Source of the DNA: Corynebacterium sp.
GTDB taxonomy: Bacteria > Actinomycetota > Actinomycetes > Mycobacteriales > Mycobacteriaceae
NCBI RefSeq assembly: GCF_030532965.1
Contig: NZ_JAUNKC010000007.1
Location: forward strand, 50,046 to 114,045
Reading direction: 5' to 3'
Length of the DNA stretch: 64,000 nt
Every line of letters starts with the position of its first letter. The first letter of the stretch is position 1. The notes beneath the pieces are model-generated. The model saw only the letters and a list, made by a program, of their open reading frames with translations. It was not told the DNA's origin and made no database searches. Positions 1 to 64,000 of the stretch are shown here, piece by piece. The translations under genes were made by a program, and so were the position numbers.

Positions 1-1
1 C

Positions 2-1000
2 ACGATCCTTGCCGTGAACGGCTCGGCGTTCGTTACCGCACCGCTGAACGTGTCTCCCGGCGCGCCGGCGTGGGTGCCGGGCAGCGGGTTCATTGGATTC
101 GCCACCGATTCTCCTGACAGCTCTCGTTCTGTCTTTGTGCGGGAAAACGTTGGTGCTTCCGGCTTGGGCACGGTGACTGTTCCGGCGGTGGCGTCGGAAA
201 GCATAGCTCAGGCTGAGGTTCGGCCCGGTCACCTGCCTGCAGATTTCGGCGCGAATGCGCTGGGGGTCGCTGGCTATGCCGCGCAGGAGCATGAGTTGGC
301 GGCTCGGTTGGCGAAGCTGGAAAGCGACATCAAAGATGCGAATCGGGAACGTGGTCAGGCGATTACGGTGGCGCGGCGGATTGAGTCGAACTTGCCGTAT
401 TTTCAGTCTCAGGTGGACAGGCGCAAGAAGATTGTGGGGTCGTTGACGACTGAGGCTGAGCGGCTGCGAGGGATCCTTTCGGAGCAGGATGAGCAGCGGG
501 TGGCGCTTTCTAATCAGCTTGCGGCTATTGAGGGCTTGTCGGCGGAGATGCAGGAGTACCTGGAGAAGAGCCGCGAGCTGCGGTTGGCGCAGGAGCAGTT
601 GTTGGTGTCGCCGACTCCGGAGGTGGCCGCCCAAGCGACCGCGCTTAGTAACCGGCTGGTTGAGCTTCAGGCGCGGTTGCACGATCACGTGACGCAGGTG
701 GATCGGTTGGGCAAGTCACAGGCGGATGTGGCGCTGCTGGTGGCGGAGCATGAGTCGTTGACTAGGCAGTTGTCGGAGGCGACGGCGGTTTTGGTGCGGT
801 TGCAGCAGCAGCGGCAGCAGGTTGCGTCGTTGTCGGCGGAGGTTGAGCAGTTGGCTCGTACTCGCGATGAGTTGCTGGAGTCTAATCGTCGACAAGCGGA
901 GCGGATTGCCCAGTCGAAGCCGCATTCGGTGTCGACGAAGATGGTGAATTTGTTGTGGCTATTGGTGCCACTTCTTGCCTTGTTATTGGCGTGGATTTAA
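2..1000 (+). CDS. 5'-truncated paralog of the next gene: remnant of an S1-protease domain C-terminus followed by a ~200-aa coiled-coil and a C-terminal TM anchor. The reading frame is open to the window edge.
   Basis: Frame open from nt 2. The N-terminus ...APAWVPGSGFIGFATDS aligns with GDSGGPTWVPGKGYIGQTLG of the 1012..2400 protein. Heptad-rich, Q/E/L/R-rich middle region. C-terminal hydrophobic tail LLWLLVPLLALLLAWI. Stop at 998-1000. Confidence 0.5.
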   Translation, partial: TILAVNGSAFVTAPLNVSPGAPAWVPGSGFIGFATDSPDSSRSVFVRENVGASGLGTVTVPAVASESIAQAEVRPGHLPADFGANALGVAGYAAQEHELAARLAKLESDIKDANRERGQAITVARRIESNLPYFQSQVDRRKKIVGSLTTEAERLRGILSEQDEQRVALSNQLAAIEGLSAEMQEYLEKSRELRLAQEQLLVSPTPEVAAQATALSNRLVELQARLHDHVTQVDRLGKSQADVALLVAEHESLTRQLSEATAVLVRLQQQRQQVASLSAEVEQLARTRDELLESNRRQAERIAQSKPHSVSTKMVNLLWLLVPLLALLLAWI

Positions 1001-1011
1001 AGGAGCGTGTG

Positions 1012-2400
1012 ATGCGATTTGTCATTGCTGTTGTTGTGGCGTTGAGCCTGGTGCGCGCGCCGTACGCCTTGGCGGTTAATCCTATTAATCAGGGTGACCC
1101 GATTTATTTGGGCAATAGTGTGTGCACTGCGGGGTTTATTGACCGGGAGAATAACCGGATTTGGACGGCGGGGCATTGCCATGATCATGGTGCCACTGTG
1201 ACTAATCGGTGGCGGCAGAAGGTCGGAACGTTGGTGTACCGGTGGAGTGATGTCGAAAGTAATTTGAATAAGGGGCTCACGGGTGCGGAATTGAATGAGG
1301 CGATTTTCCGCTTCTTCCCATACGATCTGGCTTACGTGGAGCTTAGTAATCCGGCGGCGGCGGGTCAGAATGGGTTTTCCGGCGATCGGGTGTACCGCCC
1401 GGAGGTTGGGGACACGATGTGCCGCTGGGGCGATACGACGAAGCAGATTACTTGCGGCCCGGTGCTGAAGCTGGATAGTCAGTTAATTTATGGCGGTAAT
1501 TTGTCGTCAAAGCCGGGCGATTCCGGCGGCCCGACCTGGGTGCCGGGCAAGGGATATATCGGCCAAACGTTGGGTATTCGTTCCGCTAAGCTTTACGACG
1601 GAACCGTGGCGGCCAGTGCGCTGGTACACCGGCATGATGTGGCGTTGAAGTTAGAGAAAACGGGCGTTACTCCGGATTTCCCGGAGATTGACGATATCCT
1701 GGCCAATCCGCCGAAGTATTACTCCGATAAGCTTGCAACATTCGGGGCGGAATTGCCGACTTCGGCGGAGATGTCGCGGCTTTTGAAGGAGCATGAGGCT
1801 AAAGAGCAGAAGCTGACGGAGAAGCTGGATCGTTCGACTGCGAATCTCTCGAAGGCAAATGAGCGGCGTGCTCGCGCTGCTGCCGAATTGGAGCAAGCGC
1901 AGGCCGATGCGGTTCGGTTGGCGGGTGAAGAGGGAAATCTGCGTACCGAGATTTCTGAGCTTACCGGTAAGATTTCCGATTCGTATTCCGAATTGGTGCG
2001 GCTTAACGACGAGCTGGCGAAGAACAATAAGCCACGTGAAACCGGCGAGCTTTTCGACGAGCATCAAAGCGAATACGACGCAACTGTGCTGCGTAACCGC
2101 AATCGTAACGCCGAGCTCCAAGCGGCAATCGATAAACAGCAGGAAGAATTGCAGAAATTGGGTACGGAGCTCGACAGTATCGACGGCCTGCACGATGCCA
2201 TCGCCCGGCTGAAGCGCGAAATTGCCGAGGCGCGAGAAATTGAGGCGCAACAAACGCTGCGCCTCAAGGAACTGGAGACTACAACCACCACTCCCCCACC
2301 GCCGCCGCCTGCGGCAATGAATACCGGGAAGATTTTTGCCGTTGTGTTGGCGATCATCGCAGCGATCGGCGGCGCGGTGGCGATGTTCTTCCGTCGTTAG
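1012..2400 (+). CDS. Secreted trypsin-like (S1 family) serine protease with a ~250-aa coiled-coil stalk, a TTTTPPPPPP linker and a C-terminal transmembrane anchor.
   Basis: SD AGGAG 6 nt upstream of ATG 1012. Signal peptide MRFVIAVVVALSLVRAPYALA. Catalytic motifs TAGHC and GDSGGP. Coiled-coil residues ~240-430. Poly-Pro then TM (IFAVVLAIIAAIGGAVAMFF) and an RR tail. Confidence 0.7.
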   Translation: MRFVIAVVVALSLVRAPYALAVNPINQGDPIYLGNSVCTAGFIDRENNRIWTAGHCHDHGATVTNRWRQKVGTLVYRWSDVESNLNKGLTGAELNEAIFRFFPYDLAYVELSNPAAAGQNGFSGDRVYRPEVGDTMCRWGDTTKQITCGPVLKLDSQLIYGGNLSSKPGDSGGPTWVPGKGYIGQTLGIRSAKLYDGTVAASALVHRHDVALKLEKTGVTPDFPEIDDILANPPKYYSDKLATFGAELPTSAEMSRLLKEHEAKEQKLTEKLDRSTANLSKANERRARAAAELEQAQADAVRLAGEEGNLRTEISELTGKISDSYSELVRLNDELAKNNKPRETGELFDEHQSEYDATVLRNRNRNAELQAAIDKQQEELQKLGTELDSIDGLHDAIARLKREIAEAREIEAQQTLRLKELETTTTTPPPPPPAAMNTGKIFAVVLAIIAAIGGAVAMFFRR

Positions 2401-3833
2401 TTGTGGGTTTGGATGTAGGTCACGTGGGTTTCGACGTATTCCATCAGTCCGTGCTTGCCGTCGGCACCGCCGATGCCGGAATTGCGTCGGCCCGCGTGGA
2501 AGCCCTGCATCGCCTCGAAGTTTTCCCTATTGATGTAGGTCTCGCCGTACTGTAGTTCGTTCGAAGCCTTCAGCGCTTTATTGATGTCATTGGTGAACAC
2601 GGAGCTGGTGAGGCCGTATTCCGAAGCGTTTGCGATGGCAATGGCTTCGTCTAGGTCTTTGACCTTTACAACTGGCAGCACCGGGCCGAAGATTTCTTCC
2701 TTCGCAATGGCCATGTCGCTTGTGGCGCCGGACAAAACGGTCGGCTGGTAGAAGTTGCCCTCGCCCTTGTCTGTGGCGCGGGCGCCACCGGTTTCGACGG
2801 AACAACCAGCGTCCACCGCGGCAGCGATCATCTCGTCGAGCTTATCCATGGCTTCGGGGTTGATCAGCGGTCCCATATCAAGATCGCCTGTTTCCGACGG
2901 GTTGCCGTAGCGGGTGTCCGCCATCTTGGCGATGAGCTTTTCCATCAGCGCATCGTGAACGGATTCTTCCACCAGGACCACTTCCGCACAGTTACACACT
3001 TGCCCGGTATTGATTACCCGTGAGTTCCAGATCGCGGTGGCGGCGAGCTCCAGGTCGGCGTCGGCAAGCACGATGGCGGGAGCCTTGCCGCCTAGTTCCA
3101 GATTGACCCGGGTGAGATTCTGCCCGGCTGCCTGCATGATGCGTTTGCCCACTTCGACGGATCCGGTCATGGAGATCAAGTCGATGTCAGGGTGGGTGGT
3201 CATCGCTTCACCGACGACGGAACCCCGGCCGCCTACCATGTTGAATACGCCTTTCGGCAGCCCTACTTCTTCCACGATTGAGCAGAATTCGAAGGCGTTG
3301 ATGGGGGTTTCTTCGCTTGGTTTGATCACGATGGTATTGCCGGTGAGCAGGGCGGGCGCCATCTTGCGGGCGATGAGGAAGAACGGGAAGTTCCATGGCA
3401 GGATTCCGCCCACCACACCAATTGGCTGGTAGGTGAGCATGATGGTTTCACCGGGCCGGTCAGAGGGGATGACTTCTCCTTCGATGCGGCGGGCAAACCC
3501 GGCCATGTAGTCGAGGTAGTCGGCGGTGAAGTTGACTTCTACTTCCGCCAATCCCCGGACTTTGCCTTGCTCTTCCACCAAATAGCCTGCGAACCTGTCG
3601 ACGTTTTCCCGCAGCTTTGCGGCAATCGCCACCAGGTATTCTGCCCGTTGGGTATTGGTCAGTTTGGCCCATTCTTTTTGCGCCGCACGAGCGGCTTTCA
3701 CTGCGGCGTCGACGGCGGCGGCATCCGAAGCAGGTGCCTGCGCTAACGCTTCGCCGGTGGCCGGGTTGGTGACGGTTTGGGTTGCTACCGCATCCACGAA
3801 AGCGCCATCGATGTAGTTTTGGTAGGTTTTCAT
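2397..3833 (-). CDS. NAD(P)-dependent aldehyde dehydrogenase. Likely lactaldehyde dehydrogenase of the fucose pathway.
   Basis: 478 aa. ALDH family hallmarks ELGGKAP and GQVCNCAEV (catalytic Cys). SD AAGGAGA upstream. Last gene of the fuc operon. Confidence 0.8.
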   Translation of the reverse strand: MKTYQNYIDGAFVDAVATQTVTNPATGEALAQAPASDAAAVDAAVKAARAAQKEWAKLTNTQRAEYLVAIAAKLRENVDRFAGYLVEEQGKVRGLAEVEVNFTADYLDYMAGFARRIEGEVIPSDRPGETIMLTYQPIGVVGGILPWNFPFFLIARKMAPALLTGNTIVIKPSEETPINAFEFCSIVEEVGLPKGVFNMVGGRGSVVGEAMTTHPDIDLISMTGSVEVGKRIMQAAGQNLTRVNLELGGKAPAIVLADADLELAATAIWNSRVINTGQVCNCAEVVLVEESVHDALMEKLIAKMADTRYGNPSETGDLDMGPLINPEAMDKLDEMIAAAVDAGCSVETGGARATDKGEGNFYQPTVLSGATSDMAIAKEEIFGPVLPVVKVKDLDEAIAIANASEYGLTSSVFTNDINKALKASNELQYGETYINRENFEAMQGFHAGRRNSGIGGADGKHGLMEYVETHVTYIQTHN

Positions 3834-3842
3834 TTGTTCTCC

Positions 3843-4835
3843 TTATTCTTTGTTGGTTGATTCCCGAACCACTAGCTCGGGAGTAAGAATGGTGTGGCTG
3901 GGTTGGTTGCCTTCCAGGATTCCGGTAAGCGCGGTGAGCGCCGCGGTACCTAACGCTGTGAAATCTTGGGTTACGGTGGTCAGGCTTGGGCAGCTCCACT
4001 CGCACATGGGTGAATCGTCGAAGCCGGTTACCATCACCTGTTCCGGAACGGTGATGGCGTGTTCGTGGAGCGCCCGGAGTACGCCGAAAGCAATATTGTC
4101 GTTACAGGCGACGATGGCATCCGGGGTGCCTGCGGCGATGATGGCGTTGGCTGCGTGGTACCCAGCTTTCGCCGACCACCCGCCGCCTTGAACAATCCGC
4201 CCTAACACGCCGCGTTCCCGGCAGTAGTTTTCGAAAACGGTGGCGCGGATTACCGCATCATCCCAACTCATATCGCCCGCTATATGGACAAGACTGGTAG
4301 CCCCCTGCTCGATCAGGTGGCTGACCAATAGCCGAATGCCGGTTTCCTGATCCACCGACACCACGGCGGTGTGCGCGGTAGCCGGTTGCCCAGTGAGCAC
4401 GAGGCAGATAGGCAATTGGGGTGCGTGTTTAGCCAGGGCGGATAGGACGTCGGCGGACCTGGCCAAGACGACGCACCCGGCTACCCGCTGGTCGACCAAT
4501 TGACCCAGCGCCATGCCGTAGCGGCTAGGTTCAGCCGCGGTGGCGACACACAGGTAATATCCTTGTTCCCGCGCCGCGTGTTCGACGGCGCGGAATGCAC
4601 TGGACATGCCGTAATCCACGTCCCCGGTAAGCAGGACCCCTAAGGCGCTGCTTTGGCCCGCCGCCAGGCTGCGGGCGGCGAGGTTGGGGCGGTATCCGAG
4701 GGTTTTAATGGCTTGGGTTACTTTCCGGCGGGTGGCGTCGCTTACCGCGGCGGACCCATTAACCACCCGCGACACGGTTTGTAACGATACGCCTGCCAGT
4801 TCAGCAACGTCAGACATTAATACCCGGTTGGACAT
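3843..4835 (-). CDS. LacI-family transcriptional regulator. Probable repressor of the fucose operon.
   Basis: N-terminal HTH MSDVAELAGVSLQTVSRVVNG. Periplasmic-binding-protein-like sugar-binding core. 4-nt gap from fucU. Confidence 0.85.
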   Translation of the reverse strand: MSNRVLMSDVAELAGVSLQTVSRVVNGSAAVSDATRRKVTQAIKTLGYRPNLAARSLAAGQSSALGVLLTGDVDYGMSSAFRAVEHAAREQGYYLCVATAAEPSRYGMALGQLVDQRVAGCVVLARSADVLSALAKHAPQLPICLVLTGQPATAHTAVVSVDQETGIRLLVSHLIEQGATSLVHIAGDMSWDDAVIRATVFENYCRERGVLGRIVQGGGWSAKAGYHAANAIIAAGTPDAIVACNDNIAFGVLRALHEHAITVPEQVMVTGFDDSPMCEWSCPSLTTVTQDFTALGTAALTALTGILEGNQPSHTILTPELVVRESTNKE

Positions 4836-4839
4836 TGGA

Positions 4840-5259
4840 TTACACTACCCCTTTTTTCAGAATGATATTCCCGTACAGTGCGGTTTCTCCGGTCATAACC
4901 ACCAGCGCGGCGGAGCGGGCTTGCTCATAGAAAGCAAAGCGTTCTACCTCTTCGCCGGTTGCGTCTTCGTCGTGCTGCGCGACGATCCTGCGGTATTCCG
5001 ACCAGATCGGCGGGGTTGGGTCGTCCCCGACGGTGGCCATGAGGAAATACTGGCTGGGATTGTAGTGGTCTAGCGGCATGAGGGTGCACATGGCGTCGAG
5101 AAGCTCCGGCACCCCGATGCCATCGGCGCGGATGACGGGAACGCCTAGACTGTGACCGGGGAAATTGGCGTCGGCAAGCACGATTTCGTCGCTGTGCCCC
5201 ATTTCCATGAGTTTTTTCACCAGTTCGGGGGAAAGGACTGGTGGAATGTGCTTGAGCAT
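4840..5259 (-). CDS. fucU: L-fucose mutarotase (FucU/RbsD family).
   Basis: 139 aa. MLKHIPPVLSPELVKKLMEMGHSDEIVLADANFP... and C-terminal FAFYEQA...YGNIILKKGVV match FucU. Confidence 0.8.
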   Translation of the reverse strand: MLKHIPPVLSPELVKKLMEMGHSDEIVLADANFPGHSLGVPVIRADGIGVPELLDAMCTLMPLDHYNPSQYFLMATVGDDPTPPIWSEYRRIVAQHDEDATGEEVERFAFYEQARSAALVVMTGETALYGNIILKKGVV

Positions 5260-5279
5260 CTAAATCACCTTTTCAGTAG

Positions 5280-5933
5280 CTAGCAAATGCCGTATTGGGC
5301 ACGCATTCCGATGAGTTTTTCCACCTCGTCCTCCGGTAATTGCCGATCCACCCCAAGTTGGCGGGTGAGGAACGTCAGCTTACAGGTAAATTCTAGGCGT
5401 TCCATCGCCTGGTAGGCACCAAGTAGGCTGTCGCCCCAGGCCAGTGCACCGTGCATCTCCATTAGGCAGGCGGAGTGGGAGTGGGTGAATGGCGCGATGG
5501 CCTCGGCAAGTTCATAGGTAGATGGGGTGGCGTAGGGCGCGACTGGGATTTCCGGCATGGCGATGATGTTCTCCGGCATCATTTTGGAAATGATCGGCTC
5601 GCCCGCGATGGCAAACGCCGTGCCATATGGTGGGTGGGCGTGCACCACCGACCGTACTTTTTCACTTTCCTGGTACAGCCGCAGGTGCACCTTGACTTCG
5701 GAGGACGGCTTATACGGCGCGTTGGCGGCCAGCACGTCGCCGTCGATACTGACTTTGCAGATTTTCTCCGGCGTGAGGCTTCCTTTGCTTACCCCGGTCG
5801 GGGTGCACAGCACGTCGCCGTTGGGAAGCCGCACCGAAATATTGCCGTCATTGGCGGCAACCATTCCGGTAAGCCACACTTTATAGCCGATGTCGCAGAT
5901 TTCTTGCCGGAGATCTTTTTCTATCTGGTCCAT
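5280..5933 (-). CDS. fucA: L-fuculose-1-phosphate aldolase (class II aldolase).
   Basis: 217 aa. Class II aldolase/adducin fold motifs (NDGNISVR, HAHPPY). Confidence 0.8.
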   Translation of the reverse strand: MDQIEKDLRQEICDIGYKVWLTGMVAANDGNISVRLPNGDVLCTPTGVSKGSLTPEKICKVSIDGDVLAANAPYKPSSEVKVHLRLYQESEKVRSVVHAHPPYGTAFAIAGEPIISKMMPENIIAMPEIPVAPYATPSTYELAEAIAPFTHSHSACLMEMHGALAWGDSLLGAYQAMERLEFTCKLTFLTRQLGVDRQLPEDEVEKLIGMRAQYGIC

Positions 5934-5935
5934 GA

Positions 5936-7327
5936 TTAGTCTTCCTTTCGCGAAGGCAAATAGGTGGTGGTATCCACGTGGCGCAGAAGCGCTGAACGTT
6001 CAATGCCGTGGATTTCCAATTGGGCGATCGCCGAGCCGGTGGCGGTGCCTTCCGCAGGGCCTGCGACAACTGGGATGCCGCATTCGTCGGCAGTGAGCTG
6101 GCATAACAAGGTGTTGTGCACTCCGCCGCCGATCATCCGCAGGCTGTCGAACGTGGTTCCGGTTACCTCTTCGAGGTGTCGCACCGTCGCCGCGTGGGTG
6201 CGGGCTAAGGAGGCAGTCACAACCCGCACAATCATGGCCTCACTGTCATGCTTTTCGACGCCCGCCGCCGCCAACTTCCCAGAGATTATCGCCGGATAAT
6301 CGCCCGGTACGGCAAAAACCGGATCGGTGGTGTCGATATACACCCCCGGGTCGGGGCAATGGGCAGCCTCTTTAGCCAGCAGCGCAATGTCGCTCGGTCG
6401 ACCTTGCTCGGCAAATACCCGGCAGCACTGTTGCAGAATCCACAATCCGGTCAGGTTGCGCAGTAACCGGATCTTGCCGTTGGTGCAAACCTCGTTGCTT
6501 AACCCGGCGCGGTAGGCGGAGCCGTCAAGCACCGGAGTATCACGCACACACCCAACGAGCGACCACGAGCCGCAGGACAAAAACCCCTGGGTTTCGGTAA
6601 GCCCCAGCCCATGCACCGCGCAAGCGGTATCATGCCCACCAGCGCGCACCACCGTGAAATTCTCCAGACCGGCGACTGTGACCGGCCCGATGTCGGTCAT
6701 TTCCGCGCTGAGGGGGCCGACGAGTGTCGGTGGGATTGCATACGCGGTGAATACGTCCTCAGCCCAGTTGGCACTGCCAGGCTGAGTGAGCGCGGTTGTT
6801 GAGGCGATGGTGGGCGACCACCCCATGACCCCGGTGAGACAAAAAGCCACATAGTCAGGCAATAGCAGCATTTTGTCTGCGGTTTCCAACCGGCCGTGCG
6901 CAAACAATTGGCGTGCGGTGGTGATGGTTTCCGGCTGCACACCAGTGAGGGCAAAGTGTTGTGCAGGGGCAAGTGCGGCTTCGGTCGCAGCTTGGGTGGT
7001 GTGGGTGCGTTCGTCCCGGTAACAAATAACTGGCGCTACGCGGTTACCTGCGGCGTCGACAAGCACGTAGTCAACACCCCAGGTGTCGATGGCGACAGTG
7101 GCTGGCAGACCACCGATCGCATCCTTGGCGTGGCGCAGTCCAGTAATTGTTTCGGCTACCAGGTGGTCAATATCCCATACCAGGTGGCCGCCCTCAGTGT
7201 GGGCGTGGTGGGCAAACCTGTGGACCTCTGTCATCTCGAGGGTGTCTCCCCCGGCCGAGCTGGCGACTACGACTCGGCCGGAGGATGATCCTAGATCCAC
7301 AACTACGGCGTAGCTGAGCGTATCCAT
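5936..7327 (-). CDS. fucK: FGGY-family sugar kinase of the rhamnulokinase/L-fuculokinase subfamily. L-fuculokinase by context.
   Basis: DLGSSSGRVV N-terminal actin-fold motif. IDTWGVDYVLVD and IGGGVHNTLLCQLTADECGIPVVAGP align with E. coli RhaB. Confidence 0.75.
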   Translation of the reverse strand: MDTLSYAVVVDLGSSSGRVVVASSAGGDTLEMTEVHRFAHHAHTEGGHLVWDIDHLVAETITGLRHAKDAIGGLPATVAIDTWGVDYVLVDAAGNRVAPVICYRDERTHTTQAATEAALAPAQHFALTGVQPETITTARQLFAHGRLETADKMLLLPDYVAFCLTGVMGWSPTIASTTALTQPGSANWAEDVFTAYAIPPTLVGPLSAEMTDIGPVTVAGLENFTVVRAGGHDTACAVHGLGLTETQGFLSCGSWSLVGCVRDTPVLDGSAYRAGLSNEVCTNGKIRLLRNLTGLWILQQCCRVFAEQGRPSDIALLAKEAAHCPDPGVYIDTTDPVFAVPGDYPAIISGKLAAAGVEKHDSEAMIVRVVTASLARTHAATVRHLEEVTGTTFDSLRMIGGGVHNTLLCQLTADECGIPVVAGPAEGTATGSAIAQLEIHGIERSALLRHVDTTTYLPSRKED

Positions 7328-9096
7328 CAGCCGTAGAGGGGTCCGTAGTTTGCGCAGGCGCGGAAGTCAGCGGATTCGGCATCCTGGGTGCCGTGCAGCC
7401 CCCAAGCACGCGGCCGGAAAATCCGGTCGGCTTCCACGTTGTGCATATTCACCGGGATGCGCAGCATCGCTGCCAGGGTGATCAGCTCGTGGCCGAAATG
7501 CCCGTATCCGATGGCGCCGTGGTTCGCTCCCCAATTGTCCATCACCGAATACACGCTGGTGAAGGCACCCTCGCCCGTGAGTCGCGGCGCGAAGAAAGTG
7601 GTGGGCCAGGTGGGGTCCGTGCGGTCAACGATGGCGGCGGTGGCGGCGTCGTCAAGCAAAACCGTGGTTCCCTCCACAATCTGCAACACCGGGCCTTGGC
7701 CCTTCACCAGATTCAACCGCGCCATGGTCACCGGCATACCACCCGGGGTGGTGAAGTGGGTGGAGAACCCGCCGCCCCGGAAGTACTCATGGGTGGCGGC
7801 GTGGAAGGTAGTAGCCTCCAAGCACGCGGTGATGTCCGCATCGGTCATTTCCCACCACGGCTTGATGGTTGGGTTTCCATCCGCATCGGTGGCACCACCT
7901 GAGGCATCAAGCGACGTGGAGCCGGAGTTCCGCAGATCCAAGAACCCCTGTGCCGCCAAGCCTTCCGGTTTGGTGCCGGTGACCCGTTCGATAGCCTCCG
8001 GCGACCAGTAGGTGCGCACATCGCTAAAGAGCTGAGTGCGGTTGGTCAGCAAGTGGTTAAACAGCATGCTGATGCCGTTGAGCACATCGTTTTCGGTGGC
8101 GAACGTCAGCGGCTGCCGCTTACCGTTCCAATCGAAGCTGGTGTTGAGAATCGTCTCCATGAAGTCGCCGTTAGGAAGGTGATCCGTCCACTGGCGTTGC
8201 CCCTGGAAACCGGCGCAGATGGCGTTATGGCCAGCGGCTTCCTCGACGAAACCCAACTCGGCAAGACGTGGGTTACCTACCATGAGGTCCTTGGCGATCA
8301 ACGCCATCTTGGTCACATAATCCCACTGCCGTTCCCGCTCGTCGTCAGAAATCTGGTTGTGCTTAGGGTTATGATCCTCCCCCTCGGTGATCCGCTCCCG
8401 CACCCACGCGCGAGCCTTGTCATATTCCTCACTATCGAATACCTTACGGTCGACCCGCCGCACCAGTTCGGTCATGTCGACGCTTTCGGTGCCCATGCCC
8501 AGGTAATCCTGCAGCATGTGCCGGTCAATAACCGAACCTGCGATACCCATGCAGGCGGAACCGATCTGCAAGTAATTACGTCCCTTCATGGTGCCAACCG
8601 CGATGCCGCACCGGGCGAACCGCAAAATCCGCTCCGCTACTTCCGCCGGGATGGTTTCGTCGTCAGCATCTTGCACATGCTCGCCGTAGATTCCGAAAGC
8701 CGGAACCCCGAACTGGGCGTATGCGGCCAGATTGGCGGCCAGGGTGACCGCGCCGGGACGTTCTGTGCCGTTGAAGCCCCAGATGGCGTGTGGGTAATTG
8801 GGGTTGAGATCCATCACTTCGGTGACGTAGCACCAGGATGGGGTGACGGTGAGCTCGGCGGCGATGGGGAGTTTGGCGAATTTTTCGGCGCACTGGGCGG
8901 CTTCCCCGGCGCGGCCGATGGTGGTGTCGGCGATAACGCAGGTTACTGGGGTGCCGTCTGCGTGGCGTAGATTGTCTTCGATGAGTTTGGCGGCTGCCGT
9001 GGCCATTGCCATGGTTTTTTCTTCCAAGGATTCGCGCACGCCTTGGCGACGGCCGTCAATGATGGGTCGGATTCCGATGACTGGATGTTGCGTCAT
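7327..9096 (-). CDS. fucI: L-fucose isomerase.
   Basis: 589 aa. Near-collinear identity to E. coli FucI ([39 protein letters not shown]-terminus). Confidence 0.9.
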
Positions 9097-9105
9097 TGTT
9101 CTTCC

Positions 9106-10086
9106 TTACTTGTACAGCATGGTTTGGATGTCGGCGTCGTCGATATTGTTTTTGTCGTACCACGCAAAGTTGGTGGCGATATTCTTTTCGACGGTTTCGC
9201 CGCCTGCGGCGGCAAAGGCGGCCTTTACTGCCTGGTACCCGATGTCGACTGGGTCCTGGGTGACTGCGCCAGCGATGGTGCCATCTTTGATGAAGTTCAT
9301 CTGTGCTTCACCGGAGTCGAAACCGACGACGGTGACCTCACCTTTCTTTCCGGCTTCGGTGACGCCGAGGCCGATTCCGACAGCGGAGCCTTCGTTGCAG
9401 CCGTACATTGCTTTGATGCCGGAGTGTGCTTGCAGCATGGACTTGGTCAGGTCGGCGGATTTCTGGTGGTCACCGCCGCCGTATTGGATGTCGACGACTT
9501 TCAAGTTAGGGGCGTTCTTCTCCAGGTACTCGGTGAATCCGTCGCGGCGATCCTTGGCGGTGGTGGAGGTTTGGTCTTGGCAGACGACGCCCACTTCGCC
9601 GGTATCCCCCACGAGCTCCACCACGTGCTTGGCGGCTTCAGCGGCTGCCGCTTTGTTGTCGGTGGCGGCGGTTGCGACTGGGATGTCGGAGTCGACGCCG
9701 GAGTCAAATGCGACCACTGGGATGTTATCGCCCTGGGCGGTGGTCAGCAGCGGGATGGCGGCTTGGGAGTCGAGTGCTGCGAAAACCACGGCGATTGGTT
9801 TCTTCGACAGCGCGGTTTGCAGCTGTTGGATCTGCTTATCCACTTGGGTTTCATTGTCGGGGCCGTCGTAGGTGATGGTGGCGCCGACTTCTTCGGCCGC
9901 CTTCTCTGCGCCCTGCTTGACTGCCTGCCAGAATTGGTGCTGGTAGCCCTTGGATACCACCGCGATGTAGGGTTTGCCGTCTGACCCCGGTGACGGGGAG
10001 GAGGTTCCTGCTTGGTCGCCGGAGTTTCCGGAGCACGCGCTCAGCAGCGTGGCAGCGCCTAGGACGGCGAGGAGTTTCTTGTTCAT
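9106..10086 (-). CDS. Sugar ABC transporter substrate-binding lipoprotein (RbsB-like). Probable fucose-binding protein.
   Basis: Lipobox LLSACSG. Periplasmic_binding_protein type 1 fold. Located in the fuc operon. Confidence 0.8.
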   Translation of the reverse strand: MNKKLLAVLGAATLLSACSGNSGDQAGTSSPSPGSDGKPYIAVVSKGYQHQFWQAVKQGAEKAAEEVGATITYDGPDNETQVDKQIQQLQTALSKKPIAVVFAALDSQAAIPLLTTAQGDNIPVVAFDSGVDSDIPVATAATDNKAAAAEAAKHVVELVGDTGEVGVVCQDQTSTTAKDRRDGFTEYLEKNAPNLKVVDIQYGGGDHQKSADLTKSMLQAHSGIKAMYGCNEGSAVGIGLGVTEAGKKGEVTVVGFDSGEAQMNFIKDGTIAGAVTQDPVDIGYQAVKAAFAAAGGETVEKNIATNFAWYDKNNIDDADIQTMLYK

Positions 10087-10114
10087 GGTGCTAGTCCTTT
10101 CTTAAAAACTAGAG

Positions 10115-11110
10115 TTAGGCTTTCTTTTCGCGACTTCGGCGAAGATTGTCGGCGAAGACTGCGATGAGGATGACGATGCCGATGGAGACTTTCTGCCATT
10201 CCTGCGGAATGGACATGATTTGGAGGCCGTTGGCCAGAACCGCCATGAGCAGCGCACCGATGAAGGTGCCGAAAATGGTGGCCCGACCGCCCGAAAGTGA
10301 GGTGCCGCCGATGACGACTGCGGCGATCGCTTCCAGCTCATAGCCCATGCCGGTGGCCGGTTGGGCGGAATTGAGCCGGGCGGATAACAGGATTGCGGCT
10401 AATGCCGTGAAGATTCCCGCGAAGGTGTAGATGGCGATCAGCCAGTTCCGGGTGTTGACACCGGAGATGCGGGTGGCTTCTTCATTGGAACCGATCGAGA
10501 GGGCGTAGCGGCCAAGCAGGGTTTTGGACATCACCACTGCCGCGATGATGGCGCAGATGATGAATACCAGGGCGGCATTGGGGAACTCTGGTATGACCTC
10601 GCCTTGAGATATAGCGGCAAAGGCGGGGACATCGGTGAGGTAGATCGGGGTGGATTTGGTGATAATCAAGGCAAGGCCTTGGGCGACCATCATCATGGCA
10701 AGGGTGGCGATGAACGGCGGGATTTTAAAGATTGCCACGTTCATGCCGTTGATAAATCCCATGAATGCGCCAAAGGCGATGGCGGCGATGATACCGATTG
10801 GCAGTGGCAGCCCTAACCAGTCTCCGCTTAAGAACACACCGGTCATGACGGCGCACAGGGTCATGCCGGTGCCGACCGACAGGTCGATGCCGGAGGTGGC
10901 GATGACGAAGGTGGCGCCAAGGGCCATCGTGCCGATCACCGCAGAAGACAGCAGAATGGATGTGATGTTGCCCCACTGGAAGAAATTGTCAGTGGATACG
11001 GAGAAGAAGATGAAGATCAAGGCCAGGGCTGCCAGCGCCAGCAATTGTTGTAGTTGAGCGCCAAGCCGTGCGTTAAGGGTGCTTGCGGTCGTGGTAGATT
11101 GCGCAGACAT
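10115..11110 (-). CDS. Sugar ABC transporter permease (RbsC-like, ~10 TM).
   Basis: 331 aa, multi-TM, branched-chain/ribose permease family. Overlaps the ATPase stop. Confidence 0.8.
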   Translation of the reverse strand: MSAQSTTTASTLNARLGAQLQQLLALAALALIFIFFSVSTDNFFQWGNITSILLSSAVIGTMALGATFVIATSGIDLSVGTGMTLCAVMTGVFLSGDWLGLPLPIGIIAAIAFGAFMGFINGMNVAIFKIPPFIATLAMMMVAQGLALIITKSTPIYLTDVPAFAAISQGEVIPEFPNAALVFIICAIIAAVVMSKTLLGRYALSIGSNEEATRISGVNTRNWLIAIYTFAGIFTALAAILLSARLNSAQPATGMGYELEAIAAVVIGGTSLSGGRATIFGTFIGALLMAVLANGLQIMSIPQEWQKVSIGIVILIAVFADNLRRSREKKA

Positions 11111-12633
11111 TAGGCCACCTCCTTATCGGTGTCGCGGAATTTGGTTGCCAGTTCCATGATTGATTCTTGGTTTGCCTCGGAGTTTTCCAAGATGCCGGTC
11201 ATGCGGCCGTTACACATCACGCCAATTCGGTCGCAGATGCGCAGCACCTCGGGGAGTTCGGAGGAGATGACGATGAGTGATTTTCCTTCGGCGCAAAGTT
11301 CGTTCAAAAGGGCGTAGATTTCGTCCTTGGCGCCAACGTCGATGCCTCGGGTGGGCTCATCGACAATGAGGATGTCGCAGTCGCGGACCAGCCACTTGCC
11401 GATGATGACTTTTTGCTGGTTTCCGCCGGAAAGATTGCGGATGATTTGGTGGATGCTGGGGGTTTTGATCTTTAAGCGATCCACCTGGGCTTGGGTGTCG
11501 CGAGCAATGTCGGCTTCGCGAATGATCCCGAACTTCGAATATTTGGTGGACAGCGACGAGAGCGCGGTATTGGCTTTGACATCCATGTCCAGCAGGAGCC
11601 CGTATTGTTTGCGGTCCTCCGACAGATAGCCGATGCCGTGCTCGACCGCGTCCGCTGGCGAACGAAGGTGAACTTTCTTGCCCGCAACGGAGACCGTCCC
11701 GGCGCTTTTCGGGTCGGCACCGACGATGGCGCGGGCGAGTTCGGTGCGCCCGGCCCCCATGAGGCCCGCGATGCCGAAGATTTCGCCGCGCCGCAACTCG
11801 AAGCTGACATCTTTGACCAGGTCGCGGGTGGAGAGCTTGTCGACGCTCAAGACAACCGGCTGCCCTTGGAAGTCTTTGGGCTCCGGTCGGACATCCGTGA
11901 CAATCTGGCGTCCCACCATGGCTGCGATGATGTCCTTGATGGGCGTTTCGGCGGTTTCGAGCGTGGTGACGTATTGGCCATCGCGAAGCACCGTCACCCG
12001 GTCGGTAATCTCGGCGATTTCGTCCATGCGGTGTGAGATATACACCATGCCGGTTTCGGGGGACACGAAATTGCGGATGAGCCCCATCAAGGTTTCGATC
12101 TCGGTATCGGTGAGGGCGGCAGTGGGCTCGTCCATCACCAAAATCTTGCAGTCAAACGAAAGTGCTTTGGCGATTTCCACCATTTGCTGCCGGGCCACCG
12201 TGAGGTCGCGGATATAGGCGCGGGGATTGACGTCGATCCCGAGTTTGGTCAGCAATTGCTCGGCGTTTTTCACCATCGCATTGTCGTTGAGTAAGAGCCC
12301 ACCGGTTTTAGCCTCCCGACCCATGTAGATGTTTTGGGCGACAGTCATGTCGGGCACCAAGTTGAGTTCTTGGTGGATGATCGAAATTCCTTTTTCCTGT
12401 GCGTCGCGTGGCCCGGTGACATCGCTTTCGTGTCCATTGATGTAGATGCTGCCGCCTGGGTCCGCGGTATAGACGCCGGTGAGGATCTTCATCAGGGTGG
12501 ACTTGCCTGCACCGTTTTCACCGCATAAGCCCAATACTTCATTGTGGCGCAGGGTGAGCATCACATCGTCCAAAGCTTTGACGCCTGGGAAGGTTTTTGA
12601 GATGTGTTCAAGGCGAAGTAAATCGGTGGTCAT
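11110..12633 (-). CDS. Sugar ABC transporter ATP-binding protein with duplicated ABC domains (RbsA-like).
   Basis: Two Walker A motifs (GENGAGKST, second domain) and two LSGGNQQK signatures. The preferred start is ATG 12633 (MTTDLLRLEHISKTFPGVKAL) with SD AAGGAGG 9 nt upstream. The ORF-track start is 12687. Confidence 0.85.
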   Translation of the reverse strand: MTTDLLRLEHISKTFPGVKALDDVMLTLRHNEVLGLCGENGAGKSTLMKILTGVYTADPGGSIYINGHESDVTGPRDAQEKGISIIHQELNLVPDMTVAQNIYMGREAKTGGLLLNDNAMVKNAEQLLTKLGIDVNPRAYIRDLTVARQQMVEIAKALSFDCKILVMDEPTAALTDTEIETLMGLIRNFVSPETGMVYISHRMDEIAEITDRVTVLRDGQYVTTLETAETPIKDIIAAMVGRQIVTDVRPEPKDFQGQPVVLSVDKLSTRDLVKDVSFELRRGEIFGIAGLMGAGRTELARAIVGADPKSAGTVSVAGKKVHLRSPADAVEHGIGYLSEDRKQYGLLLDMDVKANTALSSLSTKYSKFGIIREADIARDTQAQVDRLKIKTPSIHQIIRNLSGGNQQKVIIGKWLVRDCDILIVDEPTRGIDVGAKDEIYALLNELCAEGKSLIVISSELPEVLRICDRIGVMCNGRMTGILENSEANQESIMELATKFRDTDKEVA

Positions 12634-12739
12634 TGCCTGCCGCCTCCTTTCACTTGTTTCAGTGGAAGCAAATGAGGCTTGGAACACACTCAGCTTTTAT
12701 TGTGGGGTGCCTCACTTACCGCTCTAGGCTCAGCTTGCA

Positions 12740-12753
12740 TGATAGCGCTAACA
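12740..12753. promoter_or_regulatory. Candidate LacI-family operator palindrome TGATAGCGCTAACA upstream of the fuc operon.
   Basis: Matches the LacI-type consensus TGnnAnCGnTnnCA at every constrained position. ~107 nt upstream of the first gene start. The LacI regulator is encoded in the same operon. Confidence 0.4.
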
Positions 12754-13244
12754 TTGGCAAGCGATTCCGATAGAAAATGAAAAAGATCCCAACAGCTTTA
12801 CCCCCGCTAGAATCCGAAATTTCCACACACATTTTCGGTGCACATCGCCGCTAATCGACGCATATGCAAGTCGGCCCAAACAGTCAACCAGCCCGCACCC
12901 AGAGAGGGTAATTACCGTGCTAAATGGCCAAATTTTCCATCCTGTTATGTGAAGGTTCACATTAGCAAGACCTTAACCAAACCTCCATAAAAACCACCCA
13001 TCAGATGACCGAATATCACGAGCGATACACCACCCCCACGATCACAGATTTTTAAGCATTCTTGGTTGGATATTTCCACATTGCCCACCATGGGGCGTCG
13101 AAAAGCGAAAACCGCTGCAAAAATCTTGAATTTTTATTAACTTTAGATAGCTTAAAGCTAATTTATGTATGATAATTGCACTAGATTGCAGTTAATACAC
13201 ATCGGAGGAACCACACGTATGCGTCGCCTTTTCTGTCGTGCTGG

Positions 13245-13499
13245 ATGGCAGCCGCCCTCACATTCACGACAATCGTTCCCGCAGCTCACAGCGCCGAAAC
13301 CCCTCCGCAGCCCCGCAGCGCAAGCGCCACAACGTCCGCCCAAACAACGCCACCGGAGACGCAACGCCGCGGCCAAGACTTCGATCTGGGCACCATCATC
13401 AGCATCATTGTTAGCGTTGTCGCCAGCATCGGGGTATCGCTCATTGGGCTCGCTCCCCTGCTGAATTATTATCTGCAAAAACATCCCCGGTTTCGTTAG
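13245..13499 (+). CDS. Small (84 aa) Pro/Thr-rich protein with a signal-peptide-like N-terminus and a C-terminal TM helix. Start uncertain, possibly frameshifted relative to the ATG at 13219.
   Basis: Hydrophobic C-terminus IISIIVSVVASIGVSLIGLAPLL. AHSA-E cleavage-like site. A strong SD GGAGGA (13204-13209) serves the out-of-frame ATG 13219. Confidence 0.3.
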   Translation: MAAALTFTTIVPAAHSAETPPQPRSASATTSAQTTPPETQRRGQDFDLGTIISIIVSVVASIGVSLIGLAPLLNYYLQKHPRFR

Positions 13500-13552
13500 G
13501 GAAGACTAAAATCTCAAGGCACATATCACACGTCATGTGAAAGGCCGTCCGC

Positions 13553-14467
13553 GTGGATTCCGTCATTCGTCCCAACCTTAAAAACCTCGAATCGCCATTT
13601 GCCGAATTCGCCGCAGCAAATCTGCGCCGAACCACGAAGCTAACGCTTATACCCGTCACCACACCGCTCGCCGCTACCGCCTCACGCACTGGCAATACGG
13701 CGGCAGTGACGCCAAACCATCCGTGGCCCGTTGATTCCTCTGGCAACCCGATGCAGCATCTCGCGCAGCTTAACCTCGCCGAACTGCCCGCCCGAGAGGA
13801 ACTACCAACGGAAGGTTTGCTGCAGTTCTTCGTCACGGTGGATGACCACATGGGCACCACAAACGGTGCAACCCCCGACTACTCAGAAAGCGTCGTGCGC
13901 TACATTCCGGCAGCGGAACTAGAAACTGCCACCACCGAAACCCACGATCACGTCGCGAGCACCTTTTCCATCGACCAATTCACGATCACTGGTGCCCTCT
14001 ACGACCAGGCACCGCAATGCGGCGACTACCAGTTCAGCGCGGTAGCGGAACAGGCGGGCATTTACACAGAAGAAGAGGATTTCCTCGACTCCATCGGATT
14101 CTATGATGACGAAGACTTCGAGGACCTCGACGAAGAAGACGTCCTTGAAGAACACGGGTGGCAGGATCCACTTGACGCGCTAGCGGACGTCACCGACAAT
14201 TACGCTCAGCTTTTCCTCGGTGGCTGGACCCAGCACCCACAGCAAGATCCGCGCGGCTACCTCAACGACCAGAATTCACGGTACTTTCATCCGCATTTCC
14301 AAACCCAAAACATGCAGCTACTTCTGCAACTCGCATCCGTCACCGACCCCGCTACCGGTGCCCGCATCGATATTGGCCACGATGGGATTCTACACTTCTT
14401 CATCGGCGACAAAGATTTAGCCAACCTTGATTTCAGCACCCCACTGTACAGCTTTAGCACCCACTAG
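13553..14467 (+). CDS. DUF1963 (YwqG-like) domain protein, paralog 1.
   Basis: GTG start. The motif ...HPWPVDSSGNPMQHLAQLNLAELP...EGLLQFFV... matches the DUF1963 pattern (WP...P..F.AQINL.ELP...GLL.FF). Acidic linker. Confidence 0.65.
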   Translation: MDSVIRPNLKNLESPFAEFAAANLRRTTKLTLIPVTTPLAATASRTGNTAAVTPNHPWPVDSSGNPMQHLAQLNLAELPAREELPTEGLLQFFVTVDDHMGTTNGATPDYSESVVRYIPAAELETATTETHDHVASTFSIDQFTITGALYDQAPQCGDYQFSAVAEQAGIYTEEEDFLDSIGFYDDEDFEDLDEEDVLEEHGWQDPLDALADVTDNYAQLFLGGWTQHPQQDPRGYLNDQNSRYFHPHFQTQNMQLLLQLASVTDPATGARIDIGHDGILHFFIGDKDLANLDFSTPLYSFSTH

Positions 14468-14505
14468 TCCCCCGCCCATCCCGTGATCCTAAGGAATGCT
14501 TCGCC

Positions 14506-15294
14506 GTGACTGATATCCGCCCAGCCCTCACCGATTTCTACAACACCACGACTCGCCCTGTCGTCGCCCTGAAATTACACCCCGTTTCTGGCTCTGGACC
14601 GCAAGAACTCGATCCGGCGAGTTCCCGGGTGGGATACCTCGGTGCGGTCACCCCGGATTTTCCCTGGCCCCGCGGCTACAACGACAAACCGATGTGTTTA
14701 ATCGCCCAGCTCAACCTCGCGGAACTACCGCCATTGACCGGCTACCCCACCGGTGGGCTTCTCCAGTTCTTCGTTGCGGATGATTTCTCCTTTGGATCCG
14801 ACGAAGCCGCAACCGGCGGCAAGCCGGGGTGTCTGGTGCGTCTCATACCTGCCGACGAGCTTGATAAGGCCCAAGCCGCCGAACATATTCCGGATAATGC
14901 CGAATTTCTTTTAAGCGGCGGGCACTTCACGGTCACCGGCACCCATATTCAGCAGGGGATCAGCAGTGCCGAAAACCCCGTTGTGCTGAACGAACTCGCC
15001 GAGCACGGCCTGCCTACGGATGCCACTACTGCCCGGAAACTGCGGCGGATCATCACCGCACACCAGCCAGAACCATATCCCTCGATTTTCGGCGATGGGT
15101 GGGGCTACTTCTTCCACTGGGATCCCCGTGAGGTCGGCGACGGTCAGCGGCTTCTCCTCCAGCTTCATGCATACAGCACGCAGGACGTCCAATTGGTCCT
15201 AGGCAATGAGGGGTGCATGAGTTTCCTCATCGACGACCATGACCTTCAACGCTGCGACTTTAGCAATATCACGTATCTCTTGGAAGTCTCCTAA
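14506..15294 (+). CDS. DUF1963 (YwqG-like) domain protein, paralog 2.
   Basis: The motif ...DFPWPRGYNDKPMCLIAQLNLAELPPLTGYPTGGLLQFFVADD... is the same as in the upstream gene. 38-nt spacing, same strand. Confidence 0.65.
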   Translation: MTDIRPALTDFYNTTTRPVVALKLHPVSGSGPQELDPASSRVGYLGAVTPDFPWPRGYNDKPMCLIAQLNLAELPPLTGYPTGGLLQFFVADDFSFGSDEAATGGKPGCLVRLIPADELDKAQAAEHIPDNAEFLLSGGHFTVTGTHIQQGISSAENPVVLNELAEHGLPTDATTARKLRRIITAHQPEPYPSIFGDGWGYFFHWDPREVGDGQRLLLQLHAYSTQDVQLVLGNEGCMSFLIDDHDLQRCDFSNITYLLEVS

Positions 15295-15440
15295 CGCCCG
15301 ATACCGCGCGGGCCGGGATCGTTACCGGATAACAGCTTGGCGACGCCCCCCACGTCGCCGACCAAAACGAACAAATAATAAAACCGCACCGCAGCACCAC
15401 AACTACAGATTCCGTTTAGATCGCCTTAGAAAGCAGAAAT

Positions 15441-16676
15441 ATGTCGGCAAATGACCACGTCCAGCCCAGTTTCGACGACTGCACGGATCCTCTGGCCAGC
15501 GACATGTTTACCTGCGTGCTCAAACAACTACGGTTGGGCCACATCCACTACCGCGACATAACCACCGAGCACCCCAAATCGATCCAATACAAGGATGTCC
15601 GCATCCCCATACAGGCCCTTGTAGAGTTCGCGTTAAACGAGCTGGACCTAAGTTCCACTACTGCCGACGAATGGGATACGGTGGATAAACTCCGGGAACT
15701 GGTTGGGTGGAACGCCATTAGCGGGCCTATGTGCAACTGGCTGAGGCGTAACCTTACCGAACCATACTTTCCGGCTACTCAAAACCCCTATGCAGTTACT
15801 ACGTGGAACCCCAAGCCCGAGGTGGATCTAACAGAAGTACCCCACGAACTACTAGAGTTTGCGTGCACCGTTGCGGTAGCCGATATCCGCTATTCGTCCC
15901 CAACCTCGCGCCAATACGCAGATATGCTGTTAAACCAGGCCAAGGCATTGGGTTCTGATACCCCACGCCGTCTGCGTGAAACCGGCAGCGGCGATCTGCC
16001 TGACACTATCGCCACTTCCGCTGGCGATAGTTGGCACGGGCAGGCAAATGACGTCTCCGGGATTATTTCCGTGACCGTGACGCAGGAAAATCCACACGCG
16101 TATCTCGCGGTGTTGGAGTACCTTATCCGCGTTATCTCCTGTCCTCTATTCCCCGCAAGCTACGGCATCGATTTCACCGGCCCCACCGAGGACTACCTCC
16201 CCATTCCGTATGTGGAGACCAACAGCATAAATCAGCTTTTCCAATGCGCTGCACGCTATCCCGAATTATTCGGAATCATCGCCGACTACGCTCGCGCAGC
16301 CATGAGGGAATACGAATGGTATCTCGGTTTAGAAGACGAGAACCGGGCAATGCCCGGGACGTTCGCGGTTTTTGCACTTGGGCTTTACGACGCCACCGCC
16401 GCCCCACTCGTCAACGACTACATGGAGCTTTGCGACGATGAGCACCAAGAAGTGCACGCGTTGTTCGTCGCCGCCGCCATCGAGAGAAATGGATATACCG
16501 CTACAACAATTGAGTACCTTGTTCGGTGCCTTGAGAATTGCCAAATAGAACCAGAATTGACTGAGATGACGGAGAAAACTCCTGATGCTGACGCGCGTGA
16601 GATTCTCAACGAGGTGGAAGCTAACGTTGACGAATACCTGTGGGAACGTATTCGCTACAGCATCTGGGGTGAATAG
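15441..16676 (+). CDS. Acidic hypothetical protein (411 aa) of unknown family.
   Basis: Long ORF with codon-consistent composition. No recognisable catalytic motifs. Downstream of the DUF1963 pair. Confidence 0.5.
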   Translation: MSANDHVQPSFDDCTDPLASDMFTCVLKQLRLGHIHYRDITTEHPKSIQYKDVRIPIQALVEFALNELDLSSTTADEWDTVDKLRELVGWNAISGPMCNWLRRNLTEPYFPATQNPYAVTTWNPKPEVDLTEVPHELLEFACTVAVADIRYSSPTSRQYADMLLNQAKALGSDTPRRLRETGSGDLPDTIATSAGDSWHGQANDVSGIISVTVTQENPHAYLAVLEYLIRVISCPLFPASYGIDFTGPTEDYLPIPYVETNSINQLFQCAARYPELFGIIADYARAAMREYEWYLGLEDENRAMPGTFAVFALGLYDATAAPLVNDYMELCDDEHQEVHALFVAAAIERNGYTATTIEYLVRCLENCQIEPELTEMTEKTPDADAREILNEVEANVDEYLWERIRYSIWGE

Positions 16677-17114
16677 TTTTCCATGCTACGTAGCCAAACC
16701 CGCCATGAATCACGCGACCGAAATAAGTGAAACGGCGTTATTCGAATAACACATTGCTGCGATAACAATCGCACTGGCCAAGTGGGGTCGGGCAGCGAAT
16801 CCAGCATCCAATTCCGCAAGGTTTCAAACAGTTGCTTTACTAAACCCGCCACAAACTCGCGACTGGTAAAGAATACAACCGTGGCCCTAAAAGCCTTCCC
16901 TCGTAGTCCGTGCTAAAACCAATCCCCGCTACAAATTTGTCCCCGTATTTATCACGCAATGTTGAGATGATGAGACGCGGCTCTTGAGGCGTCGAAAAGC
17001 AAGAAACTTATCCATGCCACAGTGTGCGAACTGCTGCCAATGTGGCCTGGCTAACGCACTATTTATGCAGCTTAACCCTTTACCTTCCCACTATGCGGTG
17101 CTAGGTTTTAGGCT

Positions 17115-18155
17115 ATGTCGGCACCGCAGAAGGACCCGTCACCGTTGGCAGCCCCAACACGAAGGTCAACCGCGCGCTCTAACCGCCGCAGGAATCTGGC
17201 GCGGACCATCGTCGCGGTCCTGGCGATAATTGGGGTTTGGCACGTCGTGGCAACAGTAACAGGCAAGGCTAGAGTCGGGTATTTCCAGTCCGTCGCTGGC
17301 CGTAACGCCTACGCAGCCGCATACCGCGATGCCATGACGCTCATGCCCCCGCTGACGAAACAACATGATATCCAGACGGACTACGGCACAGTGCGCGTTT
17401 ACGAGTGGAGCACACCCGCGACTGCGGATTCAACTCCTATAGTGCTGTTACCGGGGCGTTCGTCAGGGGTGCCCATGTGGGCAGCCAATCTGCCGAGCTT
17501 TGCCGAAACTCACCGCGTTGTGGCATTCGATGCGCTTGGCGACGCTGGCATGTCAGCCCAATCGGCCCCATTAATCTCAATGGCGGACCAAGCTGAATGG
17601 ATTGACCAGGTCATGGATGCCGTAGCCCCTATGGGCGCGCACTTTGTTGGCCATTCCTTCAGTGGGGCGACCGCAACCGCGTATGCGTACACCCATCCGG
17701 AACGCGTCGTATCCCTTGCGCTTCTCGAACCGGTCTTCACTTTCGCGTATCCACCTGCGTCCATGATGGCTTGGGTACTTGTGGCATCGATTCCCGGCGT
17801 CCCCGATAGCATTCGCAACCAGGCACTTAACCGCATCGGCGGTGTCGAAGACGACCACGATGACGATGACGCCCTGGCGCGCATGATCGCATTAGGGACA
17901 AAGCATTACCGTGCGCAACTGCCAACCCCGTCACTGCTAACCGCATACACCGCAGCGGCGCTATCTATGCCGGTCTACGTTGCGATAGCCAGCGACAGCT
18001 CACTTGCTGGCGGGCAAAAAGCGGCGGATAAGGCTCATCAATTGCTTGACGACGTCACAGTGCACACGTGGCCGAACACCACCCATTCTCTTCCGATGCA
18101 GGCGCCCGACGAATTGGCTACCCACTTGCAGAAACTTTGGGATAGCGCGAAGTAG
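17115..18155 (+). CDS. Alpha/beta-hydrolase fold protein with an N-terminal TM segment.
   Basis: Nucleophile elbow GHSFSG. Catalytic-triad-compatible Asp/His downstream. N-terminal RRRNLARTIVAVLAIIGVWHVVATV. Confidence 0.7.
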   Translation: MSAPQKDPSPLAAPTRRSTARSNRRRNLARTIVAVLAIIGVWHVVATVTGKARVGYFQSVAGRNAYAAAYRDAMTLMPPLTKQHDIQTDYGTVRVYEWSTPATADSTPIVLLPGRSSGVPMWAANLPSFAETHRVVAFDALGDAGMSAQSAPLISMADQAEWIDQVMDAVAPMGAHFVGHSFSGATATAYAYTHPERVVSLALLEPVFTFAYPPASMMAWVLVASIPGVPDSIRNQALNRIGGVEDDHDDDDALARMIALGTKHYRAQLPTPSLLTAYTAAALSMPVYVAIASDSSLAGGQKAADKAHQLLDDVTVHTWPNTTHSLPMQAPDELATHLQKLWDSAK

Positions 18156-18220
18156 GAAATTATCACAACTCAACGGCTCAAGGACTTGCGTCGTACCCGT
18201 TTTGAGCTAGCAATATGCGG

Positions 18221-18260
18221 AAGATAGTAAGAGATAGTAAAGGATAATAAGAGATAGTAA
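18221..18260. repeat. Four tandem 10-bp units (A/G)AGATAGTAA (one degenerate) immediately upstream of the ATPase gene.
   Basis: aagatagtaa gagatagtaa aggataataa gagatagtaa at 18221-18260. AT-rich, 10-bp phasing. 20 nt before ATG 18281. Confidence 0.6.
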
Positions 18261-18280
18261 AAATAATGTAGATTTATGTC

Positions 18281-19429
18281 ATGAGCCGTGTACGCAATCC
18301 TTTCAAAGCCACATTGGGAGCAACCCCGCCATACCTTGCTGGTCGTGAACAAGAAATTGAAGACTTCAAGGATGCGCTTTTCGACGGCCCAGGCGCACAT
18401 GAACGAGTTTCCCTCATTACCGGCCTTAGTGGCGTGGGTAAAACTGTATTGCTTAATGCATTTCAAGATGTCGCACGAGCCGAATCTTGGTGGGTTATCG
18501 CCGAGACTGCAACCCCTGGTTTTACCCAACGCATTCAAGATGCAGCGTACCGGATCATCCAAGAGAACTTTCGCATCCACAAGAAAACTCTTACAGGTGT
18601 AAACATCGCCTCGCTAGGAGGCTTGCAGTTCACTGAGACAGAGAAATATCGTCCAAATACAACGTTACGGGATGTCCTCACGAATCTTTTCACGTTGCAG
18701 GCACATATTGATGCCCAAATTGGACAGGAACCTGTGGGAGTGCTTATCACCTTAGATGAGCTGCATTGTAACCGAAAAGAAGAAGTTATTGACTTCGGGG
18801 CGACCATTCAGCATTTGGTCCGTGAAAACTGCGAGATTGCCGTAACCATGGCAGGCATTCCACAATCCGTGAAACCACTTTTGGCGGCTGATTCTGGGCA
18901 AAATCCCGTAGCGTTCCTACGCCGCGCCAACAAAATTGCACTGGGGCTGGTCACTGATTCCGATGTCCGCACAGCCCTTTCGTCCCCGCTAGCCTCATTA
19001 GATTTCGAATGGGAACCAGGCGCACTAGATCTAGCTGTTGAGATTTGTGGCGGCTACCCATTCATGATTCAGCTGGTAGGCCAATACCTGTTCCGCACTC
19101 GGGACGGAAACCGCATAACCTTAGACTCGGTTACAGCAAGTGGTGAACGCGCCCGCCACCGTCTCGGCGAGTTGGTTCACGAACCTTCCCTTTCAGATCT
19201 CTCCCCCACGGATCAAGATTTTCTTAAAGCGATGGCAGTTGACGACGGGCCGTCCAAAATGTCCGATATTGCCCAGCGACTTAATGTTGACGCGCAATAC
19301 GCAGGCAACTACCGACGTCGTCTTTTAGACGCCGAAATCATCTCAAGCCCCCGCTACGGGTATGTCAGTTTCGCTTTGCCCTATATGCGGCAATACCTTA
19401 CATCACCGACCAATTCCACACACTTTTAA
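18281..19429 (+). CDS. AAA-type ATPase (Arch_ATPase-like P-loop NTPase) with a C-terminal winged-helix.
   Basis: Walker A GLSGVGKT. Walker B VLITLDELH. N-terminal NPF...YLAGREQE motif. C-terminal HTH-like region. Lower GC than flanking DNA. Confidence 0.7.
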   Translation: MSRVRNPFKATLGATPPYLAGREQEIEDFKDALFDGPGAHERVSLITGLSGVGKTVLLNAFQDVARAESWWVIAETATPGFTQRIQDAAYRIIQENFRIHKKTLTGVNIASLGGLQFTETEKYRPNTTLRDVLTNLFTLQAHIDAQIGQEPVGVLITLDELHCNRKEEVIDFGATIQHLVRENCEIAVTMAGIPQSVKPLLAADSGQNPVAFLRRANKIALGLVTDSDVRTALSSPLASLDFEWEPGALDLAVEICGGYPFMIQLVGQYLFRTRDGNRITLDSVTASGERARHRLGELVHEPSLSDLSPTDQDFLKAMAVDDGPSKMSDIAQRLNVDAQYAGNYRRRLLDAEIISSPRYGYVSFALPYMRQYLTSPTNSTHF

Positions 19430-19539
19430 AAAAGATAAGGAAACGGCTTGATGCCTTATGATCCAGTTTCACGGTTGCGAGACTTTTAGGAAATAAACCA
19501 CGATCTACGTGGGAAAATGCAACCAAACAGCAAACTGGA

Positions 19540-19620
19540 CGGCGCTCTACTGCTAAAACAGTCGGAGTTCTACCGATAAACTGCTCGGCATTCTATTGCT
19601 AAATCGGTCGGCGCTTTACG
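19540..19620. repeat. Imperfect direct repeats CGGCGCTCTACTGCTAAAACAGTCGG and CGGCATTCTATTGCTAAATCGGTCGG, plus a third partial copy CGGCGCTTTAC, upstream of the DoxX-like gene.
   Basis: Seen directly at 19540-19565, 19586-19611 and 19609-19620. ~20/26 identity. Confidence 0.3.
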
Positions 19621-19705
19621 ACGATTACCTGGTGGCAGATTGCTGATTCACCGCCATTGTCTGTAACCCATGAAAGCTCCCTTTTCATCGCTGTAGGATG
19701 GGCTG

Positions 19706-20146
19706 ATGCATATGTATAGGTCGATTGTAAGAACCCTTTTCACGGTAATTTTCATTTCCGGAGGTTTCTCTCACCTTGTGCTCGGCCGAACGCATCCAGA
19801 AAGCTACGCGGTGTTCGGCGACACGGCGCTCATACCGTCGCTTTCTAACCTGTGGTCAGATTTTGTGATGCCGAATATCGGATGGCTCACCATCGTGCTT
19901 GGCTGCTACGAAGTAGTTGCTGGTGTCCTCCTTTTGATGAGCCGCTCAAAAGCACGTCTCGGGGCCTGCATGATGCTTGCTTTCTTAATCTTCATCACCA
20001 TCGTCGGTTATGGATTCCCCACCACGACCATCGTCGAGGATTTGCTAAAGAACAGAATCATCACGATAGTGATGGCACTCCTACTTATCCCCGTAGTCCT
20101 AGAATCAAGCCCGAAAAGCTGGCGCGCAATGTGGCGCCATACGTAA
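19706..20146 (+). CDS. DoxX-like small integral membrane protein (4 TM).
   Basis: SD AGGA 7 nt upstream. Four hydrophobic helices. DoxX-family topology. Confidence 0.5.
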   Translation: MHMYRSIVRTLFTVIFISGGFSHLVLGRTHPESYAVFGDTALIPSLSNLWSDFVMPNIGWLTIVLGCYEVVAGVLLLMSRSKARLGACMMLAFLIFITIVGYGFPTTTIVEDLLKNRIITIVMALLLIPVVLESSPKSWRAMWRHT

Positions 20147-20304
20147 TGCACGACAACCTCAGCATTGCGGTAAAAGTGTTCCCACGCAGGCGTTTCACTG
20201 TTCGTTCAACTAGTGCCGGGTGAGCTGCGCGATGCTTGTCGACGTAGCCAGAAGCCTTTTATAAAACCCCGCAGTATCTGCACTTTATTGTCATAATCGG
20301 ACCT

Positions 20305-20862
20305 ATGATCTTTTCTTCCGAAATCGAGGCACGGCTGAAAGAACTGGGCGCAACCTACACCAGCCCCAATGACACTTTGCAGGAAGCACTCATGTCTATG
20401 ACGTTCCCAACGCCCATCATTGAGCAAGGATTCAGTGACCACGTCGAATACAGCGATGATCTTCGCAAGATCCTTGAACACCAAGGACAACTGCGTGAAC
20501 TGGTTCAAAGGGCAGACTTCACATTCTCGCCTTGGATCGCAACGCCGCTGAGCCCAGGAACCACAGACTACGAAGAGTGGCACGATGACGAGGGCTTCAT
20601 CACCGGAGTCGCATCAAAACTACCCACAACCACTAAGTCCCCAAACTTCATCATCTTAGGAAACACCCGCTACCAGGTGGGATTTTTCGTTCTTAGCGAC
20701 GATCCCCACCCCCAAAATCCCACTGTTTACGCCATGGACCACGACGCCTGGTTCTATGACATCGAATACAAACTCACATTCCTTGATTTCTTAAACAGGT
20801 TCGCCACTGACACCGAATTGCGGGAAGAAATCAACGCATATTTCGCAAGACCTTCAGATTAA
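20305..20862 (+). CDS. SUKH-like (SMI1/KNR4 superfamily) putative immunity protein.
   Basis: 185 aa. The N-terminus IEARLKELGATY and the C-terminus NPTVYAMDHDAWFYDIEYKLTFLDFLNRF resemble SUKH motifs (vY.wdhe...f.eFL). Needs profile confirmation. Confidence 0.4.
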   Translation: MIFSSEIEARLKELGATYTSPNDTLQEALMSMTFPTPIIEQGFSDHVEYSDDLRKILEHQGQLRELVQRADFTFSPWIATPLSPGTTDYEEWHDDEGFITGVASKLPTTTKSPNFIILGNTRYQVGFFVLSDDPHPQNPTVYAMDHDAWFYDIEYKLTFLDFLNRFATDTELREEINAYFARPSD

Positions 20863-21175
20863 AACGCTTCAACCGGTAACCAACCATCGTATAAGGGAGC
20901 AACGGGTTAGTTACAAGGTACAGGGTGCTGTCTAAATTCACACGGCACGAATAACAGAGATAATCACATCGTTTTTGCTCAAGCTTTCTCAATCTCGATC
21001 TACTCGGCCGACAGCCCAACCCGCTTACCCCCGTTTTGCGTCAGTGCCCCTGAAAAATCTGCCATATAGAGAAGAAATTTGTTAGACTCTGGTTAATCGT
21101 TCAGCCTGCCTTTGAATCATTTTTGATGGTTCGGAGTGTGGGCTGGATCTTTATTTGGAAGTGAAGATCCAACAT

Positions 21176-22144
21176 ATGTCAAGCTCTCAAGCCCACCAAC
21201 TTAAACCCGCAGCAACTATTACCGATCATATTGAACGATTACGGTCGCGTGGTATGATCATCAGCGACGAAATGGCACAGCAGTGGCTCAGTAACGTTAG
21301 TTACTACCGTCTCAGTGCTTATTGGTTCCCTGCGAGAATGGTCAATACGGCAGGCGAAAAGTTAGATGAGTTTAATCCAAAGACTTCATTCGAGGCTGTG
21401 GTGGAGTTATATGAAGCAGACCGTAAACTTCGTACTCTCATTCATGATGGAATCGAACGGATCGAAATTTCGCTACGCACGCAGATCACCGATTACATTT
21501 GCCTTACCAATGGAACCGACCCACTGGCATATAAAGATCCGACGCTCTTTCGGCCAAGCTTTAAACACCTGAATTGGATTTCGACCATCTACAGTCGTCT
21601 TGCTAGAGCTCATGCGAGAAACGAAGCGATTAAACACTACCAAGATAATTATGGTGCTCAATTTCCGCTGTGGCTTGTTGCTGAAGCTTTGGATTTCTCC
21701 GATATTTCTAAGCTCTACGGAGGCCTCAAAACACATGACCAGTACCAGGTGGCAGAAAAACTCAACATTCAGATTGACCATACTCAACTATCAAAAAGCC
21801 AAGCTCGCCAAACAAAGAAGAAACATCCATTAGCGACCTGGCTCGAACAACTGACGGTGGTACGCAACACATGTGCTCACCATGGACGGCTATGGAATAA
21901 ATCGTTTTTGCCTGCCCAAACAGAAGCATTACGAACTTCGGGCCACTTCGATCAGCTTCCCGAACAACAGAGTGAAAGAATATTTGGAACTCTCGTGGTC
22001 ATGTCGCATCTTTTACGCACGATATCACCAGGAACAACGTGGCCCGAAAAAGTGGATAAATTAATTAAAGAATCTTTCATCACCAACCCAATTGTTAAGG
22101 CAGAAAGCCTCGGTATTCCTAGCGATTGGAACGGAAGCCTTTAA
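21176..22144 (+). CDS. Abi_2-family (AbiD/AbiF-like) abortive-infection protein.
   Basis: SYYRLSAYWFP motif characteristic of the Abi_2/COG4823 family. ~320 aa. The lowest-GC gene in the window. First ATG is 21176; the ORF track has a TTG start at 21155. Confidence 0.6.
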   Translation: MSSSQAHQLKPAATITDHIERLRSRGMIISDEMAQQWLSNVSYYRLSAYWFPARMVNTAGEKLDEFNPKTSFEAVVELYEADRKLRTLIHDGIERIEISLRTQITDYICLTNGTDPLAYKDPTLFRPSFKHLNWISTIYSRLARAHARNEAIKHYQDNYGAQFPLWLVAEALDFSDISKLYGGLKTHDQYQVAEKLNIQIDHTQLSKSQARQTKKKHPLATWLEQLTVVRNTCAHHGRLWNKSFLPAQTEALRTSGHFDQLPEQQSERIFGTLVVMSHLLRTISPGTTWPEKVDKLIKESFITNPIVKAESLGIPSDWNGSL

Positions 22145-22278
22145 AAGGCTCGTACACCCGACATTCGGTTCATAACAATGGTTCCGTGACAGATTGGTAA
22201 AACAGATACATTCTTAACAGTCAGTTCCAACTAAAACATTGAGTACAGCGAAACCCGTTAAAGCGTCGAAAAGCAAAA

Positions 22279-22325
22279 ACACTCGCCCGCATCCCCTTTT
22301 ATGTCGGGGGGCGGGCGAGTGTGTA
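22279..22325. terminator. Bidirectional rho-independent terminator shared by the convergent Abi gene and the S10 operon.
   Basis: ACACTCGCCCGC-loop-GCGGGCGAGTGT followed by GTAGTTTT on the + strand and TTTTTGCTTTTCG on the minus strand. Confidence 0.6.
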
Positions 22326-22354
22326 GTTTTATCCGCGCCTTTTAGGCTAAAGAA

Positions 22355-22633
22355 TTAGCGTGCCTTCTCGATGATCTCAACGAGACGGAAGTGCTTGTCC
22401 TTGCTCAATGGGCGGGTTTCCTCGATGCGAACGAGGTCGCCGATGCCAGCGATTTCGTTCTCGTCGTGAACCTTCACCTTGGAGTTGGTGCGGATGGTCT
22501 TACCGTACAAGCCGTGCTGCTTGCGGTCTTCCAATTCCACAACGATGGTCTTCTGCATCTTGTCGGAAACGACATAGCCGGTGCGTACCTTACGTGCGCC
22601 CTTTTTCTTCTTGTTCACGTTTGCCTCACTCAT
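22355..22633 (-). CDS. rpsQ: 30S ribosomal protein S17.
   Basis: Sequence identity to S17 ([19 protein letters not shown]...). Confidence 0.95.
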
Positions 22634-22635
22634 AA

Positions 22636-22866
22636 TTAAGCCTCAGCTCCCGGAACAACAGACAGGCCCAGCTCGCGCTCGCGAATAACGGTGTAGATGC
22701 GGGCGATGTCGGTCTTGACCGTGCGCAGGCGACGGTTATTGGTCAGCTGGCCGGTTGCAGCCTGGAAGCGCAGGTTGAACAGCTCTTCCTTGGCTTCAGC
22801 CAGACGGGTCTTGAGCTCCTCAGCGTTAAGCTCGCGAAGCTCGTGTGCGGGGGTACCGTTAGCCAT
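22636..22866 (-). CDS. rpmC: 50S ribosomal protein L29.
   Basis: [22 protein letters not shown]... The ATG overlaps the rplP stop (TAATG). The ORF-track N-terminal extension is rejected. Confidence 0.9.
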
Positions 22867-23282
22867 TAGAACTGGTCCTCCTTCTTGATAATACGAACCT
22901 TGCAAGGGAGCTTTTGGCCTGCGCGACGCAGTGCCTCAAGCGCCATTTCCTCATTCGGATAGCTCATTTCAAAGAGGATGCGACCTGGCTTGACGTTTGC
23001 GATCCACTTTTCCACAGGACCCTTACCGGAACCCATACGAACACCGAGTGGCTTCTGGGTAAGTGGCCGGTCTGGGAAAATGTTGATCCACACCTTACCA
23101 CCACGCTTGACGTGGCGGTTGATGGCGATACGTGCAGATTCGATCTGACGGTTGGTGATGTAAGCAGGTTCCAGAGCCTGGATTGCGTAGTCACCGAAGT
23201 TGATGCGGTTACCGCCCTTAGAAACGCCGTCACGGTGTGGACGGTGCTGGCGACGGTACTTCACGCGCTTTGGAATAAGCAT
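22866..23282 (-). CDS. rplP: 50S ribosomal protein L16.
   Basis: [15 protein letters not shown]... Confidence 0.95.
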
Positions 23283-23285
23283 AGG

Positions 23286-24032
23286 TTATCCCTCCTGCTT
23301 CTGCTCAGCACGCTGACGACGCTGGCCACCACGACGCGGACGTGCGTTGCGGTCACCGCGGCCACGGCGCTCTGCTGGTGCGTTGATTTCGCTCTCGCGA
23401 CGGCCACCAACGACGTCACCCTTGTAGATCCACACCTTCACGCCGATGCGGCCGAAAGTGGTGTGTGCTTCGTAGGTGCCGTAGTCGATTTCGGCGCGGA
23501 GAGTGTGCAAAGGAACGCGACCCTCATGGTAGCGCTCGGTGCGGGACATCTCGGCACCGCCAAGACGACCGGAGCACATAACCTTGATGCCCTTGACCTG
23601 TGGCTGACGCATAGCGCCCTGGATTGCCTTGCGCATTGCGCGACGGAATGCCACACGGTTGGTCAGCTGCTCAGCGATGGACTGTGCCACCAGTTGAGCG
23701 TTGGCGTCAATGTTCTTGACCTCGAGGATGTTGAGGGCGACCTGCTTGCCGGTGAGCTTCTCCAGCTCGCGGCGCAGACGGTCTGCCTCAGAACCACGGC
23801 GGCCGATCACGATGCCTGGACGGGCGGTGTGGATGTCGACGCGGACGCGGTCGCGGGTGCGCTCGATCACGATGTCGGCGATACCTGCACGGTCGAGGGT
23901 TTTGGTGAGGAACTCGCGGATCTTGATGTCTTCTGCGAGGTACTCAGCGTAGTTCTTATCGGCGAACCAGTGGGACTTCCAGTCGGAAGTGATGCCCAAT
24001 CGGAGGCCGTGTGGGTGGATTTTTTGTCCCAC
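23286..24032 (-). CDS. rpsC: 30S ribosomal protein S3.
   Basis: [20 protein letters not shown]... Basic Arg/Gly-rich C-terminal tail typical of actinobacterial S3. Confidence 0.95.
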
Positions 24033-24034
24033 TG

Positions 24035-24391
24035 TTATGCACCTGCCTTCTGGCTCTCGACAACCACGGTGATGTGGCTGGTGCGCTTACGGATCTGGAA
24101 TGCGCGACCCTGAGCGCGTGGACGGAAACGACGCATGGTTGGGCCTTCGTCGGCGTAAGCCTCGGAGATAACCAGGGTGCGACGGTCAAGGCCGAAGTTG
24201 TTCTCAGCGTTTGCAGCTGCGGACTGAACGACCTTGGCTACTGGCTCGGAAGCAGCCTGTGGGGCGTACTTCAGGATTGCCAGTGCTTCCTCAACGGACT
24301 TACCGCGAACCAAGTCGATTACACGGCGTGCCTTCATAGGGGTTACGCGAACGAAGCGGGCAGTCGCGCGTGCGGATGTGATTTCGCTCAT
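24035..24391 (-). CDS. rplV: 50S ribosomal protein L22.
   Basis: Sequence identity to L22. Confidence 0.95.
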
Positions 24392-24394
24392 CGC

Positions 24395-24673
24395 TTATCG
24401 ACGTCCCTTCTTCTTTTCTTGAATGTGACCCTTGAAGGTCTTGGTTGGTGCAAACTCACCGAGCTTGTGGCCGACCATGGAGTCGTCCACGAACACTGGC
24501 ACATGCTTGCGACCGTCGTGGACGGCGAAGGTGTGACCAATGAAGTCGGGGAGAATGGTGGAACGACGGGACCAGGTCTTAATAACCTGCTTGGTGCCCT
24601 TTTCGTTCTGAGCATCGACCTTCGCGAGGAGGTGCTCATCAACGAACGGGCCCTTCTTAAGGCTGCGTGGCAT
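24395..24673 (-). CDS. rpsS: 30S ribosomal protein S19.
   Basis: [16 protein letters not shown]... Confidence 0.95.
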
Positions 24674-24689
24674 CTTTCCTTACCTCCTC

Positions 24690-25532
24690 TTAGCGCTTCT
24701 TGCTCTTGTTCGTGCGGCGGCGCTGCACGATCATGTTGTTGCTGTACCGGTTCGGGTTGCGGGTGCGACCTTCCTTCTTGCCCCATGGGCTAACTGGGTG
24801 ACGACCACCCGAGGTCTTACCTTCACCACCACCATGTGGGTGATCCACTGGGTTCATGACCACACCACGCACGGTTGGGCGAACGCCCTTCCAGCGCATA
24901 CGGCCAGCTTTACCCCACCGGATGTTGATCTGATCGGCGTTGCCGACCTCACCAACGGTGGCGCGGCAGCGGATGTCCACGCGGCGGATTTCAGAGGAAG
25001 GCATACGCAGAACAGCGTACTTGCCTGCCTTACCGAGCAGCTGAATGGATGCACCTGCGGAACGGGCAAGCTTAGCGCCTGCGCCTGGCTTGAGCTCAAC
25101 GCAGTGGATGACGGTACCAGCTGGGATGTTCCGCAGCGGCAGGTTGTTACCAACCTTGATGTCGGCGGTTGCGCCGGACTCTACCATCTGACCCTGCTTG
25201 AGGCCCTTAGGTGCGATGATGTAGCGCTTTTCGCCGTCGACGTAGTGCAGCAACGCGATGTTGGCGGTACGGTTCGGGTCGTACTCGATGTGAGCAACCT
25301 TTGCCGGAATGCCATCTTTGTCGTTGCGACGGAAGTCGATCAGACGGTACTGGCGCTTGTGTCCACCACCCTTGTGGCGAACGGTGATGTGGCCGTGAAC
25401 GTTACGGCCACCCTTCTTTGGAAGTGGGCGAACCAGGGACTTCTCCGGGGTCGAGCGAGTGATCTCCTCGAACATCGATACGGAGCTCTGGCGGCGACCC
25501 GGGGTTGTCGGCTTGTACTTACGAATAGCCAT
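24690..25532 (-). CDS. rplB: 50S ribosomal protein L2.
   Basis: [14 protein letters not shown]... Confidence 0.95.
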
Positions 25533-25556
25533 AGTTTTTCCTTACCTCGACCTTTC

Positions 25557-25859
25557 TTAAGCGCTAGCGCCAAAGATGTCGATTGCGTCGCTGCCCTCAC
25601 GAAGCGTCACGTAGGCGCGCTTGGTTGCCTTGCGGGTACCGAAACCGGAGCGAGTGCGCTTGCGCTTGCCCTCACGGTTAAGGGTGTTCACGGAGGCGAC
25701 CTTCACACCGAAGATCTGCTCGACGGCAATCTTGATTTCGGTCTTGTTAGCGGTCTTTGCGACGAAGAACACGTAGGTGCCTTCCTCCATCAAACCGTAA
25801 GACTTCTCAGAGACAACCGGGGCGAGAATGATGTCGCGTGGGTCTGCAATCTTAGCCAT
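25557..25859 (-). CDS. rplW: 50S ribosomal protein L23.
   Basis: Sequence identity to L23. Confidence 0.95.
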
Positions 25860-26512
25860 TAGTTCTCCTCCTTATCCGCACCGGTAGCGCGGGCGATAAA
25901 GGCGGTGAGAGCCTCGACCGAGAACACAACGTCATCGGACTTGAGAACGTCGTAGGTGTTCAGCTGATCCTGGAACAGGATGTGAACGTTAGGTAGGTTA
26001 CGAGCACTCTTCTGCGAATTGATGTCCTCACGACCAACGACGAACAGAACGTTACGACGATCGGTCAGGCGCTCGATGAACGCGCGTGCGGACTTAGTAG
26101 AAGGAGTCTGACCAGGAACCAGTTCCTCGACCACGTGGATGCGTGCGTTACGAGCACGGTCCGACAGTGCACCGTACAGAGCGGCCTTGATCATCTTCTT
26201 CGGGGTGCGCTGGCTGTAATCGCGTGGCTTAGGGCCGTGTGCGATACCACCACCAGCGAAGTGAGGAGCGCGGATCGAACCCTGGCGAGCGCGACCGGTG
26301 CCCTTCTGGCGGAATGGCTTGCGGCCACCGCCACGAACTTCACCACGAGTCTTGGTGGAGTGGGTGCCCTGACGCTTTGCAGCGAGCTGAGCGTTGACAA
26401 CCTGGTGCATCAACGGGATGGAGACTTCGCGGTCGAAGATCTCAGCTGGCAGTTCAACGGTGCCGTTGGTCTTGCCCTCAGCGGTCTGGACGTCCAATTT
26501 CAGATTGGTCAT
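25859..26512 (-). CDS. rplD: 50S ribosomal protein L4.
   Basis: Sequence identity to L4. Confidence 0.95.
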
Positions 26513-27165
26513 GCGTGTGCACCGCCCTTCACTGCGGTCTTAACAGTAACGATGCCGCCACGGTTGCCCGGGATTGCACCCTTGATCAGGATGAGGTTGG
26601 CATCGGCGTCGATCTTTTGAATCTTAAGATTCTGGGTGGTGACGCGATCGGAACCCATGCGGCCAGCCATGCGCTTGCCTTTGAAGATGCGACCTGGGGT
26701 AGCGCAGGCACCGATGCCACCGACGCGGCGGTGTGCTGCCTGGTTACCGTGGGATGCACCCTGACCGGCGAAGCCGTGGCGCTTCATGCCACCAGCGAAG
26801 CCCTTACCCTTGGAGGTGCCGGTAACGTCAACGAAGGTGATGCCTTCGAAGATGTCAACGGTGACATCCTGGCCGACCTCGTAGCCGGAAACGTCATCCA
26901 TGCGGATTTCGGCTACATGGCGGCGTGGGGTAACGCCTGCTTTATTGAAGTGACCGGTGCGTGGCTTGTTTACCTTGCGAGGGTCAATGTCGCCGTAGGC
27001 GATCTGGATGGCGTTGTAGCCATCGGTTTCTACAGTGCGAATCTGGGTAACTACGCATGGACCAGCCTCGACGACGGTTACTGGGATGACCCGGTTTTCC
27101 TCGTCGAAGATCTGAGTCATGCCGAGCTTGGTGCCCAGAATGCCCTTGATCTCAGTTTCACTCAT
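26509..27165 (-). CDS. rplC: 50S ribosomal protein L3.
   Basis: Sequence identity to L3. Confidence 0.95.
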
Positions 27166-27197
27166 TATTTGTTCTCCGTAGCCAAGAAACTCGTCGA

Positions 27198-27503
27198 TTA
27201 CTTAATGTCCACATCGACGCTGGCCGGAAGGTCAATACGCATAAGCGCTTCAACCGTCTTCGGCGTCGGGTCGAGGATGTCGATCAGGCGCTTATGAGTG
27301 CGCATCTCGAAGTGCTCGCGAGAATCCTTGTACTTGTGTGGGGAACGAATAACGGCGTATACGTTCTTTTCGGTTGGCAATGGCACTGGGCCCACAACGC
27401 GTGCCCCGGCACGGGTCACGGTTTCGACAATCTTACGTGCAGCCACGTCGATTGCCTGGTGGTCGTAAGCCTTCAGGCGAATGCGGATCTTTTCTCCCGC
27501 CAC
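27198..27503 (-). CDS. rpsJ: 30S ribosomal protein S10.
   Basis: GTG start at 27503 ([15 protein letters not shown]) preceded by SD AGGAAGAGGA. The ORF-track ATG 27530 extension is unlikely. Confidence 0.9.
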
Positions 27504-27876
27504 GCTTATCCTCTTCCTCGCTTGTCCCACATCGCAAATGGAGTGGTGGGAATCGCTTCATCTATCTCTATAACGTTGTCCGGACCAGTTTTAAGGGCCT
27601 AAAGCGCAACGCCAGTTCTTAACTTGACTTGTCTTAAAACGACTTGCCGGAAACGCTTAAGGTCAAAGCAAATAAACTTTCACCGCATTTCCTTGAAGCT
27701 TCCACCCCTGGGGTACAAGACCCAGATGTGTGCCAAGCCGGAAGGGATCTTAATGCTCGTGATAAGCGTGGGATCTCTTTCGTATACTGCCGCTGTTTAT
27801 TTGCCATGCTCTTCACTTTTCCGGCCCTCAAGGTATGAACTGGATATCGCCCAGAAACCTTGAAGGTCCTTCCATG

Positions 27877-27902
27877 GTTTTGAAAACCCAACCGCACGGG
27901 TT
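27877..27902 (-). terminator. Strong hairpin CCCAACC-GCAC-GGTTGGG followed by TTTTCAAAA on the minus strand. Candidate attenuator or terminator ~370 nt upstream of rpsJ.
   Basis: Seen directly. 7-bp GC-rich stem, tetraloop, U-tract in minus orientation. Confidence 0.35.
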
Positions 27903-28010
27903 GGGACTTCACACCAGTGAAGGTGTCATGTTTGCCCTACCAGCACTGATAGCAATCCTGTTAAGGCAACCTGATTATTAAATCATGCATACTCTCCAAA
28001 CGCAACCTCA

Positions 28011-28065
28011 GGGCGTCGAAAAGCTAAAGTTTTTAGCTCCGCACCCCGCCCGCTTTTCGACGCCC
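28011..28065. repeat. Inverted pair of the dispersed motif GGGCGTCGAAAAGC / GCTTTTCGACGCCC (14-nt arms, 27-nt spacer) in the S10/dpp divergent intergenic region.
   Basis: Arms at 28011-28024 and 28052-28065 are perfect reverse complements. Confidence 0.6.
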
Positions 28066-28436
28066 CCAGGTCGCGAAATTTTATGCACCTTAGCAAATCC
28101 CTATATTTTCGACTGAAATAACCTATTTCCACCTCCAGTACACCGTATGATTTATAGGGTTTTTCCACCGATATTTTTGCCATGAAAAGGAAAAATGCGA
28201 CCAACTAGGGGCCGTGACAGCTCACGCTCGAAGTTTTTAGATAAGTTAATCTTTTAGTAAGATTGTGACGCAGCTCGCATATATGCAAGCATCGGCCACC
28301 TCCCGCAATTGTGACTAACGAAACTGCGGGAGTAGATTTATGTCAAACGCTTGCATTTATGCCTGTGCACTGCGTTTTCGCATTTTTTACGTGCGAAACC
28401 TATCCCTTTGTCAGAACCCATCGTGGAGACACCATG

Positions 28437-29417
28437 TTCAAGTATTTGCTGAGGAAGACCCTGAGCTGGATGCTCATTGTTTTCTTGGCGACGAACCTGA
28501 CGTTTTTCCTCGCGGCATCCTTTTTGGATCCGCGATCGAATTACATCGGGCGACGTCCACCGCTAAGCCCAGAACAGGTCGCCAACCTGCTGGAACCATA
28601 CAACCTCAACCCAGACACTCCTATAGTTGAGCGGTGGTGGACATGGCTTACCAATATCCTTCTCCATTGGGATTGGGGAAGGTCTCCGATCGGCGATTCC
28701 ATCAACGAACAAATCTCTTACCGCATTTGGGTCTCCGCGCAGCTATTGCTCCTGGCAACTATTCTCGCCGTGGTCGTAGGCGTCGCGATTGGTGTTTACA
28801 CCGCCTCTCGCCAATACAAGTTCGCGGATAGGGCATGGCAAGCCGTTTCCATCGTGGCGTTGAATACACACGTTGTGGTTGCATCGATCCTGGTTGTGTG
28901 GCTGGCATTAAAGATTAACGAATGGACTGGTGTCCGGGTTTTCTATGTCACCGGCGCCGCCTCGCCAGACGTGACCGGTTTCTTCAACCGACTCATCGAT
29001 TTGGGCCAGCATTTAATCCTACCGACCGCGTCACTGTTGATCATTTCCTACGCTTCGTATCACCTCACCCAACGCACTCTCCTGCTTGATAATCTCGGCG
29101 CGGACTATGTCCGAACCGCACGCGCCAAGGGGTTAACCCGCGCCCAAGCTATTCGACGACACGCGCTGCGCACCTCGATCATTCCGGTCGCTACCTCGGT
29201 GGCGTTCTCGGTTCCCGGCATTTTCACCGGCGCGGTAATGACGGAAAAGATCTTCGCGTGGAAGGGCATGGGTCAGTATTTTGTTGAGACGATCGCTCGA
29301 AACGATGTTCACGGCGCGGTAGCTGTGGCAGCGTTCGGTGCCGCCATGACCGGTGTATCCGCAATCCTCGCCGACATTGTTGTTGTTGCCCTTGATCCAC
29401 GAGTTCGGGTGAGTTAA
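28437..29417 (+). CDS. Peptide ABC transporter permease (DppB/OppB-like).
   Basis: Start MFKYLLRKTLSWMLIVF typical of the OppB/DppB N-terminus. SD GGAGA upstream. ORF-track start 28311 rejected. Confidence 0.8.
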   Translation, partial: FKYLLRKTLSWMLIVFLATNLTFFLAASFLDPRSNYIGRRPPLSPEQVANLLEPYNLNPDTPIVERWWTWLTNILLHWDWGRSPIGDSINEQISYRIWVSAQLLLLATILAVVVGVAIGVYTASRQYKFADRAWQAVSIVALNTHVVVASILVVWLALKINEWTGVRVFYVTGAASPDVTGFFNRLIDLGQHLILPTASLLIISYASYHLTQRTLLLDNLGADYVRTARAKGLTRAQAIRRHALRTSIIPVATSVAFSVPGIFTGAVMTEKIFAWKGMGQYFVETIARNDVHGAVAVAAFGAAMTGVSAILADIVVVALDPRVRVS

Positions 29418-29419
29418 CT

Positions 29420-30352
29420 ATGAGTTCTGAAAAAGCCCACGACCAGGTGCTCGACGCCACCCCCGTGACCGCAGATGACCCCGTAAAAGTCGTGCGGGGC
29501 ACCTCTCGGTACAAGCTGTATGTGCGGCGGTTTTTCCGTAACAAACCCGCTGCTGTCGGCCTAGTAATTTTCGCGTTTCTCACCCTCATCGCCATCTTCG
29601 GCGAGAAGCTCAGCGCCTGGGATTTCTTCGACCCGGACTTTTTAAATCTCAGCGCCCCTCCGTCTCCGGAACACTGGTTCGGCACCACCGATTCCGGCCA
29701 TGACCTATTCGCCCAAACTGCCCACGGCCTGGGCCGGTCGATGGTCATCGCTATTTCCGTGTCCCTGGCCAGCACCATTCTTTCCGCTCTCATCGGCGCT
29801 GGTGCTGCGTTGTATGGCGGGAAAGTCGAGGCCGTGGTTCTGGCCATCATCCACTTCATGATGGCCATTCCGTCCTTCCTCCTGCTCGCCCTTCTGGTTT
29901 CCGATTCGGGCGGCGACTGGAAACTTCTGATCGTCGTGCTCATCGCCTTCGGCTGGATGTTCCCCTCCCGTGTCATTTGGTCGCTATCGCTGACCGTTCG
30001 GGAGAATGATTTCGTGCGGGCCGCTAAGTACATGGGTGTGTCTCGCCCGCTGATCATCATTCGCCACATGTTGCCGAACATCGGCTCGTTACTTGTTATC
30101 CAGTTCGTCCTCGGTGTCGTCGCCACTGTTATGTCGGAAACCGCCTTGTCCTTCCTGGGCTTGGGTGTGAAGCTTCCCGATGTCTCCTTAGGTACGTTGC
30201 TCTCTGGCGGTACGTCTTCACTTTTGACAGCCCCGTGGAACTTCTACTTCCCTGCCGGTGCGCTTACCTTACTCACCGTTTCTATGGCACTGATCGCTGA
30301 CGGCCTGCGCGATGCGCTTGACCCCAATTCCAAGTCCGGAGGCAAGGCATGA
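29420..30352 (+). CDS. Peptide ABC transporter permease (DppC/OppC-like).
   Basis: 310 aa. BPD_transp_1 topology. Follows 2 nt after the previous stop. Confidence 0.8.
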   Translation: MSSEKAHDQVLDATPVTADDPVKVVRGTSRYKLYVRRFFRNKPAAVGLVIFAFLTLIAIFGEKLSAWDFFDPDFLNLSAPPSPEHWFGTTDSGHDLFAQTAHGLGRSMVIAISVSLASTILSALIGAGAALYGGKVEAVVLAIIHFMMAIPSFLLLALLVSDSGGDWKLLIVVLIAFGWMFPSRVIWSLSLTVRENDFVRAAKYMGVSRPLIIIRHMLPNIGSLLVIQFVLGVVATVMSETALSFLGLGVKLPDVSLGTLLSGGTSSLLTAPWNFYFPAGALTLLTVSMALIADGLRDALDPNSKSGGKA

Positions 30353-32262
30353 TCTCCCCTGATACTTCTACACCCCAACCAGTTCTTTCTGTATCTGACC
30401 TTAATGTCTCCTTCCCATCCGAGGCGGGAAAGGTCTCTGCAGTCCGTGGTGTCAGCTTCGACCTGTACCCCGGCCGCACCCTCGGTATCGTTGGTGAATC
30501 TGGCTCCGGCAAATCCGTAACGTCCATGGCTGTGATGGGACTATTGCCGCAATACGCAACCATCACCGGTTCGGTGAAGTTCGCGGGCGAAGAACTCATC
30601 GGAAAGACTGATACCCAAATGTCGAAGATTCGTGGCAAGGGCATCGGCATGATTTTCCAAGACCCGCTGTCGGCTCTCACGCCCGTATTCGACATCGGCA
30701 CGCAGTTAGTCGAGGCGATTCAAGCCCACCAAAAAGTTTCCAAGCAACAAGCGACCAAGCAGGCAATCGAGCTTCTGGACTTGGTGGGAATCAAGGAACC
30801 CCAGAAGCGAATCCGTTCCTTCCCTCATGAGTTTTCCGGCGGTATGCGGCAGCGCGTGGTGATCGCCATCGCCATCGCGAATAACCCCAAAGTTCTGATA
30901 GCGGACGAACCGACAACCGCACTGGATGTGACCATTCAGGCGCAGATTCTTGATGTCATCAAGATCGCGCAGCAAGAAACCGGCGCGGCCACCATCATGA
31001 TCACCCACGATATGGGTGTCGTGGCGGGAATTGCCGACGACGTCATGGTTATGTACGCCGGTCGCCCCGTAGAACAGGCGGACGTCTATACCTTGTTTGG
31101 CCAACCACGTATGCCCTACACCGTGGGGCTGCTGGGATCGACGCCACGACCAGACGTGTCTTCGGAAGAACCGCTCACGCCGATCTCGGGTAATCCGCCC
31201 ATCCTGGTCGATCTCAAGGACCAATGCCAATTTGCGGTTCGCTGCCCTGTCGCCATTGACCAGTGTTTGGCGGGGGAACCGCAACTACGCAGCGTCGAAA
31301 AGCACGACAACCACACCGCTGCTTGCGTGCGCGCCGACGAAATCGTCGACGGCGAAATAGACGGGCAGAAGATGTTTAAAATCCCGGAGCAATCGCCGGA
31401 TCTTTTGGCGGACATTCCGCGTTCTGAGCGCACAGTCACCTTGCAAGTTGACAACCTCACCAAGGAATTCCCGCTGGTGAAAGGTTCGATCATCAAACGT
31501 CGAGTCGGTTCCGTCAAGGCCGTCAACGGCATTAGCTTCGACATTCGCGCTGGTGAATGCATGGCCATTGTGGGCGAGTCTGGCTGCGGCAAAACAACAA
31601 CGCTGCTTGAGATCATGGATCTCAACCCGAAAAACGGCTCGGTGGTGCTCAATGGCGTCGATGCCGCGAGCATGACGAGCAAACAACGCCGCGAAGCCCG
31701 CAAAGATATCCAAATCGTGTTCCAGGACCCCATGAGTTCGCTAAACCCCCGGCTTACCGTCCGGGAGGTTATCGCGGAACCGTTGCAATCTCTGGGATAC
31801 GACGGCGACATTGATGAGCGCGTCGCGGAGCTGATGAAACTCGTTGGTTTGGATGCCTCCCAGATCGACCGCTTCCCGGGGCATTTCTCCGGTGGTCAGC
31901 GGCAGCGCATCGGCCTGGCCCGTGCATTGGCGACGAACCCCAGCGTCATCGTGTTGGACGAGCCGGTATCCGCGTTGGATGTCTCTATCCAAGCAGGCGT
32001 GATTAACCTTTTGGACGATCTCAAGCGGAAGCTAGGTTTGTCGTACCTCTTCGTCGCCCACGACCTGTCCGTTGTTCGGCACCTTTCCGACCGCGTGGCG
32101 GTTATGTATAAGGGCGAGTTCGTGGAAGAAGGCGCAGTTGATGACATTTTCGACAACCCGCAACATGCGTACACCAAAGCTTTGTTGTCTGCCATTCCGA
32201 TCCCAGACCCTACCGTGGGACGGAATCAGGTACGCACAAAGTACACGGAAGACTCGGCTTAG
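30349..32262 (+). CDS. Fused peptide ABC transporter ATP-binding protein (DppD-DppF-type, two ABC domains).
   Basis: Walker A GESGSGKS and GESGCGKT. Two LSGG signatures. Oligopeptide C-terminal extensions. Confidence 0.85.
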
Positions 32263-32387
32263 TCGTAGGTGTTGGCGCTGACATAACGTCTCCACCAACA
32301 ACTACCACTCAGCCACATAGACCTGCTGGAAGATTCCTTCCAGCATTATCCCCACCCCCTTAAAAAACGAAGGAGGATCAACGCAGT

Positions 32388-34079
32388 ATGAAAAAGAACA
32401 TTCGCATCGCTGCGATGGCAACCTTGTCGGTCGCTGCATTGACCCTAGGTGCCTGCGCATCTAACGGCGAAGGCGGCTCTTCATCAGGCAAGGCCAAAGT
32501 TGAAGTTAATCTAGCTGGCGATTACAACGAATTAGACCGCGACCAGATCAAGGACGGCGGTGAACTGGTACTGCCGATCGAAGAAATCTCCGAGCAGATG
32601 AATGATTCGCACGGCAACTCCACCCGGTACGCCCGTGACCTCAATTACTGGATTCACCCAAAGCTAACCCTGCTCAACGGCAAGGGCGATTGGGAGCCGA
32701 ACCCGGACTACCTAACGAGCGTTAAGGACGAGGTTGTCGACGGCAAGCTCGTTGTCACCTACGACATCCACGAGAAGGCAACCTTCAACGACGGAACCCC
32801 TATCGACTGGAAGGCCTTTGAGCACACCTGGAAGATGACCAATGGCTCCAACCCGGACCTCCAGGTTTCTTCCACCGATGGTTACGACCTCATCGAATCG
32901 GTGGAGCGCGGCGAGTCCGATAAGCAAGCCGTTGTGAAGTTCAACGGAACCTACCCATGGTGGCAGCAAGTATTCAGCGGTCTTCTGCACCCCGCAGTGA
33001 ACACCCCTGAAATCTTCAACGAAGGCTTCATCAATAACCCACACGACGAGTGGGGCGGCGGTCCGTTCAAGGTAGAAAAGTGGGATCCAAACGGCGGCAC
33101 CGTCACCTTCGTACCTAACGAGAAATGGTGGGGCGATAAGCCAAAGCTGGACAAGGTCACCTTCCGTCAGATGGAAGACAAGGCCATGATCAACGCCTTC
33201 AAAGCCGGCGAAATTGACTCCACTCGCGTAGCCAATAAAGACAACCTGGCCGTAGCTCAGTCCATGGGCGATGCCATCGACATCCGCGGCGCGCTGCAAA
33301 ACTCCAATTCGCTACTCACGCTGAATGCTCAGGCACCACAGCTCAAGGACGTGAAGGTCCGTGAAGCAGTCTTCGCCGGCATTGACCGTGCCCAGGTAGC
33401 GGCCATCCGCTTCAATGGCCTCGACTACACCGAAAAGCTTCCAGGCTCCTTCTTCCTGTACCAGACCCAGGAAGGCTACGAGGATAACTTCGGTTCGGTT
33501 GTTTCCTACGATCCAGAAAAGGCCAAGAAGCTTCTCGACGAAGCCGGCTGGGTTGAAGGCGCTGACGGCATCCGCGAAAAGGACGGCGAGAAGCTGTCCC
33601 TCCGGTACATCGTCATCGGCGATAACCAAATCATCAAATCCATGGCTTCCGCTGTCCAGAAGATGCTGAAAGACGTCGGCATTGACGTGAAGATCGAAGA
33701 GCGCCCAAGCTCCGACTTCTCGAAGGTTATAACCAAAAAGGACTTTGATATTTTCCCAATGGGATTCTCTTCTTCCTCTCCGTGGGGCACCGCATTCTTC
33801 GGCCAGACCTACAAGTCGGACTCGGAGCTGAATCGCTCCGGCACCGGCAGCCCAGAATTGGACGCCAAGATTGACGCATTGCAGAAGCTTCCAACCGCTG
33901 AAGAGCAAATCGCTGAAGCAAACAAGCTGGAAAAGGAAGCCTTCGAACAGTACGGCATCATGCCAATGTACAACGGCCCTAACTTGGTTGGTACCAAGAA
34001 AGGCCTGGCCAACTACGGCGCATATGGTTTCGCTTCCGTCGCTATGGAAGACATCGGCTGGGCTAAAGACGCCAGCTAA
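32388..34079 (+). CDS. Family-5 peptide/nickel ABC substrate-binding lipoprotein.
   Basis: Lipobox LTLGACASNG. SBP_bac_5 architecture, 563 aa. Confidence 0.85.
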   Translation: MKKNIRIAAMATLSVAALTLGACASNGEGGSSSGKAKVEVNLAGDYNELDRDQIKDGGELVLPIEEISEQMNDSHGNSTRYARDLNYWIHPKLTLLNGKGDWEPNPDYLTSVKDEVVDGKLVVTYDIHEKATFNDGTPIDWKAFEHTWKMTNGSNPDLQVSSTDGYDLIESVERGESDKQAVVKFNGTYPWWQQVFSGLLHPAVNTPEIFNEGFINNPHDEWGGGPFKVEKWDPNGGTVTFVPNEKWWGDKPKLDKVTFRQMEDKAMINAFKAGEIDSTRVANKDNLAVAQSMGDAIDIRGALQNSNSLLTLNAQAPQLKDVKVREAVFAGIDRAQVAAIRFNGLDYTEKLPGSFFLYQTQEGYEDNFGSVVSYDPEKAKKLLDEAGWVEGADGIREKDGEKLSLRYIVIGDNQIIKSMASAVQKMLKDVGIDVKIEERPSSDFSKVITKKDFDIFPMGFSSSSPWGTAFFGQTYKSDSELNRSGTGSPELDAKIDALQKLPTAEEQIAEANKLEKEAFEQYGIMPMYNGPNLVGTKKGLANYGAYGFASVAMEDIGWAKDAS

Positions 34080-34093
34080 GTAACCACCGATAA

Positions 34094-34134
34094 CCGGGAC
34101 ATTGCTTCAGTCCGAAGCCATGCCCCGGTTTTTT
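34094..34134 (+). terminator. Putative intrinsic terminator after the peptide ABC operon.
   Basis: ACCGGG...(nested GCTTCagtccGAAGC)...CCCGGT followed by TTTTTT. Confidence 0.4.
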
Positions 34135-34138
34135 GGGG

Positions 34139-34717
34139 TTATGGGTATAAATATTCCACCCCAGCCACACCCTTAAGCAGGTCGGGGTCGACGGGTTCGC
34201 CGGTACGGAAGATGGACAGCTCGCCGGTCGGCTCAAGGATCATAAGCTGCACGTATTTCATATTGGGGATTCCAGCGCGCCGCACTGCGTGCTTGATGTC
34301 GGAGCGAGAAATATGGCTTTTGCGGATTTGTTTCATGATGATCTCACCATTGGCGACCACAACCTGCGGCCGTCCGTCCAATGCTGCCCGAATCGGCCCG
34401 ACGCCGCGTGCGATGCCGAAGACTGCTTCCAGCACCATGAGCGTTATCAGGCCGATGACGCCGGAGGCGAGCGTCGGCGGGTGGCCGACGATAACACGGC
34501 CAGCAACTGCCCCGAACATGACAATGACCACCGCATCAAAGGTGGTCATTTTTGCTAAAATCCGGGAGCCGAATATGCGTACCAGCACCAAGAACGCGAA
34601 GTAGATTCCTACCCCACTCATGACAACCACGGGGATTCGCCATGGCTCGATGGTGAGTTGGGTTGTCATGAATGTCAGTAGCCGGTCCACATTTTCACTG
34701 TACCGCCAAGGTTGCAT
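34139..34717 (-). CDS. DUF421/YetF-like membrane protein.
   Basis: N-terminal 3 TM plus a C-terminal soluble YetF-like domain. Confidence 0.5.
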   Translation of the reverse strand: MQPWRYSENVDRLLTFMTTQLTIEPWRIPVVVMSGVGIYFAFLVLVRIFGSRILAKMTTFDAVVIVMFGAVAGRVIVGHPPTLASGVIGLITLMVLEAVFGIARGVGPIRAALDGRPQVVVANGEIIMKQIRKSHISRSDIKHAVRRAGIPNMKYVQLMILEPTGELSIFRTGEPVDPDLLKGVAGVEYLYP

Positions 34718-34740
34718 GCGATACAGTCAGGTGTTCCGGT

Positions 34741-35367
34741 TTAGAACTTGAAAATACGCGGCAGAAAGCTTAACGCCCCTGCAATCAAAGCTCCGATTGC
34801 ACCCAATGCACCTAGAATGCCACCAACAATTTTCCATGTACCCGAAGAAGAACTGCCACCGGGCTGAGCTTTCTCAGAAACAATGATTACGGTAAACGCC
34901 GTAGAATCGCCGAAAAACGTCCCTATCGTAATTCTTCCCGCCATCGTTGGGGTGTAGGTGGTTCGGTAGGTCGCACTATCCCCAACGCGCATTGCCTGCA
35001 CTGTTGAATCACCAATCATGATGGGAAGTGCATCTGGTAATTCCATCATGTCGCCCTCACCAGGGGCTAGTGTGACTTCAATCGTTGTCGTCTCCCCCAC
35101 GCTCAATCGACTTGGGTTGACGTTGAAATTGATCGGAATCGATTGCACTGATTCCTTAGCAGGTAGATCAGTTTCTGATTCAGAAGCTACGCCTGAGGTA
35201 ACAGCAGTTTCATGAGAGCCAGTTTCTGGCATTTGATCTTGGGATGAATAAGACACATCCTGCTGAGGATTCTCAACGGCTGAAGCTGACGTAAGGTTGC
35301 TTAAAGAACCCATAAACATAGTCGCTACTGCAAGGGCTGCCACGTTCTTTCGTAATCGGAGGTACAT
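34741..35367 (-). CDS. Secreted protein with a C-terminal TM anchor (hypothetical cell-surface protein).
   Basis: Signal peptide AALAVATMFMGSLSNLTSASA. Ser/Thr-rich. C-terminal IVGGILGALGAIGALIAGALSFL. Confidence 0.45.
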   Translation of the reverse strand: MYLRLRKNVAALAVATMFMGSLSNLTSASAVENPQQDVSYSSQDQMPETGSHETAVTSGVASESETDLPAKESVQSIPINFNVNPSRLSVGETTTIEVTLAPGEGDMMELPDALPIMIGDSTVQAMRVGDSATYRTTYTPTMAGRITIGTFFGDSTAFTVIIVSEKAQPGGSSSSGTWKIVGGILGALGAIGALIAGALSFLPRIFKF

Positions 35368-35592
35368 TTGATAATCCTTTCATGTCGATGGCTCATGCCA
35401 GTAACTATTCAACGTTTACCAGCAAAATGAATTGACAGGCATTGGATTAAGTCCCGAAAAACGCTAAGAACTTTTCTGTGGGTCATAACCATGCTGTACA
35501 TCTTTCAACATCAATGGAATCGAAATTATTCCGTTGCCCAACCGATTACTACAGCGACTATCGTTACATCACGGCATGATGAGGTTACCGGG

Positions 35593-36459
35593 TTAAAAAC
35601 GTTGCAAAGCTGACCTGGCACGCTCGTACATGGCAATTGCGGCAGCCACCGAAACATTCAACGACTCAATCGCTGAACTAATGTCGATCCGATATCGCGA
35701 GGTCGCGGCTTCATGCATAATTAACGACGGCCCGGTTTTCTCGCTGCCCAGCACCAAACCAACACGCGGTGCCAATCCCCCGATCTCGGTGATTGCGTGC
35801 TCAGCGCCCCCGTCCAACACCGCGAGCGGAATATCCTTGGCCCGCGCCTGGGCCACGGCTTCTTCTGGTTCCGCAAACACGACCGGGATGGAAAACACCG
35901 TACCCCGGCTGGCGCGAATCAGCCGCCGGTCGACCAAATCCGACAGGCCGCTATCAACCACTACCACCCCCGCGGCGCGAAATGCACAAGCGTTGCGAAT
36001 AATCGCGCCGATATTGCCCACCAAACGCACCCCATCGAGCACAATAATGTCCCCCGGCCGATCGAGAATATCAGTTAGCTGCGGCCGATCGTGCCACCTA
36101 GCTAACGCAAACACCCGCGACAGCCGCTCCGAGCCGAAGATGTCGCGCACATCAGTATGCGCCACGCACGCGATATCCGCGCCAGACAGCACTGGATTGT
36201 CTAGAAAACCTGCGGGAGGGTGCGCGTTGGAACTTATAAAAACCCCAAGCAGCTCGACCCCCGCGCGGGCCGCCTGGAGGATGTTATCCTCATCGTCGAT
36301 AACGAATAAGGTCGGGTTGAGGTCGCGGTTACGCAGTGTCTCCTTTACCCGCACCAGGCGGATATCCGAGGCATGGCACACTGGCAATTGACCGAGCTCG
36401 TCCTTGTTGTCCACGAAGTACCCTTTCGGAAAACCAATTGTGCTTGTCGACGCACACAC
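35593..36459 (-). CDS. SpoU/TrmH-family RNA 2'-O-methyltransferase.
   Basis: SPOUT-domain motifs (LVLGSEKTG, ...IPM-like region). 288 aa. Confidence 0.7.
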   Translation of the reverse strand: MCASTSTIGFPKGYFVDNKDELGQLPVCHASDIRLVRVKETLRNRDLNPTLFVIDDEDNILQAARAGVELLGVFISSNAHPPAGFLDNPVLSGADIACVAHTDVRDIFGSERLSRVFALARWHDRPQLTDILDRPGDIIVLDGVRLVGNIGAIIRNACAFRAAGVVVVDSGLSDLVDRRLIRASRGTVFSIPVVFAEPEEAVAQARAKDIPLAVLDGGAEHAITEIGGLAPRVGLVLGSEKTGPSLIMHEAATSRYRIDISSAIESLNVSVAAAIAMYERARSALQRF

Positions 36460-36512
36460 GTCCCCCTAACTTACCGCCCTGCGGCTATAAACAGCAAGGC
36501 AAACAGCACAAG

Positions 36513-36541
36513 AGCCCCACCTCGCCGAAGCGAGATGGGGC
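36513..36541. terminator. GC-rich hairpin downstream of tuf (tuf terminator).
   Basis: GCCCCACCTCGC-cgaa-GCGAGATGGGGC with T/U-rich flanks on both strands. Confidence 0.45.
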
Positions 36542-36599
36542 TTTTGAAAAAAGATCGCGAAGGATCACTGCTGCCACGATGTGTGTGGCGGAAGTGAGA

Positions 36600-37793
36600 T
36601 TACTTCAGGATCTTGGTGACACGACCAGCGCCAACGGTACGGGAGCCTTCGCGGATAGCGAAGCGCAGACCTTCGTCCATAGCAACTGGCTGGATCAGGG
36701 TAACGGTCATGTCGACGTTGTCGCCAGGCATAACCATCTCGGTGCCCTCAGGAAGCTTCACAACACCGGTAACGTCGGTGGTGCGGAAGTAGAACTGTGG
36801 GCGGTAGTTGTCGAAGAATGGGGTGTGGCGGCCACCTTCATCCTTGGACAGAACGTAAACGGAAGCTTCGAACTCGGTGTGAGGGGTGTAAGCGCCTGGC
36901 TTAACAACAACCTGACCGCGCTCAACTTCGTCACGCTTGATACCACGGAGAAGCAGACCACAGTTGTCGCCAGCTTCGGTGTAGTCGAGAAGCTTACGGA
37001 ACATCTCGATACCGGTAACGGTGGTGGTGGTGGACTTTTCCTTGATACCGATGATCTCAACGTCTTCGTTAACGTTCAAGGAACCGCGCTCAACACGACC
37101 GGTAACAACGGTACCGCGGCCGGTGATGGTGAAGATGTCCTCGATAGGCATGAGGAATGGCTTGTCGGTCTCACGAACAGGATCTGGAATGGAGTCATCG
37201 CAAGCCTGCATGAGGTCGAGGATAGCCTGGGTCCACTTAGGATCGCCCTCGAGCGCCTTCAGAGCGGAGATCTGGATGATCGGTGCTTCCTCATCGTAAT
37301 CCTGCTCAGCGAGCAGCTCACGAAGCTCAAGCTCAACCAGCTCGATGATTTCTTCATCAACGTCTGGGGAGTCACACTTGTTCAGTGCAACGAGGATGTA
37401 AGGAACACCAACCTGGCGAGCCAACAGAACGTGCTCACGGGTCTGCGGCATAGGACCGTCGGTAGCAGCAACAACGAGGATTGCGCCGTCCATCTGAGCA
37501 GCACCGGTAATCATGTTCTTGATGTAGTCGGCGTGACCTGGAGCGTCAACGTGTGCGTAGTGGCGCTTCTCGGTCTGGTACTCCACGTGGGAGATGTTAA
37601 TGGTGATACCGCGCTCTTTTTCTTCCGGAGCCTTGTCGATGGCGTCGAAAGCGAAAGCTTCGTTCAGGTCTGGGTATGCGTCAGCCAGAACCTTGGTGAT
37701 AGCAGCGGTGGTGGTGGTCTTACCGTGGTCAACGTGACCGATGGTACCGATGTTTACGTGAGGCTTAGTACGCTCGAACTTTGCCTTTGCCAC
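36600..37793 (-). CDS. tuf: Elongation factor Tu.
   Basis: 397 aa. GHVDHGKTT and DCPGHAD-type motifs. Near-identity to EF-Tu. Confidence 0.97.
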
Positions 37794-38119
37794 TAGTTGT
37801 CCTCCTGGACTTCGTGGTGGCTACGAAACTCGCAGCCACGGGTTTGATCAGTGCTGTACATTCTAGCTGCTAATTCGGCAGCCTGGCAGCACAGCTATTA
37901 CAAATGTGCCAATTACATGATCCTAAGCGCCCAGCGCTAGTTTTTCAAACCGCTACCGGAATATTCTAGGAATCTTTCAGGGTAACGGCCGTCTAAAACC
38001 TAGAGTGTAACTCAATGCCTTAGAAGGCCGCTACCCCCAATTTCGGAGCGAGTTCCCGCTTGGCACGGCGGGAACCGTCCGTTAAAGCTGGGGTTGTGCC
38101 CTAAAACCCGCTAGGGGTT

Positions 38120-40246
38120 TTAAGAACCAGTGCGCTCAGCAATGATGTCTGCTGCAACGTTGGTTGGAACCTCAGCGTAGGAGTCGAAGATCATGGTGTA
38201 GTTAGCACGACCCTGGGTCTTGGACCGCAGGTCACCAACGTAACCGAACATCTCAGACAGCGGAACCTTAGCCTTAACAACCTTGGCGCCAGCACGGTCA
38301 TCCATAGCGTTGACCTGACCACGACGGGAGTTAATGTCGCCCACAACTTCGCCCATGTACTCTTCCGGAGTAATGACCTCAACAGCCATCACTGGCTCAA
38401 GCAGGACTGGCTTTGCCTTAGCAACGCCTTCCTTCAATGCCTGGGAACCGGCGAGCTTGAAGGCCATTTCGGAGGAGTCAACTTCGTGGTATGCACCGTC
38501 GAGCAGGGTTGCCTTGATGTTCACCAGCGGGAAGCCAGCCAAGAAACCGTACTGCATTGCGTCCTGGATACCTGCGTCCACGGATGGGATGTATTCCTTT
38601 GGAACACGACCACCGGTAACAGCGCTTTCGAACTTGTAGATTGCGGACTCGCCCTCTTCCAAGGTCTCTGGCTCTGGTGCGTATGGCTCGAGAGCAACGA
38701 TAACCTTCGCGAACTGACCGGAACCACCGGTCTGCTTCTTGTGGGTGTATTCGATCTTCTCGACTGGCTTACGGATGGTCTCACGGTATGCAACCTGTGG
38801 GTTACCAACGTTAGCTTCAACCTTGAATTCGCGCTTCATGCGGTCAACCAGAACGTCGAGGTGAAGCTCGCCCATGCCGCCAATAACGGTCTGGCCGGAC
38901 TCGGAGTCAAGCTCAACGGTGAAGGTTGGGTCTTCTTCAGCCAGCTTCTGGATAGCCAGACCCAGCTTCTCCTGGTCGGACTTGGTCTTAGGCTCGATGG
39001 AAACCTTGATAACCGGATCCGGGAAGTCCATGGACTCGAGGATGATTGGGTTGTTTGCGTCGCAGAGGGTGTCACCAGTGGTGGTGTCCTTCAGACCGAT
39101 GAACGCGTAGATGTTACCAGCGCGTGCCTCGTCAACTGGGTTTTCCTTGTTGGCGTGCATCTGGAACAGCTTACCGATGCGCTCTTTCTTACCCTTGGTG
39201 GAGTTAGAAACCTGTGCGCCTGGCTCAACGAGACCGGAGTACACACGAACGAAGGTGAGCTTACCGAAGAATGGGTGCACGGCGATCTTGAACGCAAGAG
39301 CTGCGAACGGTTCATCAACGGAAGGCTTACGAACAACCTTGGTGGACTCGTCGCCAACAGCGTGGCCAACAACTTCACCGATGTCCAGTGGGTTAGGCAG
39401 GTAGTCGATAACCGCGTCGAGAAGCGGCTGAACACCCTTGTTGCGGTAAGCGGTACCGCACAGCACTGGGTAGATCTCGGAGTTGACGGTCATCTTGCGG
39501 ATGGCGCCCTTGATCTCCTCGATGGTCAGTTCTTCGCCACCGAAGTACTTCTCCATGAGTTCTTCATCGGACTCAGCAACAGCTTCGAGCAGCTTCTCGC
39601 GGTACTCTTCGGCCTTGTCCTGCAGGTCGGCTGGGATTTCCTCGATGGTTGGTTCCGCACCGGTCTCGACCTTGCCACGCCAGGTGATGGCACGCATGTT
39701 CACCAGGTCGACAACGCCGTCGAAGTCATCCTCAGCACCGATAGGCAGCTGAAGAACCAATGGCTTAGCGCCCAAGCGGTCGATGATGGTCTGCACGGTG
39801 TAGTAGAAGTCAGCACCGAGCTTGTCCATCTTGTTCACGAAGCAGATACGAGGAACGTCGTACTTAGCAGCCTGGCGCCACACCTGCTCGGACTGCGGCT
39901 CAACGCCTTCCTTGCCGTCGAAAACAGCAACTGCGCCGTCGAGAACACGCAGGGAACGCTCAACCTCAACGGTGAAGTCAACGTGACCAGGGGTGTCGAT
40001 GATGTTGATCTGGTTACCGTTCCAGAAACAGGTAACAGCAGCGGAGGTAATGGTGATACCGCGCTCTTTTTCCTGCTCCATCCAGTCGGTGGTTGCGCCG
40101 CCGTCGTGGGTTTCGCCCACCTTGCGGTTGATACCGGTGTAGAAGAGGATACGCTCGGTTGTGGTGGTCTTACCAGCATCGATGTGGGCCATGATGCCGA
40201 TGTTGCGGACCTTGTTCAGATCCTTAAGCACTTCTTGTGGTGCCAC
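38120..40246 (-). CDS. fusA: Elongation factor G.
   Basis: 708 aa. [12 protein letters not shown] domain order. Confidence 0.97.
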
Positions 40247-40477
40247 GATTGTCCTAACTTATGTAGCTGGAGTTCCAGTTTGGCGGAACTCACTACGGGT
40301 AGTGTTTGTTCAATTTTGCCAGTGTGTGGCGAAATCTTTACGCACCAACGTGGTAGTTGGTATGACGCGTCGTCCAAGTGACAATAAGACCCAACCAGGA
40401 AAGCCTGGCGGTGAAAGCCGGTGCGTTCATCTCCGGTTGGGTCATTGACTATCACTTTTCGACGGTCGTGGCGATGA

Positions 40478-40945
40478 TTACCAGCGGTAGTGAGCGAACG
40501 CGCGGTTGGCTTCTGCCATCTTGTGGGTATCTTCGCGACGCTTCACGGAAGCACCCAAACCATTTGCTGCATCCAGAATCTCGTTAGCGAGACGCTCGAT
40601 CATGGTGTTCTCACGACGCTGACGGGTGAAGGTCACCAACCAACGCAGAGCAAGGGTGTTTGCACGAGCTGGGCGAACCTCAACCGGAACCTGGTAGGTT
40701 GCGCCACCAACGCGGCGGGAACGAACCTCGAACTCAGGCTTGATATTGCCGAGGGCCTTTTCCAGGGTCAGAACTGGGTCGGTACCGGTCTTTTCCTTGC
40801 ACTTTTCCAAAGCACCGTAGACGATACGCTCAGCGACGGACTTCTTGCCGTCCTTCAGAACCTTGTTCACCAGCTGGGTAACAACCTCAGAACCATATAC
40901 TGGGTCGTTGACGATAGGGCGCTTTGGAGCTCTATTCTTACGCAT
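40478..40945 (-). CDS. rpsG: 30S ribosomal protein S7.
   Basis: Sequence identity to S7. Confidence 0.95.
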
Positions 40946-40950
40946 TTAGA

Positions 40951-41322
40951 TTACTTCTCCTTCTTTGCGCCGTAGCGGGAACGAGCCTGCTTACGATCCT
41001 TAACGCCCTGGGTGTCCAGTGCGCCGCGGATGATCTTGTAGCGAACACCTGGGAGGTCCTTCACACGACCACCACGAACGAGCACCATGGAGTGCTCCTG
41101 GAGGTTGTGGCCCTCACCTGGGATGTATGCGGAAACCTCAATGCCAGAGGTCAGGCGCACACGAGCGACCTTACGCAGTGCGGAGTTAGGCTTCTTAGGG
41201 GTGGTGGTGTACACACGAGTGCACACGCCACGACGCTGTGGGGAACCCTTCAGCGCAGCGGTCTTCACCTTTGCAGGCTTATCGTGGCGGCCCTTACGGA
41301 CCAGCTGCTGAATTGTTGGCAT
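40951..41322 (-). CDS. rpsL: 30S ribosomal protein S12.
   Basis: [15 protein letters not shown]... The start is at the internal ATG. The ORF-track 5' extension is rejected. Confidence 0.9.
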
Positions 41323-41685
41323 GAACCGTCTTTCTATATTTTTATATTTCTCTTGAGGGAGAAACCTTATGCTTTGCAGTTTTACCGTGGCACACACCTA
41401 CCCCCTAAAGACCCTATACAAACGAAAATAGGGGCTCTTTTCCGGGGCCGCTTCCGTGTGTTCCATCAAGTTAAGAAAACAACCAACAATCGTTGATGTT
41501 CCACTTCCATAATGGATAAACCATCAGGCAAAACTTGAGGCTCCCAACACATATACATGTGGGACTTCAATGCAGCCTATACAGATTTGCACCCCTAGTC
41601 AAATCTTCGGCGAAAACTTCAGCGTGAGGCTCTAGAACAAAAACTACGCACATTTACCATTCTCCAACGACCCCACACTAGGCCG

Positions 41686-42414
41686 CTATAGCAGACTAGC
41701 CGCACATAATGCCGCCGGGTAGATCAGCATGATTATTGGATGTGGCCAGGTCGAAGTCTCACCAAGGTTCTCGGTTCGATAGTGGAGGAAAATAACACCG
41801 ACCGCAGGGCTGATGCCGAAAGAAGCACCAACGAGTGCGGCTGTCATCATCATGGTGTTTTCCCGGCCATGAAGGTAGTGGAAAATGAGGAAAAGGGCGA
41901 TGAGTACCACGCCGGTGTAGACGAAACTCAATCGCAGCCCAATGTTAAACAGAACCGCCCACATCAGCGCGGCCACTACCACCGCAGCCATGGCGGCGAC
42001 ATAGCTGGTACGCGGCTTGGTTTTAAGGTGAGTATCGGCGGCCGCGATGATGAAACATAAAACGGTCGCCCAGATAAAGTTCTGGCTTTTCATGTCGATA
42101 AACGTTCCGCTGATGGCGAGGTCATAGGCAATTTCGGTGATGATGCTTAGCCCGACCAAAACGCCCAATAACCGCAAGCTCAGGCCGAAGCGTTGAAAAC
42201 TTGTGAAGAGCAGGAAGGCCACGATTGGCAGTGCCGCCCAACTGACGAGTTCGATGAGGATGACGGCGGTGAGCGTCGAAAAGCTAGCGGCGGAAACGTC
42301 GGCGACGGTGTGCTTTTCCGCAACGATCGCGCATACCTGCGCCAGCAAAAACACGCCGGTGAGCACGAAGTAGGCCGGAATTTTAAAGCCAGATGGTGAA
42401 GCGGTATTGGTCAT
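41686..42414 (-). CDS. Integral membrane protein (7-8 TM), family unknown.
   Basis: 242 aa, almost entirely hydrophobic helices. Confidence 0.5.
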   Translation of the reverse strand: MTNTASPSGFKIPAYFVLTGVFLLAQVCAIVAEKHTVADVSAASFSTLTAVILIELVSWAALPIVAFLLFTSFQRFGLSLRLLGVLVGLSIITEIAYDLAISGTFIDMKSQNFIWATVLCFIIAAADTHLKTKPRTSYVAAMAAVVVAALMWAVLFNIGLRLSFVYTGVVLIALFLIFHYLHGRENTMMMTAALVGASFGISPAVGVIFLHYRTENLGETSTWPHPIIMLIYPAALCAASLL

Positions 42415-42492
42415 GATGAGTAGTTATTCTAAGCCACGGCACGAAAATGGGGCATCCACTTAAGATGCCCCATGAGTACAAACGTTGTACCT

Positions 42493-43374
42493 TTATCCCT
42501 TCACGGATCCGGCCATCGATTCTTGGTAGTAGCGCTGCATGACGATGAACAGGATGACGATCGGAATGGACACGCAGACCGCACCGGCGGCGAACCGGGC
42601 GAACCAGTCGTGGATGTATTCCTTTTCCAGCATCTTCCACAGACCCAACGACACCGTGTAGTTATCTTGGGTGCGGGCGATGGCTTTCGCCAAAACGAAG
42701 TCCAGCCACGGGGTGAGGAACCCGATGATGGCCTGGTAGACGATCATTGGCTTCGCGATTGGCAGAATAATCAGCCGGAATACCTGCCACCGGGTGCAGC
42801 CATCCAGATAGGCGGCTTCATCCAGCGACATCGGGATGGTATCCATGTATCCCTTCATCACATAGAAGGTCATGCCGGAACCGGCCGAGTACACGATAAT
42901 CAGAGCGATATTCGTAAGCCCGCCACCGGTAAGACCCAGTGCCTTGAGGATGAAGTAGATAGCGACAACGGCCATGATGCTGGGGAACATGCCCAGGATC
43001 AGCGCGATGTTCATGTATATCTTGCGGAAGCGGAATCGCATCCGGGACAGGCAGAACGACACGATCAATACGAAGGTCACCGAGATCAGGCAGGTGAAGA
43101 TCGCAATGATGAGGGTGTTCATGAACATCTTGGGGAAGTTCAGAACGGAGGTTTCTGTGAATAGCTGTTTGTAGTTATTCAGGCTGTACTCCCGAGGGAA
43201 GAACGTGGGCTGGTAGGGTGCGGTGGATTTATTGAAGCTTTCCAAAACCACCCACACGATCGGCATCACCCAGATGATCGCCAGCACGCCGAGGAATAAG
43301 TGGGTGGCGAAGTCCGCGACCCGACGGGCGGTGCGTTGATTATGCATTTTTTCGCTGCGTGCGGTTCCGGTCAC
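42493..43374 (-). CDS. Carbohydrate ABC transporter permease (MalG-like).
   Basis: EAA-loop region AAYLDGCTRWQVFRLIILP. 6 TM. Confidence 0.8.
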   Translation of the reverse strand: MTGTARSEKMHNQRTARRVADFATHLFLGVLAIIWVMPIVWVVLESFNKSTAPYQPTFFPREYSLNNYKQLFTETSVLNFPKMFMNTLIIAIFTCLISVTFVLIVSFCLSRMRFRFRKIYMNIALILGMFPSIMAVVAIYFILKALGLTGGGLTNIALIIVYSAGSGMTFYVMKGYMDTIPMSLDEAAYLDGCTRWQVFRLIILPIAKPMIVYQAIIGFLTPWLDFVLAKAIARTQDNYTVSLGLWKMLEKEYIHDWFARFAAGAVCVSIPIVILFIVMQRYYQESMAGSVKG

Positions 43375-44777
43375 TGGAATCCCTCCTCATTGCGGTACGA
43401 GCCGGAGCGACGATAGGTGATGAGGGCAACCACGCTGAGCACGATGAACGTCAAGATACCGATGACGGCACCGACGTTGTAGTCGCCCTTGTCCACGGTG
43501 AGCTTATACAGCCAGGTAATCAGCAAGTCCGTTTGGCCCGCCGATGCGCCAACCGGGGTGGGGTCACCACCGGAAAGCATGTAGATAACGTTGAAGTTAT
43601 TAACGTTGGCGGTAAACGTCGTGATCAGATACGGCGTCATGACGAACAGCATGTACGGCATGGTGACGTAGCGGTAAGTCTGCCACCACGAAGCGCCATC
43701 TAGGCGGGCGGCCTCGTACAGTTCGCCCGGGATATTCTGCAAGATTCCGGTGACCTGCATGATGGTGTATGGGATACCGATCCACAGGTTAATGACGATA
43801 ACGGTGACTCGGGCCCAGGTTGCATCGGTAAAGAACGGCAGCGGGGTGTCCGTCAGGCCGATTTCCATCAGCAATCGGTTGACCGCGCCTTGCGGTTGCA
43901 GCATCGAACGCAGCACCAAGAGGGAGGCGAATTGCGGCACCGCGATCGAGAGCGAGAAGATCGCGCGCCATACCCCTTTGCCCCAGGTGGTTTTGCGGTT
44001 AATGAGCATGGCCAAGAACATGCCCATGAAGTAGTTAAGGAAGGTGGCAAAGAACGCCCACACCAAGGTCCAGGTCAAAACGCCTAAGAACAGCTGAAGG
44101 TTGACAGTTCCGCCTTCATTGGAGAACACCTTGCCGAAGTTCTCCAGGCCGACCCACTTGAAATAGAGGGTGTTTTTGGAGTCGTAGCTGGTAAAAGCCA
44201 TCGAGATCATGAAGATCAATGGCAAAACCGTGAACATGAGAATGCCCAGCGTCGGCAGCGACATGAGCAGGATATGCGCATCGGAATCGGTAAGCGCCTT
44301 AAGATCCTCAATGAATGTCCTAGCGCGGCCGGTGTTATTCACCTGCACCTGGGCTTTATAGGCGCTTCGGAAGGATACCGTGGCGAACCAGATAAAGGCG
44401 ATGATGAGGGCAATCGCGGCCACGCCATGGAGCAACACAACGACCGATGGGTCGGATTGGGTATAGACCCAGAATCCGTTCACTTTCTCACGGGTTTGTT
44501 CGCCGTTGCCGCCGAGTTCGGGAAGCGCCGCGATTTTGGAAAAGCCGATAGTGATAAACCACGCGATGCTCACGATTTCGATGGCGAGAAACAGCAAACC
44601 CTTGAGGTACTGCTTGCGGACTATGTTTCCCAGGCCAAAGATAACTGCGGAAAGCTTGGTATAAAGGTCGCCGTTCATCCGGGCGGGCCCCATGCCGTAA
44701 TCAGCTTTCAGCGTGCAACATTGGTCGCGTTCCAGTGGGTTTGGCACAGTGTTTTTATTCACAACGCCCACCTTCAT
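43371..44777 (-). CDS. Carbohydrate ABC transporter permease (MalF-like, long N-terminal domain).
   Basis: 468 aa. EAA motif AARLDGASWWQTYRYVTMP. 4-nt overlap with the downstream permease. Confidence 0.8.
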   Translation of the reverse strand: MKVGVVNKNTVPNPLERDQCCTLKADYGMGPARMNGDLYTKLSAVIFGLGNIVRKQYLKGLLFLAIEIVSIAWFITIGFSKIAALPELGGNGEQTREKVNGFWVYTQSDPSVVVLLHGVAAIALIIAFIWFATVSFRSAYKAQVQVNNTGRARTFIEDLKALTDSDAHILLMSLPTLGILMFTVLPLIFMISMAFTSYDSKNTLYFKWVGLENFGKVFSNEGGTVNLQLFLGVLTWTLVWAFFATFLNYFMGMFLAMLINRKTTWGKGVWRAIFSLSIAVPQFASLLVLRSMLQPQGAVNRLLMEIGLTDTPLPFFTDATWARVTVIVINLWIGIPYTIMQVTGILQNIPGELYEAARLDGASWWQTYRYVTMPYMLFVMTPYLITTFTANVNNFNVIYMLSGGDPTPVGASAGQTDLLITWLYKLTVDKGDYNVGAVIGILTFIVLSVVALITYRRSGSYRNEEGFQ

Positions 44778-44796
44778 GGACCTTCTCCTTTCTTGC

Positions 44797-44875
44797 GAGG
44801 AGCATTTAGCTTTTCGACGCTTCCCGCGCCGTCCGCAACCAGTGGCGACAAGCGTCGAAAAGCTAAGTGCTCCTC
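44797..44875. repeat. Long inverted repeat with 24-nt arms GAGGAGCATTTAGCTTTTCGACGC / GCGTCGAAAAGCTAAGTGCTCCTC (1 mismatch, 31-nt spacer) between malF-like and malE-like genes. It contains the dispersed GCGTCGAAAAGC motif.
   Basis: Arms at 44797-44820 and 44852-44875. Seen directly. Confidence 0.65.
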
Positions 44876-44986
44876 TACGAAAATTTTTAAAACCCGAAGC
44901 GCCGTATCGTGGAAGTCACGGCGTTTCGGGCTAGTAGGTTGTAAGCCGCACGGGGCTTACACGATGCACAGCGGCGAATGCCTGGC

Positions 44987-46240
44987 TTACTTGTAGCTAG
45001 AGAACCATGCTTCGGTCTTCTCGTCTGCGTTATCAGCGGTTACTTCGCGGTTAACCAGAGCCTTACCGAAGTTTTCTGCTGGATCCCAGAAGTCGGACAT
45101 CGACTTGAAGGTTGGCTGCAGAATGGAAGCGTTAGCGACGGTATCGAACAGTGCTACTGCGACTGGGTCCTTGGAAATGGTGGCGTCGGTCGCCAGGCTC
45201 TTGTCAGCCGGAACAACACCGTTCTTTTCGTAGTGAACCTTCTGCGAATCAGCGGAAGCAAGGAACTCCGCGAACATAGCAGCTACCTGTGGCGACTGGG
45301 TGTTCGGGTTGTAGGCAACAGCCTTGGAGCCGGAGAAGGCCTTGATCTGAACGTCCTCACCATCGAGCTTGAAGGTAGGAAGCGAGGCAACACCCAAGTT
45401 GTCGCCGAGGGCCTGCTCAGCGTTCTTTGCGTCCCATGCGCCGGAGAATACAACGTCAACGTTGGTGCCCAGCGATCCCATGCCGGAACCTTCGACATCG
45501 TTGATGAAGTTCGGGTTCTCAACAACGCCAGCCAGGTACTTGGTCACAGCGGCTGCCTTGTCGCCTGCCTGAATGCCAGCGGACTCATCGAGACCATCAG
45601 CACCGAAGAAGGTAGCACCAGCGCCAGCGTAGAAGGCGCCCAGGTACCACGAGTTAGACATTGGGAAGGAAACCTTTGCCTTTTCCAGCATGGTGTCGAA
45701 GGACTTGACGTCTTCTTCGCTCAGCTTGGACTTGTCGTAGTACATGAACCAGGTGTTTGGCTCGTATGGCAGACCGTAGTAGCTGCCGTCGGTGTGCTTG
45801 ACGGAGTTAGCGAGGTTTTCCTCGGTCTGTTCTTTCAGTTGCTTTTCACCACTATCGGAAAGCTCGCCGATAGCACCAGAGGACAGCAGGGAGCCCAGCT
45901 GGTCATTGGCGAATAGGTACACGTCAGCGGCGGCGGACGGATCCTGGCTCACGGTGCTTTCCGCGTCTGCTGCGGAAACGACTGAGTTCTTCCAGGTGAT
46001 GTCAAGATCGGGGTTGGCTTCCTCGAACTTAGCCTGCATGGTCTGCAACCAGGCGTCGTTGTTGGTCTGATCTTCCTGAGAGGTCCACACGGTAAGAGTT
46101 ACAGAACCGGTAGCGTCGCCGCCACCAGAGGCGGACTCGGAGGAGTTGGAGCAAGCAACCAAGCTTACGGAACCAATGGTTGCCGCCATGATCGCGGCAA
46201 AAGCCTTCCGCTTCGTGAATGCCATAGTGAAATTCACCAC
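44987..46240 (-). CDS. Maltose/maltodextrin-type extracellular solute-binding lipoprotein.
   Basis: Lipobox SLVACSNS. SBP_bac_1 family. 417 aa. Confidence 0.8.
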   Translation of the reverse strand: MVNFTMAFTKRKAFAAIMAATIGSVSLVACSNSSESASGGGDATGSVTLTVWTSQEDQTNNDAWLQTMQAKFEEANPDLDITWKNSVVSAADAESTVSQDPSAAADVYLFANDQLGSLLSSGAIGELSDSGEKQLKEQTEENLANSVKHTDGSYYGLPYEPNTWFMYYDKSKLSEEDVKSFDTMLEKAKVSFPMSNSWYLGAFYAGAGATFFGADGLDESAGIQAGDKAAAVTKYLAGVVENPNFINDVEGSGMGSLGTNVDVVFSGAWDAKNAEQALGDNLGVASLPTFKLDGEDVQIKAFSGSKAVAYNPNTQSPQVAAMFAEFLASADSQKVHYEKNGVVPADKSLATDATISKDPVAVALFDTVANASILQPTFKSMSDFWDPAENFGKALVNREVTADNADEKTEAWFSSYK

Positions 46241-46838
46241 TTTCTATTCAACTGGGCCGCAGCGTCAGCGTCGAACCGACGGTGGTCGCGCCGCAGAAGT
46301 TTATTGCGGTGTGTGCGACCCAACGTATTTTGTTTTGTGAGCACTTTCGTTCTTTGGTGGGATCACGTTGGTTTCACAACGCTTCACCACAAAACCCAAA
46401 AGCATTCAAGCCTCATTGTCCGATTTAAGCACAGTGATAGCATCAACTAAAAACTGCGATTGCGATCTACAACACATCCCCTAACGGTTATCGACAAAAC
46501 CCCTTTTCACCCCGAATTTCCATGAAAAATGTCACACCCGGTTAGCCCCTTTTGCGCCGCAGAAATCCCCCTTCCCCACAGTTGTTTCCCACCTAAAACC
46601 AAACGAAAAAGGCAAACCAAAACCACGCAAATCAATAGAACTTTTGCTTTTTCAAAAGCGTCGCCCACCATTGCACCCCCGTCTGGCGATTCGGGCAGGA
46701 AATTCCGGAAATTTTTCTGTTTTTTGCAGTTTTTACCCCGCCGAACACGCCCGAATTTTGCCCACTTCAACACGGAAAAGAATAATTCACACCAGTTCAT
46801 GTGGTGCCCTTCGCGGCGGCAACCTTAAGATCAAAACC

Positions 46839-48437
46839 ATGACCAATTTCCCATCACCGCGATTCCCCCTCCCAGACTGGTTGGAATCAGCGGTTTTCTA
46901 CGAGATCTATCCACAAAGCTTCTACGACACCAATGGCGATGGCATTGGTGACTTGCCCGGGATCACCGCGAAGCTGGATTACTTGAAAGAACTGGGTATC
47001 ACCGCACTGTGGTTGAACCCCATTTTCGACTCGCCGTTTAAAGACGCAGGTTACGACGTGCGCGACTACTACACCATCGCGGAGCGCTACGGCAACCATT
47101 CCGACTTTAAAGAGCTGCTCGTCCAAGCACACATGCGCGATATTCGGGTGCTGTTGGATCTTGTACCCGGGCATACCAGCGAACAACACCAGTGGTTTCA
47201 GCGCAGCGCCGAGGTGGAACCCAATGAGTTTTCTAACCGGTACATCTGGACTTCCCATGCCTTCGACAACGGGGCTGGCCTGCCGTTTATCGGCGGTGAA
47301 TACGACCGCAATGGCACCTATATTTTGAATTTCTTCAAATCCCAACCCGCCCTCAATTACGGGTTCAACCACAAGGATCGCCCCTGGCAACAGGACATTT
47401 CCGCAGCAGGCCCACTAGAAAACCGCAAGGCGATGGCAGAGGTCATGCGCTACTGGTTGTCCTTGGGCTGCGACGGTTTCCGGGTAGACATGGCCGATTC
47501 CTTGGTCAAGTTCGATGGCGAGGACAAACCGTGCACGATCACCGTCTGGCAGGACATTTTCGCCCAGGTGCGGACGGACTTCCCCGAAGCTGCTTTCGTC
47601 TCCGAATGGGGCAAACCGTGGCAGGCGTTGGACGCGGGTTTCGACATGGACTTCTATCTCGACTGGCCCCGCAATGGCTATAACCTCTTGCTACGCGATA
47701 CCGATGACCACTTCGGTGGCACCGATACCAGCTATTTTGCCACGGACTCCGACACCCCAGCCGATGTATTCTTCGACTGCTATCTCCCGCAGGAATCGGC
47801 AGCCCGCGAGCGCGGCGGGTTCTTTTCCCTGATTTCGGGAAATCACGACACCCCACGGGTAGCTCCCCGACTATCGGAGGAGGAACGGAAGCTGTTCTTC
47901 CTCTTCTTGCTCACCATGCCAGGCGTGCCGTTTATCTATTACGGCGATGAAATTGGGATGCGGTACCTGGATGTGCCGACCACCGAGGGCGGCTATGCCC
48001 GCACCGGTTCCCGCAGCCCCATGCAGTGGGACAGCGAGGCGGAGAACTTCGGCTTCTCCACCGCCGATGCTGAGCAGTTGTATATTCCGGTCGATCCGGA
48101 CCCGGCAGCGCCTAGCGTCGACAAGCAAATCGGCGTGCCGGAAAGCATGCTAGAAACGGTCCGGGACTTTATCAGCTTGCGCCGCAAGCACAAGGCGCTG
48201 CAGGCGTCAGGCGGTTTCGAGCGGTTAAGCACCGTTAATCCACGGTGCATGGCTTATCGACGCTGGACGGACGCGCAAGAAATCACCATCATCATCAACC
48301 CCGGCAATACGCAATTGACCGAGCCCGCATCGCGCGGCTGGCCGACCGCCGCAATTGGTGGCGCGACGATCGACGATACGGTTGTGACGTTGCCGCCGAC
48401 CTCGGCGATCGTTATCAGCCACAACCATTCGGCTTAA
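46839..48437 (+). CDS. GH13 alpha-glucosidase (oligo-1,6-glucosidase/trehalose-6-P hydrolase-like).
   Basis: Start MTNFPSPRF... GH13 regions AVFYEIYPQSF, GFRVDMAD, the catalytic nucleophile region, and NHD. Confidence 0.8.
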   Translation: MTNFPSPRFPLPDWLESAVFYEIYPQSFYDTNGDGIGDLPGITAKLDYLKELGITALWLNPIFDSPFKDAGYDVRDYYTIAERYGNHSDFKELLVQAHMRDIRVLLDLVPGHTSEQHQWFQRSAEVEPNEFSNRYIWTSHAFDNGAGLPFIGGEYDRNGTYILNFFKSQPALNYGFNHKDRPWQQDISAAGPLENRKAMAEVMRYWLSLGCDGFRVDMADSLVKFDGEDKPCTITVWQDIFAQVRTDFPEAAFVSEWGKPWQALDAGFDMDFYLDWPRNGYNLLLRDTDDHFGGTDTSYFATDSDTPADVFFDCYLPQESAARERGGFFSLISGNHDTPRVAPRLSEEERKLFFLFLLTMPGVPFIYYGDEIGMRYLDVPTTEGGYARTGSRSPMQWDSEAENFGFSTADAEQLYIPVDPDPAAPSVDKQIGVPESMLETVRDFISLRRKHKALQASGGFERLSTVNPRCMAYRRWTDAQEITIIINPGNTQLTEPASRGWPTAAIGGATIDDTVVTLPPTSAIVISHNHSA

Positions 48438-50353
48438 GCGGAGATTTGCTCCAGCACAACGAGCCGCAGCGGCGGAACGACGAATTCGTGGCTTAATGCA
48501 ATATCCACGGGTTCGTCGGATACCGAGCCGTCGTTGATATGCACGCGGTACTTACCGGCGGTTACCGGGTGCGACCAGTGATTGCAATTGGCGTTGACCA
48601 GGACGATCGCATCGCGATTCTTGCCAAAACCGTCAGTCACCCGGAAGCTTAAGTGCAGGCCTTCGGCGTGAACCAAGTGCGAGGAGGACTTGATCTGTTC
48701 GTAGTCCGACTGACGCATCCACTGATACTTCTGTCGGAAGCGATTGAGGTCGCGCACGAATTTCGTTTCGTTAGCGAAGGTGGCCGCGCGGTCGTAATCG
48801 AAGCAGTTGATCGAGTCTGGGCTTCGGTACGAATTCTCGTCACCGTACTTGGTGCGAAGGAATTCCTGACCGGCATGGAGGAACAAGATACCCCGCCCCA
48901 CGTACTGCAAGCTAGTCGCCAACGTGTGGCGCTTGGCAATGTCATCGTCGCTGGCCCACACCAGGGTGCGAGTGCCCCGCAGCTTATCAAACATGGTCCA
49001 GTTATCGTGCGCTTCGTTGTAGATAACGGACTGCGCCGCCTCCAAATAACCGCGGTTCGCTGGCGCGCCGAGCAGGGCGTCGAAAAGCGCACCGGCGCTC
49101 GACTGGGCGCAGTCCATGGCACCGGCACAACCCGAGACGAAGCCGGGGTCGGAAGCCGTGAAATTGGACCCCTTGACAATATCGCGGTAGAAGTCGTTGA
49201 ACATGCCTACCCGTGGCATGAGATGCCCATTGCCCTGGTGCGCGCCCAGAACGCCTTCCGGGTGATTGCCCATGGCCCACCCTTCGCCGATCACGATGAT
49301 GCCCGGATCGATCTCATCCAGCGCGGCACGCACCGCATTCATGGTGTCCACATCGTGGATTCCCATGAGGTCGAAGCGGAAACCATCAAGGCCGAAGGTC
49401 TTGGCCCAGTACACCACCGAATCCACGATGTATTTACGCATCATGAGCTGCTCGGACGCGGTTTCGTTACCGCAGCCGGTGGCGTTGTGGAAGTTACCGT
49501 CCGCGTCCATCCGGAAATAATAGCCCGGCACGGTGCGCTGCAGCGGCGAGTTTTCGGTCTCGTAAACATGGTTGTACACCACGTCCATGATTACCCGCAG
49601 CCCACGGGAATGCAGGGCATCGACCATCTGCTTGAATTCGGCCACCCGTGACACAGGGTTCGCCGGGTCGGTGGCGTAGGAGCCTTCCGGCACGTTGTAA
49701 TGCACCGGGTCGTAGCCCCAGTTGTATTGGGAATCGAAGGAGAGATCCCCCACCTCGTCCACGGAACCGAAATCGAAAATCGGCAGCAACTGCACGTGGG
49801 TGATTCCCAAGCCGGACAGATAATCCAAGCCCGAGGGGTTATTGTGGCTGGTGCGGGTGCCTGGCTCGGTGAGCCCCAAAAACTTACCCTTGTGGGTGAT
49901 GCCGTTTTCGGGCGAGATCGTCAGATCCCGCACGTGCGCTTCGTAGATGATGGCGTCAGAGGCGTGCTCGAAGCTAGGTAGCCGGTGCGCCTGCCCGATA
50001 AGCTTGTCGACGTTTATAACGACGCCGCGCTCACCGTTTGCGGTGACGGACCGGGCGTAGGGGTCGACCGATTCCACGCGTTTTCCGTCCGGGAACGTCA
50101 ACTGGTAGGTGTATTCCACCAGATCCGTGTCACCGGAAACGAACAATTCCCACTGCCCACGATCGCCGCGCGTCATGAGGTAGGAGCCGATGGCCGGACC
50201 GGTGTGCAGAATCAGTTCCACGGATTGTGCGGTGGGCGCCCACAACCGGAACGTGGTGCCCGCTTCAGCGTGGATGGCACCGAGTTCGCCATCAAAGAAA
50301 AACCGCTCGTTAAACTCAGCGGAATGCAAATCCACATGACTATAGGTTTGCAT
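48434..50353 (-). CDS. GH13 pullulanase-type debranching enzyme (CBM48 N-terminus).
   Basis: YNWGYDP motif. GFRFDLMG. 639 aa. Confidence 0.8.
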   Translation of the reverse strand: MQTYSHVDLHSAEFNERFFFDGELGAIHAEAGTTFRLWAPTAQSVELILHTGPAIGSYLMTRGDRGQWELFVSGDTDLVEYTYQLTFPDGKRVESVDPYARSVTANGERGVVINVDKLIGQAHRLPSFEHASDAIIYEAHVRDLTISPENGITHKGKFLGLTEPGTRTSHNNPSGLDYLSGLGITHVQLLPIFDFGSVDEVGDLSFDSQYNWGYDPVHYNVPEGSYATDPANPVSRVAEFKQMVDALHSRGLRVIMDVVYNHVYETENSPLQRTVPGYYFRMDADGNFHNATGCGNETASEQLMMRKYIVDSVVYWAKTFGLDGFRFDLMGIHDVDTMNAVRAALDEIDPGIIVIGEGWAMGNHPEGVLGAHQGNGHLMPRVGMFNDFYRDIVKGSNFTASDPGFVSGCAGAMDCAQSSAGALFDALLGAPANRGYLEAAQSVIYNEAHDNWTMFDKLRGTRTLVWASDDDIAKRHTLATSLQYVGRGILFLHAGQEFLRTKYGDENSYRSPDSINCFDYDRAATFANETKFVRDLNRFRQKYQWMRQSDYEQIKSSSHLVHAEGLHLSFRVTDGFGKNRDAIVLVNANCNHWSHPVTAGKYRVHINDGSVSDEPVDIALSHEFVVPPLRLVVLEQISA

Positions 50354-50610
50354 GCTGAATCCTTCCCTTCATACCTAATTCTTACGTCTTGCCCAGCTTA
50401 ACGCCGGGCCAGGTTCCACCATTAACCGCAGATGAACAGTGTTAAATTCGCGAAATCTGCCCTGGAAACCTGAATCTGTCTGATGTTTATCATTTGCAGA
50501 CTACTACACAAGGTCTTTTGAGTGACAAACCAACTACCGACAAAAACCCGATTATTTTATACCGGTTTTTCCTATAAAAAATAAAAACCCACGTTGCCGC
50601 GCACTTTCCC

Positions 50611-50665
50611 GAGCACAAAACAGCACAAACCCCGCGTTATCTGTGAAAAATCAGACAACGCGGGG
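50611..50665 (-). terminator. Rho-independent terminator downstream of msiK.
   Basis: Stem CCCCGCGTT/AACGCGGGG (9 bp) followed on the minus strand by TTTGTGCTGTTTTGTGC. Confidence 0.5.
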
Positions 50666-50819
50666 TCGTGTCCGGGAAAGCCAATCCAGGCGGCCGATCC
50701 AGGGTCAGGTCACGTCACACCGTGCAACGTCCACGTCACGTAACGTCCAGTTAGACAACCGAAGTTACATGACTATACATAAGCCATTTTTCCAGTTAGC
50801 CCCTGACGATCACTAGTTA

Positions 50820-51920
50820 CTAGCTGGGCAGCCGATTGGTGGTAGCTGCGGAGAAGTTATGCTGCCCACCTTCAGTGACCTGAACGTGAACAACGGTTCC
50901 TGGCTCCGGCGCGATATTCGGCAGCGCCCGCACGACGATCTGCTGCCGTTCGCCCTCAACACCGGTGATGTGCCCGTAGAGGTAGGAATCGGAACCGAGC
51001 TCCTCCACGAAATCGAGCTTCATCGGAATGGTATTGGTACCAGCTTCCACCAATTCCAGGGATTCCGGCCGGAAACCGATGATGATCTTTCCGCCGTCCT
51101 CGGCGGTAACCGCATTGCGTGTTACTTCCGAGACTGGGATGCGGGCATCGCCCAGGGTCGCTACACCGTCAGCACCTAAATCGAAGGTGAAAATGTTCAT
51201 GGCTGGCGAACCGATGAATCCGGCGACGAAGACGTTGGTCGGCTCGTCGTAAAGCTCCCGAGGTGCGCCTACCTGCTGCAAATAACCATCTTTCAACACC
51301 GCGATCCGATCCCCCATGGTCAGCGCTTCCGTCTGGTCGTGGGTGACGTACAGGGTTGTGACGCCGAGTTCCCGCTGCAAGGACGCAATCTGGGTGCGGG
51401 TTTGCACGCGAAGCTTCGCGTCCAAGTTGGACAACGGCTCGTCCATCAAGAACACCTGCGGCTTACGCACGATAGCGCGACCCATGGCAACACGCTGACG
51501 CTGACCACCGGAGAGCGCTTTCGGCTTACGGTCGAGGTACGGAACCAGATCCAGCGTCAACGCCGCAGCCTCAACTCGCTTGTTGATTTCTTCGGCATTT
51601 ACGCCAGCAATCTTGAGCGCAAAGCCCATGTTTTCCCGCACGGTCATGTGGGGATACAGCGCGTAGTTCTGGAACACCATGGCGATGTCGCGTTCCTTAG
51701 GCGGCGCGGCGGTGACGTCTTTATCGCCGATCAAGATGCGGCCGGACGTCACATCCTCCAGGCCAGCCAGCATGCGCAAAGTGGTGGATTTACCGCAACC
51801 AGAAGGCCCAACCAGAACCAGGAATTCACCGTCTGCGATTTCCAGGTCGAACTTATTAACGGTTGGTGCTTTTGCCCCGGGATAGACCAGAGTGGCGGCT
51901 TCGTAGGTGACAGATGCCAT
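50820..51920 (-). CDS. Sugar ABC transporter ATP-binding protein (MalK/MsiK family).
   Basis: [18 protein letters not shown]-terminal TOBE regulatory domain. 366 aa. Confidence 0.85.
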
Positions 51921-52183
51921 GTCGTTTTCTCCTCCATCGGCAGGTACGTGCCGAACGATCCGTAGTGGGAACTATCTGGGAACGTGCAATCGTTTGCTAA
52001 TCAACGACTGCCCTAATCACTAAAGCTAGCACCCTGTTTCCCGCTTCCGCCAATTTCAGATCACAGCACCCCACCCCGTGTAATCCAGGCCACTTATCGC
52101 CCCAATTTCTAGCTATCCGTATATAGGGAACTCAGGTATATTTGGAACTATCTGTCCGAACCACACACCTGATTGCGACCATA

Positions 52184-52960
52184 ATGAGCGATAGTAATTC
52201 CCCTCGCACCCGCGCCAGCAGTTTTCAACGTACAACCGTCTCAAACGCACTTCGGTTCGCATTCGACGATGGCCAATTAGATTTCGCGGAATACACCGCC
52301 CGAAACGAAAAGGCCCTCCAAGCCACCTATCGGGACGAATTACCTACCCTTACCTGCGATCTTGATCTCGGCCCCGGCCTGCCCAAGGTCTCCGACCACC
52401 GGTACCTTGAATCCGTGTCGCAGCGGTTCCAATTGCCGATCATGCCGGATCAAATGCACACCATCCACTCCGGCGAGGTGGACATTCGCCCCAATTCCCA
52501 GCCCGCCGCCACCCAACCAGCTGGCCAGTCGTTCACCAACCAGGTGACCAATATTGTTAGCAATTTCTTGGCGCCCCAGGGTGCAGCGAAAACCGACAAG
52601 ACGCTGTCAATTTTCGGCGAGAATTCTCGCAAGGGTTCCTGGGTCTGCGCCCGGGAGCACTCCGCGCTCACGGTGTTTGGCGAGACTGTCATTGATTTAA
52701 CCGCCGCCCAATTTGAATCCCCGGTGACCAATCTGACCGCGTTCTCACTTATGGGTGAGGTCACGATCATCGTGCCGGATACCTTCCAAATTAAACAGGA
52801 TGTCGTCGCCATTCTGGGCGAGGCGAAGGTAAAAGACGTCGGTCGAGTCCGGCCAATGTCAGCATTCGACCCAAACGCCCCCACCCTGGTCATTTCGGGG
52901 TTGGCTGCACTCGGCACGGTCAAAATTAAGCGAGTGCCTACCCGCCACGACCAAAGGTAG
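52184..52960 (+). CDS. DUF1707-like N-terminal domain protein with a LiaF-like (cell-wall-active antibiotic response) C-terminal beta-rich domain.
   Basis: N-terminus RASSFQRTTVSNALRFAFDDGQLDFAEY resembles DUF1707. Start ambiguous (TTG 52142 or ATG 52184). Confidence 0.45.
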   Translation: MSDSNSPRTRASSFQRTTVSNALRFAFDDGQLDFAEYTARNEKALQATYRDELPTLTCDLDLGPGLPKVSDHRYLESVSQRFQLPIMPDQMHTIHSGEVDIRPNSQPAATQPAGQSFTNQVTNIVSNFLAPQGAAKTDKTLSIFGENSRKGSWVCAREHSALTVFGETVIDLTAAQFESPVTNLTAFSLMGEVTIIVPDTFQIKQDVVAILGEAKVKDVGRVRPMSAFDPNAPTLVISGLAALGTVKIKRVPTRHDQR

Positions 52961-53087
52961 TCACAACCTGTAATTACGAGGTTTCCGCCCCCGGCATAAT
53001 GAATATTAAGTTACAACCGCAAAACCAGCCGGGCATGCCCGCTTCGGGCTTCATCCGACTGGCTCAGCGTGGCCTATGGGGATGGGG

Positions 53088-53267
53088 TCATCCGTTGGCG
53101 CCTCGGAAATCGATGGCGAGATAACAGATAGTCATGGCGACCGCGACGATCAACACGAATGGTGCTGCTATCACTTCGATTCCTTGCGCCCACACCATCA
53201 TGGCAAAAACCGCAAGTGCGAGGAGGACCGCAACCAACCCAAAGACTGTGCGTTTTGTGGTTAACAT
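53088..53267 (-). CDS. Small two-TM membrane protein (59 aa), below the ORF-track size cut-off.
   Basis: Hand translation: MLTTKRTVFGLVAVLLALAVFAMMVWAQGIEVIAAPFVLIVAVAMTICYLAIDFRGANG. SD AGGTGA 6 nt upstream of the ATG. Confidence 0.35.
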   Translation of the reverse strand: MLTTKRTVFGLVAVLLALAVFAMMVWAQGIEVIAAPFVLIVAVAMTICYLAIDFRGANG

Positions 53268-53614
53268 TGCCCATCACCTACTAACTTTTGTGTTTGCATG
53301 GTGTAGCTCTATGAAGTTATGGAAGTCACCTACTGTGCCCCACGAGGCAGCTGTTTATTTAAGTGGCTTCACCCTCATGTATACCCGTAAAAAGTACCCC
53401 GCAGCGCCCAAATTCGTGGTTGACAGCAACTTTTACGGCTGTTGTTAGCCTCTTGTAATTTTCCCATCCGAAACGGGCATAACACGCCAGCTAATAGCGC
53501 ATTTCCCACCCCCACGTCTCCCCCTCAGCCACTGCCCGCATTATCGACTCAGGCGGCAAATCCGCGCTCTTAGTAAGCGCCTTCGAAATCAGGCGCTCAT
53601 TCTCGAAGGCGCAG

Positions 53615-54394
53615 TTAATTGCTAAAGGCACCGCTGCCGCCCCGGCGCGCCTGACGGATCATCGCGGAATACAAAACCACCCCGATCAGCGCCCATCCGC
53701 AGCCCACCGCGCATTCCAATAAGACGTGCGGCATCACCGATTGGCCTGAGATCAGCGCCCGTAACCCGGTGATGGCGTGCTGGCCCGGCAATACCGAGCC
53801 GATGGCGTTGAGGATTGGGAAAGAGGCTAGTGAGAAAAACGCTCCTGAGCACACCACCGCCAGGGATGCCACCGCGTTGTGGATGAGGTTTTGGAAGGTG
53901 TTGCCGATGGCGAAGGCGGCGATTGTCAGTCCGCACATGAGCGCGCTGAGCAGCACCGGGAGGGTGACCCACCAGGAGGTGAGGACGTCGAAAAGCAGTG
54001 CCTTCTCCCCCAGTAACGGTGCAAGGACGCAAACGGCAAGGATCGAATCCACGGCGGCGAGGAGAAGGAGCGGTATACAGCGGATACTGTAGCGCAGCAA
54101 GGCCACTGCGCCGCCGGTAAGTAGCGGTCCGGTTACCTGAAACATGGAGTCGCGGACCGGAATGTCGGTGACTTCGCTTAGTGCCGCGCGGTACATGGCT
54201 ACGACCGCTATGCCCACGATCGCGACCGGGATGGCCGCCCGGCCGCCTGCTACCACGGCGAATAGGAGGAACATTGTCATGCGGCACAGCTCGGGAATTA
54301 TGTGGGCTACAACCAGCACCGACCAGGGTCGTTCCGCCCGTTCTATCTGTATTCCTAACCTCAGTTCGGAGGCTACGAGCGTTTTAAAACTCAA
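53615..54394 (-). CDS. ABC-2 family transporter permease.
   Basis: 6 TM. In an operon with the upstream ATPase. Confidence 0.6.
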   Translation of the reverse strand: MSFKTLVASELRLGIQIERAERPWSVLVVAHIIPELCRMTMFLLFAVVAGGRAAIPVAIVGIAVVAMYRAALSEVTDIPVRDSMFQVTGPLLTGGAVALLRYSIRCIPLLLLAAVDSILAVCVLAPLLGEKALLFDVLTSWWVTLPVLLSALMCGLTIAAFAIGNTFQNLIHNAVASLAVVCSGAFFSLASFPILNAIGSVLPGQHAITGLRALISGQSVMPHVLLECAVGCGWALIGVVLYSAMIRQARRGGSGAFSN

Positions 54395-55148
54395 GGGAAC
54401 CCACCGCCTTTGCCCGGTGGAGCAGCACCCTGATCGCGCGGTGGGCGAGGCCGACGTACACCGCGGAAAGCGCCAGCCCGATGGCCAAAGCTGTCCACTG
54501 CGGCTGGGTGGTGGTAGAGACCAGAAATTCCCTCAGCCAGCGTAGATTCACCACCACGCTGAGAAACCGCAATGGGGTGGGCAATAATTCCACCGGGATA
54601 ACGAAGCCGCCTAATAGCAGCAGGGGCGGCCCGGCGGCGGCCGTTAGGTAGAACGCCCGACGGCTGAGGATTACGGCACAACCCAGGAGCATGCTGGCCG
54701 CGCCGCCGCCGATAAATACTGCGATCAGCGCTAACACAAAAGCCGGTGGTTGGTCGATGTCCATACTTAGGCCGAAAATTTTGAGGAAGCTGAAACTGGC
54801 GATGAGAATAAGTGCCATGTCGTAACTCATCGCGGCGCAGGTTTTGACGGCGGTGATAAGGGTGGGTGAATACCGTGCGGTGAAGGTGCTTGCCATCATG
54901 CCGGTCCAGATATCTCGGCGCAGCACCCCGGCAGCGCTCCATATCGCTGCGCTCCACAGCGCGGCCAGGATCGACGAGCTAAACGCCGTGGTTACGGCCG
55001 AAGGGTCGAGGGAATCGAGGCGTTGAAACGTCATCAGTGCCAGGAATAGCCAGGGGAATACGATCCCGGTTGCGATATTCATGGGGCGGCGGATGACCAT
55101 CGCGATTTGCGTCCAAAAGATGGGGATCAAGCAGCGGATTGTCGTCAT
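54384..55148 (-). CDS. ABC-2 family transporter permease.
   Basis: 6 TM. Overlaps neighbouring genes. Confidence 0.6.
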   Translation of the reverse strand: MTTIRCLIPIFWTQIAMVIRRPMNIATGIVFPWLFLALMTFQRLDSLDPSAVTTAFSSSILAALWSAAIWSAAGVLRRDIWTGMMASTFTARYSPTLITAVKTCAAMSYDMALILIASFSFLKIFGLSMDIDQPPAFVLALIAVFIGGGAASMLLGCAVILSRRAFYLTAAAGPPLLLLGGFVIPVELLPTPLRFLSVVVNLRWLREFLVSTTTQPQWTALAIGLALSAVYVGLAHRAIRVLLHRAKAVGSLEF

Positions 55149-55157
55149 GGCGCTTCC

Positions 55158-56099
55158 TTAGCTTTTCTGGTCGAAATACGCCGCGAATGATTCATCTAAG
55201 GTCGCGCTGCGCACCACAACATCCAGCACACCGGGGACGGCATGGACCTGCGAAATTATTGCCACGGATTCCGCGCCCCAATCGGGGAGTTTCACGCTTA
55301 ATTGGTAGTAGCCGTGCTCGATCGGCGTTGTTGCTACCGGTTGCGGTATTCCCGCCAGTTCGCTTTTCGACGCCTCCGGCACCGTCGCGGTCACCACCGC
55401 CGTGAAACCGGCGAGTTTCCGAAATTCCGCCACGCTGCCGGTCATCCGAATCGCCCCGTCGTCCAATAACACCACCCGATGCGCCAGCGCCTCTACGTCA
55501 TGCAGATTATGGGAGGTGAGCAGTACGGTGGTGCCTGATTGCACCGAGGCGGCTACTGATTCTCGAAGCCGCTGCGCTTCGACTGGATCGAGGCCGACGG
55601 TTGGTTCGTCCAGCAACATCACCGGTGCCTGCTTCAACATGCCAGCCGCGATATGAAGGCGTTGTTTCATTCCTTTGGAATATTGTTCCACCGGCCGATC
55701 TTGGGATAGTTCTAAACCCACCGCCTGCACCGCCTCCGTTATCCGCGATCGAGCGTTCTTTCCGGCCAGCCCTGCTAAGGCGGCGTGGTAGCGTAAGTTT
55801 TCGCGTCCGCTGAGCATGGGATAGAAGCCACGATCCCCGCCAAAAACCGCGCTGGCTACGGCGCGGGCGTGTTCCGGATGCGCTGTGACATCCTTTCCCA
55901 TGATCCGGGCGGTCCCAGAGCTGGGCAGTAGGAGTGTCGCAAGGATTTTCGTCAGCGTCGTTTTGCCTGCGCCGTTTTTACCTAATGAGGCCACGCATTC
56001 GCCCACCGACACCGACAGGTCAACGCCAGTCAAGGCGGTGACCACGGTGCCATTGTGGTTGAAGGTTCTGCTTAGGTTGTCAACGTCGATGGCAAACAT
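55158..56099 (-). CDS. ABC transporter ATP-binding protein (ABC-2/DrrA-like exporter ATPase).
   Basis: Walker A GKNGAGKTT. LSGG-like KGMKQRL. Walker B LLDEPT. Confidence 0.8.
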   Translation of the reverse strand: MFAIDVDNLSRTFNHNGTVVTALTGVDLSVSVGECVASLGKNGAGKTTLTKILATLLLPSSGTARIMGKDVTAHPEHARAVASAVFGGDRGFYPMLSGRENLRYHAALAGLAGKNARSRITEAVQAVGLELSQDRPVEQYSKGMKQRLHIAAGMLKQAPVMLLDEPTVGLDPVEAQRLRESVAASVQSGTTVLLTSHNLHDVEALAHRVVLLDDGAIRMTGSVAEFRKLAGFTAVVTATVPEASKSELAGIPQPVATTPIEHGYYQLSVKLPDWGAESVAIISQVHAVPGVLDVVVRSATLDESFAAYFDQKS

Positions 56100-56263
56100 G
56101 TTTCACCCCGTTACGTGGTTTTAAGGCTTTGGCCGCAGAAGTTTTAGGTAGTTCAGGTGCTTTCCATCGTAGTTTCGTCCGCAAGGCCGAATCGGATAAC
56201 CACCTATATCCGGGGGCGACGAGACAAAAACGTACCAGCCACCGATGAGGCTCCCCACCCGCG

Positions 56264-57322
56264 TTAGAGCCGCCCAGCCCCTAACATCTGTAGCCCTTCT
56301 GGACGCAATATGGGTTCGATGACAAGCGCCCCAGCATTGGTGGCATCTGTTTCTTCGATAAAACTGGTTGTGCCGATCGCGTACCATTTTTTGGTTACGG
56401 GGTCTTGTGCCCATACCGGACCCCCGGAATCCCCGGAGTTGGAAATGCTCTGGTAGCGGTACACGATGTCGTCTATACCCACAAATTCGCCGCAGCTTAA
56501 TCCCGTGCCCGCCCCAATTCGGCAGGTATAGGGCCGGTTTTCCGCCAACCATTCCCAGCTGCGCCAACCGACGATTTGCATGTCATCGGGAACCGGCAAG
56601 CGGGCGGATAACCCCGGCGCGCCCGTGACATTAACCAGACCATAATCAAGTTCCCCCAATCGATGCGCACTAGACCAGCTCACTTCGAACTTGCCGACGG
56701 GGATAAGCTCACCGTTTTCTGCGGGGTAGAAAACCTGATCGCCGCGTTCACCGCAGTGCCCGGCTGTTATCATCCACACCTCGCCGGGAAACCTCGACGG
56801 CTTGGCCAGCCATCCGGCGGAGCAGGCGAACATCGAGCCGTCCTTGCGGCGAACGACAAACATTGAACCGGGATAGATGCCCTGTGGATTTTTTCGGAGG
56901 AATTCGTAGTCGTCGTGGTGCCACAGCACTTTGCCGTCCCGCCGCTGCTCTTCGATATTAACGGCATCAATGGCTGCTTGTGCCAGGTCACTTGTAAACC
57001 CTGTATCGAGGTCGCGTTCGATATCGCCACCGGTAATCTCGTCGTGTTTTACTGAGTCGACGAACATCACTTCCGTTAATGACCGAAGCTGGGTGGTAGT
57101 GGTTTCGGCACTCTCAGCGGGTTTGGCGGTGGTGGCAGGTGGCGTGGTGTTGCTCATAAAGATACCCACTGCGCTTAGTGCCAATGCGACAACGACAACC
57201 ACCGCTATGATGATCGTTTTATTACCAGCGTTCGCTCCGTCTCCTGCGGGTTGTGTGCGATCAGGTTGCGGTTGAGCAGCGGCGGTGTGTGCTTGCACTT
57301 GACTGTTTTCGGGTTGTCGCAT
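56264..57322 (-). CDS. Membrane-anchored S1-family (trypsin/streptogrisin-like) serine protease.
   Basis: ATG 57322 with SD GAGGA. N-terminal TM IIIAVVVVVALALSAVGIF. Catalytic ITAGHC and GDSGGP. Confidence 0.7.
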   Translation of the reverse strand: MRQPENSQVQAHTAAAQPQPDRTQPAGDGANAGNKTIIIAVVVVVALALSAVGIFMSNTTPPATTAKPAESAETTTTQLRSLTEVMFVDSVKHDEITGGDIERDLDTGFTSDLAQAAIDAVNIEEQRRDGKVLWHHDDYEFLRKNPQGIYPGSMFVVRRKDGSMFACSAGWLAKPSRFPGEVWMITAGHCGERGDQVFYPAENGELIPVGKFEVSWSSAHRLGELDYGLVNVTGAPGLSARLPVPDDMQIVGWRSWEWLAENRPYTCRIGAGTGLSCGEFVGIDDIVYRYQSISNSGDSGGPVWAQDPVTKKWYAIGTTSFIEETDATNAGALVIEPILRPEGLQMLGAGRL

Positions 57323-57634
57323 ACGTCGAATCCTCAACTGGTTTCTACGGTTTTGCACAGTTTCTCATTGGCGCTTTTCGATACTACCCAGCTATTTACC
57401 CGTCGGCAGGCTTTTTTGCTTGTGTCCCTTGTCCCTGCTTTCGCGTATACACCCCGAACAGCACCATAGGCATGTTGGCTATTAGCGCAATCCCACGCAA
57501 CGGTAATGGCCATGCCGCGCCGAGAATCGTCGTCACGCACGATGGTTTCTTTTATTCGGCTTCTCGTGTTGTGCCCAGTTGTTAAGGTGAAAACCAAGAG
57601 GTCACATGAAAAGCTACGCAGGGAGATTCGATCC

Positions 57635-58012
57635 ATGGCGCACGAGATTGCCGCAGGTGAAATATTCGTTTTTGGCAGCAATGAAGCAGGCCGCCACGGC
57701 AAGGGCGCGGCGTTATTTGCGGTGAAGAACTTCGGTGCCGTGCGCGGCTGCGGTTTTGGCCTGCAAGGACAGTCCTTCGCCATCCCCACCAAGGATAAAA
57801 CGATCACGACTCTGTGTCTGGATAGGATTCGCACCTATGTCGATCGGTTTATCGATTTTGCGCGTTCCAATCCCGACATGCGGTTTTTCGTAACAGCCAT
57901 CGGCACCGGGCTGGCCGGGCTAAGCCACACCGACATGGCGCCGCTGTTTGCCGACTGCCCGGATAATTGTCGGCTACCGCCGGAATGGGTGGCCATCCTC
58001 GCTGCGGAATAA
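57635..58012 (+). CDS. Small (125 aa) Rossmann-like protein with a GSNxxGxHGxGAA motif (SLOG/DUF4326-like; assignment uncertain).
   Basis: SD GGGAGA 8 nt upstream of ATG 57635. EIFVFGSNEAGRHGKGAAL motif. Confidence 0.4.
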   Translation: MAHEIAAGEIFVFGSNEAGRHGKGAALFAVKNFGAVRGCGFGLQGQSFAIPTKDKTITTLCLDRIRTYVDRFIDFARSNPDMRFFVTAIGTGLAGLSHTDMAPLFADCPDNCRLPPEWVAILAAE

Positions 58013-58018
58013 GCAAAG

Positions 58019-58792
58019 CTAGCGAATATCCCGTCGGTCATTGGCCCAAAAACCTATGACAAGCAGCAGGACGGTCCACCCGAGCACCACCGCGATGTTG
58101 AACCACATGGGTTGGAGGCTACCGAAGTGCCATCCGGTGGGGGTTTCGGCCACGGATGGGTGCGACACGACGGTGGCGATTTGCTGCACGCGTTCCAACG
58201 GCAGAAACCACCATAGCCCTGTGAGATTGTCATGCAGCCCGGCAAGTACTTTGAGAAGCGGCTCGAAAACCTGGAACGCCAAAATGGGGATCGCGATTGC
58301 CACCACTTTGGAGCGCGTTGCCACGGCAAGACTGATGGCGCATATCGCCATGAGGATCACGGACATGCCGTTGTAGATGAGTGAGGTGGGGTCGGATAGA
58401 TCTAGCCCTTGTTGGCTCAGCGCCACCTGCGCCAAAAGCGCCAGCACGATGCCGACACCGAGCATGCCAAGGATCACCCCAAGGCCCACTACCAGCCTGG
58501 CGATAAGCCACACCGCCCGGTTTTTCTGGCTCAAGAAGCTATGGGCATTCATGCCGTTTTCCACCTCACCGGCGGTGCTGGCACCAATGAAGATCACCGC
58601 AATGAGCCCGAACATGGAGACGCCGATGAGCAATTCTTCCCAACTGTACCCAAACGGTGGTTCGAAGAAAACACACATGATGAGCACCGGCACCGGGATG
58701 ACGATGAGCATGAGAGCCAGGTACACCCAGGTGGCGGTGAGACTGCTAAGTTTCAATATTTCTGCGCGAAGCGCGGGCATGAGAGATGTCAT
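58019..58792 (-). CDS. ABC-2 family transporter permease.
   Basis: Start MTSLMPALRAEILKL typical of ABC-2 permeases. 6 TM. Confidence 0.6.
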   Translation of the reverse strand: MTSLMPALRAEILKLSSLTATWVYLALMLIVIPVPVLIMCVFFEPPFGYSWEELLIGVSMFGLIAVIFIGASTAGEVENGMNAHSFLSQKNRAVWLIARLVVGLGVILGMLGVGIVLALLAQVALSQQGLDLSDPTSLIYNGMSVILMAICAISLAVATRSKVVAIAIPILAFQVFEPLLKVLAGLHDNLTGLWWFLPLERVQQIATVVSHPSVAETPTGWHFGSLQPMWFNIAVVLGWTVLLLVIGFWANDRRDIR

Positions 58793-58803
58793 AACAGTTG
58801 TCC

Positions 58804-59763
58804 TTAGTGTGCGGCGTTTGGTTTGGTTGCGGTCCCGGCGCGAAATTCTTCCCACCCTGCGGTAGCAGCCAAGTAACGTTGTTCGAGATTGTCGTGGACG
58901 GTTTGCAGCCGGGTAACCAAGTATCCGGCCTCGGCTGCAATCTGGGCGATCTGCTGCCGCAGTGCCGCCTCGGTTACATGCGGGCTCAGCGGAACAATGA
59001 TGGTATTCGACCCCGGCCCCGGCGTCGGGCTGAGTCCCGCTGCAACCAGCGCCGCCGCGAGGTCTTTCGCCTGGGGGCTTTCGACTTCAACGGTGGTGCC
59101 GTCGGCGAGGAATTCCGACATCGAGTATTCGCCCACCATGTGCCCCTTGCCGATGACGACAATACGGTCGGCCGTTTGCTCCATTTCCGCCAGCAAATGG
59201 GAGGACACCAAAACAGCTCTGCCCTCTTCAGCGAAACGCCTGATGGTGGTGCGCATCCAATTCACCCCGGCGGGGTCGAGGCCATTGATTGGTTCATCAA
59301 GAATCAGGTGTTGCGGGTTCCCCAACAGTGCGGCGGCAACACCGATTCGTTGTTTCATACCCAGCGAATAGCCGCCGAGTTTCTTATCACCAACATTGGT
59401 CATGCCGACAATAGCTAAGCATTCTTCCACCCGTTTGTCGCTAATGCCTGCGCCCCGGGCGATCACCCGCAAGTGATTGCGGCCGCTGCGGGCTGGGTGG
59501 AACCAGGAGGTATCAATGATGGCGCCCGCAACCTTGGGTTTATTATCCAAAGAGGCAAAGGGGCCGTCGTAATAACCACCGCGGAAAACCGCAGTGCCTG
59601 CGGTCGGCGCATCCAGGCCCAGGATGCATCGCATCGTGGTGGATTTCCCCGAACCATTCGGCCCTAAAAAACCGGTGACCTGGCCGTCCGGGACGGTGAA
59701 ACTGAGATTGGAAACGGCCACTTGTGCGCCGTATTTTTTGGTGAGATTTTCAACGATAATCAT
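58804..59763 (-). CDS. ABC transporter ATP-binding protein (ABC-2 type).
   Basis: GPNGSGKST. LSLGMKQR. ILDEP. Confidence 0.8.
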   Translation of the reverse strand: MIIVENLTKKYGAQVAVSNLSFTVPDGQVTGFLGPNGSGKSTTMRCILGLDAPTAGTAVFRGGYYDGPFASLDNKPKVAGAIIDTSWFHPARSGRNHLRVIARGAGISDKRVEECLAIVGMTNVGDKKLGGYSLGMKQRIGVAAALLGNPQHLILDEPINGLDPAGVNWMRTTIRRFAEEGRAVLVSSHLLAEMEQTADRIVVIGKGHMVGEYSMSEFLADGTTVEVESPQAKDLAAALVAAGLSPTPGPGSNTIIVPLSPHVTEAALRQQIAQIAAEAGYLVTRLQTVHDNLEQRYLAATAGWEEFRAGTATKPNAAH

Positions 59764-60467
59764 TCTGGAATCACTCCGTGTTTAATGGCAAACAACACCG
59801 CGTGCACTCGATCGCGGGAATTGGTTTTAGCAAGAATCCGCCCGACGTGGGTCTTCACGGTGGGCAGCGAAATAAACAACTCGTCGGCGATTTCGGTATT
59901 CGATTTACCGTGGGTTATGAGCACCAGAATCTCCGCTTCCCGTGCGGTGAGCGGATCTGACAGACAATGATTAAGCAACGCGAGGGTATTGTCCTTCGTC
60001 CCCGCAGCCACCCCAGTCGCCAGTGGCTGTTGATGCCGTAAGTGGCTAAACAGCTTTGCGGTGGCGGCTGGTGAAATGACTGCCGCTGATTCACCTACGT
60101 TGTATACCGCACTGATCAGTTCCTCCGGTGAAGTATCTTTGAGTAGAAACCCGGAAGCTCCCGCTTCTATTGAACTAACCACGTAGTTATCCGTATCAAA
60201 GGTGGTTAACACCACGATCCGGGTAGGAGTCCCCTTCGGCGATAATTGCTTCCGGGCGATGAGTTCCTTGGTGGCTTCAATCCCATTGAGCACCGGCATT
60301 TGAATGTCCATGAAGATCACATCCACCGGGTCGTTGGTGGCCAGTTCGACAGCTTCAACGCCGTCGCTTGCTTCCCAGGCGACTTCAATATCGTCCTGGG
60401 ATCCTAGCACCATGGAAAACCCGGCGCGCACCAACTGTTGGTCGTCGACAAGCCCTACGCGATACAC
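59760..60467 (-). CDS. NarL/LuxR-family response regulator.
   Basis: REC domain (DDQ...D...K). C-terminal LuxR HTH (EAEILVLITHGKSNTEIADELFIS). Confidence 0.85.
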   Translation of the reverse strand: MYRVGLVDDQQLVRAGFSMVLGSQDDIEVAWEASDGVEAVELATNDPVDVIFMDIQMPVLNGIEATKELIARKQLSPKGTPTRIVVLTTFDTDNYVVSSIEAGASGFLLKDTSPEELISAVYNVGESAAVISPAATAKLFSHLRHQQPLATGVAAGTKDNTLALLNHCLSDPLTAREAEILVLITHGKSNTEIADELFISLPTVKTHVGRILAKTNSRDRVHAVLFAIKHGVIPE

Positions 60468-60492
60468 AATTATCCTCGTTTCTTCTTCGGTA

Positions 60493-61782
60493 TTAACTCG
60501 TTACCGGCAAGGTGACGTCCACCCGCCAATTATCGCCGTACTGTCCCCACGATGCCGTACCGCCGTGGAGCTTCGCCCGTTCCGCGATGCCGATCAGCCC
60601 TCTACCAGGCAGTTCACTCTCGGTTTCCACCAACCCTACGCCGTTGATATTACTGACGACGATGCGCAGCTCCTGCCCGTCGTTCGGCTCCGGCCACCGC
60701 AACTTGACCTTCACCGGCACCGAACCTGCGTGTTTAAGCACGTTGGTGAGCGCTTCCTGCACGATTCGATACACGCTTAAGCTTGTCGACGCCCCCAGGT
60801 TCTGCGGGGTTCCAGTCACCGTGTAGTCGACATCCGCCCCGGCGCGCCGGGCTTCGCGTACCAGATCGTCGATCCCGGCGATCCCACCGTCCACGCCAAG
60901 CGAACGGTCGGGGGTTTGGTCGTCGCGCAGGACGCTGAGCAGGGACCGCATTTGCCCCAGGGCGTCGCGCCCCACCTCGGAGATGGTGCCTAGTGCCTGG
61001 AGGGCTTTGGCGGGGTCTTTTTGCCCGGCGAACCTGCCGCCGTCGGCTTGGGCGATCATGACGGTGAGCGAATGTGCCACGATGTCGTGCATTTCGCGGG
61101 CGATGCGGTTGCGTTCGGCAACGGCGGCGTATTCCGCCCGGTCTTGGAGCGCTTGGATTCTGAGCATGCTGCGCCTGGTGTTTTTGCCGTATTGCCAAAA
61201 CAGTGCGATGGCAAGGTAGATCACTGCTAAAGAAACAAAGGACATCCCAAGGTTGAGCGGGCTGACAACCCAAGCACCAAAGCTCATAGCTCCCTCAAAT
61301 TCAATGCTATGGCTATAGGCTGGCAAGATCAGTAAGAAGATCACTGCAAATGTTCCAGAAACATACAGCAAAATTGTCCACAATGTACACCGGTGATAAA
61401 CGTACGCTGCGATAAACCAGGCTTGATGACATATGAGAATCAACCCCATCGGATGGACGAAGCGCAGCGTCAATATCAATAAAATTCCGCCAATGAATAC
61501 GATGAATAAGCCAGTTTCTGGCCGGAATCTTTCGAGGATCACCCCGAAATAGCACAATGCGGACCCTGTATAGAGGAATATTAGGCTGATCGGAATGAAC
61601 CACCTGTATTGCCCAGCAATTGGCATGATAAGTGCCGATTCACCTTCCAATTCGCTGGTTGACGCAAAAAGTAAAAGTATTACAGTGATAAACGTTTGAA
61701 AGACTAATTGCAAAATGAGGTTGGAGTCTTTCCACCACGGAAGCGTCCGCTTGGTCTCTGTTTCGGTGTAGGTGGTGGCCAT
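60493..61782 (-). CDS. Sensor histidine kinase (HisKA_3/NarX-like) with a multi-TM N-terminal sensor.
   Basis: H-box REMHDIVAHSL. HATPase_c region. 5-6 N-terminal TM. Confidence 0.8.
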   Translation of the reverse strand: MATTYTETETKRTLPWWKDSNLILQLVFQTFITVILLLFASTSELEGESALIMPIAGQYRWFIPISLIFLYTGSALCYFGVILERFRPETGLFIVFIGGILLILTLRFVHPMGLILICHQAWFIAAYVYHRCTLWTILLYVSGTFAVIFLLILPAYSHSIEFEGAMSFGAWVVSPLNLGMSFVSLAVIYLAIALFWQYGKNTRRSMLRIQALQDRAEYAAVAERNRIAREMHDIVAHSLTVMIAQADGGRFAGQKDPAKALQALGTISEVGRDALGQMRSLLSVLRDDQTPDRSLGVDGGIAGIDDLVREARRAGADVDYTVTGTPQNLGASTSLSVYRIVQEALTNVLKHAGSVPVKVKLRWPEPNDGQELRIVVSNINGVGLVETESELPGRGLIGIAERAKLHGGTASWGQYGDNWRVDVTLPVTS

Positions 61783-61961
61783 ACCAGCAGAGCTTAGTCA
61801 GTGGCGGGTCTGCTGCGGATCGGCCCGGGGTATGAAATACCGTGGGTGCACACCGCTTCGGCGTGACTGGCACCTGGGCATTAGACACGAATGACACCGG
61901 TGTAAGAAATCCCACTGGCGCAACATCTAGGGGCCCACCCCAGCGGGAACACGATCAACAA

Positions 61962-61977
61962 ACACAATATGTAGTAT
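61962..61977. promoter_or_regulatory. Candidate NrdR box ACACAATATGTAGTAT upstream of nrdD.
   Basis: Partial match to the NrdR-box consensus acaCwAtATaTwGtgt. ~65 nt upstream of the nrdD start. Confidence 0.3.
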
Positions 61978-62042
61978 TAACCGTAATTTTCAGTGGAATA
62001 TCTTGTGCCACTTTTCGATTAGCTGCCATTATGGTGGACGGC

Positions 62043-63869
62043 ATGACAACCATCAATCCACACGCCACCCACCCCCAGACCCCTACCGAAAACAACCTTC
62101 GGGAAAGCACAACCAGCATCAACGAGTACCTGACCCGCTCCGATTGGCGGATCAATGCAAACGCCAACCAGGGCTATAGCTTAGGTGGACTGATTCTCAA
62201 CACCGCCGGAAAAGCCATGGCCAATTACTTCCTTGATGAGGTCTTCTCCCCCGCCGCCAACGCCGCCCACCGCAGCGGCGATATCCACATCCACGACCTG
62301 GACATGCTGTCGGGCTATTGCGCCGGGTGGTCACTGCGGCAACTACTCGAACAAGGCTTCAACGGGGTACCGGGCACCATTTCCTCCGCACCGCCGAAGC
62401 ACTTTAGTTCCGCCTGCGGCCAAGTGGTCAATTTCCTCGGCACCTTGCAAAACGAATGGGCTGGCGCCCAGGCTTTTAGCTCCTTTGACACCTATATGGC
62501 GCCCTTCGTGCGGCTTGATAACCTGCGATATAACGACGTGTTGCAGGTGATCCAGGAGTTTGTTTTCAACCTCAACGTCCCATCGCGCTGGGGCACCCAA
62601 ACGCCTTTTACCAACCTGACCTTCGACTGGACCTGCCCTGCCGACCTGCGCGACCAAGTACCGTTCATCGGGGAGGAACCACAGGACTTCTATTACGGTG
62701 ACCTGCAACCCGAAATGGATCTGATCAATCGGGCCTTCATTGAGGTTCTCTCCGGCGGGGATGCCGACGGACGGCCGTTTACCTTCCCCATCCCTACCTA
62801 TAACATCACCAAGGACTTCGACTGGGATAGCCCCAATGCGCAGGCACTATTCACCATGACCGCACGATACGGCCTGCCGTATTTCCAAAACTTTATTAAC
62901 TCCGACCTCGACCCGGGCATGATCCGCTCCATGTGCTGCCGATTGCAATTAGACATGCGCGAGCTGCTCAAACGCGGCAACGGCCTGTTCGGCTCGGCCG
63001 AATTGACTGGTTCCATCGGGGTGGTCACCCTTAACTGCGCACGGCTAGGTTACCTGCACCCAGGCGACGAGCCGGGACTTCGTGCCCGCGTCGACAAGCT
63101 CATCGACATCGCCATCGACACCCTGGAACGTCGGCGGGAATTCGTTGCACACAATCTCGAAGCCGGGCTATACCCGTATACCGCCCGGTGGCTCCCCAGC
63201 CTGGATAATCACTTTTCGACGATCGGCGTCAACGGCTGCAACGAAATGGTGCGAAACTTCAGCCACGACCGCCTCGACATCACTGACGAGGAAGGAAAAC
63301 AACTAGTCACCCGGCTACTCGACCACATTAACCGGCGACTGACCGCCGCCCAGGAAGCAACCGGGCACCTGTATAACCTGGAAGCAACCCCGGCGGAAGG
63401 CACCACCTACCGGTTTGCCAAAGAAGACATCGCCCGCTTCCCCGACATTGTGCACGCCGGCAGCGACAGCCAACCGTATTACACCAATTCCTCCCAACTA
63501 CCCGTCGCCCACACCCCCGACCCGTTTGTCGCCTTGGAACACCAAGACGAACTGCAAACCAAATACACAGGTGGTACCGTGCTGCACCTCTACATGGGGG
63601 CTGCCATGTCCGACGGCGTCGCCTGCGCCAAACTGGTGCGACGCGCCCTGGAAAACTACCAGCTGCCGTACATCACCATCACCCCGACCTATTCCATTTG
63701 CCCTAACCACGGCTACATTTCCGGTGAACACCCCACCTGCCCCGACTGTGCCGCCGAAACTGAAATGTGGACCCGGGTCATGGGGTACTTCCGCCCCGTC
63801 CAAAGCTTCAATATCGGAAAGAAAGGCGAGTTCCATGAACGACGCTATTTCAGCGAAACCTACGCCTAA
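62043..63869 (+). CDS. nrdD: Anaerobic ribonucleoside-triphosphate reductase (class III).
   Basis: C-terminal Zn-ribbon CPNHGY...CPDC. Glycyl-radical region RVMGYFRP. Start ATG 62043 (GGTGGA SD-like). The ORF-track start 61842 is unlikely. Confidence 0.85.
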   Translation: MTTINPHATHPQTPTENNLRESTTSINEYLTRSDWRINANANQGYSLGGLILNTAGKAMANYFLDEVFSPAANAAHRSGDIHIHDLDMLSGYCAGWSLRQLLEQGFNGVPGTISSAPPKHFSSACGQVVNFLGTLQNEWAGAQAFSSFDTYMAPFVRLDNLRYNDVLQVIQEFVFNLNVPSRWGTQTPFTNLTFDWTCPADLRDQVPFIGEEPQDFYYGDLQPEMDLINRAFIEVLSGGDADGRPFTFPIPTYNITKDFDWDSPNAQALFTMTARYGLPYFQNFINSDLDPGMIRSMCCRLQLDMRELLKRGNGLFGSAELTGSIGVVTLNCARLGYLHPGDEPGLRARVDKLIDIAIDTLERRREFVAHNLEAGLYPYTARWLPSLDNHFSTIGVNGCNEMVRNFSHDRLDITDEEGKQLVTRLLDHINRRLTAAQEATGHLYNLEATPAEGTTYRFAKEDIARFPDIVHAGSDSQPYYTNSSQLPVAHTPDPFVALEHQDELQTKYTGGTVLHLYMGAAMSDGVACAKLVRRALENYQLPYITITPTYSICPNHGYISGEHPTCPDCAAETEMWTRVMGYFRPVQSFNIGKKGEFHERRYFSETYA

Positions 63870-64000
63870 CCCGCTTCCGATAGCAGGAATCATTCCGTTC
63901 TCCGCCACCGACTGGCCCGGGAAAATCACCGTCACCGCATTCACCCAAGGGTGCCCACTACGCTGCTTGTACTGCCACAATCCGCAGCTGCAACCATTCG
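63836..64000 (+). CDS. nrdG: Anaerobic RNR activating protein (radical SAM), 3'-truncated by the window edge.
   Basis: MNDAISAKP...GCPLRCLYCHNP radical-SAM CxxxCxxC motif. Overlaps the nrdD 3' end. Confidence 0.6.

Follow-up and report, generated by a model that had tools for sequence, protein, structure and literature searches.

The window, a stretch of 64 kb (64,000 nucleotides) from a Corynebacterium close to C. mustelae, carries ribosomal protein genes (rpsG, rpsJ, rpsQ, rpsS and rplV), tuf and fusA, oligopeptide and sugar-binding ABC transporter genes, and a probable accessory island at 13-22 kb; no competence or pilus genes occur within it. Dispersed over the whole window is the short word CGTCGANAAGC (CGTCGA-N-AAGC, position 7 free), whose copies are collected in Table 1.

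Abundance and placement of the word

An order-3 Markov model predicts 0.37 occurrences of CGTCGANAAGC in the window, which in fact has 30, with A (15), C (10), G (3) or T (2) at position 7. The A variant, CGTCGAAAAGC, is found 15 times compared with 0.04 expected, dinucleotide shuffles averaging 0.04 copies and never exceeding 1, and its count exceeds the expectation of 0.06 to 0.36 obtained on the window with Markov models of orders 1 to 5. The over-representation claimed in an earlier note, which listed 11 copies, is therefore stronger than was described, the additional copies lying at 2049(-), 6250(-), 18376(-) and 42274(+). Small shifts apply to three coordinates given there, including (i) 44810, now 44809-44819(-), (ii) 49088, the end of 49078-49088(+), and (iii) 55375, now 55362-55372(-). 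Two of its three partial copies, 40454(-) and 63211(-), hold with one mismatch (CGTCGAAAAGT), whereas that at 57365 comprises just TCGAAAAGCGCC.

The copies are flanked by a purine- and G-rich 5' side (RRG) and an A-rich 3' side, and similarity among them ends at about 16 nt; every flank is different, which rules out an origin in a single duplicated segment. Membership is uneven at the margins, since the copy in fusA is doubtful because it is lost in more distant species, and that overlapping the rpsS stop is probably a conserved coding coincidence rather than a true member of the motif.

Both strands are used equally (17 + and 13 -), as are both orientations relative to the containing ORF (12 sense, 12 antisense). 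Mapped ORFs hold 22 of the 30 copies, or 19 without three weakly supported ORF assignments that are better read as intergenic, compared with 0.82 when synonymous codons are shuffled (at most 4 in any of 300 rounds) and 0.29 when codon order is, so that the enrichment is not a coding artefact. A single codon phase accounts for 15 of the 24 ORF-placed copies. Intergenic DNA is over-represented among the sites, with at least 8 of the 15 CGTCGAAAAGC copies (42274 being tallied as coding) even though ORFs cover about 92% of the window, and most intergenic copies stand shortly 3' of gene ends. Sites are distributed more evenly than by chance (27 sites, CV 0.52, P ~1e-4), the largest gap being 5.1 kb (P = 0.009), and the probable accessory island has a normal density of five copies in 9 kb.

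Table 1. Copies of the word, near-matches and inverted pairs in the 64-kb window
Feature	Coordinates	Strand	Context
CGTCGACAAGC (C variant)	887..897	+	coding
CGTCGAAAAGC	2049..2059	-	coding, antisense phase L-F-D
CGTCGAGAAGC (G variant)	5094..5104	+	coding
CGTCGAAAAGC	6250..6260	-	coding, kinase gene, phase V-E-K
CGTCGACAAGC	7054..7064	+	coding
CGTCGACAAGC	11835..11845	-	coding, ABC ATPase, phase V-D-K
CGTCGAAAAGC	13096..13106	+	intergenic, 52 nt beyond 3' end of ORF 13158-13484(-)
CGTCGAAAAGC	16990..17000	+	intergenic, downstream of DUF6138 gene
CGTCGAAAAGC	18376..18386	-	coding, STAND NTPase gene, antisense phase L-F-D
CGTCGACAAGC	20234..20244	-	intergenic
CGTCGAAAAGC	22264..22274	+	intergenic, Abi_2 gene/rpsQ gap, 5 nt before terminator-like hairpin 22280-22321
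CGTCGATAAGC	24393..24403	-	rpsS last codons and stop (CGT CGA TAA), adjoins rplV start
Inverted pair 1	28011..28065		copies 28014(+) and 28052(-); GGGCGTCGAAAAGC, 27-nt spacer, GCTTTTCGACGCCC
CGTCGAAAAGC	31293..31303	+	coding, oligopeptide ABC ATPase, phase V-E-K
CGTCGAGAAGC	33530..33540	-	coding
CGTCGACAAGC	36442..36452	-	~150 nt downstream of tuf stop, past tuf terminator; C. mustelae: CGTCGAAAAGC at the orthologous site, intergenic there
CGTCGAGAAGC	39415..39425	+	in fusA
CGTCGAAAAGT, one mismatch	40454..40464	-	~15 nt past rpsG stop
CGTCGAAAAGC	42274..42284	+	coding, kept in C. mustelae
Inverted pair 2	44797..44875		copies 44809(-) and 44853(+); kept in C. mustelae
CGTCGACAAGC	48116..48126	+	coding, alpha-amylase family, kept in C. 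mustelae
CGTCGATAAGC	48252..48262	-	coding, not kept in C. mustelae
CGTCGAAAAGC	49078..49088	+	coding, antisense phase L-F-D; C. mustelae: one mismatch
CGTCGACAAGC	50002..50012	-	coding, kept in C. mustelae
CGTCGAAAAGC	53986..53996	+	coding, antisense phase L-F-D
CGTCGAAAAGC	55362..55372	-	coding, ABC ATPase
CGTCGACAAGC	60443..60453	+	coding, response regulator
CGTCGACAAGC	60781..60791	-	coding, histidine kinase
CGTCGACAAGC	63089..63099	+	coding, phase V-D-K
CGTCGAAAAGT, one mismatch	63211..63221	-	coding

Inverted pairs and neighbouring hairpins

Four of the 30 copies are arranged as inverted pairs, at the two sites named in the earlier note, with spacers unrelated to each other. Pair 1, with 14-nt arms, occupies the gap in front of an oligopeptide permease gene, some 500 nt upstream of rpsJ; pair 2 separates the sugar-binding-protein gene of an ABC operon from its permease gene and comprises 26-nt arms with one mismatch around a 27-nt spacer. 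Both fold strongly, with -28.6 to -54.4 kcal/mol and z of -4.5 to -8.9 across the pairs and strands, pair 2 reaching -54 kcal/mol. The claim that one copy neighbours a terminator is also borne out, the hairpin beside 22264 being strong and read as a bidirectional terminator. Elsewhere, C. glutamicum displays a tight motif pair directly 3' of the fusA stop, and metagenomic pairs in motif-rich contigs show a T run on one side.

Conservation, range and mobile DNA

The comparison with related species reveals a clade-wide motif with conserved individual copies and differing preferred variants. At seven orthologous A/C sites shared with C. mustelae, the motif agrees at 75 of 77 positions, within flanks of 78-94% identity. 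The copy past the rpsG stop is retained in three species, being perfect in C. mustelae and, in L005, a MAG of a related Corynebacterium, one half of a tight hairpin pair. Sampling outside the window covered about 20 kb per species, chiefly around the str and S10 operons, and genome-wide figures are for that reason extrapolated. On this basis the enrichment is about 15-110-fold in C. mustelae, glutamicum, callunae, efficiens, diphtheriae, pseudotuberculosis, testudinoris and others, and the density is 0.13-0.47 per kb in the window, C. mustelae, L005, C. callunae, glutamicum, efficiens, pseudotuberculosis, diphtheriae, testudinoris, felinum and glucuronolyticum, the canis-like and durum-like members, and L009. 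The preferred base at position 7 is A or C in the window and T in C. diphtheriae, testudinoris and pseudotuberculosis. Two copies occur in Corynebacterium sp. ACRPO (L007) and none in the sampled loci of C. urealyticum, L156 and L008, and across 74 loci (1.49 Mb) of other Actinobacteria there is no enrichment, with 14 copies observed versus 17.4 expected. In 13 corynebacterial str-operon loci, oriented by their rpsL or fusA/tuf match, the gene strand carries 39 copies and its complement 34.

One plasmid and two phages together contain a single copy in 133 kb. The C. mustelae plasmid pCmus45274 has none in 39.9 kb, versus about 15 at chromosomal density, and the C. glutamicum phages P1201 (first 50 kb) and BFK20 have 0 and 1, versus about 35 expected in 93 kb.

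Interpretation of the repeated word

The earlier suggestions of a REP-like family or a regulator half-site, here taken as a REP/MITE-type mobile repeat or transcription-factor half-site, draw on the intergenic inverted pairs but are hardly credible for a non-palindromic 11-mer that lies mostly in mapped ORFs even on the stricter count, shares no more than about 16 nt between copies, has unrelated pair spacers and finds no Rfam match at its sites; 30 sites in 64 kb, chiefly genic, are moreover excessive for a regulon. A polar recombination or segregation signal, Chi-like (AdnAB/RecBCD) or KOPS-like (FtsK), would agree with the chromosome specificity and with the occurrence of about one site in 2-4 kb, a density near that of E. 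coli Chi, yet verges on the implausible, because the replication strands are used without bias both in the window (inferred leading strand 13 copies, opposite strand 17) and at the str loci. E. coli Chi shows a strand bias of about 75%, under which the rough probability of 13 or fewer in 30 is of order 1e-4, and known Chi and KOPS sites, at 5-8 nt, are shorter than the word. If the word were a building block of RNA-level or terminator hairpins, serving termination or mRNA stability with the coding copies incidental, this would account for the strong folding of the pairs, the T run after the stem in many metagenomic pairs, the tight pair behind C. glutamicum fusA, the single copies adjoining the rpsQ and tuf terminators, and the position of pair 2, which is that of REP elements between the binding-protein and permease genes at E. 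coli malE-malF. This is nevertheless highly improbable, with so few copies paired and the ORF copies equally sense and antisense and devoid of a hairpin partner; a stem requires no fixed sequence, so that termination by itself explains neither the invariance of ten bases nor the enrichment at the codon level.

A word without cellular function, arising as a by-product of biased mutation, repair, gene conversion or a selfish converting endonuclease in the clade, would fit the clade-restricted over-representation with gradually drifting variants, the near-absence from the plasmid and phages, which have spent less time under the host process, and the raised counts of one-mismatch variants at positions 6, 7 and 11. 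We consider it rather improbable, however, given that known repair biases (e.g. Vsr) concern 4-5-mers, far shorter than 11 bases, that an undirected bias predicts neither even spacing nor near-perfect orthologous copies within diverged flanks, and that lytic phages use host repair systems yet lack the motif. Unlikely, although deserving serious attention, is an intracellular role, unrelated to DNA uptake, in which the word is bound by a chromosome-associated protein that requires one site every few kb and acts, for example, in nucleoid structure, segregation, repair or the marking of self and non-self. The even spacing and the plasmid and phage depletion are fitted equally well by such a structuring or self-marking site, and the absence of gaps above 5.1 kb, the indifference to strand and gene orientation, the conservation of individual sites, a clade specificity such as a lineage-specific protein would have and a genus without known competence all accord with it. 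Against it, about one thousand or more sites would be implied, versus the tens bound by proteins with well-defined sites such as Noc, SlmA, MatP and ParB, and ten fixed bases contrast with the degenerate specificity of abundant nucleoid proteins. Also against it, the base favoured at position 7 changes from one species to another, much as in DUS dialects. The strong reading-phase bias of the coding copies likewise recalls uptake sequences, for which this pattern has been described (PMC2817400).

The best explanation makes CGTCGA-N-AAGC a "self" word, specific to the lineage of one large Corynebacterium group and spread throughout the chromosome, and we tentatively regard it as a DUS/USS-like uptake or self-recognition sequence, whose behaviour at the sequence level appears similar to that of Neisseriaceae DUS and Pasteurellaceae USS. 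Of the DUS/USS-like reading in the earlier note, all sequence-level signatures tested are present, among them over-representation under codon-aware and Markov nulls, equal use of strands and gene orientations, phase-biased coding copies, enriched intergenic copies, hairpin pairs, even spacing, copies conserved between species, a clade-wide range with varying preferred variants and near-absence from the plasmid and phages; recognition of the word by a protein, and DNA uptake as the process behind it, are inferred. Counting against uptake are the lack of competence and pilus genes in the window, the normal motif density of the island, unless its donor was a motif-bearing relative, and the presence of the motif in C. 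pseudotuberculosis, a largely clonal species. The literature searched contains no description of the motif and does not report natural competence for any Corynebacterium, not even for C. glutamicum with its long record of study, and Micrococcus luteus is described as the only well-studied case of natural competence in Actinobacteria (PMC6667448).

Under an uptake or self-recognition role, a DNA-binding component of an uptake or recombination pathway would favour word-bearing fragments, the likeliest actinobacterial route being Tad-pilus/ComEA/ComEC, with M. luteus as the model. Repeated conspecific uptake and recombination would then multiply the word on both strands until roughly one copy stood in every 2 kb, and keep existing copies intact, whereas foreign replicons would remain without it. 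This would represent a "self" tag in a group with no known tag or sequence-specific DNA uptake. Coding copies would settle in the least costly phase, xxC GTC GAN AAG Cxx or its complement xxG CTT NTC GAC Gxx, and hairpins formed by inverted pairs may have been co-opted as terminators or mRNA-stabilizing structures, as happens in DUS and USS.

Abundance, form and placement of the word

The motif comprises an 11-nt word, CGTCGA-N-AAGC (CGTCGANAAGC, with position 7 free), whose A variant CGTCGAAAAGC, variants being named after the base at position 7, corresponds to the core described in an earlier note on this DNA. The A-variant core occurs 15 times in the 64-kb window, compared with a mean of 0.04 and a maximum of 1 in dinucleotide-preserving shuffles, and with 0.06-0.36 copies predicted by order-1 to order-5 Markov models fitted to the window sequence, which confirms the over-representation claimed in that note; the 11 core copies it listed are real, with three coordinates off by a few bases, and four others had been missed. 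The second most common 11-mer of the window in a k-mer census, CGTCGACAAGC, has 10 copies. With position 7 left free, CGTCGANAAGC reaches 30 copies in 64 kb (about 0.47 per kb; A 15, C 10, G 3, T 2) versus 0.37 expected under an order-3 Markov model, and the excess, in keeping with the very high copy number of uptake sequences, holds against both order-5 Markov and synonymous-codon nulls. The other positions are nearly invariant, the few one-mismatch variants being restricted to positions 6 and 11. The window has four copies of the position-6 variant CGTCGTAAAGC, and the 23-kb locus L009, from an 'Actinomycetes bacterium' MAG without the A variant, has three; this variant may represent a further dialect. 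The flanks are purine- and G-rich on the 5' side (RRG) and A-rich on the 3' side, and otherwise unique to each copy, so that the copies do not belong to one duplicated segment, a possibility raised in the earlier note and checked here.

The copies are distributed over both strands, 17 on the plus and 13 on the minus strand. The window is inverted with respect to the chromosome of C. mustelae (CP011542; 3.39 Mb), in which the corresponding stretch occupies 0.43-0.45 Mb; assuming that CP011542 starts at the replication origin, the window is located in the right replichore, and the inferred leading strand carries 13 copies versus 17 on the other. Across 13 corynebacterial str-operon loci, oriented on the rpsL or fusA/tuf match, 39 copies are on the leading strand versus 34 on the lagging strand. 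As in uptake sequences, both strands are used about equally, with no replication or transcription polarity. With each inverted pair counted once, the 27 resulting sites show a more regular spacing than chance would give (CV 0.52, P ~1e-4), with a largest gap of 5.1 kb (P = 0.009).

According to a simple ORF map of our own, hand-corrected around the ribosomal operons, 22 of the 30 copies lie within ORFs, whereas shuffling the synonymous codons of each gene, with protein and codon usage kept, yields 0.82 copies on average and never more than 4 in 300 shuffles, and codon-order shuffling yields 0.29; a codon-usage artefact is thereby rejected. In the first gene map, which placed 24 copies inside ORFs, 12 copies are sense and 12 antisense to the gene, and 15 adopt a favoured codon phase, either xxC GTC GAN AAG Cxx (V-E/D-K) or the complement xxG CTT NTC GAC Gxx (L-F/V/L-D). 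Because their ORF assignments are weak, three copies are better read as intergenic, two in a dubious low-GC3 ORF and one ahead of the actual methylase start, as judged from the C. mustelae gene calls. After this correction, ORFs contain 7 of the 15 A-variant copies and intergenic DNA the other 8, with ORFs making up about 92% of the window, and most intergenic copies sit just beyond gene 3' ends. One T-variant copy, CGTCGATAAGC, is made up of the two final codons and the stop codon of rpsS (CGT CGA TAA), with the rplV start coming next; this junction string recurs in most Corynebacterium loci, inflating the T-variant count by one per locus, and should be discounted.

Both inverted pairs of the window fold far better than shuffles (-28.6 to -54.4 kcal/mol, z -4.5 to -8.9), and their spacers are unrelated, indicating that the pairs did not originate as copies of a mobile element. 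C. glutamicum has a tight pair, with an 11-bp stem and a 5-nt loop, after the fusA stop codon (fusA-tuf). A metagenome scan disclosed convergent pairs at 59 loci; those in motif-rich contigs of ~59% GC typically have, on one strand, a run of T following the stem, resembling intrinsic terminators, and those in high-GC contigs without further copies look like chance. A separate scan of viral contigs revealed no inverted pair. By fold and T runs the pairs match the terminator-type hairpins formed by inverted uptake sequences, termination being a prediction. In the window, a simple terminator scan left the motif pairs unflagged because their loops exceed 8 nt, and Rfam 15 and tRNA scans returned nothing at the motif sites, the sole Rfam match, an msiK RNA, being unrelated to the motif.

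About 30 host-associated metagenome contigs (L095-L153; ~59% GC) have two orthologous motif-pair hairpins in common and hold 5-8 motif copies per 10-14 kb; they represent one very motif-rich Corynebacterium-like species. A copy or pair is also present 500-700 nt upstream of rpsJ in several species, varying between them in orientation and position-7 variant.

Coordinates of motif copies and neighbouring features (window-based unless a locus is named)
Feature	Position	Strand	Remarks
A-variant copies missed in the earlier note	2049; 6250; 18376; 42274		
Position-6 variant copies	1590; 16382; 19613; 51245		
T variant at rpsS end	24393-24403	-	
Copies in dubious ORF	28014; 28052		also the rpsJ-upstream copies of the window
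Copy upstream of methylase start	36442		
Inverted pair 1	28011-28065		GGGCGTCGAAAAGC, 27-nt spacer, GCTTTTCGACGCCC; ~500 nt upstream of rpsJ
Inverted pair 2	44797-44875		26-nt arms with one mismatch, 27-nt spacer; between binding-protein and permease genes of an ABC operon
Intergenic copy			after ORF 13158-13484
Intergenic copy			after DUF6138 gene
Intergenic copy			adjoining rpsQ terminator
Intergenic copy			after tuf terminator
Intergenic copy			after sugar-binding-protein gene
rpsJ-upstream copies, other loci	L086 16153; L091 13272; L092 14888		
L-fucose/rhamnose-type cluster	2397-12687	-	
Probable accessory/defence island	13100-22200		
S10 operon (rpsJ to rpsQ)	22355-27530	-	
TSNR_N + SpoU gene	35593-36400	-	
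str operon (rpsL-rpsG-fusA-tuf)	36600-41322	-	
msiK-like sugar ABC ATPase gene	50820-51920	-	
msiK RNA motif	51923-51979	-	

Distribution among corynebacteria and in mobile DNA

The window encodes a ribosomal protein S12 identical to the one in C. mustelae DSM 45274 (CP011542; PMC4566179), and the DNA of the two shows 76-94% identity across the shared gene order, so that the window belongs to a Corynebacterium species closely related to C. mustelae; a Logan contig matches it at 99.6% identity. The comparison loci, of ~20 kb each around fusA, tuf or a response-regulator gene and mostly near the str/S10 operons, were obtained by an EF-G homologue search of genome contigs, which gave at least six corynebacterial loci, and the set was enlarged via EF-Tu and response-regulator homologues, organism names being taken from source record titles and protein names. 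The word is enriched in 14 corynebacterial samples, comprising the window and 13 loci, against an order-3 Markov expectation for the comparison loci of 0.002-0.01 per kb; genome-wide figures are extrapolated from the 64 kb and ~20 kb from each of 17 species/MAGs. The other Actinobacteria sampled (74 loci, 1.49 Mb; Rhodococcus, Nocardia, Mycobacterium, Gordonia, Micrococcus and others) hold 14 copies versus 17.4 expected and thus show no enrichment. Another string, CTGCTGGGTAA, considered as an alternative repeated word in the motif-poor species, proved to be orthologous conserved coding sequence. The position-7 'dialects' between species are a lead and not yet a result, because the counts are small (3-4 per locus).

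Density of CGTCGANAAGC and position-7 preference by sample
Sample	Copies per kb	Preferred base at position 7
Window	0.47	A and C
C. glutamicum	0.42	mixed
C. mustelae	0.39	A
Corynebacterium MAG S18M_Sa_4 (L005)	0.35	A
C. pseudotuberculosis	0.33	T
C. testudinoris	0.33	T
C. callunae	0.31	A
C. efficiens	0.28	
C. diphtheriae	0.24	T
C. glucuronolyticum, C. felinum, canis-like, durum-like, L009	0.13-0.22	T (canis-like, durum-like)
Corynebacterium sp. ACRPO (L007)	0.09 (two copies)	
C. urealyticum, L156, L008	0	

The conjugative-type plasmid pCmus45274 of C. mustelae (39.9 kb; NZ_CP011543) holds no copy versus ~15 expected at chromosomal density, and the C. glutamicum phages P1201 (first 50 kb) and BFK20 (43 kb) hold none and one, respectively, versus ~35 together at the density of the chromosomal C. 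glutamicum locus, so that plasmid and phages pooled contain one copy in 133 kb. As with uptake sequences, related species share the word with variants, unrelated taxa show no enrichment, and the mobile DNA sampled nearly lacks it. In contrast to the plasmid and phages, the probable accessory island of the window, although foreign-looking, carries five motif copies, four of them intergenic.

Comparison of the window with C. mustelae at seven aligned A/C sites discloses 75 of 77 identical motif bases, one of the two mismatches being an A/C swap at the free position, whereas the 300 nt around these sites display 78-94% identity (mean ~86%); about 11 motif differences were expected, with P near 1e-3 by our own rough Poisson estimate. 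A further copy, ~15 nt past the rpsG stop, is perfect in C. mustelae, has one mismatch in the window, and in L005 pairs with a degenerate partner to form a tight hairpin.

Possible nature of the word

The observed features comprise (i) a fixed word of ~10 bases that is not a palindrome, occurs roughly once every 2 kb and is symmetric with respect to strand and gene orientation; (ii) a favoured coding phase, intergenic and terminator enrichment, hairpin pairs, and even spacing; and (iii) purifying upkeep and clade-wide occurrence with variant shifts, together with near absence from the plasmid and phages. This combination is the signature of DNA uptake sequences, for which reason a DUS/USS-like uptake or self-recognition sequence is ranked first, albeit tentatively. 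The signature has been described for Neisseriaceae and Pasteurellaceae (see also PMC1939737, PMC2817400, PMC5217627). The word displays every testable sequence-level property of the DUS/USS functional class, in line with the resemblance to uptake-signal sequences suggested in the earlier note. An uptake or self-recognition sequence would act through the DNA-binding part of an uptake route, which would prefer motif-bearing fragments, and recombination would then spread and keep the word. The sole characterised uptake route in Actinobacteria, that of M. luteus, comprises a Tad pilus, ComEA and ComEC (PMC6667448). Pfam and NCBIfam annotation revealed no competence, pilus or obvious DNA-receptor gene in the window, and in the full texts searched we found no report of natural competence or of a ComP homologue in Corynebacterium, nor of motif-dependent uptake or transformation there. 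A search of 8 million full texts returned no description of the word itself, or of uptake sequences in Corynebacterium or Actinobacteria, the string matching only primers; the 10-mer is present in several primer sets for C. glutamicum, consistent with its abundance in that species.

Properties of DUS, USS and Chi, as well as statements on competence genes of Corynebacterium, are general knowledge unless a paper is cited. The DUS of Neisseriaceae (AT-GCCGTCTGAA and its dialects, read by the minor pilin ComP) is, like the word, a non-palindromic sequence of 10-12 nt, with hundreds to thousands of copies implied (here extrapolated) equally on both strands, in coding and, enriched, in intergenic DNA, with inverted pairs as terminator-like hairpins and with related species sharing it with small differences ('dialects'); the rarity of the word in the plasmid and phage DNA sampled here adds to the likeness. 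The likeness concerns sequence features, an uptake bias being a prediction for the word, and DUS differ in density (~1 per kb, versus ~0.3-0.5 per kb) and in sequence, since CGTCGANAAGC is without the CTG core. The host also differs, being here a Gram-positive, mycolate-walled actinobacterium, and the actinobacterial model M. luteus uses Tad, not type IV pili (PMC6667448). The USS of Pasteurellaceae (core AAGTGCGGT or ACAAGCGGT, AT-rich flanks) resembles the word in its density of the same order, evener-than-random spacing, strong reading-phase preference of coding copies, pairs as terminators (predicted ones in the word), two or more subtypes per family, and flank composition preference, which in the word concerns the A-rich 3' side; the USS belongs to another phylum, is unrelated in sequence and has a long AT-rich extension, whereas the word has one free internal position. 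Since sequence and taxon both differ, the word, as CGTCGANAAGC, lies outside the DUS and USS sequence families, carrying neither the GCCGTCTGAA core or a CTG-core dialect nor AAGTGCGGT or ACAAGCGGT. The cyanobacterial HIP1 (GCGATCGC) is likewise lineage-specific, hugely over-represented in genes and spacers, and of a function not readable from the sequence itself; it is, however, palindromic (8 bp) and linked to orphan methyltransferases (PMC4390886), whereas the word is non-palindromic, with a GTCGAC palindrome in the C variant only.

The main rival, that the copies are closely set binding sites of a chromosome-associated protein, explains the spacing and chromosome specificity equally well and is unlikely rather than negligible. 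A conversion or repair bias without function is improbable, and a purely RNA or terminator role, to which the hairpin pairs are relevant, is quite improbable. Chi (e.g., GCTGGTGG) and KOPS share with the word a chromosome-specific excess of one per few kb, but they are 5-8 nt long and require a strong leading-strand skew, and the lack of skew both in the window and in the str-operon loci excludes a polar signal of this type, to which next to no weight is given. Equally slight is the chance of REP/MITE elements or operator sites. Pair 2 recalls the REP/BIME of the E. coli malE-malF spacer in lying between binding-protein and permease genes; REP/BIME/REPIN elements are, however, extragenic imperfect palindromes of 20-40 nt, with REPs mobilised by RAYT transposases, whereas the copies here are mostly single, non-palindromic 11-mers in genes, with flanks that are not conserved. 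Operators number tens of sites per genome and lie in promoters, in contrast to a word that occurs at ~0.47 sites per kb, mostly in genes and otherwise downstream of them. Neither the REP-like family nor the regulator half-site proposed earlier is therefore upheld.

Returning to uptake or self-recognition, a large part of Corynebacterium, including the industrially important C. glutamicum and the C. diphtheriae group, could possibly, if doubtfully, harbour a cryptic sequence-specific system with CGTCGA-N-AAGC as its tag; the receptor would be unrelated to ComP, and the position-7 preferences would be dialects channelling genetic exchange. To our knowledge, no uptake sequence has been described outside Proteobacteria or in a Gram-positive, mycolic-acid bacterium, so that the word would be the first in both respects; as an uptake-signal-like element, it comes from a phylum and a type of cell envelope for which nothing of the kind is known. 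A signal for uptake or self-recognition would predict natural transformation in a genus regarded as non-competent. Such a signal may (i) offer a mechanism for the homologous recombination reported as frequent in C. diphtheriae; (ii) make genetic manipulation of C. glutamicum easy to improve or target, through addition of the 11-mer to donor DNA; and (iii) make it possible to look for the receptor by setting motif-rich species (glutamicum, diphtheriae, mustelae) against a motif-free one (urealyticum). A site for a chromosome-organising or self-marking protein would instead make the word a new class of actinobacterial sites, distinguished by very high density and specificity. Either reading is directly testable in a tractable model organism, and the extension of the word to C. 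glutamicum and the C. diphtheriae group makes the uptake hypothesis immediately so. The motif is also a practical marker of chromosomal versus plasmid or phage DNA in this clade.

Gene neighbourhood of the window

The L-fucose/rhamnose-type utilisation cluster comprises an aldehyde dehydrogenase, a LacI-family regulator, a rhamnulokinase-like kinase, a three-gene sugar ABC transporter and an L-fucose isomerase (982 bits to the FucI model). The probable accessory/defence island, of lower GC3, adjoins the 3' end of the S10 operon and encodes two DUF1963 proteins, DUF6138, an alpha/beta hydrolase, an AAA_16/nSTAND1 NTPase (GC3 0.49) and an Abi_2 protein of abortive-infection type (GC3 0.43). The S10 operon ends at a strong terminator-like hairpin, with no spc operon after it, and a 9-kb oligopeptide ABC transporter cluster lies between it and the str operon, the gene content from tuf to rpsJ being different in every Corynebacterium species sampled. 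Immediately downstream of tuf, and in the same place in C. mustelae, the TSNR_N + SpoU gene belongs to the thiostrepton-resistance-type rRNA 2'-O-methyltransferase family. The msiK RNA motif (Rfam RF01747, 55.5 bits, full length) is located directly 5' of the msiK-like sugar ABC ATPase gene.
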